Shown here: positions 1-64,000 of the stretch, one piece after another
Layout of the letters: each line of letters begins with the position of its first letter
How positions within the stretch are numbered: the first letter of the stretch is position 1
Assembly (NCBI GenBank): GCA_043778225.1
Contig: JAYWGM010000072.1
Coordinates: forward strand, 1-64,000
Length of the DNA stretch: 64,000 bases
Reading direction: 5' to 3'
From: Deinococcales bacterium
GTDB taxonomy: Bacteria; Deinococcota; Deinococci; Deinococcales; JAAFIG01
The notes under the pieces: generated by a model
Told to the model about the DNA's origin: nothing
The model's input: only the letters and a program-made list of their open reading frames with translations
Databases searched by the model: none
Program-made: the position numbers and the translations under genes

Positions 1-106
1 GGTCAAACTGTCACTCAAGCGTTAATTCGGTCTTTTATCACTCCTTTTAGTCGGTTAATCAGTCAAAATACACGACTGATTAACATAACTTGGTATTACA
101 AGTCAG
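1..106 (-). repeat. Dispersed hairpin-containing repeat (MITE-like), inverted copy of 5303-5412, truncated by window start
   Basis: Reverse complement of 1-85 aligns with 5329-5412; 11-bp stem gttaatcagtc/gactgattaac at 54-84. Confidence 0.75.
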
Positions 107-263
107 AATATATTTTTTAGGGTCTTAAAAGGGTCTTAAAGGTGACTCTGCTGGTCACTGCATTCTCGAAAGGGGTAGTCGGTGCTGGATTGTGTTTTCT
201 CGAGGTAAATAAAAATCCTGACCTTAAAACGTCGGGGTTACTCGAGCTTTTGGTGTTCAAGTC

Positions 264-1943
264 CTATAGCGCAAGGATTCCTAAGATGTTAAGCAGTCCA
301 GCGCCGCATTTATTGCTTGGACAGCTCTGAAAATTTGCTGTGCCAGATGGTATGGCAGTGCTGATTAGTTTTTGCTTAAAGGTTTCTGGGGTAATCGCCG
401 TTAAACCCGTGTTCTGGGCATAGTACAAACTGGCAGCCGCACTGACTTGTGGGGCGCTAAAAGATGTCCCCGAAAATACCCGTAAAGCGGTTGGACTTAA
501 CGATAACCCATTAGCGGCTAGGGACTGCACCACGCCGTTGGCACTGATGCTGACACTATTGGCTTGGCTCGAGAAATCCGAAGCCTTAAAAATAGTGGTG
601 GCTGGAATTTGTTCGACACTGGCAACCGATACCAAACCAGCAATGGCTTCAAAACTACCTTGAGTGGCGATACTGTGGTTAGCTGGAAAATTGGGTGGTT
701 TACTGACCACTAAGCCTTTATTGCCTGCCGAAGTGATAATGCTCATGCCTCGCGCACTGGCTTCGGTTAAGGCGCTAAACAGTAGGCTCGAGGGGTATTT
801 AGAGCCAAGGCTGAGGTTAATGACTTTGACTGGGTTGCTTCCTGTATTCAGACTGACAGCGTAGCAAACACCCAGCACCACGCTCGAGTTTCGGCAACGT
901 CCGGCTGCCCCTTCACAGGTTTTGATTGGCACAACCATTTTGTCCATTTGGGCGGTGTAAGCACTTGCCATTGGTGCAAAGGTTTTTAAGATTGTCGCGC
1001 CAATAATCCCAGCCACTGCCGTACCATGCCCAATGTTGCTCGAGGTGATTGGTGTGCCATCGGGGCTGCGTTCGGTGGCAAGGTCGGAAACATCGGTTAT
1101 TGTGCCTTCAGTGGTAAAATTTCGAGCGGCGGCAGTATCTATAAAATTCCCTCCGCTTGGAATGGCAAAAATTGGATGTGGGCTAACCCCAGAATCTAGG
1201 ACTGCCACTCGAGCGGTGCTTAAATCGGTGGGAATAGCGGCTGGGCGCACAGAAGGAGCGGACTCGAGGGATGGCATTTGGCTTAACCCAGCGCTTGGTT
1301 CATCGGCGACGTACTCGGCATTTAAGTCAAAACCCACATCAGCCTCGAGTGTCTCTAGACTTTTTTGGAGTGTATTTAAGCCCTCTATGACTGAACGATT
1401 GACCTTATTATCAGAAAGCAAAGCAATTGCTTGACCACATACACTGTTGCTGTTTGGTACAAACGGTTCTTGGGTTTGGGTGACACTAAAATCAGCATTG
1501 GCAATGGCGGCTAGAACTGCCACACGGTTGGCATTGGGCTTAAATGCCAATACACCACGCCCACCAAGGATGTACTGATTTCGCGTTGCCAGCGTGCCAT
1601 AATCAGCATTGGCAAAAATATCATTGGTCTCGAGAACGGTAATGCCAGCTTGGGCTGTGGCGCTTGCACTGGCGTTATTAACTTGTACGGTGTACGAACC
1701 GCTTGGTAGAGCGCTTAGAATTTTGACTTTGACAAAAGTGCCGTTCGGGTCGGTTTCGAGAATCTGGGTAGTTTGCCCAGCAATCAGCACCGATAGCGGA
1801 AATAGCTGTTGACCTTCGATTAAAAATTCAGTGCTGCTGCTTGAAACGAGGGTACTCGGACGTAATTTTGGTGCAAGATTGACGACTGGTCTGATGCAAG
1901 CACTCAAGCCAAGCATCAGGAAAACCCAAATAATTTTTTTCAT
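264..1943 (-). CDS. S8 (subtilisin) family serine peptidase, lipoprotein
   Basis: Lipobox LSAC; catalytic motifs VLDSGV, GHGTAVAG, GTSFSAP; oxyanion motif SAGN. Confidence 0.9.
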   Translation of the reverse strand: MKKIIWVFLMLGLSACIRPVVNLAPKLRPSTLVSSSSTEFLIEGQQLFPLSVLIAGQTTQILETDPNGTFVKVKILSALPSGSYTVQVNNASASATAQAGITVLETNDIFANADYGTLATRNQYILGGRGVLAFKPNANRVAVLAAIANADFSVTQTQEPFVPNSNSVCGQAIALLSDNKVNRSVIEGLNTLQKSLETLEADVGFDLNAEYVADEPSAGLSQMPSLESAPSVRPAAIPTDLSTARVAVLDSGVSPHPIFAIPSGGNFIDTAAARNFTTEGTITDVSDLATERSPDGTPITSSNIGHGTAVAGIIGATILKTFAPMASAYTAQMDKMVVPIKTCEGAAGRCRNSSVVLGVCYAVSLNTGSNPVKVINLSLGSKYPSSLLFSALTEASARGMSIITSAGNKGLVVSKPPNFPANHSIATQGSFEAIAGLVSVASVEQIPATTIFKASDFSSQANSVSISANGVVQSLAANGLSLSPTALRVFSGTSFSAPQVSAAASLYYAQNTGLTAITPETFKQKLISTAIPSGTANFQSCPSNKCGAGLLNILGILAL

Positions 1944-1973
1944 ATCTTCTCCATTACAGCAAAAAACCTGCGT

Positions 1974-4709
1974 TTAAGAGCGCAGTGACTCGAGTTTAGC
2001 AGTGACCTCGGCTAGGTTATCATAAAAATTTTGGCGGACTGGTAATTGACTGAGTTTTAACGTCTCAATCGCCTTTTCGTAATACTCAGAGGCTACTTGA
2101 AACTGCCCAAGTTGAAAGTAAGTTACGCCCAGATTGTTAAAAGCAATGGCAATACCCGTTGGATTCTCAAACCGTTGTTGAAGTGCCAAACTACGTTCTT
2201 GAAACTCGAGAGCGGTCGCAAATTGTTTTTGCTGTCCGTAGTGCATACCAAGGTTAGTCAAGGCTCTAGAAACACCATGGAGATCGCTATTGGTTTCACG
2301 TAAGTACAGACATTCAAGTAAATGTTTTTCGGCTTTGGCATCATTTAAGGCAGCGTAGACTAAGCCCAGCCCACCAAGAGAATCGGCAAGTTTAATTTGG
2401 TCGCCAAGGACTCGCCGAATCCGTTGGGCTTTTTTGTAATACTCGAGCGCACTTGAGTAGTTTTTGTTGTTGTACTCGAGCGAACCCAGTAAATTATAGG
2501 TCTGGCTGATGGCATTTTGAGCCGCACTGGTGGCAATGCCCGAAAGTAAACCAAGGGCTGTTTCCAATAACGTTTGAGACTGCCCAAAATCACGGTACTC
2601 GCGTTGTAAAATCCAGACTCGGGTATTGAGTAATCTGGCTTGCAGCACAGGTTCTAAAATAGCAGTGATGCTTTGGGCAGTCTCGAGTTCTTCGAGGGCT
2701 TCTTGATAACGACCAAAACTTTCTAAGGTATTGGCGGTTTCTAAAAACACCTCGGCTCGAGCTTCTGGGGTTCGGGCAATACCTAAACTGCGTTCTAACC
2801 AGACTTGGGCAAGTGCTAAATCGCCGCGTTGGGTTTGGATTTGAGCTAACTCAAGAAAGGTATGATAAGCGTTTAATTCATCGCCTTCATCCCAAACACT
2901 GCGGGCTTGCCAATAATGCCGTGCGCTGTTGTGGTTTTTAATTTGGGCAGCCCGAAAATGCAGTAAACTGCGCCGCGAAGCCGAGATGTCTTGGTCTAAG
3001 ACCTCGCGCACAATATCGTGAACAAAACCAATCTGTGTGCCATTTTGGGTTATCAACATGGCGTGCCTTAATTCCTCAAGTGCCGCGTTTAATTCGTCCA
3101 GCGAACGCCCCGAAATCGTGCGTAGGGCTGCCACGGTTGCCAGATGGTCGTGGATACACAGCGCCTCGAGAACTTGCTTTGCGGGTTGGCTCAGGTTTTG
3201 TAAGCGTGAACGCACCATTTCTGCGGTTTTGTTTTGCGAATCTGGCGCAAAACGCAACAATTCCAAGACAAAAAAAGCATTGCCACCCGAACGTTTTTGT
3301 AAAGTCGCAAGGTCTGTGTCAGCGCCAATCAGGCGAGCCAATTGGATCATGGCTGTTTCGGATAAGGCATTCAAAGTCAAGAATTTCGCCTGATGGGCTT
3401 CAAGGACTGCTTTGAGGTTACTGCGCGGTGTTTCGGTATTTCGTTGGGTGATCAGTAAACGTAGGTCAGCCACTGGGCGCTCGAGTAAAAAAAGCAGAAA
3501 TTCAAGACTGCTCGAGTCCAACCATTGGGCATCATCAAGCAGTAGTAGGCTTACTTTACAATTGGTCAGTAAAATCTTGATGGCTTGAAACAAAACAATT
3601 CGCTGACTCGAGAAACGCGACTCGAGCAAACTGCTTAAAATAGCTTTTTCGGTTGCCGCCAAAACACTTAGGGCATCAGGGAAATCTGCCAAGCACTGCT
3701 CTACCAACATTTCGAGCAGCCTAAAACCAAGGCTTTCTTGGTGACAGGTTAAGCAGATTGTATAACCTGAAGTAAACCGCCTCGCCTCAAGTGCCAAACG
3801 TGTTTTTCCTGCACCCGGCTCACCCAAAATAATAGCCGTTTGACCTGCTTGTAAAAAACCAAGAATCTGCTCGAGTTCTGATTCACGCCCAATCAGGGCT
3901 AACTCGGTGGCGGCAACTGGTGCTGCCGTAGCAGCACCTAATTCGAGTTGCAAAGCCTTTTTACAGACTTCTGGTTGTTCTGAGCGAATTATTGCGAGAG
4001 CATTGAGGGTGCGCTGGCTTGGTTCAACACCAAGCTCCTCGAGCAATAGTTTGCTGATTTGACTAAAGACCAAAACACCTTGGTCAGCCTGCCCAATTGC
4101 CCCAAATGCCAACATCAAATGTCTAGCTGCATCCTCGAATGGGTCGCTATCAAGTGTTTGACTGACGGAAAGAAAAGTAATTGCCGTCTTATAATTCCCA
4201 AGCCGAAGTTCTTGTACACCAAGCCGCGCCGCAAATTCTCGGCGCTCTAAAATCAAGGCTTCACGGGTGGTTAATAGCCAATCTTCAAATTCTTCCCCCA
4301 AGCCCATTTCCCAATCGGTTAAGCGCAAGCCCGTTAAAAACGCACCACGCCACAAATCCCAAACGGTACTATCCAAAGTTGCCATACCAGCCCTAAACTC
4401 GAGAACATCGCAAGAAAAACCAGTTTGCAAAGCAAAAAAATCTTGATTTGTATCCATCACACCCTTACCCAAGGCTTTCTCGAGGGTATGACGCGCCACC
4501 GAAAGGTTATTGAGTGCATTGGGGGCTTCTGACCAAAGAATTTTACCAAGCTCACGCCGTGCAATTCGCCCACGCAAAGCCGTAATCGCTAAAATTGCAA
4601 GCGGTTTAACCCCTAGTTTTATTGCTTGAGAACTCAGTAAAACACGGGCTGTACCCAGCAACTCGAGTCTCAAATGCGATACGGCAGTGCTGTGGTCTAA
4701 AACTTGCAT
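1974..4709 (-). CDS. SARP-like regulator: wHTH-BTAD + AAA ATPase + TPR
   Basis: LELLG start, W-RG-FL BTAD motif, IGRESEL, Walker A GEPGAGKT, Walker B LLLLDDAQW, C-terminal TPR repeats. Confidence 0.85.
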   Translation of the reverse strand: MQVLDHSTAVSHLRLELLGTARVLLSSQAIKLGVKPLAILAITALRGRIARRELGKILWSEAPNALNNLSVARHTLEKALGKGVMDTNQDFFALQTGFSCDVLEFRAGMATLDSTVWDLWRGAFLTGLRLTDWEMGLGEEFEDWLLTTREALILERREFAARLGVQELRLGNYKTAITFLSVSQTLDSDPFEDAARHLMLAFGAIGQADQGVLVFSQISKLLLEELGVEPSQRTLNALAIIRSEQPEVCKKALQLELGAATAAPVAATELALIGRESELEQILGFLQAGQTAIILGEPGAGKTRLALEARRFTSGYTICLTCHQESLGFRLLEMLVEQCLADFPDALSVLAATEKAILSSLLESRFSSQRIVLFQAIKILLTNCKVSLLLLDDAQWLDSSSLEFLLFLLERPVADLRLLITQRNTETPRSNLKAVLEAHQAKFLTLNALSETAMIQLARLIGADTDLATLQKRSGGNAFFVLELLRFAPDSQNKTAEMVRSRLQNLSQPAKQVLEALCIHDHLATVAALRTISGRSLDELNAALEELRHAMLITQNGTQIGFVHDIVREVLDQDISASRRSLLHFRAAQIKNHNSARHYWQARSVWDEGDELNAYHTFLELAQIQTQRGDLALAQVWLERSLGIARTPEARAEVFLETANTLESFGRYQEALEELETAQSITAILEPVLQARLLNTRVWILQREYRDFGQSQTLLETALGLLSGIATSAAQNAISQTYNLLGSLEYNNKNYSSALEYYKKAQRIRRVLGDQIKLADSLGGLGLVYAALNDAKAEKHLLECLYLRETNSDLHGVSRALTNLGMHYGQQKQFATALEFQERSLALQQRFENPTGIAIAFNNLGVTYFQLGQFQVASEYYEKAIETLKLSQLPVRQNFYDNLAEVTAKLESLRS

Positions 4710-4831
4710 CTGATTCGATCATGACATATTTTATGCAACTAAAACCATATGGACTCGAGATGTACAAAGCCAAGTTTGATTTTTCAAAGTGTGAGTAGAA
4801 ATAAAGTACAAAATATAGTACAATTTAAGGT

Positions 4832-5110
4832 ATGCCTGTTCTCGATTATCAGCAAGATATTGTGCCACTGTCCGAGTTTCGCTCGAGTACCGCCAGTGTG
4901 CTGCAACGTGTTCAAAACACCGATGCAACCATTATCCTGACTCAAAATGGTCGGGCTGCCGCCGCGCTTTTAAGCATCGCTGAGTATCAACGTTTAACTT
5001 CTGAACTCGAGGAGTTGCGTTCTATGGCTCATGGTTTAGCCGATGCTTTACAGGGCAAAACCGTGCCGCATAAAACCGTTCAGCAAAAACTAAAGGGTTC
5101 GCGCCAATGA
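4832..5110 (+). CDS. Phd/YefM family antitoxin
   Basis: PLSEFR...IILTQNGRAAAALLSIAEY pattern; overlaps toxin start (ATGA). Confidence 0.85.
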   Translation: MPVLDYQQDIVPLSEFRSSTASVLQRVQNTDATIILTQNGRAAAALLSIAEYQRLTSELEELRSMAHGLADALQGKTVPHKTVQQKLKGSRQ

Positions 5111-5520
5111 TTGAGTGGAGTGTCGGTGCAGAACAACAGGTTTATGAAATTCGTCTTGGATTTTATACCGATGCCGCCCTTGAAAAATTCGATTCTGAAC
5201 TCGAGCAGGCTTTAGAACAACTCGATCTGTTTCCCGAATCGGCTGGTATGAACACGACTTTGTATCGCCAAGATTTACGTTCAATAACAGTAGGTGATTA
5301 CCGTCTGACAGTCTTATAAGAAATTAAGTTAATCAGTCGCGTATTTTGACTGATTAACCGACTAACAGGAGTAATAACGATACCAAATTTACGCATGAAC
5401 GACAGTTTGACCTGCTTTTGGTCAAACGAGAGTGATTAAGTTGATTTGGTATTATTGCTTGAGGAAAGAATTCTAATTTTCTCGATTATCCATCTTCGGT
5501 CTAGTGCTGCCTTTGATTGA
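5107..5520 (+). pseudogene. RelE/ParE family toxin interrupted by a ~130-bp repeat insertion
   Basis: N-part (FPESAG..LRSITVGDYRL) stops at 5319; same frame resumes ~5440 as VDLVLLLEERILIFSIIHLRSSAAFD* ending 5520. Confidence 0.65.
5303..5445 (+). mobile_element. MITE-like element with two hairpins
   Basis: Stems 5328-5338/5348-5358 and 5405-5412/5420-5427; second copy at 1-106; splits toxin gene. Confidence 0.6.
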
Positions 5521-5537
5521 TGCGGTACAATCTCGCC

Positions 5538-6809
5538 ATGCTAGACATCAAATTTATTCGTGAATTCCCAGACCTTGTGCGTGAGGCGATTGCCAAAAAA
5601 CATTTGAACCTCAACTTAGACCAATTACTGGCGCTCGACTCGAGCATTATGGCAAAAAAACGCCAAACCGAAGATTTCCAAGCCGAAGCCAACCGCGTCG
5701 CCAAAGAAATTCCCAAAGCCAGCCCTGAGACAAGGGGCGATTTAATTCTGCGCGGTAAGGACTCAAAAGCTGCCCTGACCACCCTCGAGCCAGAATTGCG
5801 CGAACTCGAGGCGCAACTTAAAACCCTGATGTATGCCGTGCCGCAAATTCCGTGGGAGGGCGCACCAGTTGGACCAGACGAACACTCAAACCTCGAGACC
5901 TTAAAAATTGGTGTGCCTCGAGAATTTGATTTTACGCCTTTAGACCACGTAGCCCTGCTCGAGAAGAATCGTTGGGCAGAAACCGAGCGGATGGCACGTA
6001 TTGCAGGGACTCGTTCGTACAGTTTGCGGGGCGATTTGGCGTTGCTCGAGATGAGTGTGTTGCGTTTTGCAGTGGATTTTATGGTGCAGCGCAATTTTGA
6101 GTTAATTACTGTGCCTAGTTACGCCCGAGAAGAAGCCTTTTATGCCCACGGACAATTCCCCAGCGCTCGAGACCAAGTGTATGCCGTAAACGGCGAAGAC
6201 CGCTTTTTGGCAGGAACTGCCGAGGTACTGCTGAACAGCTTACACAGTGGCGAATTACTCGAGGAAACCGACCTGCCCAAAATGTACGTTTCGATTTCGC
6301 CATGTTTTCGTGCTGAGGCTGGCGCGGCTGGCAAAGACACGCGCGGTTTAACTCGAGTCCATCAGTTTAATAAGGTTGAGCAGTATGTGCTTGCACCTAG
6401 CGACAAAAATAAATCCGACGAGTTATTTGAAACCATGCTCGGTAATAGCCGTTCCATTCTCGAGGCGCTGGAATTGCCGTATCGTTTACTCGAGACCAGC
6501 ACGGGCGATATGGGGACTGGCAAATACCGCATGGTAGATGTCGAAAGCTGGGTGGTCTCGGAAAATCGTTACCGCGAAACACATTCTTGCAGTGCGCTGC
6601 ACGATTGGCAAGCCCGACGCGCCAATTTGCGTTACCGCGACAGCAGTGGCAAACCGCGTTTTTGTTTTACGCTCAATAACACCGCCCTTGCGACCCCCAG
6701 AATTTTAGTGATGCTGCTCGAGAATCACCAGAATGTTGATGGCACAGTCAATATCCCAGCCGTGTTGCAACCATACATGAATAAGAAAATTCTCGAGCCA
6801 AGCAAATGA
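5538..6809 (+). CDS. serS: Serine--tRNA ligase
   Basis: MLDIKFIRE start, LAGTAE, CFRAEAG, GLTRVHQFNKVEQ, ETHSCS, TLNNTALATPR; TACAAT 5526-5531 just upstream of ATG. Confidence 0.97.
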   Translation: MLDIKFIREFPDLVREAIAKKHLNLNLDQLLALDSSIMAKKRQTEDFQAEANRVAKEIPKASPETRGDLILRGKDSKAALTTLEPELRELEAQLKTLMYAVPQIPWEGAPVGPDEHSNLETLKIGVPREFDFTPLDHVALLEKNRWAETERMARIAGTRSYSLRGDLALLEMSVLRFAVDFMVQRNFELITVPSYAREEAFYAHGQFPSARDQVYAVNGEDRFLAGTAEVLLNSLHSGELLEETDLPKMYVSISPCFRAEAGAAGKDTRGLTRVHQFNKVEQYVLAPSDKNKSDELFETMLGNSRSILEALELPYRLLETSTGDMGTGKYRMVDVESWVVSENRYRETHSCSALHDWQARRANLRYRDSSGKPRFCFTLNNTALATPRILVMLLENHQNVDGTVNIPAVLQPYMNKKILEPSK

Positions 6810-6848
6810 TTTCAACCTTTCTTCAGAATCGTAGGGCATAATTAGGTC

Positions 6849-7598
6849 ATGACTACTCGAGCTTGGAAATGGGCGAATCTCATTACTTTTATTGCCACCA
6901 TCGGCATGAATGCGGCGGCGATAACCTTGCCACTGGCGGGACGTAAAACCCAAGATGTCTCGGCAATGTTCGAGCATTTGTTTACACCAGCCAATTTTAC
7001 TTTTAGTGTCTGGAGCGTGATTTACACCCTACTTTTTGTCAATGCGATCGACAGTTTGCGGCGTTCGGACAACGAAGACCCACACATTGGGAAGGCTCGA
7101 GTTGCACTGATTGGGGCGAATATCCTCAATTTTGTGTGGCTGGTTTTTTGGCATAATCTGCTGCTTGGTTTAGCCTTCCCAACCATGCTTGGAATTTTGG
7201 GCTGTTTAATCTATGCCTTTATCAAACTCGAGCCTGTGACTTTAAGCGGCTGGGCTGCCATCACGCAACGCGCTCCGATTGCTGCGTATTTGGGCTGGAT
7301 TGCGGTGGCAACGATTGCCAATGCTGGCAATACGCTCGTCTGGCTTGGTGTTTCTGGTGGTCTCGAGCCGAGTGCTTGGGCGATGCTGTTGGCATTGGTC
7401 GCGGCTGGTATTGCTGCTTTTTTAGCAAGGTTTCATGGTGGGGCTGCCTTTTGTGCAACACTGGCGTGGGGTTTATGGGGCGTGATTAGCCGTCCGAGCG
7501 ATGGCTTGGCACTGATTGGGCTGTATCTTGGGCTGGCATTGATTGCCTTGGTGGTCTCAAGCCGTTGGTGGTACAAAGCACCTGCACCACTGATTTAA
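6849..7598 (+). CDS. Tryptophan-rich sensory protein (TspO/MBR-like) membrane protein
   Basis: FTPANFTFSVWSVIY and YLGWIAVATIAN motifs; multiple TM helices. Confidence 0.7.
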   Translation: MTTRAWKWANLITFIATIGMNAAAITLPLAGRKTQDVSAMFEHLFTPANFTFSVWSVIYTLLFVNAIDSLRRSDNEDPHIGKARVALIGANILNFVWLVFWHNLLLGLAFPTMLGILGCLIYAFIKLEPVTLSGWAAITQRAPIAAYLGWIAVATIANAGNTLVWLGVSGGLEPSAWAMLLALVAAGIAAFLARFHGGAAFCATLAWGLWGVISRPSDGLALIGLYLGLALIALVVSSRWWYKAPAPLI

Positions 7599-8197
7599 GC
7601 TGTTTCTAACATATGACAAAAAATGCCAATAATTTGCTCGAGTTGGTCAAGATCGTAACGGCGGCTATCCACAAATAAAGTGCTGTGTTGCAAACACAAA
7701 AACTGCCAATTTTCACCTGTCGTGACAGCCCCAAAGACCTTCTCGAGTGCCTGTCCTTCGCGTTCATTAAAGACTCGAGCCGCCAACATTTCGGCACAGG
7801 CTTGAGCCAGTCCGTTCTTAAAGCTCTCATTCTTGGCTTCTACCACGCTAATAACGGGCGCAAGTAGCACCAACTGCTCTGGAGATTTGGAGAACAAAAA
7901 ATCGCACTCGCCATTTAAGCCTAAGCTCGAGTCCACCGTAAAATCAATGCCCGAAAAAAGCGAGAATCGTTTACCGAGTTGTTCGCGTATGTCGGCGAGA
8001 ATCGGTGCAATGATAAATTCACTGCGGGCTTTTTCGGTGGACAATGCCAATGCCAATGGGATTTTTTGCTCCAGCCAAGCTCTGAGTAAAACAGATGGCG
8101 CTCGAGGCGGCACATTGGCAAATAAATCCTGACCCTCCTCGAGCTTGAGGCTAAATTTTTTCAGGACTTCTTGTAAAGTAAAATTGCTGTATGCCAT
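7595..8197 (-). CDS. Conserved hypothetical protein, PD-(D/E)xK-like
   Basis: MAYSNFTL, TEKARSEFIIAPIL, G-CDF, VVEAK, GAVTTGENWQF. Confidence 0.65.
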   Translation of the reverse strand: MAYSNFTLQEVLKKFSLKLEEGQDLFANVPPRAPSVLLRAWLEQKIPLALALSTEKARSEFIIAPILADIREQLGKRFSLFSGIDFTVDSSLGLNGECDFLFSKSPEQLVLLAPVISVVEAKNESFKNGLAQACAEMLAARVFNEREGQALEKVFGAVTTGENWQFLCLQHSTLFVDSRRYDLDQLEQIIGIFCHMLETA

Positions 8198-8227
8198 TGA
8201 TGTAGTCTACACAACCAAAGATGAAAT

Positions 8228-9286
8228 TTACTTTGGAAATGCTCTGTCGTACTGCACCGCCCAGACATTTTCTTTGACCCCTAATGCTCGAGCCGCACCA
8301 TAAGCCCAGAAGGGATTAGCCAATAAAGCTCGAGCCAAAAACACCAAATCGGCTTGCTCCGAGCGCACAATCTGCTCGGCTTGTTGGGCATCGGTAATCA
8401 TGCCCACTGCACCTGTCGCCAGCCCCGTTTGGCGGCGCACCGTGGCAGCAAAGTCAACTTGAAAACCAGCCCCAAGCGCAATTTTGGCGTTGGGCAGACT
8501 GCCGCCGCTTGAGCAATCGAGTAAATCCACGCCAAGAATTTTAATTTCTCGAGCAAATTGTACGGTGTTATCGAGTGTCCAGCCACCTTCTGCCCAGTCG
8601 CTTGCCGAGATACGCACCAGCAGCGGCAAATGGTCTGGAATCACGGCTCGGACAGCTTTAATCACCTCGAGCGGAAAACGCATCCGGTTTTCTAAACTCC
8701 CGCCATACTGGTCGCTGCGCGTATTGGAAAATGGCGACAAAAACGAGTGCAGCAAGTACCCATGTGCCATATGCAATTCAAGCACTTCAAAACCAGCTTC
8801 TAAGGCTCGAGTTGTGGCTTTGACAAATGCAGTTTTAACCTGCTCGAGTTCATCAGTCTCGAGCGCCAAAGGCTCTGGGTAGGATGGCGAAAAACCAATC
8901 GCACTTGGCGCAACCGCTGTCCACGAAAAGGCTGGGTTAGCGGATTTCCACGGGCGGCTCGAGCCAGCCTTACGTCCAGCGTGCGCCAATTGAATACTTG
9001 GCACTGCACCGTTGGCTTTGATTTTGCTGGTTAGTTGTTTTAAGCCAACAATATGTTCGTCTGACCAAATGCCTAAATCCTCGGCAGAGATTCGCCCTCT
9101 GGCTTCAACGGCGGTGGCTTCGACCATAATCATGCCAACACCGCCCAAGGCTCGAGCCGGGTAATGCAGTAAATGCCACTCAGTCACAAAGCCATCTTCG
9201 GCAGAGTATTGGCACATCGGCGACATCACAATTCGGTTTTTGAGTGTCAAGCTGCGTAAAGTGAACGGCGAAAATAAAAGACTCAT
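8228..9286 (-). CDS. NADH:flavin oxidoreductase / old yellow enzyme (YqjM/NamA type)
   Basis: [46 protein letters not shown]; start trimmed to MSLLFSP. Confidence 0.92.
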
Positions 9287-9371
9287 GGCTCGTATTTGAA
9301 CACGTGGCACGAGTCCAAGGCGGTTAGCTATACGACGCTTTTTGTGTAGTCCTAAGAACCTCGAGTACCGT

Positions 9372-9827
9372 TTACTCGTAAGTAATCTCGAGGATTTCAA
9401 TTTCGCGCCCTTTGACCATCACTTTTTTGCCAACTTTGTTGTCCATCAGGGCTGCACCCATGTCCGAAGCATCGGAGATTTTGCCTTTTTGTGGGTCGGC
9501 TTCGTGGGTACTGACAATGTTGAAAACCCGCTCTGTGCCATTCATACGAATTTTGACATTCGAGCCAAGCCCAACCTTTTTTTCATTAGCCACTTCTGCC
9601 ACAATTTCGGCTTTGGCAAGAATCCCCTCGAGTTGAAAAATGCGCGTCTCGAGTGTTCCCATTTTTTGGCGGGCATCATCGTATCCAGAATTTTCGGATA
9701 AATCGCCTTCTGCCATCACATCGGACATAAATGAACTGATTTCATCACGTCCTACGGTGCTTAAATGCTCGAGTTCGGCTTTGAGTTTGTCGTAGCCTTT
9801 TTGGGTCAATCTTATTTTTTCGCTCAT
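9372..9827 (-). CDS. greA: Transcription elongation factor GreA
   Basis: [38 protein letters not shown]. Confidence 0.88.
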
Positions 9828-9845
9828 GATTTTTTTTCCTTTGGC

Positions 9846-10832
9846 TTAGAGTTTCTTGGAAAGATTTTCGTCGTCCCTGACAAAGCCTTTGCCTTCTAAG
9901 TGAACATTTTCGATCACGCGCTCGTCCATCGTGGTGTTCTCGAGGGCGCTGGCAATAATATCAACATATTGTTTGAGTGGGGTGTTAATCACTTTTTTGG
10001 CTAGGGTTTCTTCAACCTGAAAAATTCCAGCGCTGTTGGTCATACGAACCCGAATTTCGATTGGTTTAACTTTACCTCGAGAAATCGTAACTTGTTCGAT
10101 TGATAAAGCCGAAACGCTATGAATATCTATCTTACCCAGTGCAAAGGCTTTTCGTCCGCGCCCTTTGGTGATGTCTGTACCGTCAGCCACAGCCGTAATG
10201 CCACCCTCGAGGGTTAAGGGCATCGGGTTGAGGTCATGGCAATTGATGCTGTGTAAAATAAATGCCCGCAGTTTGGTGCGTTGGGCAATACTTGGGTAAA
10301 CTGCGCCCAGCACCCGCTCGAGAATTGGCATTGCCAGCGCCACACCATGGGCTTCATGTCCAGCCCGATGGACTTGATTGCCCATGTCGTGCAGCATTGT
10401 ACCGAGCAAAACCACAAGGTAAGTATCGTCGGTATCGCCAGAGCCAGATTCAATCACATCGCCGCGCACTTTGGCTTCAAGCAATAAATCCAGCAGCGCC
10501 AGACTGGCTGCACCGGTCACAAAAGAATGCACCCGCCCGTGGTCGTTATAACCCAGTTTTCGCACCGTAATATAATTTGCCATGTCCCAATTGGCAAGCG
10601 CTTCTTCGTCCTTAATCAGCAATTCATAGGCTTGTAGGGCTTTGGGGTATTTCTCGAGGTCGCGGCGAATCGCTCGGTCGGCTTCTTGAATCAACTTGAC
10701 CCGAGGCGTAGCAAATTCAACCTCGCTACCTGGCGTAACATACTCGGGTAAAAGGTCGCCCGGTTGGGTGACTCGAGTCAGGTTGGCATCTTGTCCAGCT
10801 TGGATGTTCAGTTTAAGGCGTTCTCGGTTCAT
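9846..10832 (-). CDS. HD-domain phosphohydrolase
   Basis: YNDHGRVH, LHDMGN, H..AVADGTD motifs. Confidence 0.85.
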   Translation of the reverse strand: MNRERLKLNIQAGQDANLTRVTQPGDLLPEYVTPGSEVEFATPRVKLIQEADRAIRRDLEKYPKALQAYELLIKDEEALANWDMANYITVRKLGYNDHGRVHSFVTGAASLALLDLLLEAKVRGDVIESGSGDTDDTYLVVLLGTMLHDMGNQVHRAGHEAHGVALAMPILERVLGAVYPSIAQRTKLRAFILHSINCHDLNPMPLTLEGGITAVADGTDITKGRGRKAFALGKIDIHSVSALSIEQVTISRGKVKPIEIRVRMTNSAGIFQVEETLAKKVINTPLKQYVDIIASALENTTMDERVIENVHLEGKGFVRDDENLSKKL

Positions 10833-10841
10833 GAGGGCTAG

Positions 10842-10922
10842 GGTTAAAAGGTTAAAAGGTTAAAGGGTTAAAAGTAGGAAACTTTTTACCTTTTTTACTT
10901 TTTACCCTTTCTCCTTTCTCCT
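10842..10922. repeat. Short 7-8-bp purine/pyrimidine tandem repeats forming an imperfect inverted repeat
   Basis: (aaaaggtt)n followed by (tttttacc)n; related tract at 36575-36612. Confidence 0.6.
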
Positions 10923-13900
10923 TTAAGTCGTCTGTGACCAATTTTTTAAGGTTTCGTAATCGCGTTGAGCATTGGCAAAAATTCGGCTCATGACCGCCAC
11001 GTCGTCTATTTGCACCGTAATAAAGTGCTTGGTGTCGTTTTCGCCAGCTAAAAACATGGTCAGAAGTGTTCCACCGGTTTGCTCGACCGTACAGATTCGG
11101 GCTGGGCGGCGCTCGAGTTCTTTGGCAAGTTCGCGTTGGTATTTATCCATCTCGAGCAGCAAGGTGGCAATTTTTTGCGGTTCATGAATACTACCAGCTT
11201 GGAGTTCGCCGTTGGCGGCAATCAAGGCGGCTTGGGCAACACCACGTTCTTTACTGACCTCGGCAATCCAGGCGGTCGCCAAGTTGGTGTTGGCACTCGA
11301 GGCGGCGCTGACCACAAGGGGGGGTCTTGGGGCTTCCACGGGGGTCAGTTTGGCTTCGGCAGCAGCTTGCTTCATGGCGCTCATGTCGCCACCAAAAATA
11401 CCGAGCAGGTCGTCTATTTGTCCGCTGTCGCGCAGGGCAGCCGCCACCGCGTTGGCAGCTTCGGCTTCTTGGCGTGCCAGTTGCAATAAGCGCTCGGCTT
11501 CCTCGAGGGTTCGCTCGAGCTTTAAGCGGGTTTCTGGCGCAAGGCGAGTTCCCGGTTCGGTGGCAAGCACAGTGCTGAGGCGCAGCAGTTGACGGATTGT
11601 TTCGCCGCCCATCTGACGGTACAGATTGACTTCACGCATGACCGTTTCTGCCCGAATTCGCCACGCATTGACCGCATTTTCTTCGCTGATGCGTAAACCC
11701 TCGAGTTCGTCCCAGAGTGGGGCTAAACTGGTCAACATCCCAGCTTCATGCCTACCTCGGGCTTCGGCAATTTGGGTTTGTAAGCTGACACTTTGCGGAT
11801 TGCCAGTAAATTCTTTGACTGCCCCTTCAAGGTCGGTCAGTTCGCGGCGTTGGGCTGCCAAACGGGCTTCGCGGTGCGCCCGCAGTTCGGCTTCTAAAAG
11901 GGCTAAATCTGGGAAATTGCCAACTTCTAATCCGTCTCGAGCCGTTAAAAGGGTATGCACCACTTCAAATGCCCCAAGTTCGTTGGCTCGGCGCTCGAGG
12001 TCGGTCATGCGCTGTGTAAAGACCTCACGGGCGCGTTTGCCAAGGCTTTCCAAACCGAGCTTAAAATTCTCGAGTAAACCCGTAATTGGCACACCTGTCT
12101 CGAGTTGCTTTGCCGATATGCCCAGTTGGGCTTCCAGCGAAGCATGGTCGGTTGCCAACTCTGGCAAATCTGGCAACGCCGCCAAAGATAAACGCATGGC
12201 ACGCAACATTCCGCCTTCCCTTGCCACCAAAGCACGGCGCTCAGCTTCTAGGCGCTCGGTTTCGCGTTTTTGGGTAGCCAGCCGCTCGGCTTCTAGGCGT
12301 TCAACTTCGCGCTGCAAGGCAGCTAGACGGTCACGCTCTAAGCGTTCCGCCTCGAGTTGCTGGGCTTGGGCGCGTTCCATGGCTTGCATTTTTTCTTGCT
12401 CTAAGCGCTGCAATTCTAAACGTTCAGCCGCCAAACGGGCTTCTTCGGCTTGGCGCTGTTGGGCTTCGAGTTGGCGTTGCTGTTCGGCAATTCGCTCGGC
12501 TTCGAGGCGCTGTTGTACTTGCCACGTCTCGAGTGCCGTTTCTAAATGCGCCATGTGTTCGGTCAGGGCTTTGGTGACATCTTCACGCGGTTGGCGCAGT
12601 TGAGTCGCCACCTCGAGTTCGGTTAAAAGCTGCGAAAGGGTAGAAGTCTGGGCTATGCCTAGTGGTTCAAAGGTGACCAATGCACCGCGCAATTCATCGA
12701 GTAAACTTGCCTGTCGTGCGATTAAACGCTCAATCCGCACCGCTTCTTCGGCTTTGGCTTGGCGCTGTTGCTCGAGTTGGCGCTCAAAGGAACGCAGCAA
12801 ATCTTCGATTTTTTTGAGTTCGTCGCCAGCTAAGGCATTACCGCTCAGCATTCCATTAGCAACCGAGGCGGTTACGGTCGCTTCGCTGGTGTCTATGCCT
12901 TCGCTGCTGTATTTGGTCAAGAGTTCGGTGTACTGGCTTAAATTTCTTTGTTGTTCTTGTAAAAGCAGCGTAAAATCTACCTCGAGTTCTGGGCGTAAAG
13001 CTCGAATTGTCTCGCTTTGCACTTGGCGTGCCAAATTTTGTTGCTTGAGGCTTAAAAACTGCTCCTTACGAAGTGGGTTTAAGTCTATTAAAGCCGTAAA
13101 CTCGAGACTTAGGGCTTCTAAAATTCGCGCATCTTCGGCAAGTTCGATGTCTTTGACCCGCTCGGATTGCTCTGGGGTCAATTCGAGTTCTGGGAAATCA
13201 AGGTCAATGTTTAGGCTTTCGTCTAAGCCTTCGACTTCAACCAAATCCGAGGGTGTGGTCATGGCTGGACTGTTGTCATCAATCACAATCGCATCATCAA
13301 AATCCACAGCTGGTAAATTAATTTGTGAAACGCTGGTTGGTACAATCGTTGGGGTTTTGACCGATGGTGGCACTTGGACGACACTTGATTCAATCAGTTT
13401 ACGCAACTCGAGTACCAATTTACGGGCGCGTTCAACTTCGGCAGATGCCAGTGTCTGGGTTTCTTGGGCTTCGGTAATCTGGGTCAATAAGCCTTCTAAG
13501 CGCTTGACCCTCGGTCCACCAACCGATTTGACCTTTTCAAAACCGCCCTGAAGCTCGGCAATTTCTTGGGCTTGACGCACCAATAAATCTTGTAATTTGC
13601 GCTCGAGCGCCCCAAGTTGGGCTTGGGCATCGCGCAGCAGTTCTGGGGCAGTGCGCGAGGCGGCTTGTTGTTCGCGGATGACATTGATTTGACTGCGAAA
13701 CTTGCTGACTTCTGCCCAGTCAAAATAAAGCGCAAAACGCTTTAAGCCTTGCTCGAGTGGCACAAGGGCTTCGGCTTGGCGGTCGAGGGCTGGGTCTTTG
13801 ACGGGTGGTGCTTCGCTGCCAAATTGCTTCTCGAGTTTTGAAAGTTCATCTAAAATTTTTTGCACCGCCGTTTTTGCACTGGCTGGCGGCAATGCCACTT

Positions 13901-14069
13901 GCAACTGCTTATAGACATTTGATTTCAGGACTTTTTCGATGTCCTTTGCCGAAACGGTATCCGAAGTTTTACCAAGCCGCGTTAAACCCTCGTCAAAACT
14001 GCCTTTGGTGGCTTTCAGGGTGCTTTCAGAGTCAAAGTATTTGCTGATTGCAGCGTATAAAGGGGTCAT
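10923..14069 (-). CDS. Large coiled-coil protein with C-terminal Roadblock/LC7-like domain
   Basis: Long E/Q/R/L/A heptad regions; C-terminal GVAQAALIAANGELQAG; N-terminus resembles that of 15859-17019. Confidence 0.7.
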   Translation of the reverse strand: MTPLYAAISKYFDSESTLKATKGSFDEGLTRLGKTSDTVSAKDIEKVLKSNVYKQLQVALPPASAKTAVQKILDELSKLEKQFGSEAPPVKDPALDRQAEALVPLEQGLKRFALYFDWAEVSKFRSQINVIREQQAASRTAPELLRDAQAQLGALERKLQDLLVRQAQEIAELQGGFEKVKSVGGPRVKRLEGLLTQITEAQETQTLASAEVERARKLVLELRKLIESSVVQVPPSVKTPTIVPTSVSQINLPAVDFDDAIVIDDNSPAMTTPSDLVEVEGLDESLNIDLDFPELELTPEQSERVKDIELAEDARILEALSLEFTALIDLNPLRKEQFLSLKQQNLARQVQSETIRALRPELEVDFTLLLQEQQRNLSQYTELLTKYSSEGIDTSEATVTASVANGMLSGNALAGDELKKIEDLLRSFERQLEQQRQAKAEEAVRIERLIARQASLLDELRGALVTFEPLGIAQTSTLSQLLTELEVATQLRQPREDVTKALTEHMAHLETALETWQVQQRLEAERIAEQQRQLEAQQRQAEEARLAAERLELQRLEQEKMQAMERAQAQQLEAERLERDRLAALQREVERLEAERLATQKRETERLEAERRALVAREGGMLRAMRLSLAALPDLPELATDHASLEAQLGISAKQLETGVPITGLLENFKLGLESLGKRAREVFTQRMTDLERRANELGAFEVVHTLLTARDGLEVGNFPDLALLEAELRAHREARLAAQRRELTDLEGAVKEFTGNPQSVSLQTQIAEARGRHEAGMLTSLAPLWDELEGLRISEENAVNAWRIRAETVMREVNLYRQMGGETIRQLLRLSTVLATEPGTRLAPETRLKLERTLEEAERLLQLARQEAEAANAVAAALRDSGQIDDLLGIFGGDMSAMKQAAAEAKLTPVEAPRPPLVVSAASSANTNLATAWIAEVSKERGVAQAALIAANGELQAGSIHEPQKIATLLLEMDKYQRELAKELERRPARICTVEQTGGTLLTMFLAGENDTKHFITVQIDDVAVMSRIFANAQRDYETLKNWSQTT

Positions 14070-15862
14070 TAGAATTCCTCATCCCATTCGACAATGGTAC
14101 GTCCAGCGCCACCGTTGGTTGGGTTGGTTGGGCTGGTGATTGGATTACTAGCAGAAGTGCTGCTGGCAACTTCGCCAGTCACTGGAGTACGGGTGCGAAT
14201 CAAACCAAACTGGGCAGCAATTCCACGAAAACCTGCCGTGGCGAAAATAACGGTTAAAAGTAAGGTCAAAGCCCATGTGATTTGTGCCAATGGATTTTGC
14301 AGAACCGAAAAAGAAGTCAAGCCATTAAAGAAATTTTCGATTGGTTCAGGTAACTCTGCCCCTTGGGCAATCAACGACCCCAACCATGCTATTCCCTCGA
14401 TAAGCGGCGGGATAAACAACAAAACCATGGCGATGCCGATGTAATTCCAATATGGATTACGTCCGCCAAAGGCTAAACGCAGCAAGTAAATCGGATAAAA
14501 AAACATCATTGCGACCAACAAGAAAACAATCCCACGCAAACCAAGGCTACCAAGCACCCCGCCACCCATCCACCATGGCTGAACCCTCGAGACAATGCCC
14601 TGCAAAGCCGAAGTCGGTTCGCCACGCGACCACTGACGAATCGCATCCACTTCGCCAAGTAGGGTCGTGACATCAATTGGTCGTAAACCATAGGCTGCCT
14701 CGGTGGCTTCAAATAAGGTGCTGGCTCGAGTTGCCAAGGGTTGGTCGGCGGCGGCGACGATTGGGCGGATGGCTTGATTAAAAACGGCTTTGGCGCTGCT
14801 GATGGCTTCACGCCCCGCATCAATTCGCGCATTCTGAATATCCGAAAGCGCCGTCGAGAGCTTTAAGCCAACCGTGTCTATGGCACTCGAGAAACTGCGG
14901 TAGCCCTGTTCGCTCAAATCGCGTGAGAACCGCTCGGCTTGGGCTTTGGAAAGACCGGCTTTACTCAGTTCAAGACTGATTTGACTGGCAGCCGCCGCCA
15001 CTGGCGCTGCCGCAACCACCACAGGTTTTGGCTTGACGACTGGCGTGGTGGCAACAGGTTTTGGTTTGACGACTGGCTTTGGTTTATTGATGGCTAGACG
15101 ACTTTCTTTAAGTAAGCCTCGAGCTTGCGAACCAAAACGGGTCACTTGCTGCAATAAACCATTGATGCCACTGCGATAGCCGCCGAGATCTCCGGTTGCT
15201 AGTAAACCCAGCACCTCAGAAAAACGGCTGACCGACAACGCCCCAACTCGGGGCGAATCTTGAACCACCAAAAAAGCACTGGCAGCCCGAACGGTACTCG
15301 AGAACGAAGCCACCTGATTTTTATTGCGGCTGGCATTCTGTAAACTGCGCTGCATCAGGTTGGCGACCCCAGTCTCGAGCAGCGCCCGCACACGATTAGA
15401 TTGTCCTTGGGCAACACTGGCTTTGAGTTCGATTTGCTGCACTACAGGCAACTCAAAAGCCCGCCCGAGTACCCCCGCATACTGGGTAGCCAGTGGGCGC
15501 TTTGCCGCTATTTCAAAGAATAATTCTTCGTACAAGGCTCGCTCGAGAATTCGCTGAATCTGAGAACTCTGGGCTTCAAGGTCGGTGCGGCTGCCTCGAG
15601 AAATGGCAGTGCGGGCTTGCTCAAAGGCTTTGTTACCACCCGGAATCAGTTTTTGCGCCCGAATTTCAGGGCTGATACGGCGATACGTGTCTCGGGCTGA
15701 CTCGAGTTGACTGACCGCCGCCCGCGGATTAGAACCAAGCAACGAAGCAGCCGAACGTAACCCCGTATTGATGGTGCGGTAGCCGCCCAGCAAATCTGCC
15801 GCCAAAGCAGCACTCAGGCTACTGACTGCGATTACAAAAACCCATATGATCAACCTTGTCAT
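14069..15862 (-). CDS. Hypothetical exported/membrane protein
   Basis: Signal peptide, KPKPV linker, C-terminal TM helices; translationally coupled to neighbours. Confidence 0.75.
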   Translation of the reverse strand: MTRLIIWVFVIAVSSLSAALAADLLGGYRTINTGLRSAASLLGSNPRAAVSQLESARDTYRRISPEIRAQKLIPGGNKAFEQARTAISRGSRTDLEAQSSQIQRILERALYEELFFEIAAKRPLATQYAGVLGRAFELPVVQQIELKASVAQGQSNRVRALLETGVANLMQRSLQNASRNKNQVASFSSTVRAASAFLVVQDSPRVGALSVSRFSEVLGLLATGDLGGYRSGINGLLQQVTRFGSQARGLLKESRLAINKPKPVVKPKPVATTPVVKPKPVVVAAAPVAAAASQISLELSKAGLSKAQAERFSRDLSEQGYRSFSSAIDTVGLKLSTALSDIQNARIDAGREAISSAKAVFNQAIRPIVAAADQPLATRASTLFEATEAAYGLRPIDVTTLLGEVDAIRQWSRGEPTSALQGIVSRVQPWWMGGGVLGSLGLRGIVFLLVAMMFFYPIYLLRLAFGGRNPYWNYIGIAMVLLFIPPLIEGIAWLGSLIAQGAELPEPIENFFNGLTSFSVLQNPLAQITWALTLLLTVIFATAGFRGIAAQFGLIRTRTPVTGEVASSTSASNPITSPTNPTNGGAGRTIVEWDEEF

Positions 15863-17019
15863 GCTGTCTCCTTCAATGATTCTAACTCAGTAAAGACCCG
15901 TCCGACGTTGACGCCCGCGTCGGCAAGTACCGTTAGGAGTTGCTCTCCGAGTGGCGCGATAAAAGCACTGACACTTTCGAGGTGGGTATAAAAAACCCGA
16001 AAATGACGGCGCTTGGCTAATAACATTGTTGTGGCTGCCACCACGCCAGCCAAATGACTGGCACTGCCACTCGACAAGCGCGAGGCAATCACATCGCCGT
16101 TGCGTTTGGAGAGCAACACACCCGTCACCCCTTCCTCGAGGGCAAAACGGGTCAGCAGCGCCTCTTGTGCTGCTGGGGTTTCAAAAAGTGCCAAAATAGG
16201 TTTGGTTGGTTTGGCTGATGGTGGTACGGTCAGCCCAGCCGCAGGTGGTACGGTCAGCCCAGCCGCAGGTGGTACGGTCAGTGGTTGTATTGGTATCTGC
16301 CCCAAAGCCTCAAAGTCAAACTCGAGCGGGGCGATTGGCGAGGTATCAAGTATTTTGACCGAGACTGGAATCACTGGGGCGATTTCGTCAATGATCGTCA
16401 GGTTCAAATCTTGGTCAATTCGTGACACAGCGCTTGTCCCCGGACGACCCAAGGCTGGAACTTCGGCTGGACCCGCCAAATGCTCGAGTTCAAAATTAAG
16501 TACCGAAAACTCGCCGCTTTCTAAAAGTAAATCGCCTTGGTAACGCGGCTCAGATTCAAGCATCGCTGAATTTGGCGATAACTCGAGTTGCAATAAATCC
16601 AACTCTGCCCATAAGTCGTTGAGAATCCGTACTGGGTCGTTACTTTGTGGCAATTGGGCAATGCTTTTCTGGAGGCGCTGCGCCCGAGGTGAACGCTGGT
16701 CAGTGACTCGAGCAAATTCCCCACGCAGCGCAATCCAACCTTCTTCAACTTCTGGTGAAAACGTCTGAGCCGCCAAAAACTGCGCCTCGAGCGCATTGAG
16801 AATCTGGCGGATTTCGCCTTTGGCTTGGGCGACTGGAATAATTTGTTGCAAGCGAGCAAAAACCACACTTTTTAACAAGGCTTGCATTTGCTCAGGGCGC
16901 ACTGTCTGCGGTGAGAGTTTGGCACCACGCAAGGCATCACTGACGATGTTCTCCGCCGCCCGATGCGAGACAAGGCGCGATAGGGCATCGCAAACAATGT
17001 TATAAACCTCATTAGCCAT
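15859..17019 (-). CDS. Roadblock/LC7 domain protein
   Basis: C-terminal GVTGVLLSKRNGDVIAS...LLTVLADAGVNVGRVF. Confidence 0.75.
   Translation of the reverse strand: MANEVYNIVCDALSRLVSHRAAENIVSDALRGAKLSPQTVRPEQMQALLKSVVFARLQQIIPVAQAKGEIRQILNALEAQFLAAQTFSPEVEEGWIALRGEFARVTDQRSPRAQRLQKSIAQLPQSNDPVRILNDLWAELDLLQLELSPNSAMLESEPRYQGDLLLESGEFSVLNFELEHLAGPAEVPALGRPGTSAVSRIDQDLNLTIIDEIAPVIPVSVKILDTSPIAPLEFDFEALGQIPIQPLTVPPAAGLTVPPAAGLTVPPSAKPTKPILALFETPAAQEALLTRFALEEGVTGVLLSKRNGDVIASRLSSGSASHLAGVVAATTMLLAKRRHFRVFYTHLESVSAFIAPLGEQLLTVLADAGVNVGRVFTELESLKETA
16219..16281. repeat. In-frame 24-bp tandem repeat (LTVPPAAG)
   Basis: ggtggtacggtcagcccagccgca x~2.6. Confidence 0.85.
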
Positions 17020-17081
17020 CCGAAGCTCGCATTGACCTACAGTAGCATTGCATCACGGCTTTAGGCAATGAAGTACGCACC

Positions 17082-17501
17082 TTAACTGCTTTGCTCGAGC
17101 AAGCGTTCTAACATCTCGAGCAATTGACTTGGGCGGTAAGGCTTGGTTAAAAAGTTTAAGTTGCGCCGATTTTTACGCCGGTCTTTTAAGCCATGTGGCG
17201 TGGTGATTAAAATGAGGTGAACACCACGGCTTAGCTGTCCCCTAAACAAACGCGAAGCCACTTCAAAACCATCCATGTCGGGCAGCATCACATCTATCAC
17301 AACAGCAAATGGCGGGGTCTCGAGACTCCAAGCTAAACTGATTCCACCCACACCACTGCTGGCAAACTCGACCCGATAACCACGCTGCACCATGACGGTC
17401 GCAAGGCTGGCACGGACACTCGAGTCATCATCAATCAACAAGACCAATGGGGCTTCTGGCGGGGCAGTCAAAGAACGTATGGCAAGTTGAGACGTTTGCA
17501 T
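17082..17501 (-). CDS. Single-domain response regulator
   Basis: LLIDDD, IDVMLPDMDGFEV, FLTKPY. Confidence 0.88.
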   Translation of the reverse strand: MQTSQLAIRSLTAPPEAPLVLLIDDDSSVRASLATVMVQRGYRVEFASSGVGGISLAWSLETPPFAVVIDVMLPDMDGFEVASRLFRGQLSRGVHLILITTPHGLKDRRKNRRNLNFLTKPYRPSQLLEMLERLLEQSS

Positions 17502-17563
17502 GGCGTAAGCAATAGATTACTGGAAAAAGTTTGAGGATGCTGTGCATTTTCCACATCGCTAAA

Positions 17564-17690
17564 GCAGGCATGGATTATGTCAAGTACCACAGGCATGGAT
17601 TATGGCAAGTACCGCAGGCATGGATTATGGCAAGTAGCGCAGGCATGGATTATGGCAAGTAGCGCAGGCATGGATTATGGCAAGTAGCGC
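17564..17690. repeat. 25-bp tandem array x5 overlapping stop codon of M23 gene
   Basis: Unit gcaggcatggattatggcaagtagc. Confidence 0.92.
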
Positions 17691-18958
17691 AATGGATTGA
17701 CTGGCGAACCATTGACCCTGATTTCAAAATGCAGATGTGGACCGGTACAAATTCCACTGCATCCCTCCCAGCCAATCAGTTGCCCACGCTCGACATACTG
17801 CCCACCATAAACCGCCGTGCGGCTCAGGTGTCCATAGATATTTTGCACCCCGCCACCGGTGTTAATCCAAACATTCAAACCAAAATACCCATAACCAGAC
17901 TGTTGCACCATTCCACCCTTGGCAGCATAAATTGGTGTGCCATAGGGAGCAGCAATGTCTAAACCAGTATGAAAATTACTGCTACCAATCCAAAAGCCAC
18001 GACGACCATAACTGCTGGTAATCACACCACGCATGGGCCAGATATAGCCCCCACGAAAACTTGGATAAGTAAACGAAGCCGTTGCCCGACGCACCTGCGA
18101 AGTGCTGGCTTGCTGAGCGGTACGCAACCGCGCCCGCGCTGCATTGCTAGCAGCCTGAGCCAAAACTCGAGCCTTGGCGCGGCTCTTGGCTTGCACTGCT
18201 AATTCGGCTCGAGCCGAGGCAATCCGCTCTTTTGCCAGTTCAAAACGCGCCTGAATCCGTACCGCTTCTTCGGCATCGCGGCGTTGCTCAAGGCGCTCGA
18301 GGGTAGAATCAGCATTGACCTCTGGCAGCACCACATAATCGCCAGTCTGTAAGGCGCTTAAATTTCCAGCATTGTTGGCACGGATTAAATCATCTATTTC
18401 GACCCCATGATTGGCTGATACGTCCATCAAATCCTGATTGGCTTTAAGAACCACATACGCCCCTTGGCTGTACCCCGGTACAATTAGGCGCTCACCGAGC
18501 CGAATCTGGTCGAGGCTGCGTAAGGCTGGATTGGCATTGACCAAATCCATTTGCGTAAAGTCAAACCGAGACTGAATCGTGGATAAAGTATCGCCGCGTT
18601 TGACCGTATACCAAAACGCGCCTGGAGGTAAGCGGGCTTCTCGAGTTGGCTCGAGGTCGGTTTTTTGCAGTGGCACTTTGAGAATTTCGCCAGGGCGAAT
18701 GCTGTTTTTGGTGATTCCAGTCGCAACCTTAATGGCTCGAGGTGTGACCCCAAAGCGGTTGGCAATACCACCGATGCTGTCGCCACGGCGCACCCGCAGA
18801 TAAATCACAATGCTCGAGGCTTGGGGACGATTTGCTTTCAGACGCACCGTTGTGGCTGGCGCGTGCAAACTAATCAACTCGAGCGGCGAGCGCGTTGCCA
18901 CCGCCGAGGCAGAAAAAAGCCCGAGCAGCAGCACCAACAAAAATTGAAGTGGTTTCAC
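17675..18958 (-). CDS. LysM + M23 family peptidase
   Basis: LysM repeats (VRRGDSI, YTVKRGDTL); HTGLD, YGHL, GPHLHFE. Confidence 0.92.
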   Translation of the reverse strand: MKPLQFLLVLLLGLFSASAVATRSPLELISLHAPATTVRLKANRPQASSIVIYLRVRRGDSIGGIANRFGVTPRAIKVATGITKNSIRPGEILKVPLQKTDLEPTREARLPPGAFWYTVKRGDTLSTIQSRFDFTQMDLVNANPALRSLDQIRLGERLIVPGYSQGAYVVLKANQDLMDVSANHGVEIDDLIRANNAGNLSALQTGDYVVLPEVNADSTLERLEQRRDAEEAVRIQARFELAKERIASARAELAVQAKSRAKARVLAQAASNAARARLRTAQQASTSQVRRATASFTYPSFRGGYIWPMRGVITSSYGRRGFWIGSSNFHTGLDIAAPYGTPIYAAKGGMVQQSGYGYFGLNVWINTGGGVQNIYGHLSRTAVYGGQYVERGQLIGWEGCSGICTGPHLHFEIRVNGSPVNPLRYLP

Positions 18959-19247
18959 AACGCTGTTGAGTCTACACCTGAGCGCTACCTGATGAAAAGG
19001 GGGTTTGTGAACATAATCGCAAAGTCTCGAGATAAATTGCTGATTAAGTACAACCCCGAAATGTTTTAGAGTTCTTTGCTAAAACATTTCCGACCAATGG
19101 GAGTAGGGACAGCGTATCTGCCGCCGTAATGACAGAATTGCCGCTTTTTGAAAATTCTAAAATGTAGGCGGGAGATACTTAGTAGCTAGCGTAATCGCTT
19201 CACTTCAAAACACTTCTCCGAGCAATACCAAACTATCTCGTCCTACA

Positions 19248-19272
19248 GGGCGAACACAAGATTCGCCCCTAC
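19248..19272 (-). repeat. GTAG-type REP palindrome
   Basis: gggcgaa-cacaaga-ttcgccc-ctac. Confidence 0.7.
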
Positions 19273-19351
19273 GAAACCCAAATGCGTCACTGACGCGAAA
19301 ACTTAAAAACTTACCAAAACTATTGGGTGACAAGTTCTTACCTCTTTATGA

Positions 19352-20524
19352 TCAAAATAGGCGGTGGGCAAACCAATTTGCCACAAACGACTCATGCAAT
19401 GACCAATGGCGACTCGCTACGTGTCTGTCGTGCGCGAAGACCAGACGATCTTGCTTGACACCATTTTGTCCAAGGAACTCGAGGTCAGTGATTGGCACAA
19501 GTTCATCCAATTCTCCGTTGAGGCTTAACAGTGGCGCGTGCTGTGTTGTTGGCAGTAAGCCCTGTGCAACCAAGGATAGTGCTGAAAGTCGAGTCTGGAA
19601 TTCTTGTGGTTCGGCTCGAGGCTCTAAACCCATCACCCTCGAGAGCGCAATTCTCGCACCCATTGGCAAGGTCTGCGCCCACGCTGGTTGGAAGGCATGA
19701 TGCACAGGTCCGGCGTTGTTGACCACGCCCAAAAGTTCTGGTCGGAGCAATGCCAGCTTGAGCGCCCAATGACCGCCAAAACTTAGCCCATAACACCCCA
19801 TCCGTGTACCATTGATGTCTTTATGTTGACCAACAGCAGCCAAGACCGCCAGCAGTACCCGTTCAGCATCGGCAGAGACTGGAAAGGGGTTCTCGCCAGT
19901 GCCGGGCATATCCACGGTCAGTACAGCGATACCCTTTTTTAGCAGTGCCTCGCTCTGGGCATGAATCTCGAGGTCACTTTTCCAAACATCAATACCACCC
20001 CAGATGGCAACGACTGGAAAGCCTGTCTGCGACTGACCTATTGGCAGGCGCAGATAAGCGGTCAGCGTTGCCCCCTCAAAGGGAATCTTTAGCACCTCGA
20101 GTGGGCAGGAAAAATGCCGAGCAGCTTTGAGGTACGCCTGAATGTGGCAACGGTACGCCTGTGCGCCGTCGGGATTGATGATATGCGGGAAACGAGCAAA
20201 GAAATACCAGAACGAGGCAAGCAAGAATTCGCGTTCTGCCTCCGACCCATCCCCTCGAGCCTCAGCCTCTTCACCAAGCGCCATGGCTGCGTCACCGTGG
20301 CGCATCAGGCTTATCGCCCAACCTGGCGTAGCTGGTCCCAAAAGCGCCCCTGCCTGTTGCACCGCCTGAACAAGTTGATCGCCATTGATGCCAAAATCGG
20401 CGAAACCGGGCAGGCGGGCAGCAATCTCGGCGGGAACACCCTCAATGCTGAGGTAACTGTTCGGCGCGGCGGAATACTCAGCAAAGGTCGTTGCGATAGG
20501 TCGTTGTGTCATCAATTGCGTCAT
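19352..20524 (-). CDS. Alpha/beta hydrolase (FrsA-like esterase family)
   Basis: FARFPH, GGIDVWK, VDMPGTGE, GLSFGG nucleophile elbow, Asp/His near C-terminus. Confidence 0.85.
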   Translation of the reverse strand: MTQLMTQRPIATTFAEYSAAPNSYLSIEGVPAEIAARLPGFADFGINGDQLVQAVQQAGALLGPATPGWAISLMRHGDAAMALGEEAEARGDGSEAEREFLLASFWYFFARFPHIINPDGAQAYRCHIQAYLKAARHFSCPLEVLKIPFEGATLTAYLRLPIGQSQTGFPVVAIWGGIDVWKSDLEIHAQSEALLKKGIAVLTVDMPGTGENPFPVSADAERVLLAVLAAVGQHKDINGTRMGCYGLSFGGHWALKLALLRPELLGVVNNAGPVHHAFQPAWAQTLPMGARIALSRVMGLEPRAEPQEFQTRLSALSLVAQGLLPTTQHAPLLSLNGELDELVPITDLEFLGQNGVKQDRLVFAHDRHVASRHWSLHESFVANWFAHRLF

Positions 20525-20671
20525 GATTAAGCTCCTTAGGGTTCGCCTCGGGTCAAGAAATTACCAGTAAAGCTGACCGGTGAATTCCTTATCTTTGGCA
20601 ACAGCAGATTAGTCGCAACGCCAGACCATCCGCATTGATGTAGGTCAATGCAGAGTTGTCGGCATTTAAGC

Positions 20672-21256
20672 CTAAAGATTGCGCCTGAGTCTCGAGAGGG
20701 CTTCAGGCGTGATTCCAAGGTATGAGGCAACATAGTGTTGAGGCACGCGCTCGACAACCTCGGGAAACTCATGTAAAAAGCACCGATAACGCTCTAGCGC
20801 ACTGTCACGCAAAAAAGTAATCTCGCGCTGTTCCTTGCGGATGTACATACCCTGCGCCATACGCCGCGCCCAAGTCTGCCAGAGCAGCGAACCGTCCCAT
20901 AATCCTTGCAGGTAATCACTTGACCAGCACGAAGCCTGAGTGTCCTCGAGTGCCTCAATGCTAATCTGTGAAGGTAACTTGGTCATCAGGCTGGTAAAAG
21001 CTGTACAGAAGGGATTAGAAGTGTCCACAGCAAAGTCTTTGGTGTGTTCGTTGTCTTGGGTCAGGAATGCGTACCTTAAAAGACCCCGATGAATAAACAA
21101 TAGCTGCTCACAGACCTCCCCCTGACGAATAAACTCTTGATGTTTAGAAAAGTGTTTAGGGATAGCAGATTCGCAAAAAGCCGCAATTTCATCGTTGGGA
21201 ATAGGAGCAACACGCTGGATAAAACGTGTAACCTCCTCGATTTCATGGGTGTGCAT
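20672..21256 (-). CDS. Crp/Fnr family transcriptional regulator
   Basis: cNMP-binding domain; ERY..F, VASYLGITPEALSRLR HTH. Confidence 0.9.
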   Translation of the reverse strand: MHTHEIEEVTRFIQRVAPIPNDEIAAFCESAIPKHFSKHQEFIRQGEVCEQLLFIHRGLLRYAFLTQDNEHTKDFAVDTSNPFCTAFTSLMTKLPSQISIEALEDTQASCWSSDYLQGLWDGSLLWQTWARRMAQGMYIRKEQREITFLRDSALERYRCFLHEFPEVVERVPQHYVASYLGITPEALSRLRRNL

Positions 21257-21313
21257 GGTCAGCAGAGTCTACACAATACTGACTTGGGTTTGGCACGCTC
21301 GAGGAAGAGTTAA

Positions 21314-21375
21314 GCATTGGGATTTTTCAATACTCGAGCCTAAATAAAAGTTTGTTGGGCTTTTGCGAGAAACCA
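21314..21375. repeat. ~60-bp imperfect direct repeat, copy 1 (copy 2 at 22233-22295)
   Basis: gcatt..ggatttttcaatactcgag..aataaaagtttgttgggcttttgc matches 22233-22295. Confidence 0.7.
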
Positions 21376-21431
21376 CTTAAACAACCAGAAACAGTCAAAA
21401 CCGTTTCTGGTTCTTGTGAGCAGTTTTTAGC

Positions 21432-21992
21432 TTATGGTGCTATAAAAAATCCAAATCCCGCTTCAACTGGAAGACACTCAGCTTGATTCTTAAAATCTGT
21501 CTGTCCCGCCAATAGACGGCATATCTGAACCACAATGATTGCTGATTTATTTGTTGCAGTTGGCTTTACACCCTTTAAGCTAAAGGATTGAGTAATTGTG
21601 TCTGTCTTTGGGTCGACAACTATTTTTACTCGAGGAGCAAGCCTATCTGTACCTTGTGCTGGATTGAGAAACTCTAACTCTTCTGCTATTGGAAAATTTT
21701 CAGGAGTCCTAATACAAGCGTTGCTTGCAACAGTTGCATTAGGTACACCCCCACCAAATGCTTTCTGGTCACAAAAGACTAGAAAGACGGAATTTTTCGC
21801 ATCTCTAAATTCGGCGGCGAATGCAGACCCATTTGGATAGTAGCTGCTAAGATTGAACTCAAAGTTACCAGTGGCTGTATCCCCAACACGAGTAATTTGC
21901 TTATCAAATGTGATACTTGCCAGTGGGAATTTTTCACACGAGACAAATCCTACGCTTGCTACTGCCAAAAGAGCCGATAAAATCTTTTTCAT
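21432..21992 (-). CDS. Hypothetical lipoprotein
   Basis: MKKIL..GFVSC lipobox; AT-rich relative to neighbours. Confidence 0.75.
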   Translation of the reverse strand: MKKILSALLAVASVGFVSCEKFPLASITFDKQITRVGDTATGNFEFNLSSYYPNGSAFAAEFRDAKNSVFLVFCDQKAFGGGVPNATVASNACIRTPENFPIAEELEFLNPAQGTDRLAPRVKIVVDPKTDTITQSFSLKGVKPTATNKSAIIVVQICRLLAGQTDFKNQAECLPVEAGFGFFIAP

Positions 21993-22037
21993 ATTTACCC
22001 CGATACTTGTTGCAGGCGTATAGTAGTTCTCTCACGC

Positions 22038-22108
22038 GGGTGGGTACAAGACCCACCCCTACGTTTGGAACATGGTTTTTCGTAGGGCGCGACCCTTGTG
22101 GTCGCCCT
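22038..22108. repeat. Pair of inverted GTAG-type REP palindromes
   Basis: gggtgggt-acaag-acccaccc-ctac and gtagggcgcgacc-cttgt-ggtcgccct. Confidence 0.7.
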
Positions 22109-22330
22109 GTTTTTGTAACGTAATGGACTTATGTAAGAGGTCTATTCTATCTGCTATTCAAGATAAAAAGTGATGTACACAAAATTACTTTTTATGGTCA
22201 TACATAATTACGAAATCTCAACAAAGGGTCTGGCATTCGGGGTTTCTCAAGACTCGAGTGCGAATAAAAGTTTGCTGGGGTTTTGCAAAGAAATCAACAA
22301 AAGCCCATCAAAAGAGTTGGCTACTTTCAA

Positions 22331-22456
22331 TTATCGGGAAGTGATGCCACCACCGCCACCACTACCACCGAGATGTGATTCTGGATTTGCAAATCCGATC
22401 GAGAAAAAACCACCAATTGCCATCAATGCCACAACAAACCGAATTACTTTTTGCAT
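22331..22456 (-). CDS. 41-aa secreted Gly-rich peptide MQKVIRFVVALMAIGGFFSIGFANPESHLGGSGGGGGITSR
   Basis: AGGAGG RBS ~5 nt before ATG; Sec-type signal peptide ending GFA; below ORF-track cutoff. Confidence 0.75.
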   Translation of the reverse strand: MQKVIRFVVALMAIGGFFSIGFANPESHLGGSGGGGGITSR

Positions 22457-22502
22457 AAGAGCCTCCTAAATACCTTTGTGGCAAAAAGTTATTGTTTGGC
22501 TG

Positions 22503-22557
22503 CTGAACAAGTTCTGATAAGTTACTGAACAAGCACTGAACAAGCACTGATAACGTG
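22503..22557. promoter_or_regulatory. Five direct repeats with exact 11-bp period (candidate SARP-type operator)
   Basis: CTGA at 22503, 22514, 22525, 22536, 22547 (ctgaacaag / ctgataag). Confidence 0.7.
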
Positions 22558-22571
22558 TATACTTGGACAAT

Positions 22572-24515
22572 ATGGGGCTCCATCCTTTACACAACCTGAT
22601 TTTGGATGGACAAGAAGGCAAAGCCCTCGAACTGTATCAGGCACTGAGTACACCAGATGCACCAGATGACCGTTGGGCTGGATGTGCTTTGTTGGCACTC
22701 AATCAGCCCTTAAAAGCCAAAGATTTATTGATTCGAGCAGTGGCTCGAGGTTGCCTTGCAGCACGCACTGAATTGGCTGCTGCATATCGTATTTTGGGTG
22801 AACATCAACACGCCCATAGCGAAATAGAAGCCGCTATTTTAGACATACCCATAGAGTTTATTGCAAACCATACCGAAGCGAATCTTAACCGCGCCTTGTT
22901 ATTGCATGAATTGGCAATCCAGCAACAAGCCTTAGGAGACCAAGAAGGAGCATTAGAAACGCTTGAAATAGCTTGGGTAGCGACTTTAAGCTACTATGAG
23001 TTATCACGATTGCGCTGTGGTATCGCACAGGTTCAAGCTCATATCTATATGAACCAACGCCGCTATGCTCGAGCCGAATACCACTTTACTACTGCGCTAG
23101 AAAGCAATGGTGTTCCCGCTCGGGCGGCTCGAGTCTTACTTAATCGAGCCTATTGTCATTTGTACCAAAGCGACTACACAAGCGCCCAGCACGACCTTGA
23201 TTTGGTGCGCCAAAAACTGGGCTTTGTGCCAAGTTTGGCTGCCAACCTCGAGTATGTGGTTGGCGTGGTCAATCGCGCACTGGGGCATTGGTCGTTGGCA
23301 ATTGCGGCATTTGAATTGGCTTCGAGCATTGCCCGTAAAAACGAAGATTTGGATGTGGCTTTTCATGCTGAACTGTGCTTGGCAGCTTGTCAGACAACCC
23401 TCGAGCGTTTTGAAAATGCCGAAATGCACTTGGCTCGAGCCAAGAAAATCAAAAACCTTTCGGTACGCGATACCGCCTTTCTCGAGTGGCGTTCGGGGCA
23501 GGTATTGAGTCCAACCAACCCAAAACAAGCCTTGGAGCATTTAGCTCGAGCCAAAACTGCTTTTGTACAACTGCATATGCCACGCGAACTGATTGGTGTG
23601 TTTTTGCATTTGTGCAATGCGTATCTGTATTTAGCCGACTCAGAGTCAGCCCTTGATGCCTTACAAGCTGCCGCCCATATTGCTTTTGAAAGCGAAGACG
23701 GCACAGCCTTACTTGAACTGAGCGGCTTACCTCGAGTCCAACAACTCTTAAAATCAGATGCTCCCGCCCCTTGGCGCAAAGCATTGATGCCAAACACCTC
23801 GCTTGTCGTTCCAAAAGTTATTCAGTCTATTCAGTTGGTCACGCTGGGGGCAGTCGAACTTAAAGTTGACGGCAACGGGCTTTACTTGCGGATGAACCGC
23901 ACCGTTGAAATTATGGCTTATCTGTTAAAAAATCCGAACATCGGCATCGAAAAAATCCTTGTCACTTTATTCGCCGACATAGACCCTCGTAAAGCCAGTA
24001 ATTATTTTCATAAAGCCCGTCAGATGTTAAAAGTCGCCACCAGTGCAATCTGGATTGATTTTGATAGCCACAAAAAAACCTATGCCGTCAAAACCCACGC
24101 CAATTTATACTGGGATGCACAAGCCATTCAGCAAATTCTCAGCACGGCTGAGGATAATAAAATCATCAGCGCAATCAGTGCTTACGCTGGTGAATTCTTA
24201 CCCACCGCCAGTTGCGAATGGGCTATCGAGGAGCGCGAAGCCTTGGCATGGAGCATCATCAAAGTCGGACTCGAGACGCTGCAACGCTGGTACGAAAGCG
24301 GCGAGCATCAAAAGTGCTTGTCTTTAGCCCATCGGCTGCTCGAGATTGACCCATTCAACACCGCGATTCACGAATTTATTATCAACACCACGCTCTCGCT
24401 CGAGGGTGAATTGGCAGCCAAGCGCGAATTATTACGCGCCAGCCGCCGTTTTGTCGAGAATTTTGGTGAAGTCCCGATCGAATTTGACCGTTTACGCAAT
24501 ATGCTCTTAAATTAA
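22572..24515 (+). CDS. TPR-repeat + wHTH-BTAD transcriptional regulator
   Basis: N-terminal TPR helices; LVTLG, YAGEFLP..CEWAIEERE, LLEIDPFN; TATACT at 22558-22563. Confidence 0.85.
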   Translation: MGLHPLHNLILDGQEGKALELYQALSTPDAPDDRWAGCALLALNQPLKAKDLLIRAVARGCLAARTELAAAYRILGEHQHAHSEIEAAILDIPIEFIANHTEANLNRALLLHELAIQQQALGDQEGALETLEIAWVATLSYYELSRLRCGIAQVQAHIYMNQRRYARAEYHFTTALESNGVPARAARVLLNRAYCHLYQSDYTSAQHDLDLVRQKLGFVPSLAANLEYVVGVVNRALGHWSLAIAAFELASSIARKNEDLDVAFHAELCLAACQTTLERFENAEMHLARAKKIKNLSVRDTAFLEWRSGQVLSPTNPKQALEHLARAKTAFVQLHMPRELIGVFLHLCNAYLYLADSESALDALQAAAHIAFESEDGTALLELSGLPRVQQLLKSDAPAPWRKALMPNTSLVVPKVIQSIQLVTLGAVELKVDGNGLYLRMNRTVEIMAYLLKNPNIGIEKILVTLFADIDPRKASNYFHKARQMLKVATSAIWIDFDSHKKTYAVKTHANLYWDAQAIQQILSTAEDNKIISAISAYAGEFLPTASCEWAIEEREALAWSIIKVGLETLQRWYESGEHQKCLSLAHRLLEIDPFNTAIHEFIINTTLSLEGELAAKRELLRASRRFVENFGEVPIEFDRLRNMLLN

Positions 24516-25135
24516 GAGCCGATGTATTTTTCCCAAGCGATGTCGAGTTTTGGCGCTTGTCCATAGGCGGTCGAAAAGACAAATTTAGGTGCAAATGGCT
24601 CGCGGATGAGCTTCATTTTGGCTTCGTATGGGGTGCGGTCGCGCTTTTTGCTGTTGCATTCGCGGCAAGCTGTAACGATATTTTCCCAAGAGTTGCGTCC
24701 GCCTCTCGAGCGTGGTGTAACATGGTCAAGCGTTAAATCGCCACCGGGTTTACCACAAAACTGGCAAACATGGTTATCGCGGCGAAAAACATTGCGGCGG
24801 TTAAAAGCGATATGAAAACGCGGTGGGCGCTTGACGTATTTCATCAAGCGAATTACGCTTGGAACTGGAATTTGGGTGCTTGGCGAGTGCAAAAAAGCAT
24901 CTTCTTTGTCTTCGATTCGCATCGCAATATCCGACATTAAGAGTGTAATCGCCCGTTTGATGCTGCAAACGTGCAATGGCTCGTAGGAGGCATTTAAGAC
25001 AAGCACCGTCGGCGCATTGAGGTTAATACCTCGAGTACGCGACGGCGCTGATTCATCATCAGGCGGCGCTACTATGTCTGGTTCTTGTTCCTCGAACAAT
25101 TCCTCGAAGGTATGTTGACGCTTTACTTTCGGCAT
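24512..25135 (-). CDS. HNH endonuclease (McrA-like)
   Basis: VLVLNASYEPL, RDNHVCQFCG, LTLDHVTPRSRGG, NIVTACRECN. Confidence 0.92.
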   Translation of the reverse strand: MPKVKRQHTFEELFEEQEPDIVAPPDDESAPSRTRGINLNAPTVLVLNASYEPLHVCSIKRAITLLMSDIAMRIEDKEDAFLHSPSTQIPVPSVIRLMKYVKRPPRFHIAFNRRNVFRRDNHVCQFCGKPGGDLTLDHVTPRSRGGRNSWENIVTACRECNSKKRDRTPYEAKMKLIREPFAPKFVFSTAYGQAPKLDIAWEKYIGS

Positions 25136-25314
25136 GATGACACTCCACTCGGCGCGGGCAAACGCACCATAAATTCTCGAGCAAAGATGCTGTGGCTCGA
25201 GTGACCTCATTGTACATCAGACTCGAGTCTAAGTTCATGTGCCAATTGGCGGATTAGAGCAACAAAAAGGGCTTACCGTAGCAAGCCCCCACAACCGCGA
25301 ACATGGTGTTGGTT

Positions 25315-25740
25315 TTATGCCTCGAGCGTGGCTTCAAGCTCCATTGGCACAGCACTTAACGCCTTAGAAACAATACAACCCGTCTTGGTACTTTCTGCAA
25401 ACTCATGGAATTTCTCGCTACTTAAACCCGGTACTTTGGCTCGAGTTACCAATTTCAGCTTAGAAATAACCATGCCATCACCGATTTTTTCGACCGTACA
25501 ATTGCCTTCGGTGGTCACATATTCGGCTGCAAAACCATTGGCTGCAAGGGCTGCATTGAGTGCCATGCTGTAGCAACCAGCGTGTGCTGCCGCAATCAAT
25601 TCCTCTGGGTTTGTGCCAGCACCATCTTCAAAACGGCTCGAGAAGGCGTACTGCATATCTAAGCCGCTCTGACCTGTGAGGTGTCCTTTACCTTCTTTGA
25701 GTGTTCCTGTCCAAGTGGCAACTGCTTTACGTGTTGGCAT
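25315..25740 (-). CDS. osmC: OsmC family peroxiredoxin
   Basis: WTGTLKEGKG, GTNPEELIAAAHAGCYSMAL, CIVSKAL. Confidence 0.92.
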   Translation of the reverse strand: MPTRKAVATWTGTLKEGKGHLTGQSGLDMQYAFSSRFEDGAGTNPEELIAAAHAGCYSMALNAALAANGFAAEYVTTEGNCTVEKIGDGMVISKLKLVTRAKVPGLSSEKFHEFAESTKTGCIVSKALSAVPMELEATLEA

Positions 25741-25858
25741 AATTTGTTTCTCCTTGTTTCACATCCTAAAAGTAAACGACAAATGGGTGTGTTGTCTAGC
25801 TTGCACTCGAGCTACAGCATAGCTTGCACTCGAGCCAAAAAAGCCGCATACTCGAGAG

Positions 25859-26509
25859 GTGCATTTATATTTAGATACCGCCATCGTTGAAGAAGTCCGT
25901 GAAATCGCGGCTTGGGGTGTTTTGAGTGGTTGTACCACCAATCCGAGTTTGATTCTTGCCTCGGGTCGTAAATTCGAGGAGGTCATTTCTGAGATTATCG
26001 AACTGGTCAAAGGTCCGGTTTCTGCCGAAGTGACTGCTTTGGATACGGCTGGCATGATTAGCCAAGGCAAGGAACTGCGAAAAATCTCAAATCATGTCGT
26101 GGTCAAGCTGCCGACCAACCCACAAGGACTGGCGGCGTGTCGTGCGCTCTCCGACGACGGACATCCAGTCAACATGACCCTCTGCTTTTCGATGAACCAA
26201 GCGATTTTAATGGCTCGAGCCGGCGCGACCTATATTTCCCCATTTCTTGGGCGCGTAGACGACATCAGCCAAGATGGAATGCAACTGATTAAAGATATTC
26301 GTTTGATGCTCGACACCCACGACTTAAAAAGTCAAATTATTGCCGCCAGTATTCGTCACCCCATGCACGTTCATCAAGCTGCCTTGGCAGGGGCGCACAT
26401 TGGCACGATGCCTGTTAAAATTTTTCAGATGCTGATTAAGCACCCACTGACCGACGCGGGGTTAGAAAAATTCAACAGCGATTGGGAAAAAGCCAAGAAA
26501 AACCAATAA
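25859..26509 (+). CDS. tal: Transaldolase / fructose-6-phosphate aldolase (TalC/Fsa type)
   Basis: LYLDTA, GCTTNPSL, VVKLP, YISPFLGR, AASIRHP. Confidence 0.9.
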   Translation: MHLYLDTAIVEEVREIAAWGVLSGCTTNPSLILASGRKFEEVISEIIELVKGPVSAEVTALDTAGMISQGKELRKISNHVVVKLPTNPQGLAACRALSDDGHPVNMTLCFSMNQAILMARAGATYISPFLGRVDDISQDGMQLIKDIRLMLDTHDLKSQIIAASIRHPMHVHQAALAGAHIGTMPVKIFQMLIKHPLTDAGLEKFNSDWEKAKKNQ

Positions 26510-26608
26510 AAACTTTCATCTCCTCGAGTAATGCAGTAATTTAGTGCTGTGACCCAAGAGTCGTCCAAGATATGGTCTTGAAAGTTCTAAAAATGATAGC
26601 TTCTGCCC

Positions 26609-29539
26609 ATGAACCCAGAATACACAGTTGGACAAAACATCGGTGGTTACACCGTGACTCGAGTCAAAGCCTACAAACAAGTCCAAGGCACCTATTACGA
26701 ACTCAGGCACAACGCCACTGGCGCAAAACACTTGCATATTGCTTGCCCAGACGACAACAACGCTTTTACCGTGACCTTCCCAACCATTCCCCAAGATGAC
26801 ACCGGTGTGGCGCATATTTTGGAGCATATCGTCTTGTGCGGCTCGGAAAAATTCCCAGTTCGAGACCCATTTTTTAGTATGCTTCCACGCAGCTTAAACA
26901 CCTTTATGAACGCCATGACCTCGAGTGCTTGGACAACCTACCCGTTTAGCACCCGCAACCAGAAGGACTTTTTTAATCTGCTCGAGGTTTATTTGGATGC
27001 TACTTTCTTTCCTAAAATTTCCGAAGAAGCCTATAAGCAAGAAGCCTGGCGTTTTGAATTTGCCGATGGCGCAGATGCCAGCACGCCGCTCGAGTACAAA
27101 GGCATTGTATTTAACGAAATGAAAGGCGCAATGGCAGATGTCAGCAGCCGCTTACACGATGCGCTCAGCAAAGCGATTTTCCCTGATATTACCTACAGCA
27201 ATAACTCGGGCGGCGAACCTGTCGCTATTCCCAACTTAACTTGGCAGAACTTGCGCGATTTCCATGCAACCCATTACCACCCGAGCAATGCCTACTTTTA
27301 CACTTATGGCAATTTTTCGCTGCAAGCAACCCTAAAAACCATTGAAGAAAATGTCTTGGGGCGTTTTACGAAGCTCGAGAAAAACTGGGGTATCCCCAAT
27401 CAGCCACGTTTTAGCGCCCCACGCCAGACCGAAGCCACGTATGCGATTGCCCCCAACGAAAACAGCAGCAAAAAAGCCCAAGTCGTGGTTTCGTGGTTGA
27501 CTGCGCCGATTACCCAAAGTTTTGAAATACTGGCACTGAGAATTTTGCAGCGTATTTTATTGGCAAACGCTGCCAGCCCACTGCGAAAAGCCTTGATTGA
27601 ATCGCATCTCGGCAGCGCCTTATCGGAAATGACGGGTCTAGACACCGACCCTCGAGAAGCCGTTTTTAGCACTGGCTTAAAAGATGTGGATGTGGCTGAT
27701 ACTGATAAAATCCAAAACCTGATTCTCGAGACCTTAGCCCAAGTTGCCAACCAAGGCGTGGACGAAACAATGGTGGACGCAGCAATTCACCGTTTTGAAA
27801 TCGAATCTCGAGAAGTCAGCAATGCCGGTTTTCCATTTGCCTTTAAGCCGGCTTTTACCGCCATTGGGGCTTATTTGTATGGTGGCGACCCGTTTAGTGC
27901 TTTGCAGTTTGATGCCGACCTTGAGCAATTGCAATCAGAGCGCCGCAAAGAACATTTCTTTGAAAACTTAATCAAAAAGTACCTGCTCGAGAATCCGCAT
28001 CGTGTGACTTTGGTCTTAAAACCCGACCCAGACCTCACCGCCCGCGAGGAAGCAGCCGAAAAAGCCAAACTTGAAGCAATCAAGCAACAACTCTCGAGCC
28101 TTGAAACCGAACAACTGATAGAAGATGCCGCCAAGCTCGAAGCCGACCAAAATGCTGTCCAAAACTTTGATGTATTGCCAAGCCTCGAGTTATCCGATGT
28201 GCCGATGGATTTTGAAGATGTACCGCACAGCCTCGAAACGATCCACGGCGCAACGGTTGGACTGTTTGCCCAACCGACCCAAGGCTTGACCTATTTGGAT
28301 TTCAATGTTGACTTTAGCGGTTTAAGTGCCAGCCACAAAGCCTTATTGCCATTTTTAGCGTTTACCCTGACCAAAATGGGCGCAGGAAACAGCAACTACC
28401 TCGAGATGGCAAACCGCATCGAAGCCAAGACTGGTGGAATCAATGCTGGGATTGGGTTTCGCCGCGCCCCAAATGACCTCAACACCGTGCGCCAGAGCTT
28501 TGCTTTAAGCGTCAAGACCCTACACCGCAACCTAGAAGCTGCTTTTGGAATTCTGCACGATTACCTGACCCAAGCCCAATTTGACCGCGCTCACCTCAAA
28601 AATCTACTTGGTATGTACAAAGCCAGCCTCGATAACCGCGTTTCTAGCGCCGGTCATGCCTATGCTGCCAAAATTGCCGAAGCCCAGTTATCCACCCTTG
28701 GGGCATTGCGCGAAACCATGGAAGGCATCACCCATGTGCGCCTTGCTAAAGAACTGGCAACTCGAGACGAAGCGGGCTTAGACCATCTGATTGCCGAATT
28801 CCAGCAGATGATGTCCGCCCTTTTTCGGGCTGGTCTGGCTCGAGTCTGTATTACCACCGATAGCGAACAACTGGAAAACGTCAAAACCCAAATGACGGCA
28901 CTCTTGGCGGCTTTACCGCCCGAAGCGCCTGTTGTCTCGAGCCACCTGCCCGAGGTTCACCCGCGCAGCCCTAAAGGCATTAGCGTTGCCACGCCCGTTG
29001 CCTACGATGTGGCGGTCTACACAACTGTGCCGTATATTCACCCCGATGCACCTAAGTTTATGGCGCTTTCGGAATATCTGCGAAACAGATATTTACACAA
29101 AGAAATCCGTGAAAAAGGTGGAGCATATGGCGGCTTTGCTTCTTCCAGCCGCGAAGATGGCGCTTTTGCGCTGCTTTCGTACCGCGACCCACACATCAAA
29201 CGCACTTTTGATATTTTCGAGGGGATTCATGAATTTATGGCACAACCTTTTGAAAAAGATGCCTTAAAAGAATCCATTTTGGCAGCCTGTGCCGACCTTG
29301 ACCCGTTGGGCAGCCCCGACACCAAAGGGCGCAGCCGCTTTTTTAACGACCTGAGCGGCTATACCTTAGCCGAACGTGCCAAATTTAAGCAGAACCTACT
29401 CGAGACCAGCGAAGCTGACCTGCGCCGAATTACCAAAGAATACTTACAAAACCCAAGTATTGCTGTGGTCTCGAGCCAAGAAAAACTCGAGGAAGCCAAT
29501 GCTTTGATGGGTGGGGTTTTTAGTATCGAAGCGGTCTAG
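26609..29539 (+). CDS. M16C insulinase-family metalloprotease (presequence protease-like)
   Basis: HILEHIVLCGS inverzincin motif, RSLNTFMNAMT, IREKGGAYG, SYRDP. Confidence 0.93.
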   Translation: MNPEYTVGQNIGGYTVTRVKAYKQVQGTYYELRHNATGAKHLHIACPDDNNAFTVTFPTIPQDDTGVAHILEHIVLCGSEKFPVRDPFFSMLPRSLNTFMNAMTSSAWTTYPFSTRNQKDFFNLLEVYLDATFFPKISEEAYKQEAWRFEFADGADASTPLEYKGIVFNEMKGAMADVSSRLHDALSKAIFPDITYSNNSGGEPVAIPNLTWQNLRDFHATHYHPSNAYFYTYGNFSLQATLKTIEENVLGRFTKLEKNWGIPNQPRFSAPRQTEATYAIAPNENSSKKAQVVVSWLTAPITQSFEILALRILQRILLANAASPLRKALIESHLGSALSEMTGLDTDPREAVFSTGLKDVDVADTDKIQNLILETLAQVANQGVDETMVDAAIHRFEIESREVSNAGFPFAFKPAFTAIGAYLYGGDPFSALQFDADLEQLQSERRKEHFFENLIKKYLLENPHRVTLVLKPDPDLTAREEAAEKAKLEAIKQQLSSLETEQLIEDAAKLEADQNAVQNFDVLPSLELSDVPMDFEDVPHSLETIHGATVGLFAQPTQGLTYLDFNVDFSGLSASHKALLPFLAFTLTKMGAGNSNYLEMANRIEAKTGGINAGIGFRRAPNDLNTVRQSFALSVKTLHRNLEAAFGILHDYLTQAQFDRAHLKNLLGMYKASLDNRVSSAGHAYAAKIAEAQLSTLGALRETMEGITHVRLAKELATRDEAGLDHLIAEFQQMMSALFRAGLARVCITTDSEQLENVKTQMTALLAALPPEAPVVSSHLPEVHPRSPKGISVATPVAYDVAVYTTVPYIHPDAPKFMALSEYLRNRYLHKEIREKGGAYGGFASSSREDGAFALLSYRDPHIKRTFDIFEGIHEFMAQPFEKDALKESILAACADLDPLGSPDTKGRSRFFNDLSGYTLAERAKFKQNLLETSEADLRRITKEYLQNPSIAVVSSQEKLEEANALMGGVFSIEAV

Positions 29540-29625
29540 GTTAATGGCAAAAACGTTTCAAAACAAACCTCGAGCCATCCACTTGATTTGGGATTCTGTT
29601 TGTACCTCTGTTAGACTTAGCCAAG

Positions 29626-30573
29626 ATGATAGAAACTTCTTTTGACCGTAAACGCGGTGAGCGTGGGCGGGTGCTGCGTGACACAATCATTGCTTATATT
29701 TTTATGCTGCCAATGTTGGTGGTTAAAGTGTTATTTACCTTTTGGCCCATTATATTCGGCACACTTTTGGCGTTCGCCACTGTTAACATCGGCAAGGGCT
29801 TTTCGCTCGAGTTTGTGGGACTAAAAAACTTTGAGGAGTTATTTGGCTTTGGGTCTTTTGCTGGGCGCGGACCAGACCGAGATTTTTGGTATGGCTTAAC
29901 CAACAGCTTAAAGTATATTTTGGTTGTGCCGTTTATTCAGTTTTTAAGCATTGGACTCGCCATGTTGGTCAACCGCACGATTCCACTGATTGGTTTGTTT
30001 CGCACGGCTTTTTATGTCCCCGTCGTGACCAGTTTTTCAGTGGTTGGCTTAATGTGGCAATGGATGTACAACCAGTATGGACCAATCAATTTTATTTTGA
30101 CCAGTCTAGGCTTAATGGACGCAAAAAACCCAAGCAACATTCTCAATAATCCTTTTTTGGCACTCTGGGCAATTATGTTTGTGACCCTCTGGAAAGGCTT
30201 GGGCTACTACATGGTGCTGTACTTGGCGGGCTTACAAACCATAGACCGCAGTCTCGAGGAAGCGGCAGTGATAGATGGTGCGAATCGCTGGCAAGTCTTT
30301 TGGCACATCACCATTCCGGGTTTGCGCCCAACCATTTTGGTCTGTAGTTTACTCAGCACCATCAGCGCGATTAAAGTCTTTGAAGAAATTTTTACGATGA
30401 CGGCTGGCGGACCGGCTGGCAGCACCTATACCGCGATGTTTTTTATTTACAACAAAAGTTTTGGCGATTACCGCTTTGGCTATGCGGCGGCGGCTGGCTT
30501 GGTGGTCGCGGTGGTCAGTATGTTTTTTGCTTTTATAAACTTTAGATTGACTCGAGGAAACGACAATGCTTAA
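29626..30573 (+). CDS. Carbohydrate ABC transporter permease
   Basis: TM helices; EEAAVIDGA EAA loop. Confidence 0.92.
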   Translation: MIETSFDRKRGERGRVLRDTIIAYIFMLPMLVVKVLFTFWPIIFGTLLAFATVNIGKGFSLEFVGLKNFEELFGFGSFAGRGPDRDFWYGLTNSLKYILVVPFIQFLSIGLAMLVNRTIPLIGLFRTAFYVPVVTSFSVVGLMWQWMYNQYGPINFILTSLGLMDAKNPSNILNNPFLALWAIMFVTLWKGLGYYMVLYLAGLQTIDRSLEEAAVIDGANRWQVFWHITIPGLRPTILVCSLLSTISAIKVFEEIFTMTAGGPAGSTYTAMFFIYNKSFGDYRFGYAAAAGLVVAVVSMFFAFINFRLTRGNDNA

Positions 30574-31444
30574 TACCACTCCAGAAGCCCAAACCTTAAA
30601 ACGCAAACGCCAATTCCAGAAAAGACTCGAGAATTTTGGGGTCTACACGATTTTGGTTTTGGTGGCAATTTTAAGTATTTATCCATTTTTATGGACATTA
30701 CGCACCAGCTTTTCGACCTCAGGTGGGATTTTTGAATTTCCACCATCGCTCATTCCAACCGACCCAAGTTTTAAGAACTTTCTGACCGTCACCGAAATTG
30801 TACCGATTTTGCGCCAAGCCTTAAACAGCTTAATCATTTGCTTTTTTGGCGTGGTTGGCGCAATTATTGTCGCTGCACTCGGGGCGTATCCGCTCGCCAA
30901 AATGAAATTCTGGGGCAGAGATGCGATTTTTTATGCTTTAATTGCCACCTTGGTGCTACCCAACGAAGCTGGCTTAATCGTTAATTTTATTACTGTCTCG
31001 AGACTGGGTTTATTGGCAACCGACATCGGGCAGTATGCCGCCGTAATTTTGCCAGCTTTTGGCAGTGTGGCAAACGTTTTTTTGATGCGCCAAGCCTACT
31101 TGGGGATTCCAACCGAATTGCTCGAGGCAGCCCGAATAGATGGTGCTTCGGAACTGCGAATTTGGTGGAGCATCATGTTGCCACTAACGATGCCCACCAT
31201 TGCAGCCGTCAGCATTTTACAATTTGTGGCGTTCTGGAACAGTTTTTTATGGGCATTTATCGTTATGCGCGACCGCAATCTGTACCCCTTGAGTGCTGGT
31301 ATGCTCGATTTATCTGGTGCATTTGCCACCAACACAAGGGCGGTCAGTGCTGGGGCAGTGATTATGATGATTCCAATTTTAATCGTATTTTTGTTTTTCC
31401 AGCGTTACTTTATGCGTGGACTCGAGGGCGCAGTCAAGGGATAA
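30566..31444 (+). CDS. Carbohydrate ABC transporter permease
   Basis: ELLEAARIDGA EAA loop; WNSFLW. Confidence 0.92.
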   Translation: MLNTTPEAQTLKRKRQFQKRLENFGVYTILVLVAILSIYPFLWTLRTSFSTSGGIFEFPPSLIPTDPSFKNFLTVTEIVPILRQALNSLIICFFGVVGAIIVAALGAYPLAKMKFWGRDAIFYALIATLVLPNEAGLIVNFITVSRLGLLATDIGQYAAVILPAFGSVANVFLMRQAYLGIPTELLEAARIDGASELRIWWSIMLPLTMPTIAAVSILQFVAFWNSFLWAFIVMRDRNLYPLSAGMLDLSGAFATNTRAVSAGAVIMMIPILIVFLFFQRYFMRGLEGAVKG

Positions 31445-31477
31445 AAAAATCCCCTCGAGCCGACCGACTCGAGGGGA
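31443..31477. terminator. Intrinsic terminator between convergent genes; both stem arms contain CTCGAG
   Basis: A-tract then tcccctcgag-N8-ctcgagggga. Confidence 0.7.
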
Positions 31478-31495
31478 CATCTCCCGATAAAAGAG

Positions 31496-33067
31496 TTATG
31501 GGCAGATAAATGGGGTTGTGCTGTTGTTGCGGACGCTGGCAAGTGTCAATACAACTATTGAAAAATCGGTACTGTTGTTGTTATTATCGGTACAGCCATT
31601 GCCAGCACGGGTAAAAGAATCGTTTGAATCCAATGTCGGCACAAGGGTGGACGAGTAATCAAATTTAGCCGTCTCGAACTTAGAAACATTAGTCGCGCTT
31701 CTTTGATAGCCAAGCAAATCCAGAATCGAGTTGTCCTGCGTGCTGTCACAAGGGGTTGCAGTCGCACCGCAGTTAAGCAGAGTTGTGCCGTTCACCAGTG
31801 CCACTTTACCGCCAGCAAGAAAACCCAAGGCTGCACTCCAAGTTGTAGTGGCATCAGATGTTGGTGAAACAACACCAGAGGAGTTCGATTGATTAACGGT
31901 GCTGACCATTTTATACCCGCCTGGAGCAACAATACCCAGACTCGTTATATTAACTGAATCGCCCGCAACACTTCCCAAGTTTCCTGCTGCACTGCCATAC
32001 TGCAACGACTTACCATTTGCACTGACTGAGAATTCGCCCGCATTAAAAATTTCCACAAAGTCGCTGTTAAATAAAGAGAAACCACCACTCCCGCCACCGT
32101 AAACTCGAGCAAGCACCAGTTTAGCTGGTTTAAGTAAAGTTTGACTTGCACCTGTACCAATTTTGACATTGTTCTGCACCGTGTAGCCTGTTGGTATATT
32201 CGCTCCTATAATCACGGCTGGGTCATCAATCAAGACTTTTGTGGCGGTTGTAACTGGGCTTGTGGTCACATTTCCTGCTCGAGTATTGGCGTTGGCGGTG
32301 CTTTCTTCTGGACTGCGGGTGACTCGGGTTGCCCCACCTTCTAGCACCACAAAAGTCATCACAAAGTTGTACGCTCCTACCCCTCCACCGGCTGGAAACC
32401 GCATCGCAATCGCAACATTGGCACTTGCACCATCTGGTAGGGTTCGTGAAGCAGTTGCACCTGTGCTGCTCGCTACAAAACCGTACTCGAGAACCGTACC
32501 AGTGTAACCTAGAGCAGCAATTTGACTTTGCATGGTTGTTACCTCACCACTTGTAAAGGCTTGGAAACTGGCGCGGTATGGTTCGGTAGCATCTACACTG
32601 ACTGTTCCAGAACCTGTCATGCGGTGGGTTGGACGGGCAACTTGGGCAATCGCGGCAGTTGATGCGTTACCATTGAAATTCGCAATGGTTTTAATGGCTG
32701 TGGTTGGGGCAGCATTGCCCGTTTGTGCCAAAGCAACCAGTGAAACATTATTCATTGCACCTATGCCACCTATTTTATTGGTGACAGTAAAAATTCTTGA
32801 CACATAATCAAAACTACGAGGATTGGCTTCTAATGAAAGACTTGTACCACCAATTCCAGCAGCAGGTGCAAAAGTAATTTCGTTTTCGTTAATCAGGGCT
32901 TGCGAACCGAGTTTAGCTGGAATAAATTTGGCTGCACCAATTGTACTGTCGTTAATTGCCACCTCGAGAACACCAAGGATTTTGGGTTGGCTCGTTTGTG
33001 GTGTGGCTTGAGTACAAGCAATTAAACCAAATGCTAGAAAACCAAAAGTCAGATAACGTAATTTCAT
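31496..33067 (-). CDS. Lipoprotein with C-terminal lamin-tail-like domain
   Basis: LIAC lipobox; VYGGG..DFVEIFNAG..SLQY, GGKVALV, DNNNNSTDF. Confidence 0.8.
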   Translation of the reverse strand: MKLRYLTFGFLAFGLIACTQATPQTSQPKILGVLEVAINDSTIGAAKFIPAKLGSQALINENEITFAPAAGIGGTSLSLEANPRSFDYVSRIFTVTNKIGGIGAMNNVSLVALAQTGNAAPTTAIKTIANFNGNASTAAIAQVARPTHRMTGSGTVSVDATEPYRASFQAFTSGEVTTMQSQIAALGYTGTVLEYGFVASSTGATASRTLPDGASANVAIAMRFPAGGGVGAYNFVMTFVVLEGGATRVTRSPEESTANANTRAGNVTTSPVTTATKVLIDDPAVIIGANIPTGYTVQNNVKIGTGASQTLLKPAKLVLARVYGGGSGGFSLFNSDFVEIFNAGEFSVSANGKSLQYGSAAGNLGSVAGDSVNITSLGIVAPGGYKMVSTVNQSNSSGVVSPTSDATTTWSAALGFLAGGKVALVNGTTLLNCGATATPCDSTQDNSILDLLGYQRSATNVSKFETAKFDYSSTLVPTLDSNDSFTRAGNGCTDNNNNSTDFSIVVLTLASVRNNSTTPFICP

Positions 33068-33357
33068 TGTTCTGTACCTCCTAAAAAATCGTTATTCTCG
33101 AGTAAAGGCTCGCTTGGTTCGAGAAAATCAAACGTAACTGATAAACCAGTCATTAGGGCGTAATTTTCTTGTTGCTCGAGATGCGGGGTTTGATATGGTT
33201 CTTGCAGTTTTGGCTTTTCCATGACTTCCTTTTAATGATTGAAGACCAATTTTTTTGACATGACGGACGTAAGAAACGCTTGAAGCGTCTAAAAAGGTTC
33301 GGTAGAACTTTCAGTAAACCCTTTGATTATGCAAAATCTATTCGTTAAGCTAATCAG

Positions 33358-33999
33358 ATGTTACCCGCAGAACTGATTTGGCAAAAAAGTTTTACTGTCT
33401 CAGACGAAAAAACCGCCGAATTATTAGCCCACGGAACACAAACCATCAATGTACTTTCGCCGTTTATGGGCAAAGAAAACACCAGTAAAAAAGCAGCACT
33501 CGAGGCAAACATCAAGTTAAATGTGATGGCATACTGGGTGCATAAGTTTTTTGCGGCTGGTATTTTAATCCGCACCAGAACCGAAAAACGCGCAGGTCGT
33601 CCGGTGCATCATTACCGTGCTGTGGCTGATCAGATTTTCGTACCAACACAATTGATTGTTCGGGCTTCTGATTTTGAATTGCTATTAAGTGTCCAACAAC
33701 AAGAATATGAGTTATTCAGTGCCAATGTTGCGCGGCAAGGACGAAAATTATCGGCTGAATGGTGCTTACATTATTTTTGCCTTGAAAGTGTGCAGCATTG
33801 GACAATGATTCCGCTCGAGCAGATCAAACAAAAAGACCGCCCTTTGCATGATTGGTCGCATTTGGAACTGTCCAGCGCGGCTTTAGAAGAATTAAAACAA
33901 GAACTCTGGGATTTAACTAAGAAATACCATGCCCTAAACGGACAAGGCTCGAGACGCAAACGAGTCACACTACATTTAGGACTAGCCGAGATTACTTAG
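33358..33999 (+). CDS. Winged-helix (ArsR-like) hypothetical regulator
   Basis: LSPFMG, YWVHKFFAAGIL, RAGRPVHHYRA. Confidence 0.65.
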   Translation: MLPAELIWQKSFTVSDEKTAELLAHGTQTINVLSPFMGKENTSKKAALEANIKLNVMAYWVHKFFAAGILIRTRTEKRAGRPVHHYRAVADQIFVPTQLIVRASDFELLLSVQQQEYELFSANVARQGRKLSAEWCLHYFCLESVQHWTMIPLEQIKQKDRPLHDWSHLELSSAALEELKQELWDLTKKYHALNGQGSRRKRVTLHLGLAEIT

Positions 34000-35473
34000 A
34001 TTTCTTTGGAATCAAGCCTTGTAAACTTTGCCAAGTACCTAAAGGAAGTAAACTCGAGACCACCACCAATGCCAGCAGCAACAACCACAAGCCAGCGTTA
34101 CCGCCCGACAAGAACGCCAATGGCGAGAGGCTCGAGAGGACGACAGGCAGGGCATAGGGTCTGCCAAGTGCCAACACACCCAAAACCGCCGCCAGAATTG
34201 CGCCAAGCCAAATGGCTAAACTTGGATTGACATAGCCCATTAGAACGGCACTTGCACCCAGTCCCAAACCAATCCCAAACAATGCCAGTGCTAATCGGTA
34301 AGGTTTGAGTTGGAACTGACGTAACCAAGCATAAACACACAGCCAGACCAAAGCCAACACAATTACAAACTGCATAAAGACATAAGTTTTACTGAGCGTT
34401 TCACGCAGCGAAGTCTCGGGGAAACTTAACACCACACTTTGCGAAGTGACAATTTTAGGAAATTGCCAAATTAAACTCGAGCCAATCTGACTTGGATAAA
34501 GGCTACCACGCAAAAATTTGGTTGGTTTAGGTGAATTGACCTCGAGCCGAAAATTATTGACAATTGTGCGCCTCGAAAAAGCATAATTCCAAGTCTCCGA
34601 GCCTTGGTTTTTATATTTGATTTGGGCGGTCACTCTTTCTTTGGGTTTGAGTGTGCCATACCATGTAAAACTATTGTTACTTGGTGCGATTTCTTTAGCA
34701 ATTTCGCCTCGAGCCGAAAATTCAAAATCGGATAGTGTCCCCGAATTATCGGGAAAGGGAAACTCAAAAGTCACATCGAGTGGCGTATCGTTGGGGTTGC
34801 TAAAACTGTATTGTCCCTGAAAACTGGCACGATAAAACGAGCGCCCCAAACCTGTATCACCAAATTCAAATTGGGTTTTGAGATTGCTGGCTTCAATCGG
34901 CAACCCACGATATTCAACGATTTGGGCTTCGCGCACGAAAAATAAGCTCTTACCATTTTGCAGAATACTATCCACCACACGGCGCACATTTTTACTTTGT
35001 GGCTCGGCTAGATATTCCTTGACATACGGTAAAATGGCTTCGCGTCCTTCGGAATCAAGACGCTTTAGGACTTCGGGCGGCACACGAATACTGCGAATAT
35101 AGGTCTTGGTTTGGGTATACCCAAGGCTTGGTTCGCGCTGCACAGTATCGCGCCCGGGTGGGTCTTCGAGCTTTGAATACCGTGCATTATTCTGACTAAC
35201 GTAGCGTAAACCAACTGCATATTGGGCAATTTTAAAACCAAATAAAACGACCACAACAACCACACCGATGGGCAGCCAAGGCAATAAACGGCTCGCTTGT
35301 TGGCTGACCCAAGTCCTAAGGCTCAAAAACCCTTCACGGTGCAAACCATAAAGCAGCAGTGTCAAGACAAAGGCGAGTCCGATAACCAGCAGTACAAATG
35401 GTATTGCCGCCATTAGAATTGACAGCCAAGAATCGAGTCTCGAGAAAAACCCACCAATCGTATTTTGTACCAT
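33992..35473 (-). CDS. Multi-pass membrane protein (possibly CreD-like)
   Basis: N-terminal TMs, large beta-rich soluble domain, C-terminal TM bundle. Confidence 0.6.
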   Translation of the reverse strand: MVQNTIGGFFSRLDSWLSILMAAIPFVLLVIGLAFVLTLLLYGLHREGFLSLRTWVSQQASRLLPWLPIGVVVVVVLFGFKIAQYAVGLRYVSQNNARYSKLEDPPGRDTVQREPSLGYTQTKTYIRSIRVPPEVLKRLDSEGREAILPYVKEYLAEPQSKNVRRVVDSILQNGKSLFFVREAQIVEYRGLPIEASNLKTQFEFGDTGLGRSFYRASFQGQYSFSNPNDTPLDVTFEFPFPDNSGTLSDFEFSARGEIAKEIAPSNNSFTWYGTLKPKERVTAQIKYKNQGSETWNYAFSRRTIVNNFRLEVNSPKPTKFLRGSLYPSQIGSSLIWQFPKIVTSQSVVLSFPETSLRETLSKTYVFMQFVIVLALVWLCVYAWLRQFQLKPYRLALALFGIGLGLGASAVLMGYVNPSLAIWLGAILAAVLGVLALGRPYALPVVLSSLSPLAFLSGGNAGLWLLLLALVVVSSLLPLGTWQSLQGLIPKKSK

Positions 35474-35512
35474 GACTCGAGTCTAGTCACTTTTGTGAGT
35501 CTGTATGAGCAA

Positions 35513-36196
35513 CTATTTCTGGCAATCCAAACGCACCCGCAAACTTGGGTTTGGCACGGTAAACGCCACACCTTTAGCTTTGGTGCTATCCCCGATGCCT
35601 TTTGGGTTAAACTCGAGCAGAAATTTTGTTGGCGTTTTTACGGCATTTTCAACCATACCAAACGGATACAAGAATTTTAATTGATGGGTCACTGCTCCAC
35701 CCGGCGGCAAGGTCGCGAAGGTAATTTTTTGTACATCCATGCCATCCACTGCCAACGTGCTGGCATCAGCAAAAGCCAGTTGCACACCTTCGGAAGTCCA
35801 ACCCGCCTCCCAAGGCGCAAGCGTGGCTAGGCTGCCATTTTTAACCTCGAGCGTTAAGCCCCAGCCAAGGCGGTCGGTTTTAATTGGCTCGAGTTTTATG
35901 GTTTTGACACGCCAAACACCATTAAAAAGTGTTTCGCCAAGACAGCCCTCGAGCGAAGCCCGTTGATTTGAACCACCCGCAAAACCGGGCAACTCGAGTT
36001 TGACCTCAGTTTTAGAAATAACAGCTTTGACCCCAGCCTTTTGCAGTGCCTCGAGTGGGATATAGGTTTTACCATTCTGGACAATTGCAGCTGCATATGG
36101 CTTACCGTTGATGCTTAGTTTTAGGGTACTCGAGGCAGCCCAAGCCATCAGGCTCGAGCCGAAAAGAATTGCAACGATTAGGGATTTATTTTTCAT
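35513..36196 (-). CDS. Hypothetical secreted protein
   Basis: Signal peptide; NGKTYIPLEAL motif; RBS AGGA. Confidence 0.7.
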   Translation of the reverse strand: MKNKSLIVAILFGSSLMAWAASSTLKLSINGKPYAAAIVQNGKTYIPLEALQKAGVKAVISKTEVKLELPGFAGGSNQRASLEGCLGETLFNGVWRVKTIKLEPIKTDRLGWGLTLEVKNGSLATLAPWEAGWTSEGVQLAFADASTLAVDGMDVQKITFATLPPGGAVTHQLKFLYPFGMVENAVKTPTKFLLEFNPKGIGDSTKAKGVAFTVPNPSLRVRLDCQK

Positions 36197-36230
36197 GGGG
36201 TTTCCTTTCTCGAGGGCGATGGCGAACTAA

Positions 36231-36280
36231 GGCGAGGCGTGCCTCGCCCCTACGGTTTTTTGGACAGGGCGAGGCACGCC
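36231..36280. repeat. REP palindromes flanking MITE
   Basis: ggcgaggcgtgcctcgcccctac and a half copy gggcgaggcacgcc. Confidence 0.65.
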
Positions 36281-36546
36281 CATAGACTCCAACTTAATCA
36301 TTTTTGCTTTGCTTGACAATAGATTTGAATTTTGACTCTACGACATGGTACATGGTTTTTGTCCTCCCCGCGAAGCAGGGGAGGTGGCAAGCGAAGCGCG
36401 TCGGAGGGGTCTTGCACAGCGTTTCTTCGTTACGCGTCGCAAGACCCCTCCGTCACTCGTTGCACTCCTGACACCTCCACCTACCTAACGGCAGGGGAGG
36501 ACTTTTTGCGTTGCACACGAATTTCTTGATTAAGTTGGAGTCTATG
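36281..36546. mobile_element. Non-autonomous MITE with perfect 20-bp terminal inverted repeats
   Basis: catagactccaacttaatca (36281-36300) / tgattaagttggagtctatg (36527-36546); internal long GC hairpins. Confidence 0.75.
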
Positions 36547-36614
36547 GAAGCAAGCCCCGCCCCTACGGTTTAGCTTTTAACCTTTTCACCCTTTAACCTT
36601 TTCACCCTGCCCTT

Positions 36615-37832
36615 CTATCCACCGCAACCAATGCCGATGTCCTCGATGTCTATTCCAGTCAGGATAGTTTGAAGATTTGTGCCGTTATTATTGGTCATAA
36701 CCAGTTCGTGATACCCATTGGTGTTGCCACTGCGCTCGAGCCAGAGCGAAGCGATTTTGCCACCCATCAAACCACAAGGGGCAACGATGTTATTCTCGAG
36801 TGAGACTTTGCTGACGGTACTGCCCAGTATTTTCCAGATTCCATCGGTATCCCATGAAGCATCAAAGGCAATACTTCCATCGGACAAGTAATCGGCATGA
36901 TGCGCTGGTCCTTTATTGGCTATACTCGAGGGGGCATTGGTTGGCGAGACCACCACCCGAAAGCCTGTACCATTTGTACCAATTTCGCAGATGCTCGTAT
37001 TTCCAGCCCCAAAAGGTTGTGAACCACAATCAAACAAGACTTTGCTGCCGTCGCTCGAGATGGCGGGTTGGTCGTTAAAGGCTTGGCTGCTGGTTTGGGT
37101 AATTTGCACTGGGGCAGCCCATGTATTGCCAGTTTTACGAATCGCCCAGAGGTCAAAATTATGCGCCCCACCATTGGCAGTGTACACAATTAAGTTGCCG
37201 TCGCTCGAGATGGCTGGGAAACCTTGGGAATCTTGAATTGGGTTTGGAGCGCGTACCAAACTGGCACTGGCGGGGTTGCTGCTTGGGGCAACAGCCAAAC
37301 AGTACGTGCCATTGCAAAGTGGGTCTAGGTTTTGGGTCTCGAGAATAAGCCAATCGCCATTGGGGGAAATGTTCAAGCGTCGGTCTGCATTGCGCGTGGC
37401 GGCTGGAGTGATTAGGCTCGAGATGTTCTCTGGGGTTGCGCTGGCTTGAGCATTGATTCGGTAGACACTATTTTGATAGGTATACGTGATTTTGCCAAGG
37501 CTCGAGGAAACAGGGTTAATCACTAAAATCTGGGTGCTGTTGGTACTGAGTTTACCATCCGAGACGGTTAAAACCACGGTAAAACTGCCTACGGCTGCAT
37601 AAGAATGCGTGGTGGTCACGCCTGAGCCTGTAGTCGAATCACCAAAATTCCAAGCATAAGTTAGGGCATTACCGTCTGGGTCACTCGAGGTGCTGGCGTT
37701 AAAGTTCAGACTCGTATTGACCGTGGCGGGGTTACTCGAGATAGTAAAAGCCGCCACGGGTGCGCGATTAACATTGGGTTGCGGCGTGTTGCAAGCAACC
37801 AGTAAAGCAAAACCAATCAATATTTTTTTCAT
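36615..37832 (-). CDS. PKD domain + TolB-like beta-propeller lipoprotein
   Basis: LVAC lipobox; SSDPDGNALTYAWNFGD; PAISSDG repeats. Confidence 0.85.
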   Translation of the reverse strand: MKKILIGFALLVACNTPQPNVNRAPVAAFTISSNPATVNTSLNFNASTSSDPDGNALTYAWNFGDSTTGSGVTTTHSYAAVGSFTVVLTVSDGKLSTNSTQILVINPVSSSLGKITYTYQNSVYRINAQASATPENISSLITPAATRNADRRLNISPNGDWLILETQNLDPLCNGTYCLAVAPSSNPASASLVRAPNPIQDSQGFPAISSDGNLIVYTANGGAHNFDLWAIRKTGNTWAAPVQITQTSSQAFNDQPAISSDGSKVLFDCGSQPFGAGNTSICEIGTNGTGFRVVVSPTNAPSSIANKGPAHHADYLSDGSIAFDASWDTDGIWKILGSTVSKVSLENNIVAPCGLMGGKIASLWLERSGNTNGYHELVMTNNNGTNLQTILTGIDIEDIGIGCGG

Positions 37833-38032
37833 AGAACTCCTTGTCTAGCTTTGAATTCCAAGCCGCAACTCGAGCAGAACCGCGCATATGGACTGGTGAT
37901 TGGCGCTTGGCAACTGGTACACGCCTCGAGTAATTTTGTGCCATCGTTACTGCAAAATTTCTCGCCACTCTCGAGTGGTACGGCTCTGGTACATTTGGGA
38001 CATATTCGGTAAGCCACCAATTCTTTGACCAT
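37829..38032 (-). CDS. Double zinc-ribbon protein
   Basis: CPKC, CSNDG, CTSC, CSSC; GGAGG RBS. Confidence 0.8.
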   Translation of the reverse strand: MVKELVAYRICPKCTRAVPLESGEKFCSNDGTKLLEACTSCQAPITSPYARFCSSCGLEFKARQGVL

Positions 38033-38117
38033 AACAACCCTCCTCGAGCATTATTTTGCACTAGATAGGGTTAGCTTCTTGTTGCTCGAGAAGGATTTTT
38101 TGCCGATATGCTTATTA

Positions 38118-38226
38118 GCCCATCGGGTCAACGTTGTACAGCCGCCCATCGGGTTAGCGTGGTACGAGCAGCCCATCGGGTTAGCGTGGTACGAGCAACC
38201 CATCGGGTTAGCGTGGTACAGCCGCC
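38118..38226. repeat. 27-bp tandem array x~4 overlapping stop codon of C1 peptidase
   Basis: Unit gcccatcgggttagcgtggtacgagca. Confidence 0.9.
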
Positions 38227-41102
38227 GCAACTTTACAAAAACCAGTCCAAGCAGTGATGTATTTGGCTCGAGAAGCATCTGAGGTTGGAATGATTTGCAC
38301 TTCTAAAGCACATGGAAACGTGCCACCCAAACCAAAAGCTGTAAAACTTATCGGATATGTACCAAGGCTCGAGACAGCCGAATTAAAGGCATACCCTCGG
38401 TTTGCAATTGAACCATTGATTCTAAAAATCCAATCGTACTCGAGTTGTTCGGCACTTGGGTTATCGGCTCGAGCCGAAGCAATATAATGCGCCGTGTTGG
38501 CATTGCCAGAGCAATTTGTGCCATACGATAAGCTCTCTAAGTTGAGGGTTGCTCCGTTGCTTAAAACCATGCCTACACTGCAATTGCCATTGCGTAAGCG
38601 TTCAATCGGTACAATTCCAGCCCCAGTAAAAACAGGGTTGGGATTGGCTGGTAGGTTTTCCACCAAAAAAGCCCCGCCTGTTTTGACTCGTAGACCGTCG
38701 GAGTCTGTAATGTAGACAAAGACGTTGCGGTAGCCATTGATGCCAAAGCGAATTTGTTTGCTGCAACCAGTGTTTGGGTCGCCTTCGATGACATCAGGAG
38801 CTTGTACTTCCCATTGTACCCCAGCACATAAACTGCTCGGGTTTAATTCATTTGAGTCGGTAATAACAAGATTAAAAGTGGCTGCTCCAGTATTACTCGA
38901 GTACACATAAATTGGGGCAAGCGCAACTTGTAAATTTCCTCTGGGGGCGGTGTTGACCACTTGGAAATCAATGTTTTGGGTGGTGCTTTGTGTACCGTAC
39001 CTAGCCGTCACTTGCAGTATTTGATTGCCCACACTCGAGAAGGTGAACGGAATCTCGAGGGGTAGAAGCGTCGGCGTTCCGATTAAACCTGTGTACAGGG
39101 TGGTATTGCCTAGCTTAACCGTGACATTAACATTCTTGACTTCGGCTTGCGGATGACTGACCGCAAATAAAGTCCCTAAATTACTCGAGACTCGCAAGTC
39201 AACTTTTCGAGGCGAAGCCGCAGGCGTTATTTGTGGGGACACCAAGGCTGTTTGTTCAGTTGTCCAAGCTGCACTGCGTCTCGAGTCAAAATTTAAGGCA
39301 GTGAGGTTATGAAAAACATCCTGTACATACTGAGCGTCTATGTACGCATAGCCACCATCGCCAAATGTGCATCCCCAAGAATTTTTGATGATAAAATAAC
39401 CGCCTCCAGGTGCATTTTGCGGGTCGGTAGGTGCAGTGAGTAGGTCGTTGCTGATAAAACCCACAATTTGCACCGCATGACTCCCAGCCAGTCCGTCTCG
39501 GCTACGGTTGGTCAAAAAACCCGTGGCATCTATGGTCTGAAAACCTTGGTAAACAGGAAAAGATGCCATCAGCGTATACCCTTGCGCCAGTAAAGTACGG
39601 TAGCTTGACAGTAAAAACGGTTGCCCTGACGACCAGATTGTTCGGCTCGAGGACGGTAATGTTCCAGTTCCTGCATAATTTTCTGTCTGGGTGGCACAAA
39701 ACGGTAAGTTAAGCACACCAATCTTCAAGGCTGTACAAACGGCATTGCCTTGATGGGCTGAATTAGAACAAGTGCCATTGTATTTCAGGTCTGGACGACC
39801 CGCAAATTGCCAATCACACGACTTGGCATAACTTGCTACCAAATCGTTTGGGTTTGCCTGCCGACCAAAAGCAGGATTGTACGTCCAGAAAGCTTCATTG
39901 GGTAAGACTTGTGCCTTGGCATTGGCTTGGTCTAAAGCCACCTCAGTCGAGAACCCATCCTCAAAATCGCTTGGCGACCATTGCGCTTTGACCTTAAAAG
40001 CCAGAAATTGCTCGGATAAATCCACAACAGTATTGTTCTGAACCCGTTCACGGCTTTCTATCGCGCCCAATGCCGTAAACGCCCAGCACAAACCACGGAC
40101 GGCTTGGTTTTTGACTGGCGAAATAAAGTATTTTAACGGAAAACGAAAACGCGCCAATAAACCTGTCGGTGTACGGCAATCGCGCCTAAATAAATCGTTG
40201 TCATAGCCATTGCCAGCCACAATTGCCTGAGTTCGGAGCGGCGCACCAGTTGTTGGGGCAGTCTCGGGGCGCGTGCCATCCAGCCCAGCCTCTGAACCAA
40301 GTAAGGTATTCAAGGCGTTCAAAGCAGTCTGCATTGCACTTAAAGCCAGTCCTTGTAAACTCGAGGGACTCGGCACTTGGGTTTGGATTTCGTTTGGCGC
40401 AAGGTCATACAGACTCGAGTAAACACCGAGTACATTACCCACGTTTTGCGATTGTTGCACGCTGCGTGCCAATGCTCGAGCCGCGCTGCGCTGACCAAGC
40501 AGCAAGACTTTTTCACCACTTGGCAAAGTCGTTTCAGGGTCTGGACGGCTTGAACTTGGGGCATTGAGTAATTCTTGCACCGACGGTGACGGGTTTTGTA
40601 TTGCTCGCAAAGTGCTTAAATCAGTTTGGTATTGTTGCTCGGCAGCCTTTTCTTGGGCTGCTCGAGTCGTGTCGTTGATTGGCAATAACTCGCCAGACTC
40701 GACTTTTTGTTGGAATATCTCGGGCGTAATTTGTTCGGCATTGTTCGGAATTGGGGCTTTCCAAGCATTGCTCGGGTCAAACAATGGGCTTTGTAAGGTG
40801 ACAAGCACCGTTTTTTTATCTGTACCAGCACTGTTTTGGGCGGTTAATTCAAAAGTGGTACTGGCAGCTACGTTGACCGTCGTACTCGAGCCAGTCACCA
40901 CACCGACATTTGGGCTGATGGTTAGGCTCGAGGCGTTGGTCACATTCCACTCGAGTTTGACTGTGGTAGCAGCGTTTACATTGCTGGGTGTTGCCGTGAA
41001 TGCGTTGATTTTCGGGGCGGTTTGAGCGGGTGGCTGCGGACAAGCCACCAGTGCAATCAGCAGCAACGAGCTAAGACCAACTAACCTCAATAGGTGTTTC
41101 AT
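38208..41102 (-). CDS. Papain-like (C1) cysteine peptidase lipoprotein
   Basis: LVAC lipobox; VKNQAVRGLCWAF, GSHAVQIVG, IIKNSWG. Confidence 0.9.
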   Translation of the reverse strand: MKHLLRLVGLSSLLLIALVACPQPPAQTAPKINAFTATPSNVNAATTVKLEWNVTNASSLTISPNVGVVTGSSTTVNVAASTTFELTAQNSAGTDKKTVLVTLQSPLFDPSNAWKAPIPNNAEQITPEIFQQKVESGELLPINDTTRAAQEKAAEQQYQTDLSTLRAIQNPSPSVQELLNAPSSSRPDPETTLPSGEKVLLLGQRSAARALARSVQQSQNVGNVLGVYSSLYDLAPNEIQTQVPSPSSLQGLALSAMQTALNALNTLLGSEAGLDGTRPETAPTTGAPLRTQAIVAGNGYDNDLFRRDCRTPTGLLARFRFPLKYFISPVKNQAVRGLCWAFTALGAIESRERVQNNTVVDLSEQFLAFKVKAQWSPSDFEDGFSTEVALDQANAKAQVLPNEAFWTYNPAFGRQANPNDLVASYAKSCDWQFAGRPDLKYNGTCSNSAHQGNAVCTALKIGVLNLPFCATQTENYAGTGTLPSSSRTIWSSGQPFLLSSYRTLLAQGYTLMASFPVYQGFQTIDATGFLTNRSRDGLAGSHAVQIVGFISNDLLTAPTDPQNAPGGGYFIIKNSWGCTFGDGGYAYIDAQYVQDVFHNLTALNFDSRRSAAWTTEQTALVSPQITPAASPRKVDLRVSSNLGTLFAVSHPQAEVKNVNVTVKLGNTTLYTGLIGTPTLLPLEIPFTFSSVGNQILQVTARYGTQSTTQNIDFQVVNTAPRGNLQVALAPIYVYSSNTGAATFNLVITDSNELNPSSLCAGVQWEVQAPDVIEGDPNTGCSKQIRFGINGYRNVFVYITDSDGLRVKTGGAFLVENLPANPNPVFTGAGIVPIERLRNGNCSVGMVLSNGATLNLESLSYGTNCSGNANTAHYIASARADNPSAEQLEYDWIFRINGSIANRGYAFNSAVSSLGTYPISFTAFGLGGTFPCALEVQIIPTSDASRAKYITAWTGFCKVAAAVPR

Positions 41103-41226
41103 AAAGCCTCCTAAGTGCCTCGAGTCTCGAGTCTTGACTTAGATTGCACTAAGGCTAGTTTACTTTGGGTTATTCAAAAAGCTGTTTTTGCCGATGTGAA
41201 TTTTTTTGCATTCTAATTTTTTAGCC

Positions 41227-41252
41227 ATTTGGTATATCAAGATATACCAAAT
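41227..41252. promoter_or_regulatory. Perfect inverted repeat, candidate TA operator
   Basis: atttggtatatc-aa-gatataccaaat upstream of 41348. Confidence 0.6.
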
Positions 41253-41347
41253 CAAACTATGCTAAAATACCAGTCTAGTTTTTAGGTGCAAAAATATATT
41301 GAAACAGTCACTCATGTTCATAAACAACAAAATTTAGGAGAAGTAAA

Positions 41348-41731
41348 ATGAAGATTCGCTATCCAAAAAATCCCGACCAACTGCATCATAAAGACCCACC
41401 TTTTGTAAAAGACCTCAAAAATCTAGGCTCGAGAGGTGGGGCGTGGCAATGCTTAAAAACCATTCGCAAAATGGTCAAAGACCTGAGAATCAACGGTCAA
41501 GACTGTCAGTTCATCAAAAATCTAACTGGTGTACCAAATATCCTAGAACTCAAAGCCAACGCAAAAGGCAGTGGGGCTGGTGGCGCTCGGGTTTACTTCT
41601 TTTTCACCGATAAAAATGAGGCTTTCCTAGGCGCAGCCGAATGTAAAAAAGATGACTCCGCCAACGAAGACTTGATAAACCGCTTGGCTGTGATGGCATA
41701 TGCCTACCATCATGGCGTTCCATTATTCTAA
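41348..41731 (+). CDS. RelE/HigB-like (Gp49-like) toxin
   Basis: ILELK...GARVYFFF..KK pattern; upstream of HTH gene. Confidence 0.6.
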   Translation: MKIRYPKNPDQLHHKDPPFVKDLKNLGSRGGAWQCLKTIRKMVKDLRINGQDCQFIKNLTGVPNILELKANAKGSGAGGARVYFFFTDKNEAFLGAAECKKDDSANEDLINRLAVMAYAYHHGVPLF

Positions 41732-41743
41732 ACGAGGAGAATC

Positions 41744-42133
41744 ATGAAAATTGACCCTAAAGCTGCTCGAGAATGGTTAGCCCAACAACCCAATCAAGGT
41801 TTTATAACCTCGAGTAGACCCGAACTTTATACACAGCCCGAAATAAAAACCGAACAACAACATCAGCGCACCATGACTGTTTTAGACCAAGCCATTGTCA
41901 GCAGTACGCTCTTTGAAATCATCGAGCAAGCCCAAGCCAGCACTGGGCGCAGTTTGCGTGAAACAAGCCGCCGTGCAGCTATGAGTCACACGCAATTACT
42001 GAGCATTAAAAAGCAAGCCGAAAAAGCCGAAGTTCGTAATTTGGCGCGAATTGCCGATGCGATGGGTTACGAACTGCACATTGCTTTTGTACCTCGAGAC
42101 CATAAGCTCAAACGCCTTGAAGCACAACTTTAA
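41744..42133 (+). CDS. XRE-type HTH antitoxin
   Basis: SLRETSRRAAMSHTQL..LARIADAMGYELHIAF. Confidence 0.7.
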   Translation: MKIDPKAAREWLAQQPNQGFITSSRPELYTQPEIKTEQQHQRTMTVLDQAIVSSTLFEIIEQAQASTGRSLRETSRRAAMSHTQLLSIKKQAEKAEVRNLARIADAMGYELHIAFVPRDHKLKRLEAQL

Positions 42134-42138
42134 GATAA

Positions 42139-45100
42139 TTACTTTTCAATCAAGAAATCTTGCCAGCGCTCAGGGATAACTTCACCAACTTCAAGTAACT
42201 TGGCTTGAGCTTCGCTGTACAGCCGTTGCAGCGTGCGGTGATTGTTGTCTAAACGCAGGGCATTGCAAGCAATTCTAAGCGTCTCGAGGTCGTATGGATT
42301 GGTCTGGAGTAAAATTCGCATCACTCGAGCCACTTGTTTTGGCTCGGTCTCGAGTCGCCTTTGTGCTTCTTTGTGAGCCGCTGCGATAAGCAGCTCATTA
42401 ATTTCTTCGGATGGAGCGAATCCCTCGAGATACGCCCCACGCCACTTAGCAAAGTCACCAGACTTTAAGAATTCTTCTGCGTCGGTCATGACTGCGCCCA
42501 AAGCATAGCCATTGGCAGTTGTGGCAACCAGCGCCACACCGTGGGCTGCTCGAGCCTTAAAGACGGTTTGACGCAAGGAGACCAGCGCTTCTTCTTCAAG
42601 ACCGTTTGGATAAAGCGCATCTATTAACTCGAGGGTTTTGACTTCGCTGCGTCCTGTCAAGCGAGCCTCGAGCAGCACTGCCAGTAATTCCTTGCGTTTT
42701 TGTCCTTTGACCGCACTGACCAAACCACCATTCAAGATTTGCATTGTGCCAAGTACCTCGAGTTGCAGCTTGGTCTGGTCGAGGCTCGTTTTGGTGGCTT
42801 GTAGTTCAGAAAAGTAACTTTGAGCAAGATTGACCCCATGCAGCAAACCTTGTTCTTGAAACCAAACAACGGCTTCTCGAGCCATATGGATATTTTGTTC
42901 TAAGCGTGCCAATTCAAGGCGGTAGCAATGGGCATCAAATAAAAATCCCAGTTCTTCGGCTCGAGCAATGACAGCTTGCCAAGCAAGGACAGCCGTTTGC
43001 TGTTCGGCTTCTAGTAATCTAGCTTGGGCGCTCAGCACATAAAAACTATGGCTGTCTGGAGCATTTACAAGCACAGGCAAGGCGAGTTCTAAGCATTCAC
43101 GGGCTTGACTGACTTCTTGGGTTTGTAACAAGGCTAGGCATAAATGCGTTTGGCTCGAGGCAATCAATTTATCATGTTCTAGGGCTTGGGCATGACGCAG
43201 CGCATCTCGAGCATATTTTAAGGCTAGAGTCTGACTGTATTGCAATTGGCGTTGCAAATGAAAACGCACCAAGGATAACTCGACAGCCACCAAAAATGGT
43301 GTTTGAGAACCTTGACTTAAAGCCGAATAGGCGGCATTCAAACGCTCCTCGGCGGGTTCATAGCGCCCAGCTTCAAAATCATTGTTCGAGAGCATCAATT
43401 GAGCTTGGGCTGCCAGCCCAAAATTACCAGCTTTCTCGAGGGCGACCAAAGCACGAGTCGCATGGTCACGCATCAAATCTCGCTGCCCGGTGCGCTCTAA
43501 AGTCACTGCCCGATTAAAAAGCATTGCACCCACCGCGTTGTGCTGCTCGAGTTCTTGGGCTAAAGCAATCGCTTCAAGCGCCACGATTTCGGATGCCTCG
43601 AGTTGCCCAAGTTGGGCTAAACTAATCGCTCGGATATTCAAAACACTCATCCGTTCACGCGGCAAAAGTTGAGGGTGCTGCAAAATATCCAAAGACAAGT
43701 GTTCAGCTTTTTGCATCTCACCTGTCAAAACCAGCGCCGATAACACATGAATCAGCACGGCAGTCTCGACCACATCATGCAGTTCAGCATGAGCCTCCCA
43801 AAGCTCAAGCGCTCGAGTTGGCTGACCACACATCATCAAAAACCCAAGATAAGAACTGATGTACCGTGTATCGTTTTGGTACACCACAGGTAAACGCGCT
43901 AAAGAATTCTCGGCTGCCACAATGCTGCGGGTGGTGGTGACAATCGCGCCAGTTGCGTAATAAATCGCCTCTATTCGAGTTGCATCTGGTAAGTCTGGCA
44001 TCTCGAGAATGGACTCGGCATAACTGAGCGCTTCTTTGGGTTGGCTGTGAACCAAAATACCGATTGCCTCGAGTAACAAATTGGCTTTGGCAAGACCGAC
44101 TAAAAACTGTGCAGCTTTGGCTTTGAGTTGGGCGGCTCGAGTTGGTTGGGCTTCTAAGGCTTTTGCACACGACAACAAAACATCCAAAGCCGTTTGGGGG
44201 GGTAACTGGCTATCAAGCAGAAATTCAGTTGCCAATTCTGGATGAGCAACCTGTAAAATCTGCAAGGCTCGAGTTGCTAAGTCTGCCCGCCCAGCACTTG
44301 ATAATTGCTTAAAAGTCACTTCCCGAAAAAGCGGATGCACAAAACCACTTTGGCTTAGAATCCCACGCCGCCGCAAATGCAGTTCGGCAAATTCAAGTTC
44401 TGGTAAATCCAAACCCGCCACTTGCGCCCAGAGGTTAGAATCCAGCATCAATTGCGGCACGCGAATCTCGAGCAAGGCACGGGCTTGCAATGCCAAACGG
44501 CTTGAAAGCGAATCTGACGGGTCAAACAGCAATTGTTCAATCAATGCCTCAACAGTCATCGGCATCGCATCGGCTGGAGGTTCACGCCAATGCCAGCGCT
44601 TGGTGTCGTTCCACAGTAAACCCTGCCTTGCCAAGTGCCTAAAGAATTCCAAAGTAAAAAGCGGATTGCCTGCCGCCCTCGAGTAAATCCAAGTGCTGGC
44701 ATCAGGAGGCAACGCCGCACCGACTTCAGATTCCAAAAGTGTTGTGCTGCTCAGTAAATCCAAAGGCAGTAAGCGCCAAGACTCGAGTCCAGATTCTATC
44801 GCTACGCGACTGGTCAGAATCACCCCAACTCCCTTTTTGTGCTGAGCCGCCAACGCCAAACGCAACCAAAAATCTTGAGCCGTTGCCGTTGCTTCATGCC
44901 AGTCTTCAATATGAAGCACAAAAGGAGCAAGCGCCTCGAGCAAGCCAAGGAGGGTTTCCAAACTCGAATCTGTGCCCAACTTTGCCTCGAGCCAACTTGG
45001 CAAACGTTTAGGACGCGGCAGGTTCTTCAAAACCTGTGCCACAAGCGTCACGGCTCGAGTCGAATAAAACCCATAAGGCACGTTTTTAAGAAGTTGTGTG

Positions 45101-45225
45101 ACCGCGCTGGTTTTACCAATCCCAGCCTCACCAAATAAGCAAAACGCCAAACCAGAACGACGCACCGCCACACTCGCCAAGCGCCTTTGAATTTGTAGCA
45201 GTAACTCTGCATTGGGAAAGCTCAT
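42139..45225 (-). CDS. AAA ATPase + TPR-like + C-terminal wHTH-BTAD regulator
   Basis: GEAGIGKT, LHIEDWH, GNPLFTLE, LEVLG, WRGAYL. Confidence 0.85.
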   Translation of the reverse strand: MSFPNAELLLQIQRRLASVAVRRSGLAFCLFGEAGIGKTSAVTQLLKNVPYGFYSTRAVTLVAQVLKNLPRPKRLPSWLEAKLGTDSSLETLLGLLEALAPFVLHIEDWHEATATAQDFWLRLALAAQHKKGVGVILTSRVAIESGLESWRLLPLDLLSSTTLLESEVGAALPPDASTWIYSRAAGNPLFTLEFFRHLARQGLLWNDTKRWHWREPPADAMPMTVEALIEQLLFDPSDSLSSRLALQARALLEIRVPQLMLDSNLWAQVAGLDLPELEFAELHLRRRGILSQSGFVHPLFREVTFKQLSSAGRADLATRALQILQVAHPELATEFLLDSQLPPQTALDVLLSCAKALEAQPTRAAQLKAKAAQFLVGLAKANLLLEAIGILVHSQPKEALSYAESILEMPDLPDATRIEAIYYATGAIVTTTRSIVAAENSLARLPVVYQNDTRYISSYLGFLMMCGQPTRALELWEAHAELHDVVETAVLIHVLSALVLTGEMQKAEHLSLDILQHPQLLPRERMSVLNIRAISLAQLGQLEASEIVALEAIALAQELEQHNAVGAMLFNRAVTLERTGQRDLMRDHATRALVALEKAGNFGLAAQAQLMLSNNDFEAGRYEPAEERLNAAYSALSQGSQTPFLVAVELSLVRFHLQRQLQYSQTLALKYARDALRHAQALEHDKLIASSQTHLCLALLQTQEVSQARECLELALPVLVNAPDSHSFYVLSAQARLLEAEQQTAVLAWQAVIARAEELGFLFDAHCYRLELARLEQNIHMAREAVVWFQEQGLLHGVNLAQSYFSELQATKTSLDQTKLQLEVLGTMQILNGGLVSAVKGQKRKELLAVLLEARLTGRSEVKTLELIDALYPNGLEEEALVSLRQTVFKARAAHGVALVATTANGYALGAVMTDAEEFLKSGDFAKWRGAYLEGFAPSEEINELLIAAAHKEAQRRLETEPKQVARVMRILLQTNPYDLETLRIACNALRLDNNHRTLQRLYSEAQAKLLEVGEVIPERWQDFLIEK

Positions 45226-45244
45226 GGAGCAACAGCATACTTGG

Positions 45245-46525
45245 TTAAGGCGTTAAACGGTTTCGGTCTCGAGGAAAAGCCCGAGCATAACGCACATTGC
45301 TAATCTCGAGAATTTTAGCGGTTAAGCGTTCTGCACCAATTGCCAGCCCACCATGTGGTGGCATTCCGTGCTTAAAAACTTCTAAATACGCGCCAAATCC
45401 TTCTGGACTCACCCCACGGTATGCCATGTTCTCGAGCAGCATCTGGTAATCATGAACCCGTTGTCCACCACTGGTGATTTCGATGCCACGAAACAGCAAA
45501 TCAAAACTTTTGGTGGTGTTATCTTCAAAATTTGGGTAGGCATAAAAGGGACGGGCAGTGCGTGGGTATTTGGTCACAAACACAAAATCCGAGTCAAAAT
45601 GCTCTAAAAAATGCCGCGAGATAATCCGTTCGCCTTCGGGGTCAAGGTCTTTACCACCGTTGGTATGACCATATTTCTCGATGCACAAGGCTCGAGCCTC
45701 GGCAAGTGGGATTCGCGGGATTTTAGCTGGGATACTTGGCGCAGGTACACCACACAACTCGAGTTCGGGGCTGCATTCTTGAGCGACTTTCTCGAGCATA
45801 TACGCCAAAACCAGATTTTCCATGTCCATCACATCTTCTTCGGATTCGATAAAACCCATCTCGAGGTCTAGGCTCATGTACTCGTTCAAATGCCGACTGG
45901 TAGCGTGTTCCTCGGCTCGGTAAACACAAGCGGTTTCAAAAACCCGCTCGTAAACCCCAACCATAATTTGCTTATAGACCTGCGGACTTTGTGCCAAATA
46001 GGCGGTTTGTTCAAAATACTGGACTTCAAACAAGCTGCTGCCGCCCTCTGCCCCAGCCGAAACAATTTTCGGGGTAAAAATTTCGGTAAAACCCTGAGCT
46101 ATTAAAGCCTCGCGGAAACCCTGAATTAAGACCGCCTGAATTTTAAGTACCGCCCGTTCTTTTAAGCCACGCAAACTGACATAACGGTAATCAAGCAGCG
46201 TTTCGGGGTTGGCTTTCCATTCTTCTTTCGAGACCTCGACAGGTGCGGGTTCAACCGCCACACTAATCGCTTCAAAACTCGAGACTTGGACCTCGAGACC
46301 CTGCGGCGCTCGAGGATTCGCCACGACCTTACCAAAAACCCTGACACTCGACTCGAGTAGTGGAATATGAATGCCCTTGCCAAGCACACATTGGGCTGTA
46401 CCCGTGCGGTCACGCAGCACCAAAAACTGCACCCCGCCAAGGTCGCGCCGAAAATGCACAAATCCCTCGAGTTTGACATCCATTCCAATACGTTCTTTAA
46501 GTTGATTGGTCAGTGTGCGTTCCAT
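45245..46525 (-). CDS. aspS: Non-discriminating (archaeal-type) aspartate--tRNA(Asp/Asn) ligase
   Basis: 426 aa with no GAD insert; LAQSPQVYKQ, YRAE, EITSGGQR, GMPPHGG, FPRD; NPRAP loop. Confidence 0.92.
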   Translation of the reverse strand: MERTLTNQLKERIGMDVKLEGFVHFRRDLGGVQFLVLRDRTGTAQCVLGKGIHIPLLESSVRVFGKVVANPRAPQGLEVQVSSFEAISVAVEPAPVEVSKEEWKANPETLLDYRYVSLRGLKERAVLKIQAVLIQGFREALIAQGFTEIFTPKIVSAGAEGGSSLFEVQYFEQTAYLAQSPQVYKQIMVGVYERVFETACVYRAEEHATSRHLNEYMSLDLEMGFIESEEDVMDMENLVLAYMLEKVAQECSPELELCGVPAPSIPAKIPRIPLAEARALCIEKYGHTNGGKDLDPEGERIISRHFLEHFDSDFVFVTKYPRTARPFYAYPNFEDNTTKSFDLLFRGIEITSGGQRVHDYQMLLENMAYRGVSPEGFGAYLEVFKHGMPPHGGLAIGAERLTAKILEISNVRYARAFPRDRNRLTP

Positions 46526-46538
46526 AATGCCCCTTATC

Positions 46539-46570
46539 AAGAAAAACCCCACTCGAGTCTCGAGCGGGGC
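46539..46570 (-). terminator. Attenuator terminator upstream of aspS
   Basis: Minus strand gccccgctcg-agact-cgagtggggt then TTTTCTT, just before the RBS. Confidence 0.8.
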
Positions 46571-46596
46571 GTGAAAACAAATCAAAGCCCCAACGA

Positions 46597-46638
46597 CTAA
46601 AAATCGTCGTCGGTGCGATTGTTAAAAATGTGTTTCAT
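46597..46638 (-). CDS. aspS leader peptide MKHIFNNRTDDDF
   Basis: atg aaa cac att ttt aac aat cgc acc gac gac gat ttt tag; 5 of last 8 sense codons Asn/Asp. Confidence 0.8.
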   Translation of the reverse strand: MKHIFNNRTDDDF

Positions 46639-46649
46639 AACCAAGGCGG

Positions 46650-46679
46650 AGTATAAACGCGAACCTCGAGACTCGTCAA
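46650..46679 (-). promoter_or_regulatory. Sigma70-type promoter of aspS leader
   Basis: TTGACG-N18-TATACT. Confidence 0.7.
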
Positions 46680-46729
46680 GAACAAGTGTTTTTTTACATA
46701 GCCCCTCGAGACTTGAGGAAGTGATGGTT

Positions 46730-47149
46730 TTACTTTTTGGCTTTGAATCGGTCTACCCCACCCCATGCTTTAAGTTCGGCTTCTAGGGTGTCTTTGGGGA
46801 TATTTGGCACAGAATCCTTATTGCCTGGTTGCGTCCATGCCACAACCTCGAGGACATCATCATAACCATCACCATCGGAATCTTTTCTGGCTTTAAGGGC
46901 TAAGTAAAGTGCATCTGCAAAGACTTTATTCCCAGCACCATTCCACTCAGCCCGAACATTATCGCCAAAAGCATTCCACGGCGCTCTGCCTGTGGCGTTG
47001 AGATGGCAGTATTGGCAAGTCACTTTTTCGGCTTGTAAACCAAGTTGGGCAATGGCTTGTAAGCGATGGGCTGGTCGGGCGGAGACCAACGGAATGGCGG
47101 TTAATCCAAGAATAGCCAAGGCTGCCACATGAACTGCTTTTAATCTCAT
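46730..47149 (-). CDS. Exported protein with CxxCH heme-binding motif
   Basis: Signal peptide, TCQYCH, DSDGDGYDD. Confidence 0.65.
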   Translation of the reverse strand: MRLKAVHVAALAILGLTAIPLVSARPAHRLQAIAQLGLQAEKVTCQYCHLNATGRAPWNAFGDNVRAEWNGAGNKVFADALYLALKARKDSDGDGYDDVLEVVAWTQPGNKDSVPNIPKDTLEAELKAWGGVDRFKAKK

Positions 47150-47227
47150 AAAAATCCCCTTTTGTGATGAACTACACAATCATCACAAAAGGGGGCGGCA
47201 AGATTTGTATCGCAAAGAACAAATTCT

Positions 47228-47319
47228 CTAACAAACTTCATCCCTGCAAGGCTTAACCAATTTCATCCCTGCAAGGTTTGGCGAACTTCATCCCTGCAAA
47301 GCTTAACGAACTTCATCCC
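47228..47319. repeat. 25-bp tandem array x~4 overlapping stop codon
   Basis: ttcatccc at 47237, 47262, 47287, 47312. Confidence 0.85.
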
Positions 47320-49282
47320 AGAACAAATCTGGCACAGTTGGCACGGCATCGGCTGGCAAATCGGTAAAGATGCCATATTGAATTAAATATGTGCCAGCCA
47401 CCAAGCGCCCCATATTAAAGGTATTGCCCTCGAGCCGCCAATTGACCGCCACAGTTTGGTTGTTGACCAAGCCAGTCACGGCTGGGTTGGGGCGACGCAC
47501 GGCTGGACTCGAGCCACCTTGGGGCAGTGGGTCTATAATCCGTAGGTTCTCGACTGTGCGCTCGACCGTGATTGCCAGCGTCACAATATAGCCTTGGGCA
47601 TCTTGGCTATAACTTTTGATGATTCTGACCGCACCTTTTTGTAAGTCAGTCACTCGAGAAACCGTTACCCCTGCTGGTGGTAGCACCCGAATCATGCCTT
47701 CGGTACTCAATTCAAACGGTTCGAGTGCAGCACGGATTGTGCCAGCCGCACAGACTCTGGCTGGAATTTGCAATGTGGCTGGTTTACCGCCGCTAATGTC
47801 GGTGGTCAGTTCAGTTGGAGCGCCAGTGGTCACTTCCTTGGGTAAGGTCAAATTCAGCATGACTGGCACAGGGTACGGGAAATCAGTGGTGGCAGTGGCG
47901 GTCAGTAAACTCTGTTGGCAAGTTGCCACGATATTGGGCGAAACCTCGAGTTTAAGGCTTGCCGAAATGCGGTACTCGAGAACCACACGAGTAACTTGGT
48001 TATCCTGTACCACACCCGCTTTGGCTTCGACGGTCGAACCGGGCAATGGGGTTGGCGTGACTGGGTATTCGTTTGGGGTCAGAATCAAGGTACTTGGCGA
48101 ACGTAGGTTTTGTCCAGCCGCCCGAAATGGAATGCCGTTAATTGGCACACGGGTTTTGCCAATAATCGCCACGGTTTCGACAATCAGCTGCCCTTGCACC
48201 GGACGCGCCACAAAACGGACTCGAGCCGCGCCCGGTTGGGTACGGGCAAGCACCGACGAAACGACGGTGCCTTGTCCCTCGAGAACGCTGGCACTGACTG
48301 GAATCCAACCTTGGGGCAGGGTTGGCGAGATGGTGTACTCGCCGTCACCAACCAAATTATAACCAGCCCCCAAAATCGGACGACCTTGCGGGTCTACGAC
48401 CTCAACCAATGGCGAGGGCAAAATACTCAAACCTTGCGGAGGAACAAAAGCGGGAATATCGGCATAAGCGGGTTGCTGATTTAAGCGCACTCGCAAGTTG
48501 ATGGCATTGCTAAACTGTTTGGTGCTGGGCAGAATTCGCATCAAAATGCTCCACTCGCCGACCAGTGCATTGGTGATGTCAAAACTGTCGGTGGCTTGTC
48601 CGCCATTTTCGGAGGTGGCAAGTTTACGGCGTTGACCATCGGGCGAAACCGCATACAATTCAGCTTCAGCAGCCCCATCGGCATCGTAATTGGTCAATTC
48701 AAAGCGCTTACCGACCAATTCTCGAGCCACTTGAACTCGAGCCGCCAGTAAATCGGTGTTGACTGTACCTCGAGCATTGACCGTAAACTGACTGGCTTGG
48801 ATTTGATAGGGGCTGTTGGCACGCACCGCAAAAGCATTTTTACCATTGCCGGTGCTGCGAACCCGCAGGGTATAAATGCCAGCTTGAACCCGCAGACTGG
48901 TCAGGGCTTCCCATGTGTGCTTATCGGTTGTGCCGTATTTGCGTTCAAAAAGTTTTGTGCCATTTGGCGATAAAACCGTATAGGTGGTGTCAAATGGCAA
49001 ATTACGCCCGTAGATTTCGTCGCCATAGTAGCCAGTGGTCACCCGACCATTGACATAATCGTTGAGGTTTAAGCCCGGACTATAGACCTCGAGCGCCAGT
49101 GGTGCGTCTGTACCACTTGGCACAATAATTCGCAGTTCTTCGTAGGGAGTTGCCCAACTTTGGTTGCTGACACTGGCAAGCGGCAATGCGCCGCCAGCTT
49201 GTGCCAAAACTGGCGTGCTTAAAAGTGTTGCGCCAAGCAGCAGCGCCAAGCATCTCGAGAAAAGGTTTGGTTTCACAAGCAT
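47303..49282 (-). CDS. Hypothetical secreted beta-rich protein
   Basis: Signal peptide ending VLA; 659-aa ORF. Confidence 0.75.
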   Translation of the reverse strand: MLVKPNLFSRCLALLLGATLLSTPVLAQAGGALPLASVSNQSWATPYEELRIIVPSGTDAPLALEVYSPGLNLNDYVNGRVTTGYYGDEIYGRNLPFDTTYTVLSPNGTKLFERKYGTTDKHTWEALTSLRVQAGIYTLRVRSTGNGKNAFAVRANSPYQIQASQFTVNARGTVNTDLLAARVQVARELVGKRFELTNYDADGAAEAELYAVSPDGQRRKLATSENGGQATDSFDITNALVGEWSILMRILPSTKQFSNAINLRVRLNQQPAYADIPAFVPPQGLSILPSPLVEVVDPQGRPILGAGYNLVGDGEYTISPTLPQGWIPVSASVLEGQGTVVSSVLARTQPGAARVRFVARPVQGQLIVETVAIIGKTRVPINGIPFRAAGQNLRSPSTLILTPNEYPVTPTPLPGSTVEAKAGVVQDNQVTRVVLEYRISASLKLEVSPNIVATCQQSLLTATATTDFPYPVPVMLNLTLPKEVTTGAPTELTTDISGGKPATLQIPARVCAAGTIRAALEPFELSTEGMIRVLPPAGVTVSRVTDLQKGAVRIIKSYSQDAQGYIVTLAITVERTVENLRIIDPLPQGGSSPAVRRPNPAVTGLVNNQTVAVNWRLEGNTFNMGRLVAGTYLIQYGIFTDLPADAVPTVPDLFWDEVR

Positions 49283-49319
49283 CAGTTTACAGTAAGTTAT
49301 GTCAAGTCGTCACCATCTG

Positions 49320-50474
49320 TCAGGATAGGTAGCCGACCGCCAAACGCATCGCCTCGAGTGCCGCCTCTAAGCCAGCGATGTTAGCCCCACTGCCTTGGGC
49401 GAGGTCTTTTTTGCCGCCGCCTTTACCATCAATCAACGGTAAACCCAGCGCCAGAATTTCTCGAGCTTGGGCTGTTATCGCCCTCCCACAAGTCACGGTC
49501 AGGTATGCCCTCGAGTCGTCGCTTGCACCCAAAATTGCAATCAGATTATCTCGAGCGGTACAGACTTTGGCAAGTTCGGCTAAAAGGCTGACATCTTCTA
49601 GCCGATGCACCACCACGCCACGCAGAAAACCCGAGGCAATTCTGGCAGCCAATTGGCTGCGTAACTGTATTATTTCTAATTTGGCTGTACCAAGTTCTTC
49701 GAGGGCAGCTAAAGTGCGGGTTGGCACATTTTCGATACCACTCGAGAAACGCAAAGCCAAAGCCGCCACAAAGTCGTGTTTTAAGCGGTAATCCTCGAGT
49801 AAGCGCACCCCACAATTAAAATAGACCCGAGTCGCACCGCTTTTAATTCGCTCGAGCTTGAAAATTTTAATCAGCCCAACTTCACTGCTGCGGCTGGTGT
49901 GTGTCCCCGCACAGGCACTGTAATCAAAATTGCCAATTTGCACCACCCGAATCTGCCCAGATACCTTTGGAACGCGCCTAAATGGAAGACTGGCAATTTC
50001 GGAGTCTGGAATTTCATAGGTCTGAATCGGCAGGGCAGCCAAAACCGCATCGTTGGCGATTTGTTCTGCCGAAAGCGCAGTTGCCCAATCGGTGCTTTGG
50101 GCTAAATCCAGAGTACAGACCGAATGCTCCATATTGACGGCAATCACATCGCGCGATAAACGAAAAAAAGCCTGTCCAAGCAGATGCTCGCCAGTGTGTT
50201 GCTGCATATGGTCAAAACGCCGTGACCAATCCAGCTGACCAGTCAAAACTTCGGGTAATTCAACCGCCGACTCGAGCCAATGCCATATTTTACCGTCTTT
50301 TTTGCTGGTCTCGAGAACCCGAAAACCATTCAGGCTGCCCGTATCGCAGAGTTGTCCGCCACCACCGGGATAAAAAGCCGTTGCCTCGAGACAGACCGCG
50401 TTGCTTTGAACTTGGGTGACACGACTGCTAAAAGCCGCGAGATACCCATTTTGATGATATAACTTTTGGCTCAT
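49320..50474 (-). CDS. Alanyl-tRNA editing protein (AlaX-like, DHHA1)
   Basis: TAFYPGGGGQLCDTG, HMQQHTGEH, ACAGTH, GKGGG. Confidence 0.9.
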   Translation of the reverse strand: MSQKLYHQNGYLAAFSSRVTQVQSNAVCLEATAFYPGGGGQLCDTGSLNGFRVLETSKKDGKIWHWLESAVELPEVLTGQLDWSRRFDHMQQHTGEHLLGQAFFRLSRDVIAVNMEHSVCTLDLAQSTDWATALSAEQIANDAVLAALPIQTYEIPDSEIASLPFRRVPKVSGQIRVVQIGNFDYSACAGTHTSRSSEVGLIKIFKLERIKSGATRVYFNCGVRLLEDYRLKHDFVAALALRFSSGIENVPTRTLAALEELGTAKLEIIQLRSQLAARIASGFLRGVVVHRLEDVSLLAELAKVCTARDNLIAILGASDDSRAYLTVTCGRAITAQAREILALGLPLIDGKGGGKKDLAQGSGANIAGLEAALEAMRLAVGYLS

Positions 50475-51082
50475 GGCTCGAGCATACAACGGGCTGGTGC
50501 GCCGTCGGCATCAGCTAAATTCATCGGCAGACAAACCAAGCGGTACTGCCCAGCCACGACATCAGCCAAAGCCAGCCCCTCGAGAATATAAAGCCCAGCC
50601 GCCGCCATGGCAGCGTGTCCGGGTAAATCCTTGCTGGTCAAACTGTCCACACTTGGCGCATCTGTGCCGAGTAAATCAATCCCTCGAGCCGCTAAATAGG
50701 GCGGTAGGCTTGGGGCGACCACTGCCCACTCGAGCGGAAAAGTCTCCCAATGGTTTGGCTGCCCAGTCTTAAATAACACTTTGCCGACCCCACTTAAATC
50801 AAGGTTCTCGAGTAAACTTGGCGTGAGTTCGCTTGCCCCAATTGCCTCGACCACCAAACATCGCCCGACCCAAGTCTTGAGTGGAATCTGGTCGAGTTTT
50901 AGCCCTTGGTCGGTGTAATGCCATGGGGCATCAACGTGTGTTCCAGTATGGACACTCATCTGGATTCTGCCAACATTAACGGCTGCGCCCTCGGCAATTT
51001 TGACGGGTACAGTGTAGGAAACAGGCTCGTCGCCCAGCCAACTGACCATGCCGTGAAAAATCCGCCGTGTAATATCAATCAT
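50471..51082 (-). CDS. kynB: Cyclase family / kynurenine formamidase
   Basis: HTGTHVDAPWH, GTDAPSVD, ILEGL, DGAPAR. Confidence 0.75.
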   Translation of the reverse strand: MIDITRRIFHGMVSWLGDEPVSYTVPVKIAEGAAVNVGRIQMSVHTGTHVDAPWHYTDQGLKLDQIPLKTWVGRCLVVEAIGASELTPSLLENLDLSGVGKVLFKTGQPNHWETFPLEWAVVAPSLPPYLAARGIDLLGTDAPSVDSLTSKDLPGHAAMAAAGLYILEGLALADVVAGQYRLVCLPMNLADADGAPARCMLEP

Positions 51083-51090
51083 GCGCCATT

Positions 51091-51915
51091 CTATAACTTC
51101 GTTGCCTCGAGCAGCACCCAATCTGCCATCTGCCGACGTTGACGCAACACAAAACCATGAATAGCTAAGGATTCCAGCACCAGTGTTTCGCGCCCACTCG
51201 AGGTATCCCAAGTGATTTGTTCACCAGCATCGGCTTGGTCTGTGCCAGCCAAAATACCCGTCAGAACTAAAATCCCATTTTGGGCTAGGGCGGCTTTGTA
51301 CTGCGGCATCAAAAGTGCATGGAGTTCGGCAAATAAGTTTGCCACAATCAAATCAAATGGCGCTTGGGGCAGCATATCCTCGAGTAAACCCGCCTTAAAT
51401 TCGATTTGCACCCCATTCTGAGCCGCATTCTCGAGCGCCACCGCCACAGTGCTTGGGTCGTTGTCCACCCCGTAAACCATGGCTGCGCCGAGTTTAGCCG
51501 CCACCATTGCCAGAATACCCGTACCCGCCCCAACATCCAGCACTTTGAGGGTTTTGAGATCGTGTTCTTGCAGCGCTAGAATTGCCATTTGGGTGGTTTG
51601 GTGCTGTCCAGTGCCAAAGGCAAGCCCCGGCTCGAGTAATAATTGAATCGCACTGGTACTTGGTTGTTCGAGCCACGGCGGGGTAATCGTGACCTTACCA
51701 ATCGTCACGGCTTCTAAACTGGCACGGTAGGCGGCAATCCAGTCGGTGTCGTCGGCTTTGACCCAAGTCCCACCAAATGGCAACTCGAACGGCGCATCAA
51801 AATACGCCAGCACCGTGCCGTTGTCTTCGCTGAGTCCTTGGCAACCCGCTTCCCACAAGTCTGGGGTCAGCGGGTCTAAATTCTCGAGTGTGCCAAGCAG
51901 ACGGTAGGTGTACAT
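51091..51915 (-). CDS. prmA: Ribosomal protein L11 methyltransferase
   Basis: PGLAFGTGQHQTT, VLDVGAGTGILA, DLIVAN. Confidence 0.9.
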   Translation of the reverse strand: MYTYRLLGTLENLDPLTPDLWEAGCQGLSEDNGTVLAYFDAPFELPFGGTWVKADDTDWIAAYRASLEAVTIGKVTITPPWLEQPSTSAIQLLLEPGLAFGTGQHQTTQMAILALQEHDLKTLKVLDVGAGTGILAMVAAKLGAAMVYGVDNDPSTVAVALENAAQNGVQIEFKAGLLEDMLPQAPFDLIVANLFAELHALLMPQYKAALAQNGILVLTGILAGTDQADAGEQITWDTSSGRETLVLESLAIHGFVLRQRRQMADWVLLEATKL

Positions 51916-51924
51916 CTGGGCATT

Positions 51925-52740
51925 CTAGCCCAGCAATTCACGTAAAAACCGAACACTCTGGCGCACCCCATCTACCCCATCGTTAATCTCAAGGTTGATT
52001 GTGCCAGTAAAGCCGCGCAGCCAATCGCGCAAATCCTGCCACGGCACACCGTTTAGACTGCCAAGGGTGTGATGTGCATCCCTTGTGCCGTCGTTGTCTT
52101 GAAGGTGCAAATGAATGGTGTTGCTTAATCCATGCACATACTCGAGTAGCCTTGCTCTCCCCTGCTCGAGTCCACCCGTGCCAGTCCCGTCCTCTATGTT
52201 GGTTGTACAACCCTCGACCAGCGCATGACCGACATCTATGCAGTTGCCCCAGCCAATGCCTTTGGTAATCGTCTCGAGTTCGTTTGCACCGCGCAGCAAG
52301 TCGTAACCATCAAGCGCCAGATTCTCGAGCGCAATCGGAACAAGTGGCACAATTTCGGATAAACTCTGCTCGAGTTTGGCTTTGGCAAAAGGCAAAATCA
52401 TCTCATGGCGCATCGGGACTAAGCCACTGTGCAGCACCGCACAGATGGCGTTTATTTCGGCAGCATACTCGAGTCCACGGTTGGTACGCACAACACTGTT
52501 TTCGCGCACCCCCGGAAAAAGACTGGCAAGGTTTAAGTCAACATACGATAAATGTACGGTCACACCAATGCCCGTGGCTCGAGTCAGTTCTCGAATCAGT
52601 TTGATGTCTTGGGCGGCGGGCAGTAACTCGTGGGCATCAAACGACAACTCGACAAAATCTAACTCGAGTTCGGCAGCCAACTTAAAGGCTTCGGTGGTGT
52701 CCAAAATCATCGCATTGAGTGGTGTAAAACCAAGCCGCAT
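51925..52740 (-). CDS. Sugar phosphate isomerase/epimerase (xylose isomerase-like TIM barrel)
   Basis: ALEN, CIDVGH, HLHLQDNDG..DAH, NLE. Confidence 0.85.
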   Translation of the reverse strand: MRLGFTPLNAMILDTTEAFKLAAELELDFVELSFDAHELLPAAQDIKLIRELTRATGIGVTVHLSYVDLNLASLFPGVRENSVVRTNRGLEYAAEINAICAVLHSGLVPMRHEMILPFAKAKLEQSLSEIVPLVPIALENLALDGYDLLRGANELETITKGIGWGNCIDVGHALVEGCTTNIEDGTGTGGLEQGRARLLEYVHGLSNTIHLHLQDNDGTRDAHHTLGSLNGVPWQDLRDWLRGFTGTINLEINDGVDGVRQSVRFLRELLG

Positions 52741-53960
52741 TACCTGACCGCCAAGGCGCGGCGTTGGGCTTCCTCGAGTGCCGATTTTACGTCTGTGCCA
52801 CCTTTCAGGATTCGTTCAAGGGCATCCTCGAGGATGATTTTCTGGGCAGCATACTGCGGCGTGCGCGGGCGCGGTACGGCTTCGTCAAATTGCTCGAAAG
52901 CCACTTTACGGTAGGGGTTTTCTTTATACCAATCTGCCAAGAGCGGCAGCACACTGCGGCGCACTGGCACATAATACCCAGCCTTGGTCCAACGCACGAT
53001 GTTCTCGGGTTTCATCAAAAATTGCCAAAATGCCCAAGCGCCAGTCCGTTCCTCGAGACTGGCATCTTTTAAGACCACCAGTTGCGCTCCGCCAAACGGC
53101 ACAACCCGCTTACTGACAATCGGCATTGGGGCAACCCCAAGTTCAAACGCCACGCTATAGGGCAGAATATCGGGCCAATTGGCGATGCTGGCAATTGCCA
53201 TCTGGGCTTTGGTGCGAACAAAATCCAGAATTGCAAATTGGGCTTCGCCTAGGCTGCGTGGAATCGCCGCACCCTGCTTGACCAAATCCTGCAAAAACTG
53301 CGCCGCCTCGAGAACTTCTTTGCTGTTAAAATTGGCTTGCCCGTTGGGCAAAACCACATTGCCACCTCGGGTTAAAACCATCTGCTCGAACTGCCAAGAA
53401 TCAGCCACGGCAATAAAGCCTTTGCCTGTGCGGTTGGTCAGGGTTTTGGCTAAAATCGCAAATTCTGCCCAAGTGTTTGGTGGGCGCAGACCCTTGGATT
53501 TTAAGAGCGAAGCATTGTAAAACAGCACCGGCGTACTCGAGTTCCACGGTAAGCCATAACGTTTGCCTTCATAAATGCCATAATTCCAAACGGCTGGAAA
53601 GAAATCTTTTTCTATTGATGGCTCGAGGTTTTTTTCAAATGGCGCAAGGTCGGCAAGGACACCATCTTCGGCAAGTTTTGGAAAGAAACCTATTTCGGCT
53701 TGGAACATCGTTGGCGCAGTGTTGGCACGAAGCGCAGCCACCAATTTAGTGGCGCTTTGGATGTACGAACCGACCTCTTGGGCATCCACTTGATACTGAT
53801 TTTGCGAGGCATTAAATTCCAAAGCAAAAGCATCAACAGTTTTATCTGCCCCTGCCATGCTGTGCCAAAAAACCACTTTGGTTGGGTTGCGTTGGGCTTG
53901 TGCCACCAATAATGCCGAAGTCACCACTGCGGCAGCCACAAAAAACACTTGACGATTCAT
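52740..53960 (-). CDS. ABC transporter substrate-binding protein (UgpB-like)
   Basis: FWHSM, YGLPWNSSTPVLFYN, GYYVPVR. Confidence 0.88.
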   Translation of the reverse strand: MNRQVFFVAAAVVTSALLVAQAQRNPTKVVFWHSMAGADKTVDAFALEFNASQNQYQVDAQEVGSYIQSATKLVAALRANTAPTMFQAEIGFFPKLAEDGVLADLAPFEKNLEPSIEKDFFPAVWNYGIYEGKRYGLPWNSSTPVLFYNASLLKSKGLRPPNTWAEFAILAKTLTNRTGKGFIAVADSWQFEQMVLTRGGNVVLPNGQANFNSKEVLEAAQFLQDLVKQGAAIPRSLGEAQFAILDFVRTKAQMAIASIANWPDILPYSVAFELGVAPMPIVSKRVVPFGGAQLVVLKDASLEERTGAWAFWQFLMKPENIVRWTKAGYYVPVRRSVLPLLADWYKENPYRKVAFEQFDEAVPRPRTPQYAAQKIILEDALERILKGGTDVKSALEEAQRRALAVR

Positions 53961-54112
53961 GAAAAACCTCCAGATTTGGAATTCTAGGATTCTACTGTGA
54001 ATTGAAGGTCAGGTGGAAGAAGCCTGCGCCATCTTACCGAGCATCCCTAAGCGCTTTGGGCATTATGAAAACTCGAGCCAAAGCGCTACAGTTAGCTTAG
54101 GAGAAAATTATT

Positions 54113-54844
54113 ATGGCAAAACTGAATCAAATCATCGCCGTCGAAAAAGGTGTCAAAAGCCGCTCGTTTCAAGAACTAACCGAGGCGCATCATGCCTTGC
54201 AAAAACCAACGCTGCTCTCGGGAATCTCGAGAACCTACCGCCCCAAGGACGAAGAAGGCGAGACCCTGCCACCAGAATCCACCAAGGTACAAATTAAATC
54301 TGAGGATGTGTTACGCCAAACAGCCAGTATTTTAACGCGCTTATTCGATGTAACCGCCAGCAAGGACTGGGCAAACTGCGTGGCTAAGGCAAGTGTGATG
54401 ATTGAAGGGCGTACTATTTTATCCGATGTTCCAATTACTTATTTGCTGTTTTTAGAAAAGCAACTGACCGATATTCATACTTTTGTCAAAAAATTACCTG
54501 TGCTGGATGCCTCAGAAAGCTGGGTTTTTGATGCTTCTGCCGATTGCTGGGCGACCGAACCAGTGCAAACCCTACGAACCAAGAAAATTCCACGCAACCA
54601 CGTTAAAGCCGAAGCCACCGAAAAACACCCTGCCCAAGTTGAAGTCTATTACGAGGATGTAACCGTCGGGTTTTGGCGCACCTTGAAATTTTCGGGCGCA
54701 ATGCCAGCCAAGCGGGTCAATGAACTACTCGAGCGGGTCGAGAAGCTCCAAGCTGCCGTTAAATTTGCTCGAGAAGAAGCCAATGGCGTGGAAATTTCTG
54801 AGCAAAAAATAGGTGAGCGCTTCTTTGAGTACCTGCTGGGCTGA
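54113..54844 (+). CDS. Conserved uncharacterised protein (recalled as a DUF7873-like family of Actinobacteria and phages)
   Basis: AGGAG RBS; KLNQIIAVEKG, GISRTY.PKDEEG, YLLFLEKQL, ATEKHPAQV, AVKFAREEAN; family name from memory. Confidence 0.8.
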   Translation: MAKLNQIIAVEKGVKSRSFQELTEAHHALQKPTLLSGISRTYRPKDEEGETLPPESTKVQIKSEDVLRQTASILTRLFDVTASKDWANCVAKASVMIEGRTILSDVPITYLLFLEKQLTDIHTFVKKLPVLDASESWVFDASADCWATEPVQTLRTKKIPRNHVKAEATEKHPAQVEVYYEDVTVGFWRTLKFSGAMPAKRVNELLERVEKLQAAVKFAREEANGVEISEQKIGERFFEYLLG

Positions 54845-54868
54845 TTTTGCACAAAGCCAAGCAGTCAG

Positions 54869-54897
54869 TTGCCAGCGACTCGAGACCTTGCTACAAT
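54869..54897 (+). promoter_or_regulatory. Sigma70 promoter for the ncRNA
   Basis: TTGCCA-N17-TACAAT with extended TG; no credible CDS downstream. Confidence 0.8.
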
Positions 54898-54903
54898 ACT
54901 CGA

Positions 54904-55258
54904 GAAGTGCAAGCTAAAGAAATGAAGCTGAAACTCAATCGAGGTTTACGGTAAAAGTGCAGGTTCGAGTCCTGCGACCGCCACCAGATGGCGGGATAGC
55001 CCAATTGGTAGAGGCAACCGACCTCAAAACGAATTTTAGATTATCACTTCAAGCTAACGCATTCACTGCCGAACACCAAGTCAAACGCTCAAAGTCGGCA
55101 ATCGTTGGATACGGGTTCAATCCCTGTCCGCTGCTTTACGCAGTGGTAGTTTAATGGCAGAACACGACGATCTCAGAATGAACCTTGGGCTTAAACGTAT
55201 TGGTGTGTGCAAATGGGCAGTAAACCTGAACCGTGGCGATGGATACTCGCCACGGTTC
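54904..55258 (+). ncRNA. Structured RNA with two circularly permuted tRNA-like domains
   Basis: Module 1 54941-55025 and module 2 55101-55171, each T-arm > closed acceptor hairpin > UA > D-arm; 12-bp 3' hairpin 55228-55258. Confidence 0.8.
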
Positions 55259-55276
55259 TCCTGCTATACTCAAGTC

Positions 55277-55624
55277 ATGAGGCGAATTTTACTGCTGGGA
55301 TTGGTGTTTTTTGGTTCTTTGGGTCTGGCGCAAATTGCTGGTGGTTTTAACACAGCCGATGTGAAAGACCCCGAAGTGATTGCGGCGGCAAAATTTGCGC
55401 TTGCCGCCAAAAATACCAACATGAACCGCTCGGGCGCTCGAGCTTATACACTGCTCGAGCTTCAAAAAGCCCAAGTCCAAGTCGTGGCTGGCTTAAATTA
55501 CCAAGTTTGTGTCAAAGTTAAACTCGGCAGTATTGTGCGTACCGCCGATGCTTTGGTGTATCAAAATTTACAGCAAAACTACAGTTTAAGCAGTTGGACT
55601 TGGAATAAATGCACCATTAAGTAG
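55277..55624 (+). CDS. Secreted cystatin-like protease inhibitor
   Basis: Signal peptide, AGG, QVVAG (QxVxG) motif; TGnTATACT 6 nt before ATG. Confidence 0.8.
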   Translation: MRRILLLGLVFFGSLGLAQIAGGFNTADVKDPEVIAAAKFALAAKNTNMNRSGARAYTLLELQKAQVQVVAGLNYQVCVKVKLGSIVRTADALVYQNLQQNYSLSSWTWNKCTIK

Positions 55625-55655
55625 CGCTGCTCGAGTCGCTTTGGTCTATAGCTTC

Positions 55656-56213
55656 TCAATGCAAGCAGTCCGAATGCTTAAATACCTCGAGCAGCACAGG
55701 TTTTGGTGTCACCCGAGAAATAACTGGGGCAAAAATATGACCTAGATGAAAGGTTTTTTGAACACAACTCGAGAGTCGAAAACGCCCAGCCAGAAAACGA
55801 AACGAGACTTTGCTCCAACCTCGCCAACCCGAACCCGCAAACTCGAGGACAGAAAAGCCATCTGGCTCGAGGCTAATTCGTGCAAAATTATGGTCTGTCC
55901 GCGCCCATGGGTCGCCAGCTACACCGCCACAAGCCGCACAGGCAACAATCCCATCGGCTCGAGCTACACGCTTCAAATGACCTTGGGCATTTCGCAAAAA
56001 AATCAGTATTGGGCGAGGCGTATCAGGGTTTGTGGCTTCATCCCATGACCGCGCCAAAACAATTACATCGCTTCGTCCATCGTTGTTCATATCACCCAAA
56101 AAAACCCGCATAATCGCATGACGGGCTGGCAAACCACGTTGCAAGACTGCTTGGTCTCGAGAAATCGCAAAAACAGGCAAAGCAAAAAGCAACACCAGCA
56201 GCGCTCGCCTCAT
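55656..56213 (-). CDS. Hypothetical secreted protein
   Basis: Signal peptide; GDMNNDGRSD; CAACGGVAGDP. Confidence 0.7.
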   Translation of the reverse strand: MRRALLVLLFALPVFAISRDQAVLQRGLPARHAIMRVFLGDMNNDGRSDVIVLARSWDEATNPDTPRPILIFLRNAQGHLKRVARADGIVACAACGGVAGDPWARTDHNFARISLEPDGFSVLEFAGSGWRGWSKVSFRFLAGRFRLSSCVQKTFHLGHIFAPVISRVTPKPVLLEVFKHSDCLH

Positions 56214-57142
56214 ACACTTTCCACAGGCACAGGTACTCGAGCAAGGAGTTCTTTGACCAAACCCTCGGCAGTCACACCGCGCAATCTGGCTTCAGCACGA
56301 AGCATCAGGCGGTGTGATAAAACAGCCACAGCCGCTCGTTTAATATCGTCTGGCAAAACAAAAGACCGCCCTGCGATGCTCGCTAAGCCTTGGGCAATGC
56401 CCTGTAGTGCTAGGCTGGCTCGAGGGCTTGCACCAAGGTACACTTCGGACAATGCCCGTGTGCCGTGAACCAAGCGCACAATGTATTGGCGCAGTTCTGG
56501 CTCGAGATGGACTTGGCGGCTTTTGGCTTGTGCGGTTAGCAATTCCTCGCTACTCGAGACTGCCATTAAAAGACCAATTGGATGTAGCCCACGCAGTCGG
56601 TGCAGCACCTCGAGTTCTTCTTCGGCAGTTGGATAACCAAGGGTACAACGCACCAAAAAGCGGTCGAGTTGGGCTTCGGGCAAACGGTATGTGCCGTCCA
56701 TTTCGACTGGATTTTGGGTGGCAATCACAATAAATGGCTTGGGCAAACTCCGTGTTTCGCCGTCAGCGCTAACTTGTCCTTCTGCCATTGCCTCGAGCAG
56801 TGCCGATTGGGTCTTTGGGGTAGCACGGTTAATTTCGTCTGCCAAAAGTAAATTGGTAAAGACTGGACCCGCCAAAAATTCAAAACCAGTCCCACGGTAA
56901 ACACTGACCCCTGTCACATCCGAGGGCAGTAAGTCTGGCGTGAATTGAACCCGCTTAAAGCCTAAGCCCAGCGAAACCGCCAAGGCTCGAGCCAACATCG
57001 TTTTTCCTGTCCCCGGCACGTCCTCGAGCAGCACATGACCACCCGCGAGGATTGCCGCCAAAGTTATCTCGAGGGTGGAATCTCGTCCAACAATCACTTT
57101 TGCCACATTTGTTTTAATCCGATTTGCAAACTCTTGAATCAT
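56210..57142 (-). CDS. moxR: MoxR family AAA ATPase
   Basis: EDVPGTGKT, RVQFTPDLLPSD, LADEINRA, ATQNP, LPEAQLDRF. Confidence 0.93.
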   Translation of the reverse strand: MIQEFANRIKTNVAKVIVGRDSTLEITLAAILAGGHVLLEDVPGTGKTMLARALAVSLGLGFKRVQFTPDLLPSDVTGVSVYRGTGFEFLAGPVFTNLLLADEINRATPKTQSALLEAMAEGQVSADGETRSLPKPFIVIATQNPVEMDGTYRLPEAQLDRFLVRCTLGYPTAEEELEVLHRLRGLHPIGLLMAVSSSEELLTAQAKSRQVHLEPELRQYIVRLVHGTRALSEVYLGASPRASLALQGIAQGLASIAGRSFVLPDDIKRAAVAVLSHRLMLRAEARLRGVTAEGLVKELLARVPVPVESV

Positions 57143-58539
57143 AGATTTTCCTTTCTAAGCACACCTACGACCTGAGCCGCGATTTCAGCTTTGAGCGCAT
57201 GGGTTTCGTCTGCCAATTGACCATACCTAACAGGTTCATATAAATGCGTTAAGGTGGTTACAGCTTCTTGGGTTTCTGGATTCTTTTCGGCATAACGTCT
57301 GGCAAATTCAAGTGGGGTTTCGGCTTGGGTGCGGGGAATTCCTTGGGCTTGGGCATACTCAAGGAAGGTTTGATAGGCAACTCGGACACGATTGGTGGCA
57401 CTTTGGCTTGGGATACTCGAGAAAAGTACATTATCTGGCTCTTTATCTGGCTCGAGACGATACTGTTTGCCAAGACGACGAAAAAGCAAATAAGCAAAAA
57501 GTAGAGCAATCGCTGCCAGCCCAAACGGTATCCAAGTGCGTTGGGCTGTCACGATTGGCGGTGCTTGGGTTGTGGCTTCTTCTGGGGCAGCGATTCCAGG
57601 CTGTCCACCTTGGCTCGAGAATGGTGTATCTGTACCAATACTTGGGTTTGAGCCTCCATTTGGGGCATTGAGTGCCAATGCAAAAAATGCCGTTGCCAGA
57701 ATAAAAAATGCAATAATTGGCATTAAATCCCAGAGTGAATTCTTGGTTTTTTTGCCTTGCTCGAGTTGCCGATTAAACAAAAAAAATGCAAGCAGCACAA
57801 CAAAAAAGTACAACACGGCAGTGGATGCCATCAATAACGAATCTTGGGTTTGGTCTATTCGGCTGGTGTTTGGCACTTTTATGGGTTGCCCAGAGGTGGC
57901 TTCAATCGGCATTTTTGGTAGTTCTCGAGGTTGGGCTGGTTGGGCTGCCTGAATTGGCGTTCCACCTGTTGGGTCTTGGAAGGCGCTTGGAACGGGTAAA
58001 ATCAAGCCCAGACTGGCAATAAAAACTGTTCCAGCCGCCAACCAGACCAAATGCAGCCTTTGCAGTTGATATGGATTTATGCCAATAAAACGTTGTTGCT
58101 TCTCGAGGGCAGCCAAAATTGCCAAGCCAAATAGCGCAACCATACCAAAGACACTCGGGGCAAAGAGCAATAACAATAACGGCGCAAGCCATGCCCAAAT
58201 GGTGCTATCTTGAACACCATCCAATGCCATACCAAGCCCATAACCCAAAACCAGCACCATAAAAAATGGCTCGAGACGATTAAATAAATTGTTGGGAAAG
58301 TCAAAAGGAGGCAAAAGAACCACCGCCAAGGCAGCATAGACACTCGAGAAAATTGCGTATGGTCTCGAGCCTTGATTGATTCGAGCCAGCCACGCAAAAA
58401 GCGCCGCCAAGAGCGCAGGAAACCAGCCTACCAGCATAAACCACGGTATGGCTGCCAGCACCAGCAACGCCAATGCCATCAGGCTGCGTGGCTGAAAGCG
58501 GATAGCATCGGCGGTATGAATCACAGTATAAGTTACCAT
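57139..58539 (-). CDS. DUF4129-containing membrane protein
   Basis: TM helices; C-terminal ETPLEFA..LTHLYEPVRYG. Confidence 0.8.
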   Translation of the reverse strand: MVTYTVIHTADAIRFQPRSLMALALLVLAAIPWFMLVGWFPALLAALFAWLARINQGSRPYAIFSSVYAALAVVLLPPFDFPNNLFNRLEPFFMVLVLGYGLGMALDGVQDSTIWAWLAPLLLLLFAPSVFGMVALFGLAILAALEKQQRFIGINPYQLQRLHLVWLAAGTVFIASLGLILPVPSAFQDPTGGTPIQAAQPAQPRELPKMPIEATSGQPIKVPNTSRIDQTQDSLLMASTAVLYFFVVLLAFFLFNRQLEQGKKTKNSLWDLMPIIAFFILATAFFALALNAPNGGSNPSIGTDTPFSSQGGQPGIAAPEEATTQAPPIVTAQRTWIPFGLAAIALLFAYLLFRRLGKQYRLEPDKEPDNVLFSSIPSQSATNRVRVAYQTFLEYAQAQGIPRTQAETPLEFARRYAEKNPETQEAVTTLTHLYEPVRYGQLADETHALKAEIAAQVVGVLRKENL

Positions 58540-58683
58540 TTGTGGTCAAACTTTGACTGGCAGTAGTACAAAAACCCGATTGAACCATTTTGCTCAAGGC
58601 TGCGTACTTTATCCCGAGGATGCCCAATGACACTGGCTTATTTTCCAATAACAATGCCAAACTTTACGGTTAAAATACCAACT

Positions 58684-59256
58684 ATGGGTTCTTTGCCAGA
58701 TTTGTCGGATGCCGATTTGGTGGCTCGGTTTCTTTGGCGCGATGAAGCCGCTCTATCCGAAATTTATGACCGTTACTCGAGTCTGCTGTTTGGCTTAGCA
58801 ATACGGGTTTCGGGGTCTAAAGAACGCGCCGAAGAAGTTGTTCAGGATACCTTTATGAAACTTTGGCGCAACCCCAGTTTGTTTGACCCTAACCGCGCGG
58901 CACTATCTACTTTTTTAATCACGCTGGTTCGCAATGCCGCCATAGATACTTTGCGCCGCCAGCGTTACAGCAGCCCACTCGAGGACGAATCTGGCGAACC
59001 CTTGCCAATTGCCAGCCAGATTGCCACCCCACTTGAGCAAGCCGAACTGGCACAGACCGCCGTGCGGGTTCGAGCCGCCATGACCGAATTATCCGAAGCC
59101 CACCGCCGCACCGTTGAATTGGCATATTTTCAGGGTGCATCTCGAGAAGAAATTGCGCTAGAAATGAATGTGCCACTTGGCACAGTCAAAAGCCGCTTAA
59201 AATATGCCTTAGATAAACTCCGCGCCACCCTTGGCGAACTCTGGGGGACAGCATGA
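58684..59256 (+). CDS. ECF sigma factor (SigK-like)
   Basis: ALSEIYDRY, AEEVVQDTF, RNAAID, PLGTVKSRL. Confidence 0.9.
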   Translation: MGSLPDLSDADLVARFLWRDEAALSEIYDRYSSLLFGLAIRVSGSKERAEEVVQDTFMKLWRNPSLFDPNRAALSTFLITLVRNAAIDTLRRQRYSSPLEDESGEPLPIASQIATPLEQAELAQTAVRVRAAMTELSEAHRRTVELAYFQGASREEIALEMNVPLGTVKSRLKYALDKLRATLGELWGTA

Positions 59257-60467
59257 TTCAAGAATTACTGCCCGCCGTGGCACTTGGGATTGCCACACCC
59301 GAAGAAATACGACTGGTCAAAACCGCCCTCGAGACGGATACTGCTTTGCAAGCCGAGTACGCTCAAATCCAAATGGCACTGGTTGGTCTTGGGGCTGGGG
59401 CTGGTCTCGAGCCGCCAAGCGACCTCAAAGCCAAAGTGCTAAAAAACGCTCGAGCCAGTCTGCCACGCACCAGCCATCCAAGACCGCGAGTTCGGGTTGT
59501 ATCGCGTTCGCCACGTTTGCCTCTGGCTTTCCCTTGGGTAATGGCTGGACTTTTGGCGACGCTAACAGCCGTGGTGGTCTTTTTTGCCCAACCAGCCAGC
59601 CAAATCAATGCCACCACACTGGCAACCACTTTGGATGGCAGCATTATCTATGCCAATTCTGGGGCAATGTCACGGGTTATACCTGTGGTCTTTGTGCGTT
59701 CGGATGGCTCGAGCCTGCCAATCAAATTTAGCACCAACAAAGAGAGCCAATTCAAAGCCGCCATCTCGAGCGACGGCTTAACCTATTTACTCGACAGCGC
59801 CAATAGCACAGTTTTTATTATCGAAGAAAAAACGGGAACCTTAATAGACCGTTGGCTTGTCCCCGAAAATGCCACCGCCATGGATGTGGTCGGAAATACT
59901 GTGGTGGTACGCTCAAATCTGGTAGCACTAATTTTTCGACGCAATCAAAGCGGCGAAAAAAGCATGGTCGAAGCACGGCTCTCGAGCAGCAGCAAACCCA
60001 ATGCCAGCCCAGAAGCCGCCGTCATAGATGGAAACAATCTATACACCACCGACCAAGTAGCTGGGGTGATTCATGTCTTGAGCAGCCAGACTGGACAAGA
60101 AAAAACGCAGTTTGAAGCCCCCGAAAAACCGATTTCGTTGGCGGTCAGAAATGGCTTGTGGGTCTTAGATGCCGCCGGCGAATTGCTAAAACTCGAATTA
60201 GCAACAGGTATGGTTCTCGAGCGAATACCGCTTGAAGGCACACCGCAGTTGTTGCGCCTCACTGACCAATATGCCTTTGTTGCTGACCAAGAAGGATTTA
60301 TGAGCGTAATTGATTTGACCAAAAAAGCGGTTACTGCCCGTAAACGCTTGCAAAATCCAGCCATGGGATTATCAATCATGCCCGATGGACACTTGGCGGT
60401 TGCCCTCGAGAAACGTGGGATTATTGTGCTGGACGATAAACTCGAGATGATTAAGCAAATCAACTGA
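59253..60467 (+). CDS. Anti-sigma factor with extracytoplasmic beta-propeller
   Basis: ELLPAVALG..PPSDLKAKVL N-terminus, one TM, beta-repeat C-terminus; coupled to sigma. Confidence 0.75.
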   Translation: MIQELLPAVALGIATPEEIRLVKTALETDTALQAEYAQIQMALVGLGAGAGLEPPSDLKAKVLKNARASLPRTSHPRPRVRVVSRSPRLPLAFPWVMAGLLATLTAVVVFFAQPASQINATTLATTLDGSIIYANSGAMSRVIPVVFVRSDGSSLPIKFSTNKESQFKAAISSDGLTYLLDSANSTVFIIEEKTGTLIDRWLVPENATAMDVVGNTVVVRSNLVALIFRRNQSGEKSMVEARLSSSSKPNASPEAAVIDGNNLYTTDQVAGVIHVLSSQTGQEKTQFEAPEKPISLAVRNGLWVLDAAGELLKLELATGMVLERIPLEGTPQLLRLTDQYAFVADQEGFMSVIDLTKKAVTARKRLQNPAMGLSIMPDGHLAVALEKRGIIVLDDKLEMIKQIN

Positions 60468-60600
60468 TGGGCTTACAAACCAAGTACCCTATGGGTTTCA
60501 AACCAAGTACCCTATGGGCTTCAAACCAAGTACCCTATGGGCTTCAAACCAAGTACCCTATGGGCTTACAAACCAAGTACCCTATGGGCTTACAAACCAA
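60467..60600. repeat. 23-24-bp tandem array x~5.7 between convergent stops
   Basis: Unit atgggctt(a)caaaccaagtaccct. Confidence 0.92.
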
Positions 60601-60955
60601 CAGTCTGCTCGAGAATTGTTTGTACTGGAACACGATTTGCACTTTGTTGCAAAACCCAAGCCGAGAATTCGGCTGGAACATCACGCCACAATAAGCGCAA
60701 GCCCACCAACACCACGCTTTTAGGTAGTCTGAATTGCTCGAGCCGTGAACCTCTTGATGGAATTCGAGAATCGGAAATTATTTTTTGTACCCGCCAAATC
60801 TCATGGCGCACCAAAACATTGCCACCCTGGTCAGCAAAAACTTGGTGGAAAACTCGAGAACCTTGTGGCAATCCGCCAGCCGCATCCAAAACACCGCTCG
60901 AGAAAACTTGCCGCCCAGTCGCATCCATGCCACGTACCTCGAGCCACAATTGCCG
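60590..60955 (-). pseudogene. C-terminal fragment of a multiheme cytochrome c-like protein
   Basis: LRQLWLEV..DATG..FSSG.LD..DSRIP resembles C-termini of multiheme cytochromes; 5' end replaced by IS remnant. Confidence 0.5.
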
Positions 60956-61137
60956 TAATGATTGGAGCATGGATGATACAAGGACAAATGAGCAAATTAT
61001 ACTGTCGTGAACTCAAAGGCAATTGTACAAGTCCACAGGTACAAGAATTTATTGAAGACCTGACAAAAATACGAAAGAAGTCTGATCAAATGATGGTGAT
61101 TGTCTTGGACAATGCTGCCTTTCATAAAACCAAGTGA
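60956..61137 (+). mobile_element. IS630-family transposase fragment
   Basis: VQEFIEDL..VIVLDNAAFHK (DDE_3 motif) then premature stop. Confidence 0.7.
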
Positions 61138-61201
61138 ATTCTACTGTGCACTTTTTGCACAAAATATGCTCCAAGTCGCTATACCTTTATATAGTGGAAT
61201 C

Positions 61202-61233
61202 AAAAAGACCCTGTTAAACACAGGGTCTTTTTT
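61202..61233 (-). terminator. Intrinsic terminator of tRNA operon
   Basis: aaaaagaccctgt-taaac-acagggtcttttt. Confidence 0.85.
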
Positions 61234-61308
61234 GGTGGCGAGAGCCGGGCATGATCCGGCGACACTACGATTTTCAGTCGTATGCTCTACCAGCTGAGCT
61301 ACCCCGCC
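61233..61308 (-). tRNA. tRNA-Phe(GAA) with atypical T-loop
   Basis: 76-nt cloverleaf, anticodon loop CTGAAAA, encoded CCA; T-loop ATCATGC. Confidence 0.9.
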
Positions 61309-61368
61309 GTGGTAAAGCCTTGCAAATAACCGTTTGAAAAATCGCCCGAGCGAACCCGGGCTTTTTCG

Positions 61369-61444
61369 TGGCGGACCGGACGGGATTTGAACCCGCGACC
61401 ACCCGCGTGACAGGCGGGTATGCTAACCGCTGCACCACCAGTCC
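61369..61444 (-). tRNA. tRNA-Asp(GTC)
   Basis: 76-nt cloverleaf, loop CTGTCAC, GGTTCAAATCC, encoded CCA. Confidence 0.95.
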
Positions 61445-61474
61445 AAGGCAATGCTGCTCTCTCGAGCGGCGAGG

Positions 61475-61503
61475 AGTATACAAGCCAAGTTGCGTACTGT
61501 CAA
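61475..61503 (-). promoter_or_regulatory. Sigma70 promoter of tRNA operon
   Basis: TTGACA-N17-TATACT. Confidence 0.88.
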
Positions 61504-61526
61504 CTGTTTTGCTGCTAGACTTGGGT

Positions 61527-61787
61527 ATGACTTCTGAAGAACGAGTGGTTTTAGGTGGCAATGTCTGGATTTTCCTCGAGTCTCAACCAAGACCAATTGC
61601 CGAATCTTTTAGGCGAATGCTCGAGCCAGAGGGTATTCCCAGTGTCCTCAAAACACCTTATGGTTGGGTGATGAATACCAATGTGATTGAAGTTGAAACG
61701 GGTATTTATCAAGGTGATGTGATGCTGTACGTGCCAGAAGTGTGTTTAGAGGCAGCTCGAGATATTTTGGGCGAACCTGAATTGTAG
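61527..61787 (+). CDS. DUF2007-like small protein
   Basis: AE..RRMLEPEGIP, LYVPE..AARDIL; TGnTAGACT before ATG. Confidence 0.7.
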   Translation: MTSEERVVLGGNVWIFLESQPRPIAESFRRMLEPEGIPSVLKTPYGWVMNTNVIEVETGIYQGDVMLYVPEVCLEAARDILGEPEL

Positions 61788-61809
61788 GGCTTGCCATGGC
61801 AAGCCCTAC
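61784..61809. repeat. Perfect GTAG-type REP palindrome
   Basis: gtagggcttgccatggcaagccctac between convergent genes. Confidence 0.75.
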
Positions 61810-61813
61810 GCGA

Positions 61814-63370
61814 TTAGTTTTTACGGGCAATGCTTTTCATTTGCATAAAATGCAGCAAATAATCTGGTCCGCCAGCTTTGGAATCCGTGCCGGACAAGTT
61901 AAACCCACCAAACGGATGACAGCCAACCATTGCCCCAGTGATTTTACGATTCAAATACAAATTGCCTACGTGCAATTCGCGTTCGGCAAACTCGAGGCGC
62001 TTAGGGTCGCTCGAGAATAATCCGCCTGTTAAACCGTATTCTGTGCCATTCATGACTTCCATAGCGGTTTCAAAGTCCTTGACTGGAATAACTGCCAAAA
62101 TGGGCGAGAAAATCTCGTCTTGGGCGAGTTTATCGTTTGGTTTGACATCGGCGACAACAGTTGGTTGCACATAGTACCCTTCGGTTTCTGGGTTGCTTGT
62201 GGCAGTGCCGCCGGTTAAGACTCGACCTTCGGTTTTGGCAATCTCGAGGTATGTGCGTGATTTCTCGAGCGATTCCATGTTAATCACAGCATTCACGTAC
62301 TTATTCTCGAGCGGGTCGCCAACGCTCAGGGCATTAACTTTAGCCGTTACTTTCTCGAGAATTTCGGGGTAAACGCTTTCCACCACAATTAAACGACTGA
62401 GCGCACTGCATTTTTGCCCAGCAAAACCAAATGCTCCTGCCACGGCGGCGGTTGCGGCTGCCTCAAGGTCGGCGGTTTCATCTATAATCATGCCGTCTTT
62501 GCCACCAAGTTCTAAAGTCACGCGCTTAATCCAGCGTTGACCAGCCACAACTTTGGCAGCTTCGGCGTTGATGTGCAATCCAACGTTTTTAGAACCCGTA
62601 AAACTAATAAAACGGGTTTTGGGATGCTTGACCAGATAATCCCCAACCACCTCGCCCAGTCCGGGTAAAAAGTTAATCACACCAGATGGCAGCCCAGCCT
62701 CGAGAAGTAATTCAATCGCCTGAAATGCAATCACGGCGCTGTCCTCGGCGGGTTTGACAATCATGCAGTTCCCCGCCACGATTGGCGCACAGGCTTGCCC
62801 TAAAAAGATTGCAAATGGAAAATTCCAAGGGGTGATGCTGACCCCGACACCAAGCGGAATGTACTCGGCGCGGTCAGATTCGCCTTCCATTTGATAGGTG
62901 GCAATTGGCTGGCAGAGTTTTAAGGCACTGCGGGCATAATACTCGAGGAAATCTATGGCTTCTGCCGTTTCGCCTTCGGCTTCGGCGTAGTTTTTGCCAA
63001 CTTCATAAGTCAGCCAAGCATTGTACTCGAGTTTGCGCTCACGGATGATGGCGGCTGCCCTGACCAGCACCGCCACTCGAGTCTCGAGCGGCGTGACTTT
63101 CCAAGTTTCAAAGGCTTTATAGGCGACTTCTAGGGCTTGGTCGGCATGAGCAGTCGTGGCGCTCGAAACCCGCCCGATAATTTGGCTGGGCTTACACGGG
63201 TTATGCGACTCGATTTTATCCTCGAGCATGATTCGCTGGTCGCCGATAATGAGCGGGTAATCCAGCCCAAGTTGACTCGAGACTTTGGCAATCGCATGGC
63301 GATAAGCCGCCGCGTGGTTTGGGTGTGTGTAATCGGTGTAGGGTTCGCATTGGTAGGTCGGAAGGTTCAT
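61814..63370 (-). CDS. pruA: L-glutamate gamma-semialdehyde (P5C) dehydrogenase
   Basis: [52 protein letters not shown]. Confidence 0.92.
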
Positions 63371-63387
63371 AATTTCTCCTAAAAGCC

Positions 63388-63678
63388 TTATGAATCAAGG
63401 CGGTGAATCCAATAAAACGGATGGCGGCGTTTATGGGCAATCGCATAAAATAGAATGGTATCGGCTCGAGCTTCGTAAATCAGATGAAACTCGTATTTTC
63501 CGACGGTCTTTTTGCGAATACCGTCAATCTGAGTTTTTGGCGCAGCTTCTGGGAATAAACAGGCATCGGCGATGGTTTCTTCGAGTGCCACCACAAATGG
63601 ATTGGCATTCTCTGATTCAAATTGATTAGACAAATACAGCATTTCCTCGAGAAAATCTGGGTGGTAAAGTCGCGTCAC
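63388..63678 (-). CDS. RelE/ParE family toxin
   Basis: FPEA, IRK, LIYE, AIAHKRRHPFYW. Confidence 0.85.
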   Translation of the reverse strand: MTRLYHPDFLEEMLYLSNQFESENANPFVVALEETIADACLFPEAAPKTQIDGIRKKTVGKYEFHLIYEARADTILFYAIAHKRRHPFYWIHRLDS

Positions 63679-63884
63679 TTTTTAACTCGAGTTGGTGAGA
63701 AAACTTCGTCATGGGTTAAGAATTTGATTTGACCAGAATCAAAATCCGTTTTTCGGCGTGAAACTTCGGCTAACCATTCGAGACTTAGCATTTCTTCGTC
63801 CAGACTTGTCATAAAGGCTTGTAAATCAGCGCGTTCTTGCGGACTTAATTCGGTCACTCGTTCTTTGACTTCGGCTAGGCTCAT
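63675..63884 (-). CDS. Addiction-module antitoxin
   Basis: LSPQERA..WLAEVSRR..HDEVF; overlaps toxin start. Confidence 0.8.
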   Translation of the reverse strand: MSLAEVKERVTELSPQERADLQAFMTSLDEEMLSLEWLAEVSRRKTDFDSGQIKFLTHDEVFSPTRVKK

Positions 63885-64000
63885 AAGTTTATTCTGCTCC
63901 TTTTTGAAAATAAATCAAGTTTATCATTCAAATTTTTTCTTGAAGATACGATACAAACTTTCCATTTGGATGCTGCTGCAATGCCACCAAACGCCCGTAC

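Follow-up and report, generated by a model that had tools for sequence, protein, structure and literature searches.

Distribution of CTCGAG

The DNA that we analysed is a 64,000-nt stretch (the window) from the genome of an uncultured relative of Deinococcus. It contains 410 copies of the palindrome CTCGAG between positions 199 and 63691. They are spaced about 156 bp apart on average and lie both between genes and in every codon phase. Markov models predict 8.4 (order 1) or 27.7 (order 2) copies, and the runner-up palindromic hexamer has 41. An earlier note on this DNA had described the word as a highly iterated palindrome resembling HIP1 of cyanobacteria and had listed positions 199, 241, 568, 787, 883, 1039, 1208, 1263, 1344, 1629, and 1989. 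All 11 are exact, and the similar density that it reported throughout is borne out (7 to 17 copies in each 2-kb bin). At the left edge of the window (1 to 99) lies the end of a multi-copy repeat that lacks CTCGAG and matches the genome at nine other places. Two sequencing runs yielded contigs that match long pieces of positions 1 to 20000 with 0 differing letters; both runs are possibly the assembly's own source and thus are not independent.

Chained pairs (CTCGAGTCTCGAG) occur at 41119/41126, 46552/46559, and 63076/63083. All three had been seen previously, the latter two with coordinates off by one. The first (CTCGAG-T-CTCGAG, 41119 to 41131) is intergenic, and the third (63076 to 63088) lies within the reading frame of an aldehyde dehydrogenase (RocA-type). 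The second supplies the stem of a terminator-like hairpin on the minus strand, upstream of an aspS-type gene (46546 to 46570; an 11-pair stem, then a T run), in agreement with the claim that copies occur in terminator stems. Chained pairs are seldom intergenic, however (23 of 123), and terminator-like sites in positions 36001 to 56000 show no excess (27 versus 27.6 in the shuffle), so the word serves in terminators to a small extent only. A CTCGAG-free stretch (60951 to 61460) holds tRNA-Phe (61233 to 61308) and tRNA-Asp (61369 to 61444), and Rfam identified no other ncRNA in the window. The proposed avoidance of tRNAs is complete for these two genes but partial genome-wide, where 6 copies fall within 69 ARAGORN calls versus 32.8 expected.

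The source genome (G000; 4.03 Mb in 107 contigs, the longest 154 kb, with no 16S gene in the assembly) has 24,877 copies of CTCGAG, or 6.2/kb. This is 47.5 times the order-1 and 15 times the order-2 Markov expectation. Every one of the 107 contigs carries the word, at 4.0 to 10.6/kb. GATC is depleted (observed/expected, 0.20). Low-GC islands are poor in CTCGAG (0.4/kb in 19 genes below 36% GC), and density climbs to 6.4 to 7.6/kb in genes of 48 to 56% GC. Abundance, occurrence in all frames and between genes, conservation, and depletion from low-GC islands all support the description of a HIP1-like word outside cyanobacteria. The literature searched, with subscription papers outside its scope, contains no account of a CTCGAG excess in this lineage; an earlier mention is possible.

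Codon and protein effects

Window copies fall in codon phases 0, 1, and 2 in the numbers 209, 88, and 72 (by our own gene calls), consistent with the earlier observation of copies in all coding frames, and 43 more lie in 7.0 kb of intergenic DNA. Leu-Glu is encoded by 60% of coding copies genome-wide, as might be expected if the excess were a by-product of codon or dipeptide preference, and in GC-rich outgroups the raw count is mostly codon use (codon-controlled ratio of 0.79 in genus g9, from 20 kb of genes). However, the source genome has 22,650 coding copies versus 2,374 to 2,545 after within-gene synonymous shuffles. The enrichment thus survives, at about 9-fold, the codon control that the earlier note proposed as a check, and in the other two frames the codon-controlled excess is 11- and 15-fold. 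Intergenic DNA has 2,222 copies versus 37 to 47 expected. These results refute a codon by-product. An assembly artefact is at odds with the presence of the word in all 19 genomes, each assembled independently (45 to 61% GC where sampled), and we give either explanation practically no weight.

The word CTCGAG is used in 69% of Leu-Glu pairs, and Leu-Glu has the highest observed/expected ratio of all dipeptides (2.31, compared with 1.31 in the motif-poor relative G173 and 0.8 in G056). Where no restriction site conflicts and the nearest other copy is over 65 bp away, CTCGAG encodes 7,228 of 8,984 Leu-Glu pairs (80%); by our arithmetic, most one- and two-letter alternatives lie approximately e^4.2 to e^4.6 below it. 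The bias overrides codon choice, changes amino acids, and acts in every frame and between genes, but it gives way to the avoidance of restriction sites and to the structure of tRNAs.

Conservation and spacing

All 19 genomes of the host family, which comprises uncultured Deinococcus relatives and groups with Meiothermus-type genomes, have 4.3 to 6.8 CTCGAG/kb. Sites are kept between relatives more than control codons. In aligned genes of G000 and G003, 604 of 973 sites are common to both at 49% four-fold-site divergence. A two-state estimate for CTC-GA[G/A] (424/10/17/8) gives a gain of at least about 4 times and a loss of about 0.06 times the control. The sister family (f3) includes motif-rich genomes (G062, G171, and G172), a large motif-poor genus (g7), and G173, a motif-poor congener of G171 and G172. 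G173 is a small genome from which many genes have been lost. No excess was found in genera g9 (above) and g26 (codon-controlled ratio of 0.24), and in 60 kb of the g26 genome G168 no other word was strongly over-represented.

One class of near-matches stands apart. CTTGAG/CTCAAG is 3- to 8-fold above the codon baseline (GAG/GAA is 0.97 after CTT versus 0.25 to 0.33 after GTT, ATT, and TTT). It also heads the discordant classes between relatives, with 124 cases, yet is shared 0 times. Other conflict-free one-letter variants are shared 20 times versus 199 discordant (Fisher p = 1e-4, overstated as the pairs share genomes). The pattern suggests that the central C changes rapidly in both directions, as would be expected of a repair enzyme that binds CTCGAG duplexes mismatched on one strand and restores the perfect word on any DNA, with no need of selection. 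That phage-type DNA carries the word (see below) also fits such an enzyme. Against it, just about three shared CTTGAG would be expected even with full independence, the spacing effect described next is not predicted by repair on its own, and a NucS-like motif was absent by a crude pattern scan (a weak test). The Vsr gene (PF03852) is present in 0 of 19 family genomes, with positive controls, which speaks against Dcm/Vsr-type very short patch repair. Site-restoring repair in general we consider improbable but worth keeping in mind.

Neighbouring copies suppress one another out to about 65 bp. At conflict-free Leu-Glu, use of CTCGAG drops from 0.82 to 0.42 to 0.48 within 15 bp of another copy. 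Motif pairs occur at 0.30, 0.42, and 0.76 at distances of 6 to 11, 12 to 20, and 21 to 35 bp, versus 0.65, 0.84, and 0.92 for other inverted hexamer pairs; part of the deficit is therefore generic. The deficit is repeated in G003, G006, G011, G013, and G018. That it is strongest within 20 bp would suit an abundant protein, nucleoid or protective, that covers about 20 bp at each site, the number of occupied sites being maintained by ordinary selection for chromosome organisation, a role that Xu et al. argued for HIP1 (PMC5861425). Also in keeping with such a protein, counts are under-dispersed (variance/mean of 0.76 to 0.84 at 100 to 1000 bp), density is alike in poorly and highly conserved genes (6.3 to 7.0/kb), and CCCGAG/CTCGGG looks partly tolerated (11 shared versus 56 discordant). 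However, no candidate protein was found, and no 10- to 11-bp periodicity is visible by eye in pair distances of 6 to 119 bp. We regard a nucleoid protein as a minority possibility.

Phage-type DNA

The bias reaches phage-type DNA. A prophage in G011 has 154 CTCGAG in 33 kb, 27 times the order-1 expectation, and 10 of 43 type I-E CRISPR spacers in the source genome contain the word, and full-length matches to them are absent from the rest of that genome. All of these spacers come from a single array, whose repeat was not found as an array in any other genome of the family. Of the ten copies, seven are in older and three in newer spacers, and they may come from conversion after capture. Searches recovered no free phages of the host family. 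The prophage terminase led to distant, motif-poor relatives only (at most 0.76/kb in 80 loci), one spacer had no match among metagenome contigs, the whole array gave no useful phage match, and protein searches for Meiothermus phages or plasmids gave none. A single scan of genome contigs yielded one locus, which was unrelated. Among the IMG/VR matches listed for a triple-motif pattern, the three densest long contigs are GC-rich with abundant GGCC, and the two that were checked have no protein match to G000; we rejected them.

Is the word methylated?

Orphan m6A methyltransferases specific for CTCGAG are reported to be active in Marinithermus hydrothermalis, Meiothermus ruber, and Meiothermus chliarophilus (PMC4752239). 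The genus with the M. ruber-type enzyme has a 2.8-fold codon-controlled excess of the word, the source genome has motifs of MutS and MutL, and the fast turnover at the central position is what one might see at a methylated C. These observations are consistent with Elhai's model, in which a methyltransferase marks the word and methyl-directed mismatch repair ratchets it upward, here via an enzyme that was missed or is often replaced.

The searches point the other way. Full-length orthologues of the M. ruber enzyme (P0001) were found in 4 of 61 genomes and those of a TaqI-like methyltransferase in 8 of 61, none of them in the host family (best P0001 match there 32%, in G009). No family-wide cluster was found in PF00145 (19 genomes, 33 loci clustered), PF02086 (19 genomes, 29 loci), PF07669, or PF01555 (five relatives and G000), and PF01170 yielded no family-wide enzyme in the genomes searched, which are incomplete. 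The single-contig genome G013 has only five DNA methyltransferase matches in the first four of these Pfam families, none common to all genomes, and the motif-rich G172, G062, and G202 also lack the methyltransferase types tested. The XhoI endonuclease model (PF04555) has no match in G000 and was silent in the controls too, and so is uninformative. PMC8112702 deals with CTCGAG methylation in Halorubrum only. The orphan XhoI- or TaqI-like methyltransferase envisaged in the earlier note is thus not supported for either type tested. Its suggestion of methylation-coupled repair fares no better, as divergence at four-fold sites stays level whatever the distance to a shared site (0.97 to 1.02 of the gene mean, with the sites partly saturated). 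This profile speaks against short-patch repair directed by nearby sites. Overall, we judge a methylation origin rather unlikely.

A possible recombination-linked bias and AddAB

The reading that we tentatively prefer, at a little short of an even chance, is that a methylation-independent fixation bias linked to recombination holds CTCGAG at about 6/kb. Quite possibly, though we hold this too with less than even confidence, the bias acts on the DNA word itself, with no need of a family-wide methylase, and favours alleles that complete the word. It would arise where linear DNA (broken ends, transforming DNA, or phage DNA) is rescued into recombination. If a protein on the rescue route reads CTCGAG, the DNA carrying it would more often be protected and enter recombination, so that the word, like an uptake sequence, would raise its own frequency. 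An adjacent second copy would bring little extra benefit, and this would account for the shortage of closely spaced pairs. The model offers no explanation for the CTTGAG variant and its absence among shared sites.

The source genome encodes AddA-like, ComEC-like, and DprA proteins (DprA above cut-off; ComEC-like above cut-off with the N-terminal model and below it with the full model); ComEA had no match in a pattern scan, a weak test. An AddB was identified by Pfam ADDB_N in its orthologues and by a model that matches Bacillus subtilis AddB (E = 3e-26). Relative to the Chi pocket of PMC3321194, Q42 (as Q40), W73 (as Y67), and F210 (as Y180) are kept or conservatively changed, whereas D41, T44, and R70 are not kept. 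The AddAB helicase-nuclease is our lead candidate for the reader, albeit a doubtful one, and would take CTCGAG as a Chi-like stop signal. A sequence-biased uptake receptor would be an alternative form of the same class. In Thermus thermophilus, AddAB loss is reported to raise transformation at least 100-fold (PMC11143384), so in this phylum AddAB acts as a gate on incoming DNA. HIP1 is also reported to raise transformation and has been likened to Chi (10.1101/2024.09.10.611283).

AddA orthologues are present in 18 of 19 host-family genomes (the missing one is 57% complete) and in all three motif-rich genomes of the sister family. They were not found in G173 or in genus g7, whose best E of 1e-40 is at the level of helicase background; two candidates were scored per genome. 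No motif-rich genome of the sister family lacks AddA; at genus level the association is not significant (Fisher p = 0.08), and the kin are not independent. Genera g9 and g26 have AddA and no CTCGAG excess, so AddAB is at most necessary, and the AddB pocket of one g9 genome differs little from those of motif-rich genomes. AddB was not located in G062, G168, G171, or G172.

In its most specific form, the reading makes CTCGAG a palindromic, orientation-free, methylation-free Chi-like signal of AddAB that would have driven itself to 1 per 160 bp in hosts and phages and would decay where AddAB is lost; this we regard as unlikely, if attractive. The Chi sites known so far are rich in G and built around GxGG (PMC3321194), a core that the palindrome CTCGAG lacks. 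Escherichia coli Chi is 6.7 times over random, an excess attributed to codon use (10.1101/2021.07.08.451572), and we found no precedent for a palindromic Chi at 47 times.

Comparison with known systems

One close likeness is to HIP1 (GCGATCGC) and the alternate HIPs of cyanobacteria, palindromes far over expectation in all frames and in intergenic DNA (PMC4390886, PMC5861425, PMC13756078). HIP1, like CTCGAG, is conserved beyond codon needs and is spread by substitution. The word described here is not HIP1 itself, being CTCGAG in a host that is not cyanobacterial. It has the genome-wide excess, the presence in all frames and in non-coding DNA, and the conserved sites of the HIP class. The two differ in density (300 to 2,700 per Mb for the HIP1 octamer versus 6,170 per Mb for this hexamer, in another phylum) and in the short-range exclusion between CTCGAG sites. 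They differ also in that every HIP genome studied by Elhai had a methyltransferase to match, whereas the CTCGAG family shares none.

DNA uptake sequences are 9 to 10 bases long and asymmetric. CTCGAG has six bases, is palindromic, and is about ten times denser. The presence of ComEC-like and DprA genes adds to the likeness with uptake systems. As reported for Pasteurellaceae and Neisseriaceae (PMC2817400), uptake sequences resemble CTCGAG in inflating encoded peptides about two-fold, in being missing from recently gained genes, and in building some terminator stems. Chi sites, read by RecBCD or AddAB, are likewise short words found in temperate phage DNA, and AddA and an AddB of the B. subtilis fold occur here with a partly kept Chi pocket. 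Chi sites are, however, asymmetric and modestly over-represented, unlike CTCGAG, which is also not in excess in two AddA-bearing genera. The orphan Meiothermus and Marinithermus enzymes recognize the same word in the same bacterial order (PMC4752239), but the host family lacks orthologues of the two enzyme types tested and has the word at 2 to 3 times the density found with those enzymes. Neither these genera nor a genome-wide excess are mentioned in the main text of PMC4752239.

Implications

The saturation of cyanobacterial genomes with HIP1 has been unsolved for three decades, and the leading ideas rest on methylation. CTCGAG is an independent and denser case in another phylum, without a shared methylase. 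The motif-poor G173 next to the motif-rich G171 and G172 provides a natural contrast, and cultured relatives with moderate enrichment make recombination, uptake, and repair assayable. That a DNA word can more than double a dipeptide in a proteome bears on analyses of codon bias and selection, on binning, on phage-host assignment, and on the design of DNA for transforming these bacteria. If the Chi-like reading by AddAB is true, it would show how a HIP can arise without a methylase and serve as a direct model for HIP1, and a self-driven word would have added about 11,000 extra Leu-Glu pairs to the proteome of this bacterium.

Abundance and genomic context of CTCGAG

The palindrome CTCGAG occurs 410 times in the window, among them the 11 positions that an earlier note gave for the first 2 kb, compared with 8.4 copies expected under an order-1 Markov model. 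Across the source genome (G000) there are 24,877 copies (6.17/kb; observed/expected 47.5 for order-1 and 15 for order-2), and all 107 contigs carry the word. The 3,836 genes that we called ourselves contain 22,650 of them (13,688 reading as Leu-Glu, 4,471 with CGA and 4,491 with TCG in frame), and intergenic DNA has 2,222, versus 37-47 expected there, bearing out the note's description of a highly iterated word present in all coding frames. The note had also named codon and dipeptide usage as the explanation to control for; ten within-gene synonymous shuffles yielded only 2,374-2,545 coding copies, so the excess persists.

Low-GC islands and tRNAs are poor in the word, and four of the six tRNA-embedded copies lie in a run of 26 tRNA genes whose sequences are atypical (C19:9937-14171). 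The window also encodes an archaeal-type, non-discriminating AspRS. Multi-copy element ends (several families, ~100 bp) break the assembly at window positions 1-99 and at many contig ends; those listed contain no CTCGAG. An HNH-type protein (window 24512-25210, minus strand) has a weak, partial match to IscB/Cas9 models, far below the cut-off.

Phage-type DNA carries the word. An intact-looking prophage in relative G011 (C40, about 9000-42000; L536-L538), with genes for integrase, primase, m5C methyltransferase, terminase, portal, capsid, and tape measure, has 4.7 copies/kb, and its flanking DNA 7-8/kb. A type I-E-like CRISPR array adjoining a cas operon (G000 C80:16-11352; typed from its repeat and gene sizes) has CTCGAG in 10 of its 43 spacers, versus 7.3 expected at host density. 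Three GC-rich IMG/VR viral contigs (L230, L216, and L183) have 5-7 copies/kb, 4-10 times the order-1 expectation; they do not look like DNA of the host family, and the same word may be favored in other lineages.

Distribution across the phylum

The host probably belongs to an uncultured family of Deinococcales (f1): another genome of its order has a protein annotated as Meiothermus ruber, and AddB homologues carry Meiothermus names. We counted the word in 364 genomes of the phylum, using rounded genome sizes. Densities are 4.3-6.8/kb in all 19 genomes of the host family (f1), 0.01-0.36/kb in 111 genomes of g7 (probably Deinococcus; sister family f3), 0.6-1.6/kb in g9 (probably Thermus), 1.4-3.5/kb in genera g13, g29, and g30, and 0.3-2.8/kb in family f2. 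Motif-rich genomes also occur in f3 (G062, 3.6/kb; G171, 8.6/kb; G172, 7.0/kb), but G173, a 95% complete congener of the latter two, has only 0.3/kb. Codon-controlled ratios, computed on sampled genes (10-68 kb of coding DNA each), exceed 1 in G172 (11.4), G013 and G062 (both 4.5), g13 (2.8), G025 (1.9), and f2 (1.5), and fall below it in g9 (0.79), G173 (0.70), G168 (0.24), and G056 (0.08).

Conservation, protein composition, and avoided words

CTCGAG encodes 13,688 of the 19,769 Leu-Glu pairs in G000, and no other dipeptide of that genome is as strongly over-represented (Leu-Glu, 2.31; Ser-Ser, 1.59). For orthologous genes, G173 has a Leu-Glu ratio of 1.31 and G056 one of 0.8. Compared with its congener G003, at 49% divergence of four-fold sites, G000 shares 604 sites, with 369 private to G000 and 238 to G003; G011 and G018 share 267, with 72 and 55 private, respectively. 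Gene order is scrambled even within the genus (blocks of ~5-15 kb between G000 and both G003 and G006).

By our own arithmetic from variant and site counts, most alternative words lie ~e^4.2-4.6 below CTCGAG, a depth resembling that for a fixation bias near equilibrium. The variant CCCGAG/CTCGGG is in 2.5-3.5-fold excess (11 shared versus 56 discordant between relatives). CTTGAG/CTCAAG is in 3-8-fold excess (0 versus 124), which indicates fast turnover and nothing further because the pairs reuse genomes and only ~3 shared sites are expected under independence.

Use of the word falls to 2-10% where completing it would create an avoided restriction-type hexamer. GGCC is nearly absent (131 copies, observed/expected 0.007) and ~40 further hexamers are avoided, thus depleting Trp-Pro (0.10) and Gly-Pro (0.34). 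The genome carries many restriction-modification-like gene pairs; its numerous methyltransferases, mostly beside nuclease-like genes or within islands, fit this avoidance. G000 and six f1 relatives have 0-0.4 times the expected number of copies of the extended palindrome CCTCGAGG; its depletion is weak in G172 and absent in G062.

Possible causes

Nearby copies suppress each other. Pair frequencies relative to baseline are 0.30, 0.42, 0.76, 0.83, and 0.83 at 6-11, 12-20, 21-35, 36-50, and 51-65 bp, versus 0.65, 0.84, 0.92, 0.94, and 0.92 for other inverted hexamer pairs. Five relatives show this deficit too; in G009 it is weak, and the small samples from G172 and G062 do not show it clearly. 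Neutral divergence stays level with distance from CTCGAG copies. A nucleoid protein might account for the word, although we consider this unlikely. Maintenance by site-restoring repair seems similarly improbable, and Vsr was found in none of the 19 f1 genomes.

We tentatively favor a recombination-linked drive, which would raise CTCGAG, with AddAB as the candidate reader; judged against all explanations together, that role for AddAB is itself doubtful. An AddA-like protein (C79:31198-33813) and AddB (C32:43473-45914) are unlinked in G000 and adjacent or nearly so in G013, G011, G026, G207, and G031. The predicted AddB model (pLDDT 81.8) best matches Bacillus subtilis AddB; of the Chi-binding residues described in PMC3321194, Q42 is conserved, positions W73 and F210 hold aromatic residues, and D41, T44, and R70 differ. 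AddA orthologues occur in 18 of the 19 genomes of f1, as well as in G062, G171, and G172, and were not found in G173 (based on a tally of two of three genomes in its genus) or g7. They also occur in motif-poor g26 and in g9; AddAB may therefore be necessary but is insufficient alone. PMC11143384 reports that AddAB strongly limits transformation in Thermus thermophilus and is absent from Deinococcus. Counting against AddAB as reader, known Chi sites are G-rich and asymmetric (PMC3321194) and modestly enriched (10.1101/2021.07.08.451572).

The note had suggested a methyltransferase link. Active m6A CTCGAG methyltransferases without a cognate nuclease are reported for Marinithermus hydrothermalis, Meiothermus ruber, and M. 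chliarophilus (Blow et al., PMC4752239). As search stand-ins we used P0001, annotated as an Eco57I-domain methylase of M. ruber and probably its CTCGAG-methylating enzyme, and a TaqI-like enzyme of G025 (E 2.5e-126 to M.TaqI). Neither has an f1 orthologue among 61 genomes searched (best, 32% in G009), and no methyltransferase searched is common to f1; the most widespread, an m5C enzyme whose gene is followed by that of a partner, occurs in seven genomes of one genus. Our searches covered PF00145 (33 loci clustered from 70 rows), PF02086 (29 from 34), PF01555 (six genomes), PF07669, and PF01170, so an enzyme could have been missed; we consider methylation improbable.

The comparison with HIP1, the cyanobacterial highly iterated palindrome, holds for behavior and fails for the methylase, for which no shared enzyme was found among those searched; CTCGAG is not HIP1. 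Our literature search, which excluded subscription papers, found no publication on this excess in f1. The word is best filed as a fresh variant among highly iterated palindromes: real, family-wide, codon-independent, and conserved, it reshapes the proteins of its hosts.

Follow-up and report, generated by a model that had tools for sequence, protein, structure and literature searches.

The locus considered here lies in a stretch of 64,000 nucleotides of a Deinococcales genome (contig JAYWGM010000072.1; the window, with all positions given in its numbering). It consists of two divergently oriented genes, one for a small exported-type peptide and one for a large regulator, and of a repeat array that fills the space between them:

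22331..22456, minus strand: pre-peptide gene, 41 codons plus stop (ORF translation; position and layout kept in orthologues)
22462..22467, minus strand: Shine-Dalgarno sequence AGGAGG (CCTCCT on the plus strand), 5 nt before the peptide ATG (read from the sequence)
22503..22557, plus strand: five tandem 11-bp direct repeats of the type CTGAACAAGnn, filling the space between the divergent genes (repeat search)
22558..22563, plus strand: TATACT, a -10-like hexamer that abuts the last repeat, 8 nt before the regulator ATG (read from the sequence)
22572..24515, plus strand: regulator gene, 647 amino acids, divergent from the peptide gene
22572..23786, plus strand: regulator residues 1-405, all-helical TPR-type sensor (AF2 model, Pfam TPR, VIA-align)
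23826..24515, plus strand: regulator residues 419-647 plus stop, SARP module consisting of an OmpR-type winged helix and then BTAD (model, Foldseek)

The peptide gene

The translated 41-amino-acid product starts with MQKVIRFVVALMAIGGFFSIGFA and ends with NPESHLGGSGGGGGITSR. A preliminary description of this DNA had pointed to a strong ribosome-binding site and a signal peptide in this ORF, and both are found: the AGGAGG motif has counterparts in GGAGG-type sites 5' of the orthologous peptide ORFs, and residues 1-23 are arranged like a signal peptide: the n-region is basic, a hydrophobic core comes next, and G-F-A precedes N-P. Signal peptidase I is predicted to cleave between G-F-A and N-P; the tail behind this site comprises 18 residues, is glycine-rich and terminates in ITSR. 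Among the aligned peptides (alignment A2), Ala at position -1 is invariant (22 of 22) and [DNE]-[PG] comes after it; position -3 is occupied by small residues, and Lys or Arg stand close to the N-terminus, ahead of a hydrophobic core. With such an n-region, h-region and cleavage site, these N-termini are predicted Sec-type signal peptides. The differences between peptide genes at codon positions 1/2/3 (for example 10/6/17, 15/10/30 and 12/5/28) are in excess at the third position, which indicates coding selection.

The peptide itself has no match in Pfam or NCBIfam. Its exact sequence is already present, without a name, in a protein collection, and at least one gene caller must therefore have predicted the ORF. 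A named orthologue of the peptide, that of locus L023, is present in Deinococcus petrolearius; together with the Atlas taxa, it supports the earlier placement of the system in Deinococcota. A hairpin 3' of the peptide gene was no better than shuffled sequences (z -0.4), and no terminator is therefore claimed. In some clades the 5' region of the peptide gene can form a hairpin that occludes the Shine-Dalgarno sequence (z < -2 in 6 of 21); no such hairpin occurs in the peptide gene of the window (z -0.6). A 48-nt repeat follows both minus-strand genes and is, by blastn-short, not a widespread element.

Sensor and output domains of the regulator

The regulator start is better placed at the ATG at 22572, which gives the same 647 amino acids as database protein P0001, than at the TTG at 22563. 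In Pfam searches the window regulator matched TPR_2 alone, with BTAD reaching just E 0.063; across the family, BTAD (PF03704) was matched in 25 of 30 members, at best with 3e-13, and no match to HTH_3/XRE was found in the window regulator or in family members. Foldseek searches with the full-length model retrieved generic TPR proteins only. The model of the C-terminal domain (residues 417-647; pLDDT 95.5) had its best PDB matches in the SARP activators AfsR (8k60 and 8hvr; E 3e-8 to 9e-8, TM 0.69-0.75) and EmbR (2ff4 and 2fez; E 2e-6 to 1e-5), and the family profile matches the winged helix-turn-helix of EmbR at E 1e-4. As modelled, the C-terminus has the SARP fold, a winged helix directly joined to BTAD, and the head-to-head position of the peptide ORF with a TPR plus wHTH-BTAD regulator, as proposed at the outset, stands.

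The architecture differs from that of SARP activators of the AfsR, EmbR and ActII-ORF4 type, whose SARP module is classically N-terminal and in the large forms followed by NB-ARC and TPR domains; here it is C-terminal, at residues 419-647 of 647 behind the sensor, an ATPase domain is lacking, and a peptide gene is paired with the regulator. A C-terminal SARP behind an N-terminal sensor is also found in the same phylum, in the COG3947 regulators of Deinococcus such as Deide_19260, described as receivers with a C-terminal SARP (PMC3564903); this genome encodes one such protein (L005). The sensor of COG3947 regulators is, however, a CheY-like receiver instead of a TPR domain, and a search for a peptide gene beside them yielded none.

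The sensor-domain model (pLDDT 91.6) superposed over approximately 330 residues on RapI, RapJ, RapF, a phage Rap, NprR and AimR, with VIA-align Z scores of 21-29: RapI reached Z 28.8 (337 of 359 residues aligned, rmsd 3.3), other Rap proteins 25.6-27.5, NprR 25.2 and AimR 21-22.7. Domain III of MalT and LGN both reached Z 27.0, so that the N-terminal 375 residues of the model superpose best on the Rap/NprR/AimR receptors in a rough tie with LGN and MalT; since these two are not clearly set apart from RapI, the sensor fold is no proof of peptide binding. The model places the sensor with the Rap/NprR-type TPR superhelices as a fold class that is not uniquely RRNPP. The family profile matched NprR (E 4e-7) and Rap (E 4e-5 to 2e-3) through one TPR stretch, ranked among generic TPR proteins. 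The Pfam model TPR_MalT was matched in 7 of 30 family members; yet regulators of the MalT/LAL type differ, MalT having an ATPase domain, a C-terminal LuxR-type HTH, maltotriose sensing and no paired peptide gene. A complex prediction for TPR residues 1-412 with the 41-residue pre-peptide, each entered as an alignment, gave a score of 0.02 against a mark of 0.32, which speaks neither for nor against binding.

Conservation of the pair and of the intergenic repeats

In other Deinococcales genomes, a divergent ORF for a small exported peptide lies upstream of the regulator at 20 of 29 orthologous loci (16 recognized by a uniform strict filter and 4 by eye). These ORFs are situated 85-325 nt upstream of the regulator and are preceded by a Shine-Dalgarno sequence; their products combine a basic n-region and hydrophobic core with a site of the A-x-A type and a tail rich in Gly. 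A second set comprises 34 paralogous loci, likewise from other Deinococcales genomes; 22 of them have a divergent peptide ORF, 10 by the strict filter and 12 by a looser one. In the background the looser filter matches 0.062 times per kb and strand (this genome) or 0.024 times (downstream flanks), so that about 1.5 chance pairings would be expected among the 34. Overall, the pair is present at 42 of the 63 loci from other genomes. Within this genome, all three TPR-SARP paralogues have a divergent peptide ORF upstream: the strict filter, applied to the whole 4.03-Mb genome, yielded two matches only, each of them divergent beside a TPR-SARP paralogue, and the third paralogue, on contig C15, has a signal-peptide ORF of its own, which is also divergent and lies 51 nt upstream. 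No peptide ORF was found beside the paralogues of this genome that are SARP-only or REC-SARP proteins. The pairing of peptide and regulator is not due to chance, and one of the observations that the preliminary description had named as refuting, homologous regulators without neighboring peptides, is not what these counts show. The other 21 of the 63 loci are without a detectable peptide ORF; they include three with too little flanking sequence to judge (L028, L035, L055) and two with insertion-sequence-like ORFs upstream (L026, L032).

Peptide tails track regulator subfamilies; PPxxCxxC is the tail of the C15 type, tails of the form ANGLPSxxGGK pair with C80-type regulators, and tails ending in CGN pair with regulators of the L022/L027 type. 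Two peptide genes are present at a single locus in L010, L049 and L069. The regulator family amounts to at least 449 clusters at 50% identity, with up to six regulator matches in one genome.

Beyond the pair, gene neighborhoods differ by clade; since the cassette is found in different neighborhoods in different clades, the two genes constitute the conserved unit. The lipoprotein gene at 21432-21992, put forward in the preliminary description as a possible target, is missing from all orthologous loci and has been abandoned as a candidate. A conserved gene downstream of the peptide was also considered and rejected, the flanking ORFs matching only within close relatives.

The 11-bp repeat array is the predicted SARP operator. 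SARPs bind tandem direct repeats that are one helical turn apart and overlap the -35 position of their target promoters, and in AfsR transcription-initiation complexes such repeats are located next to the -10 element; the array in the window, with its 11-bp period beside a -10-like hexamer, resembles this arrangement. Its repeats are oriented toward, and abut, the -10 of the regulator and not that of the peptide gene. No Shine-Dalgarno sequence occurs between TATACT and the regulator ATG, and the regulator mRNA is therefore predicted to be leaderless. Loci L007 and L008 have TATAAT and TATACT at the equivalent position. The pattern CTGA-N7-CTGA-N7-CTGA has seven matches genome-wide, three of them within the intergenic array of the window. 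An 11-nt period is stronger than in shuffled sequences in L001, L007, L008 and L015, and when 22 loci are averaged it is the period that scores highest; by a crude test it is significant in just about 6 of 22 intergenic regions, and other loci have clade-specific repeat words between the divergent genes. A second array of CTGA repeats, at C80:60904-60933, lies 76 nt ahead of a menaquinone (MqnA-type) gene and is a candidate only for an extra operator.

A possible peptide-signalling circuit

We prefer, with a probability of roughly 0.55, to read the pair as a circuit of the RRNPP-like kind in which an autoinducing peptide acts through a SARP output. Sec would export the 41-residue product, and signal peptidase I would cut after the invariant Ala23 and free a glycine-rich peptide, 18 residues long in this case and perhaps trimmed to the conserved C-terminal G-I-T-S-R part. 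Once concentrated enough, the peptide would re-enter the cell, possibly by way of the many oligopeptide-type binding proteins encoded in the genome (14 SBP_bac_5 genes, a necessary condition only for uptake). It would then sit in the groove of the Rap/NprR-like TPR domain, and its binding would switch the C-terminal SARP domain, by activation or by release. As the presumed reader of the 11-bp direct repeats, this domain would act where the repeats appear to replace a -35 box before the -10 of the regulator and to extend into the divergent peptide promoter. Since the repeats would serve both the regulator's own -10 and the peptide promoter, the proposed circuit would be self-amplifying; it may also have targets beyond the cassette. 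The preliminary description had postulated an RRNPP-analogous cassette with a SARP output; the pairing, the domains and the Rap/NprR/AimR-like fold agree with it, and export, re-import, binding and an effect on transcription are the parts that we infer.

Pheromone systems with cytoplasmic TPR receptors are regarded as a specialty of the Firmicutes. The available text of two RRNPP surveys treats Firmicutes only and leaves Deinococcota unmentioned (PMC10075063; PMC9765709), and a literature search found no paper on the peptide/TPR-SARP family. The likeness to the RRNPP(A) systems of Bacillota, phages and plasmids (Rap-Phr, NprR-NprX, PlcR-PapR, AimR-AimP) includes, besides the sensor fold, the two-gene cassette of a Sec-type propeptide of about 40 amino acids and a cytoplasmic TPR receptor, the presence of several diverged cassettes per genome, and occasional duplication of the propeptide gene. 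RRNPP(A) receptors act through an XRE-type HTH at the N-terminus or through a phosphatase/anti-activator surface, whereas the output here is a C-terminal SARP. In further contrast, the host belongs to the Deinococcota, the peptides are glycine-rich, the similarity at the sequence level is that of generic TPRs alone, and import and binding of the peptide are predictions.

As a caveat, the adjacency of the two genes would be equally expected if the peptide gene were the main target of the regulator, which counts against the signalling circuit. The TPR-SARP protein might sense a metabolite, a protein partner or a nucleotide, with the peptide as a regulated product only that acts outside the cell, for example on the envelope, in a matrix or as an antimicrobial, and is never sensed by the regulator; a dedicated target of this kind would fit the shared intergenic repeats just as well, and the tie of MalT domain III, a small-molecule sensor, with the Rap matches points in the same direction. 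The classical role of SARPs is that of pathway-specific activators of adjacent genes, as also stated in a review (PMC10972967). This explanation nevertheless appears unlikely, if still worth serious attention: the predicted mature peptides have approximately 10-25 residues and no genes for modification, immunity or export in their vicinity, which sets them apart from known secreted effectors; the repeats face the regulator's -10 rather than that of the peptide; and the co-diversification of tails and regulators, like the duplicated peptide genes, is typical of signal-receptor pairs. It is improbable that the small protein works as an uncleaved signal-anchor or as a cytoplasmic pre-peptide, tethering or inhibiting the regulator so that the pair would report secretion load or membrane state instead of cell density; the hydrophobic segment could anchor in the membrane and the regulator is cytoplasmic with a protein-binding TPR domain, but the invariant Ala at -1 with its small -3 residue and polar [DNE]-[PG] sequence points to signal peptidase I cleavage, an anchor in the N-in orientation would have only about 6 residues on the cytoplasmic side, and what is conserved and specific to each subfamily is the C-terminal tail, which would be extracellular. 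SARPs often govern natural-product clusters, and some peptide subfamilies have CxxC at their end or include Cys; still, a precursor of a ribosomally made, post-translationally modified peptide under a cluster-situated SARP activator is very improbable, since the loci compared, whose flanks differ by clade, have no conserved gene for a modifying enzyme, a transporter or immunity beside the pair, and the leader is a Sec-type signal peptide and not a recognition leader.

As a back-to-back pair that recurs among relatives of Deinococcus, the two genes are a strong candidate, judged from sequence and structural models, for peptide-based cell-to-cell communication outside the Firmicutes. The wider proposal, that RRNPP-style sensing extends beyond Bacillota and that Deinococcales possess a large, anciently diversified set of private peptide channels in which a Rap/NprR-like sensor drives a SARP activator, is put forward tentatively, at somewhat less than even odds. 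It is directly testable, since the cassette is present in cultured species such as Deinococcus petrolearius, and the predicted signals are short and unmodified. If the peptide is the ligand, this signalling logic would be found in one more phylum and coupled to an output domain of a different kind, and would join the pheromone receptors of Firmicutes to the antibiotic activators of actinomycetes. Peptide quorum sensing would then have its first representative in the Deinococcus-Thermus lineage, the family could supply synthetic circuits with orthogonal sets of peptide, receptor and operator, and a role would be given to the many "BTAD/TPR hypothetical regulators" of Deinococcus, of its Meiothermus-sized relatives and of further kin.

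Peptide gene, regulator and intergenic layout

The genome that holds the window (4.03 Mb in 107 contigs, the window being contig C72) encodes a short peptide ORF that lies divergent from a TPR-SARP regulator, the two separated by a spacer of 115 nt. The database copy of the regulator (P0001, 647 aa) and the alignment of its orthologues place the regulator start at ATG 22572.

Features of the cassette and its downstream neighbour
22331-22456, minus strand: peptide ORF of 41 codons; the product starts MQKVIRFVVALMAIGGFFSIGFA and ends NPESHLGGSGGGGGITSR
5 nt before the peptide ATG, minus strand: Shine-Dalgarno sequence AGGAGG, read from the sequence
22503-22557, spacer: five units of 11 bp in tandem, CTGAACAAGnn type (repeat family D2)
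22558-22563, spacer: TATACT, directly after the repeats, with the regulator ATG 8 nt further on
From ATG 22572 (TTG 22563 in the ORF listing), plus strand: regulator ORF, facing the peptide ORF
24512-25210, minus strand: HNH endonuclease-domain protein of 232 aa, convergent with the regulator, the frames overlapping by 4 nt

Inspection of the sequence between TATACT and the regulator ATG found no Shine-Dalgarno motif. In pairwise comparisons, differences among orthologous peptide genes pile up at codon position 3 (10/6/17 at positions 1/2/3 between the window and the orthologous locus L007, 15/10/30 between L012 and L013, and 12/5/28 between L022 and L027); on this codon evidence, the third-position excess marks the peptide ORF as a translated gene. 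Conservation and the codon-position pattern together rule out a chance ORF. Seven of ten peptides looked up, one of them from Deinococcus petrolearius, were already present in the protein collection, where any name given was "hypothetical protein"; Pfam and NCBIfam yielded no match to the peptide.

Among 22 aligned peptides, just three positions are invariant: Met1, the predicted -1 Ala and one Gly in the tail. The overall plan is M followed by K/R, a core of hydrophobic residues, A-x-A, [DNE]-[PG] and a tail rich in Gly. The tails differ by subfamily; close relatives of the window's peptide end G-I-T/A-S/P-R/K/H-(P), and other groups end PPxxCxxC, ANGLPSxxGGK, GGGGLPGG or IGGPIGG, or contain GGGGW. 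Judged by sequence, tail types track regulator subfamilies: PPxxCxxC peptides accompany regulators whose N-termini best match the paralogue on contig C15, locus L058 combines an ANGLPS peptide with a regulator of the C80 type, and L041 groups with L027, L028 and L022. Three loci (L010, L049, L069) carry two peptide genes. At L009-L012, L019 and L020, the Shine-Dalgarno sequence of the peptide gene lies in a stable hairpin, opposite a CCUCC-type word from further upstream; of 21 loci, 6 have z under -2, and z is -0.6 for the window's own 5' region. Such hairpins in some orthologous loci hint at translational control of the peptide.

Pairing of the two genes across the Deinococcales

The regulator found matches (E ≤ 1e-20) in 64 of 201 genomes of the same order, genomes serving as samples. 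Matches occurred in 17 of the 18 other genomes searched from the window's own family, and in none of those searched in the family denoted f4 (0/23) or the genus denoted g9 (0/28). Upstream ORFs were screened with two filters. The strict one accepted ORFs of 25-85 aa that had a Shine-Dalgarno word, Lys/Arg among residues 1-9, a 12-residue hydrophobic stretch and, at position 15-34, an [AG][DNE][PG] site followed by 15 residues of which at least 25% were Gly; the looser one asked for a Shine-Dalgarno word, a basic n-region and a hydrophobic core. The preliminary description had looked to small signal-peptide ORFs beside homologous regulators, and these were found at most loci of both sets. A divergent ORF 84-325 nt upstream of the regulator passed the strict filter in 16 of the 29 orthologous loci, and L015, L022, L025 and L027 have the same layout with one strict criterion missed, so that 20/29 carry a divergent peptide ORF. 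Among the 34 further, paralogous regulator matches, for which 700 nt upstream were taken, 10 passed the strict filter, and in 12 others a divergent ORF satisfies the looser filter and is alike by eye (22/34 in total). The looser filter has a background of 0.062 hits per kb per strand in the window's genome and, in the loci's downstream flanks, of 0.024; chance would therefore account for about 1.5 of the 34 loci.

Nine orthologous loci remain. L028 and L035 offer too little upstream DNA for the search (the strict hit in L035 belongs to a neighbouring tandem paralogue and is one and the same ORF as the L050 hit), L021 has a similar small ORF downstream of the regulator rather than upstream, and L029, L030, L031 and L033 have no small peptide ORF upstream. 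L026 and L032 have insertion-sequence-like ORFs, by eye one IS1 InsA-like and the other IS200/TnpA-like, where other loci have the peptide gene; from their sequences they look like disrupted cassettes. No upstream peptide ORF was found in 12 of the 34 paralogous loci, one of which (L055) covers just 143 nt. Within the window's genome, the strict filter gave exactly two hits in 4.03 Mb, the ORF under study and C80:29538-29642, which is divergent from a full-length paralogue. Upstream of a third TPR-SARP paralogue (on C15), at 51 nt, lies a separate divergent ORF with a signal peptide; the genome's SARP-only and receiver-SARP proteins are without a peptide ORF.

The lipoprotein-like gene at 21432-21992, previously proposed as a target, was not found in any related locus, and that proposal is not supported. 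The only neighbour in common, the HNH gene on the regulator's downstream side, is shared with the closest orthologous locus alone (87.5% protein identity); ORFs on the far side of the peptide resemble each other within close relatives only. Since the flanks vary between loci, the conserved unit is the two-gene cassette, inserted in varying contexts.

Several further sequence elements were observed around the cassette. The 123 nt between the lipoprotein and peptide genes (22022-22144) have a second copy on contig C51 (94% identity), and their GC-rich hairpin core GCGACCCTTGTGGTCGC occurs on four more contigs; because copies recur on other contigs, this is a small dispersed repeat. A strong hairpin at 21380-21415 (AACCAGAAACGG...CUGUUUCUGGUU, z -3.9), after the lipoprotein gene stop, is a likely terminator. 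CTCGAG is 26.7-fold over-represented in the genome (24,877 copies in 4.03 Mb, about 1 per 162 bp), with 410 copies in the window, for example at 23128-23133, 23430-23443 and 23541-23554; several further palindromes of 6 bp hardly occur at all (GGGCCC 1, GACGTC 1, AGGCCT 1, GGCGCC 3).

Regulator folds and the predicted operator

Pfam recognized only TPR_2 in the window's regulator, with BTAD at E 0.063; BTAD was matched in 25 of the 30 family members in the alignment (best E 3e-13), and the family profile matches the EmbR winged helix (E 1e-4). In the AlphaFold model, built from a 30-sequence alignment (mean pLDDT 91.6), residues 1-405 are folded into 23 helices; a short disordered linker leads from them to three strands, three helices, a beta wing and seven helices. 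Residues 417-647, modelled separately (pLDDT 95.5), matched best the SARP modules of AfsR in the PDB (8k60, 8hvr; E 3e-8 to 9e-8, TM 0.69-0.75), followed by EmbR (E 2e-6 to 1e-5), all later hits having E of about 1e-2. Foldseek with the whole model returned generic TPR proteins only. When the sensor was aligned with VIA-align, Rap proteins ranked first: RapI with Z 28.8 (rmsd 3.3 A, 337/359 residues), RapJ with peptide 27.5, the phage phi3T Rap with pheromone 27.2-27.3 and RapF with peptide 26.4; Z was 25.2 and 23.0 for NprR and 21.1-22.7 for AimR. By these scores the sensor shares its fold class with RRNPP receptors over its whole length. MalT domain III and LGN reached 27.0 and consensus TPR proteins about 21, and the modelled sensor fold by itself is not specific to RRNPP receptors. 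The N-terminus of the regulator is not hydrophobic, and to bind DNA the protein must reside in the cytoplasm. Clustered at 50% identity, the family has 449 representatives with E ≤ 1e-30; among the best 150 listed, the majority are full-length. In the Atlas, the clusters nearest to the regulator belong to Deinococcota, and similar-looking clusters that combine TPR and BTAD occur in Chloroflexota, Pseudomonadota and Actinomycetota.

SARP activators bind as tandem protomers to direct repeats that take the place of the -35 box; the repeats and TATACT of the cassette, a predicted operator, have this known arrangement. By entry title, both AfsR matches are transcription-initiation complexes. The pattern CTGA-N7-CTGA-N7-CTGA has seven matches in the window's genome (both strands), three of them, overlapping, at the cassette spacer. 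In the spacers of L007 and L008, CTGA-type units, three or four of them, recur every 11 bp and lead to TATAAT or TATACT, with the ATG 8-9 nt further on; other clades have other repeated words in the same spot (CGTATTGGG in L014-L016, GGTTTGG/GTTTAGG in L022 and L027). In a crude periodicity test of 22 intergenic regions, the mean score was highest at period 11 (11.5 vs. 8.3-9.4 at other periods); by the same crude test, period 11 scored above the 95th percentile of shuffled sequences in L001, L007, L008 and L015, and period 12 did so in L016 and just equalled it in L014. A weak TAACTT lies 29 nt ahead of the peptide ATG; if, tentatively, it is read from the sequence as a -10 box, the leftmost repeat unit would sit at the -35 of the peptide promoter.

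Three CTGA-type units spaced by 11 bp also make up two other arrays. One, at C80:60904-60933 (minus strand), lies 76 nt upstream of an MqnA-type menaquinone-biosynthesis gene, after which comes an AAA_21/AbiEii-like ATPase gene; the other, at C25:35777-35802 (plus strand), lies about 100 nt upstream of the SARP-only paralogue, at a contig end. They are possible extra operators, and serve as leads only.

Known systems and the proposed circuit

The cassette resembles RRNPP(A) systems in its proposed way of working and in its sensor fold, but falls outside their defining effector architecture and taxonomic range. With SARP proteins the regulator has the fold in common, but its SARP module is C-terminal, a position otherwise described in Deinococcus, in text sections of PMC3564903, for receiver-SARP proteins (COG3947, Deide_19260). 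Full-text literature searches found no paper that deals with a cassette of TPR-SARP regulator and peptide, or with quorum sensing by peptides in Deinococcota, and term searches of the main text of two RRNPP surveys (PMC10075063, PMC9765709) returned no mention of Deinococcota.

We favor, at slightly better than even odds (roughly 0.55), the reading already put forward in the preliminary description, an RRNPP-like peptide circuit with SARP-dependent transcription. The main rival, in which the peptide is merely a secreted product of the regulator, appears unlikely and deserves to be kept in mind. That the small protein acts as a membrane tether is improbable. A role as precursor of a modified peptide is the most improbable of these alternatives. 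In the favored peptide circuit, the propeptide would be exported and cleaved, and the cleaved peptide would build up outside the cell, be re-imported and be bound in the TPR groove of the regulator; the genome encodes 14 oligopeptide-type binding proteins, a necessary condition for re-uptake and no more. Binding in the groove would then switch SARP-dependent transcription at the repeat array. As this array is proposed to drive transcription of the regulator and, probably, of the peptide as well, the circuit would reinforce itself.

Follow-up and report, generated by a model that had tools for sequence, protein, structure and literature searches.

We found that the aspS2 gene of an uncultured Deinococcales bacterium, which codes for an archaeal-type, non-discriminating-type aspartyl-tRNA synthetase, is preceded by a promoter, a short leader ORF with clustered Asn and Asp codons and an intrinsic terminator, and we read this region as a likely transcription attenuator of the classical, ribosome-mediated type, with a transcript that is leaderless or near-leaderless. 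An attenuator sensing tRNA-Asn, and probably also tRNA-Asp, is well supported by comparison, because both the layout and the Asn/Asp codons are conserved in relatives, and such a switch would probably turn on the enzyme upon a shortage of charged tRNA.

Promoter and leader ORF upstream of aspS2

The window is the whole stretch of DNA that was analysed, 64,000 nucleotides of contig JAYWGM010000072.1, and all the features described here are on its minus strand. Direct reading of the letters confirmed the promoter, the leader ORF, the GGGGC and GCCCC segments, the terminator and the Shine-Dalgarno sequence of the gene, all described in the initial annotation. The promoter is of sigma-70 type, TTGACG-N18-TATACT (46679-46650), and matches 10 out of 12 consensus positions. 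In particular, the -35 box TTGACG (46679-46674) is followed by 18 nt and by the -10 box TATACT (46655-46650), which ends 11 nt 5' of the leader ATG. This was the sole promoter-like site in 45000-47500; since one match is not above chance (shuffle mean of 2.1 matches), the consensus match alone is no proof.

The leader ORF, MKHIFNNRTDDDF (46638-46597), comprises 13 sense codons, starting with the ATG at 46638, and a TAG stop (46599-46597). It includes two Asn codons, AAC AAT (46623-46618), and three Asp codons, GAC GAC GAT (46611-46603), and thus has the clustering of cognate codons expected of an attenuator leader, the match between the gene and the tRNAs being given by family assignment. It is also a short ORF at the predicted 5' end of the transcript and upstream of the gene, and its translation is a prediction. 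As the ORF has no Shine-Dalgarno sequence and its ATG is only 11 nt from the -10 box, the transcript would be leaderless or near-leaderless; a gap of this size suggests a 5' UTR of 3-4 nt, thus not a strictly leaderless start. The same two observations make translation of the leader an assumption of the attenuator reading.

Identity of aspS2 and the asparagine route

The aspS2 gene (46525-45245, ATG at 46525) codes for 426 aa and is preceded by the Shine-Dalgarno sequence AAGGGG (46535-46530). Its product was assigned to NF003483 with 552.6 bits (cut-off 353) and to TIGR00458 with 392 bits (cut-off 368.4). The Pfam search of the product recovered tRNA-synt_2 and the anticodon OB fold only, with no GAD domain. 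The best solved relative was 1n9w/3kfu ('Non-discriminating and archaeal-type aspartyl-tRNA synthetase'), with an E value of 2e-168 over the full length. The product therefore combines the archaeal-type AspRS2 architecture with an equivalog match to aspartate--tRNA(Asn) ligase and, judged from its sequence, aspS2 is orthologous to the Thermus gene for ND-AspRS2, an enzyme defined by biochemistry. The enzyme is predicted to charge tRNA-Asn besides tRNA-Asp.

The same genome also encodes a bacterial AspRS (aspS1), an AsnRS and GatB. An asparagine synthetase was not found in the assembly, which is 89% complete: AsnA was absent from the matches, and the only AsnB-like protein was rejected, as it scored below the cut-off and was better matched as a lasso-peptide cyclase. 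The genome thus looks dependent on the synthesis of Asn bound to tRNA, which is apparently the only asparagine route of the organism. In D. radiodurans and T. thermophilus, an extra archaeal AspRS together with GatCAB makes Asn on tRNA (PMC4206432).

Conservation of the layout in Deinococcales

We searched for aspS2 in 41 genomes and found the gene in 39 of them, with no match in G008 and G011. The upstream DNA was readable in 35 of the 39 (30 loci and five more), representing five Deinococcales families; we left out G001, G004 and G016, where the gene is partial, and G023, where only 20 nt separate its start from the contig end. The initial annotation had proposed an alignment of the upstream regions of relatives; when these regions were compared, the leader was conserved in all 35 loci. 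The layout was the same in each of them: a short ORF that starts 6-11 nt after the -10 box and ends beside a G-run, before a GC hairpin. The reading frame, the start and the stop of the leader were kept in every locus despite very different sequences.

Across the five families, the ORF, the Asn/Asp codons, the stop beside the G-run and the C-run/G-run terminator were kept and the remaining sequence diverged. The terminator hairpin was present in all 35 loci and was followed by a T-run of at least 4 in 30; there was no U-tract in L028, L029, L034 and L066, and L020 had TTCTT. The 30 loci contained 23 distinct terminator hairpins, with inner stems that varied in a compensatory fashion and with a fixed C-run and G-run. 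It is mainly this conservation in the loci of relatives that raises the layout above chance.

Specificity of the leader within the genome

Within this genome, asnS, aspS1 and gatB have no leader of this kind. When the whole genome was scanned with loose criteria for small N/D-rich ORFs that have a terminator behind them, four matches resulted, and only that of aspS2 was a compact leader. A strict genome scan for promoter, ORF and terminator gave nine matches, six of which combined a leader with its cognate gene: VIVVVV with ilvB, TNTTTT with asd, W and Y with the gene of DAHP synthase (aroG-type), F with pheS, LLL with leuS, and N/D with aspS2. One more match was a Leu-rich leader before an ORF without a family match, and the last two were false, one at dnaK and the other in a tRNA-Leu gene, which had been taken for an ORF with the peptide 'VPWWRNW'. 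Judging from these pairs, the lineage uses leader-peptide attenuation as a device.

RNA structures between the leader and the gene

The intrinsic terminator, GCCCCGCUCGAG-ACU-CUCGAGUGGGGU followed by U5 (46570-46542), has 11 pairs, 7 of them G-C, and an energy of -19.2 kcal/mol. It consists of a stem at 46570-46546 and a T-run at 46546-46542, the two parts that define this type of terminator. The stem also holds two copies of CTCGAG, a word that is hyper-abundant in the genome. Segment 3, GCCCC (46570-46566), is common to the 5' arm of the terminator and to a putative antiterminator, the 5' half of which is segment 2, GGGGC (46591-46587). Counted from the first base of the stop codon, segment 2 occupies +8 to +12. 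Since a ribosome covers the RNA up to about +12 nt from its A-site codon, one that sits on the stop would cover GGGGC.

The initial annotation had also proposed a hairpin over the Asp codons. The pairing exists as hairpin 1:2 (CCGACGAC / GUCGUUGG; 46613-46590), with the Asp codons as its 5' arm and the stop codon in its loop, and it was the RNAalifold consensus in 13 family members, including one compensatory pair. However, folds of shortened RNAs showed that it shares only 2 nt, two G, with the antiterminator. It thus falls short of a full anti-antiterminator, and probably serves for pausing or coupling.

The 120-nt leader RNA folded at -40.1 kcal/mol, whereas 200 dinucleotide shuffles gave -26.9 +/- 3.4 and none of them was as good (z = -3.93). 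The antiterminator is short, with 5-6 pairs and -11.5 kcal/mol when the ribosome is on the last Asp codon, against the -19.2 kcal/mol of the terminator. Compared to shuffled spacers, it showed a modest excess in the window (z of -2.4, with 2% of the shuffles as good) and a median z of -1.3 in the 30 loci, several Deinococcus loci being at chance level. GGGGC and GCCCC were complementary in 92% of the alignment cells, but invariant; the antiterminator shows no covariation, since its pairs never vary within the family. When a ribosome was placed on an Asn or an Asp codon in folds of the window, 5-6 bases of the terminator arm were paired. With the ribosome on the first N/D codon of the 30 loci, the RNA before the 3' arm folded at a median of -15.9 kcal/mol, and at least four bases of the terminator arm were held by upstream partners in 23 of them. 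For a ribosome on the stop codon, the folds had a median of -2.25 kcal/mol, and at least four arm bases were still paired upstream in 10 out of 30 loci, with weak energies. The geometry thus agreed with the proposed switch in most loci.

Proposed mechanism

In the proposed attenuator, RNA polymerase would start a few bases 5' of the leader AUG and a ribosome would translate the 13-codon leader. With an ample supply of both Asn-tRNA(Asn) and Asp-tRNA(Asp), translation would proceed until the ribosome reaches the UAG and its footprint would cover GGGGC, the ribosome at the stop codon itself being what masks this segment. GCCCC would then pair downstream to form the terminator, and transcription would end at the U-tract, 16 nt 5' of aspS. 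A ribosome held up on one of the Asn codons, 21-24 nt before the stop, or on one of the Asp codons, 6-12 nt before it, would instead leave GGGGC free to pair with GCCCC, so that the terminator would be blocked and aspS2 transcribed. The enzyme would make Asp-tRNA(Asn), to be converted to Asn-tRNA(Asn) by GatCAB, and also Asp-tRNA(Asp), and for this reason the switch would feed back on both products. The attenuator that the initial annotation had put forward fits all the comparative evidence, namely the conserved layout, the orthology to ND-AspRS2 and the apparent dependence on tRNA-bound Asn.

An orthologous leader in D. deserti

A putative attenuator before aspS2 is not new, and the view of the initial annotation that none had been described for aspS does not stand: de Groot et al. 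2014 (PMC4007540) already included the D. deserti ortholog, Deide_10019, in their list of 14 leaders with putative attenuation (Table S9). It encodes a leader of 14 aa, MFAALANNNDNDPH, in 45 nt, which starts 133 nt 5' of the start codon of the gene for a 429-aa non-discriminating AspRS and ends 88 nt before it, and a TSS was mapped at the A of the Deide_10019 ATG (PMC4007540). The untreated library of that study had 117 reads over the 45-nt leader versus 118 over the 1290-nt Deide_10020, counts that may be 5'-end-biased (PMC4007540).

The D. deserti element and that of the window are orthologous, and the Deinococcus loci that we examined carry near-identical peptides (MFAAHNNVNDDPC, MSAAQANLNNDPH). 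D. radiodurans and T. thermophilus have the orthologous leader as well. The window, in contrast, belongs to another Deinococcales family and differs in its peptide, in the GACGAC hairpin and in a terminator that contains the two CTCGAG copies. The entry of de Groot et al. 2014 (PMC4007540) is a table row, which comes without a structure, an Asn/Asp logic, a conservation survey or a test. Two other papers, PMC4833913 and PMC2659441, mention leader genes or a Shewanella aspS 'tRNA synthetase leader', and these mentions do not describe the aspS2 element. Beyond the one row of the 2014 supplementary table, our literature search recovered no paper on the regulation of AspRS2, the entry enzyme of tRNA-dependent Asn synthesis, and no published test of read-through under scarcity of the cognate charged tRNA; only de Groot et al. 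2014 bears on the leader.

Asn and Asp codons of the leaders and alternative explanations

Asn and Asp accounted for 132 out of 344 residues (38%) in the 26 distinct leaders, and for 6.9% in the control, 80 other small ORFs from the same regions. Both synonyms of each amino acid were present (AAC 42, AAT 29, GAC 34, GAT 27), and leaders of close relatives exchanged Asn and Asp at one position (AAC AAT versus GAT AAT), which points to selection on codon identity. All 35 leaders had at least one Asn codon, 33 had at least one Asp codon and 34 had at least two N/D codons. Asp codons were missing in L028 (MGPLIGNNAG) and in L062 (MLWLANC), the latter with a single Asn codon as its sole N/D codon.

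The two leaders without Asp, against Asn codons in every leader, could indicate a sensor of asparagine only, where stalling on Asn would be the signal and the Asp codons would be kept because, in the family of the window, they form one side of the pause hairpin, or as neighbours of Asn in sequence space. GACGAC is indeed the 5' arm of hairpin 1:2 in that family, and Asn is also the amino acid at stake physiologically, through its synthesis on tRNA. We nevertheless consider this explanation unlikely: Asp codons are kept outside any hairpin too (GAT GAT before CCC-NNN-TAG in Deinococcus; MRGLLNNDR), a second, unrelated clade has Asp-dominated leaders (MDDNDDD, MDNDDDDD, MGSDDDDDDDE, MDNGDDDDD) and the positions in the window are such that a ribosome stalled on each one of its three Asp codons would likewise not cover GGGGC. 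Dual sensing by the leader is plausible.

We regard as quite improbable that no charged tRNA is sensed at all, the ORF being untranslated, or translated constitutively for ribosome loading or RNA protection, the terminator being a fixed dampener or controlled by another factor, and the D/N codons being partly an internal -10 box, GATAAT. A second D. deserti TSS, at -93 inside the leader, was assigned by the authors to the GATAAT of the Asp-Asn codons (PMC4007540). GATAAT also ends several leaders of the family of the window (L009, L010, L012, L014-L016), and the missing Shine-Dalgarno sequence and the weak antiterminator statistics agree with this explanation. However, the leader of the window itself has no GATAAT, and the C-ending codons exceed the T-ending ones for both amino acids, the opposite of what a -10 box needs, and on this codon usage we rejected the internal box as the main cause of the N/D enrichment. 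The frame, start and stop kept in the 35 loci, and the cognate leaders before ilvB, asd, the aroG-type gene, pheS and leuS, argue against this explanation as well.

Finally, a T-box, or a different RNA with direct binding of a metabolite or of uncharged tRNA, has a negligible probability: T-boxes control aspS and asnS in Firmicutes and likewise end in a terminator/antiterminator pair, but they measure about 200 nt or more, and the roughly 95 nt between the leader start codon and the U-tract leave no room for one, conservation follows the codons and the reading frame and not RNA motifs, and the Rfam search of 45500-47500 with E up to 10 found no T-box and no family at threshold, its sole overlap being NsiR1 (16.4 bits versus a gathering score of 39).

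Comparison with known attenuators

The attenuator of E. coli pheST, with its pheM leader peptide, and the classical trp, his, leu, thr and ilv leaders have in common with the aspS2 leader a short ORF rich in cognate codons and an antiterminator, putative in the case of aspS2, that competes with a terminator, where the position of the ribosome would decide; pheST shows that a tRNA synthetase gene can be controlled in this way. Unlike them, the aspS2 leader has two kinds of codons, corresponding to the two predicted tRNA substrates of one enzyme, and a leaderless or near-leaderless start in place of one led by a Shine-Dalgarno sequence. Its layout is also simpler than the classical one, as the ribosome at the stop would mask the antiterminator, with which hairpin 1:2 hardly overlaps. 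The Firmicutes T-boxes of aspS and asnS serve the same purpose, in that they block a terminator and so increase a synthetase whose tRNA lacks its amino acid, whereas the aspS2 leader has no tRNA-binding RNA and would sense through the translating ribosome. A summary of trp attenuation is given in PMC4007540. In mycobacteria, leaderless poly-Cys short ORFs were described as cysteine-responsive attenuators (bioRxiv 10.1101/834739); as far as described there, they resemble the aspS2 leader in being leaderless short ORFs that are rich in codons of one amino acid and control downstream genes, and differ from it in phylum, amino acid and target genes.

Meaning for Deinococcales

The aspS2 leader leaves the general understanding of attenuation unchanged, and would be a clean example both of a leader peptide without a 5' leader of its own and of attenuation in which the sensing codons are of two kinds. 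The synthesis of asparagine on tRNA is a textbook oddity of Deinococcus and Thermus. More tentatively, and with somewhat more doubt than belief, the leader could be a true two-input sensor of tRNA-Asn and tRNA-Asp charging and the only regulatory gate on asparagine supply where Asn is made solely on tRNA, an ancient element that would travel with the archaeal-type aspS between phyla. The Asp-dominated leaders of the second, unrelated clade speak for this reading, under which the N:D ratio may be tuned to the needs of each host. The leader is kept across the five sampled Deinococcales families and is restricted to aspS2, being absent from asnS, aspS1 and gatB, which offers a concrete and testable geometry.

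The aspS2 leader region

We read the minus-strand stretch 46679–46523 directly for features between the promoter and aspS2, the gene of an archaeal-type AspRS (45245–46525, minus strand). A scan of 45000–47500 gave a sole promoter-like site, TTGACG-18 nt-TATACT (46679–46650). Its -10 box was separated by 11 nt, without a Shine-Dalgarno (SD) sequence, from a leader ORF (46638–46597; ATG AAA CAC ATT TTT AAC AAT CGC ACC GAC GAC GAT TTT TAG, encoding MKHIFNNRTDDDF). This ORF was followed by TCGTT, GGGGC (46591–46587), a U-rich spacer of 16 nt, a terminator hairpin of 11 pairs with its T-run (GCCCCGCTCGAG-ACT-CTCGAGTGGGGT plus TTTTT; 46570–46542), and AAGGGG ahead of the aspS2 ATG at 46525. The 120-nt leader RNA folded at -40.1 kcal/mol versus -26.9 ± 3.4 kcal/mol in shuffles (z -3.93; 0/200 as good), and the predicted fold comprised a hairpin over the Asp codons (CCGACGAC/GUCGUUGG) and the terminator. 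Direct reading and the fold thus recovered every element named in the initial annotation: promoter, leader ORF, Asp-codon hairpin, GGGGC, GCCCC arm and terminator.

The palindrome CTCGAG occurs twice within the terminator stem (46551–46563). It was represented by 410 copies in the 64-kb window (8.2 expected) and by 24,877 copies in the 4.03-Mb genome (6.2 per kb), about nine times the next commonest 6-base palindrome.

Conservation of the leader across Deinococcales

We searched 41 genomes for aspS2 (the window's own, 7 of the same genus, 11 more of the same family and 22 from four other families of the order) and detected it in 39. Upstream regions were compared in 35 loci (30 with upstream DNA and 5 added), leaving out three partial genes and genome G023, in which aspS2 lies beside a contig end. 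The same plan was found in 35/35 loci from five families: a -10 box 6–11 nt ahead of the start codon (ATG or GTG), a short ORF (6–32 sense codons, stop excluded), a stop a few bases from a G-run or just past one, and a hairpin whose 5' arm opens with a C-run. The leader peptides included MKCFFDNSSDDS and MKCFFNNSADDDN in the same genus, MVTVLNRNNRNDDDN and MFARPNDPNRPDLGNTDDN in the same family, MFAAHNNVNDDPC and MFVAPTNNSDNDPR in family f3 (closely resembling the D. deserti peptide), MKRAPLLNNDDRCIGA in f2, MRGLLNNDR in f4, and MGPLIGNNAG, MRLPQGNDA and MLRADDNL in f5.

Asn codons were present in all 35 leaders and Asp codons in 33, and 34 contained at least two Asn or Asp codons, the exception being MLWLANC. 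The first 30 loci yielded 26 distinct peptides, with Asn and Asp at 132 of their 344 residues (38%), compared with 6.9% in 80 other small ORFs from the same upstream regions. Both synonymous codons were used for each amino acid, and one position is Asn in some close relatives and Asp in others (AAC AAT versus GAT AAT); such swaps preserve the identity "Asn or Asp", something an RNA motif would have no need of.

Terminator, candidate antiterminator and ribosome position

RNAalifold on 13 family sequences returned exactly two helices, the Asp-codon hairpin and the terminator, with 3 of 14 pairs altered on both sides. Across the order, the 30 loci held 23 distinct terminator hairpins, in which the outer C-run and G-run were constant and the inner stems carried compensating changes (GCTC/GAGC, GGAC/GTCC, GCAC/GTGC, CGAC/GTCG, GAGG/CCTC, GGTTC/GAACC and GATAC/GTATC). 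A T-run of at least 4 followed the hairpin in 30 of the 35 loci; the run read TTCTT at locus L020 and was absent in L028, L029, L034 and L066, where termination may take another route or the hairpin may act otherwise. The post-leader hairpin of these last four loci was very strong (-28 to -32 kcal/mol in L028, L029 and L034, all from genus g9 of f5) and lacked a U-tract.

The candidate antiterminator pairs GGGGC with GCCCC (46570–46566), the start of the terminator 5' arm. These were complementary in 92% of family-alignment cells and invariant, a conservation that leaves no covariation proof. A ribosome covers about 12 nt beyond its A-site codon. We folded the RNA existing before the terminator 3' arm, masked through 12 nt beyond that codon. 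With the ribosome on the first Asn or the last Asp codon of the window's leader, GGGGC was free and paired with the terminator arm (-17.2 and -11.5 kcal/mol, respectively); on the UAG, GGGGC was covered exactly (+8 to +12) and no pairing was left (-0.8 kcal/mol). The medians over 30 loci were -15.9, -7.8 and -2.25 kcal/mol for the first and last Asn/Asp codon and the stop, and at least 4 arm bases were paired upstream in 23, 23 and 10 of the 30 loci, respectively. Against mononucleotide-shuffled spacers the signal was modest in the window (z -2.4, equalled by 2% of shuffles), and the median over the 30 loci was z -1.3, with some Deinococcus loci at chance level. The Asp-codon hairpin and the antiterminator share two G only and can coexist in the truncated fold of the window; the hairpin would therefore serve for pausing or coupling and not as a full anti-antiterminator.

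Asp-dominated leaders and a second module

An archaeal-type aspS with 44% identity was found in L045, a locus of an unplaced bacterium, preceded by an SD and MDDNDDDLGSQRS. Archaeal-type aspS was held by 6 of the 31 genomes around it, and four further loci with upstream DNA (L057–L060) carried the leaders MDDNDDDVRRRLL, MDNDDDDDVRRRR, MGSDDDDDDDEGSPRVT and MDNGDDDDDKTGRP. All five leaders were SD-led and Asp-dominated (MDDNDDD.., MDNDDDDD.., MGSDDDDDDDE.., MDNGDDDDD..), which argues that Asp codons would be sensed in their own right. The genomes of this unplaced clade measure 5–12 Mb. Judged by eye, the post-leader RNA of L045 seems capable of base-pairing to the ribosome-binding site of aspS, and control there may act on translation.

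Six loci from three other genera of the window's family (L011, L013, L014, L015, L016 and L017) hold a second module between the first terminator and aspS2, absent in the window. It comprises an SD (GGAGG) and a 20–24-codon ORF ending in ..RD or ..PD (e.g. MIVSRAIKSEFRRIPFLGLLPD), whose TGA lies 1–2 nt ahead of another GC hairpin (GCCCCGTGAG...) and its U-tract. The 5' arm of this hairpin would be covered by a ribosome at the TGA, so translation of the ORF may suppress the second terminator.

Other leaders in the same genome

No such leader ORF was found upstream of asnS, gatB or the bacterial-type aspS1 of the same genome. A loose whole-genome scan required a small ORF with 4 or more Asn/Asp within 8 codons and a terminator after it; of its 4 matches, only the aspS2 leader was compact and adjoined a strong terminator. 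A strict scan (-35, -10, short ORF, terminator) gave 9 matches, 6 of them combining a leader with its cognate gene: MKTVFVIVVVVTLTRGVAA (VIVVVV) before the acetolactate synthase gene ilvB, VNFTNTTTTI before asd, MKITSWYTI (W, Y) before a DAHP synthase/chorismate mutase gene, MEVTLSLFTSFA (F) before pheS, MIRSGLLLAGALLD (LLL) before leuS, and the Asn/Asp leader before aspS2. These six pairs mirror the leader list of D. deserti in de Groot et al. 2014 (PMC4007540). Two matches, at dnaK and a tRNA-Leu gene, were false, and a Leu-rich leader, MKFSAKLLLALNPSRVAA, precedes a 115-aa ORF without a family match. The further attenuator candidates lie on contigs C28, C52, C56, C91 (two sites) and C16, with near-leaderless transcripts.

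The D. deserti ortholog

The initial annotation knew of no described attenuator of this kind for aspS; the aspS2 leader is, however, the ortholog of a D. deserti leader already listed in 2014, in a study that mapped transcription starts (TSS) in that species (de Groot et al. 2014, Genome Biol Evol 6:932, PMC4007540). Its Table S10 places a TSS at the first base of the leader's ATG. In Table S2, read counts for the untreated library are 117 for the leader (45 nt) and 118 for the gene Deide_10020 (1290 nt), versus 724 and 36 with TEX (PMC4007540). This drop is as expected from termination, and library 5' bias may contribute. A second TSS at -93, within the leader, was assigned to a GATAAT motif of the Asp-Asn codons (PMC4007540). 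The available part of that paper holds no structure, Asn/Asp logic, survey or test for this leader, and our full-text literature search found nothing further on the aspS2 leader.

aspS2 and the asparagine gene set

The aspS2 product (426 aa) matched aspartate--tRNA(Asn) ligase (NF003483, 552.6 versus a cut-off of 353; TIGR00458, 392 versus 368.4), and a domain search found no GAD domain in it. The best match among solved structures, spanning the whole protein, was 1n9w/3kfu (E 2e-168), titled 'Non-discriminating and archaeal-type aspartyl-tRNA synthetase'. The 4.03-Mb assembly, 89% complete, also encodes a bacterial AspRS (584 aa, 798 bits), AsnRS (457 bits versus a cut-off of 342.6) and GatB; AsnA was not found in it by profile search. 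The sole AsnB-like protein scored 176 against a cut-off of 267 and is better fitted by lasso-peptide cyclase (401 bits). A 1028-aa ORF (42139–45225, minus strand) begins 19 nt after aspS2 and may share its transcript; this ORF matched no NCBIfam family, and its AAA_16 and TPR matches were weak and below cut-off. Adjacent tRNA-Phe(GAA) and tRNA-Asp(GUC) genes lie at 61233–61444 (minus strand).

The asparagine-related gene set corresponds to that of D. radiodurans and T. thermophilus, in which an extra archaeal AspRS acts with GatCAB and asparagine is made on the tRNA (PMC4206432). For the aspS2 leader, the proposed attenuator was upheld by comparison: the shared plan (35/35 loci), the Asn/Asp content (38% versus 6.9%) and the compensating terminator stems support it well, and experimental support comes solely from a relative, through its TSS and read counts. 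The element would work like classical attenuators, a ribosome stalled on an Asn or Asp codon favouring the antiterminator and aspS2 expression, and a ribosome at the stop favouring the terminator.
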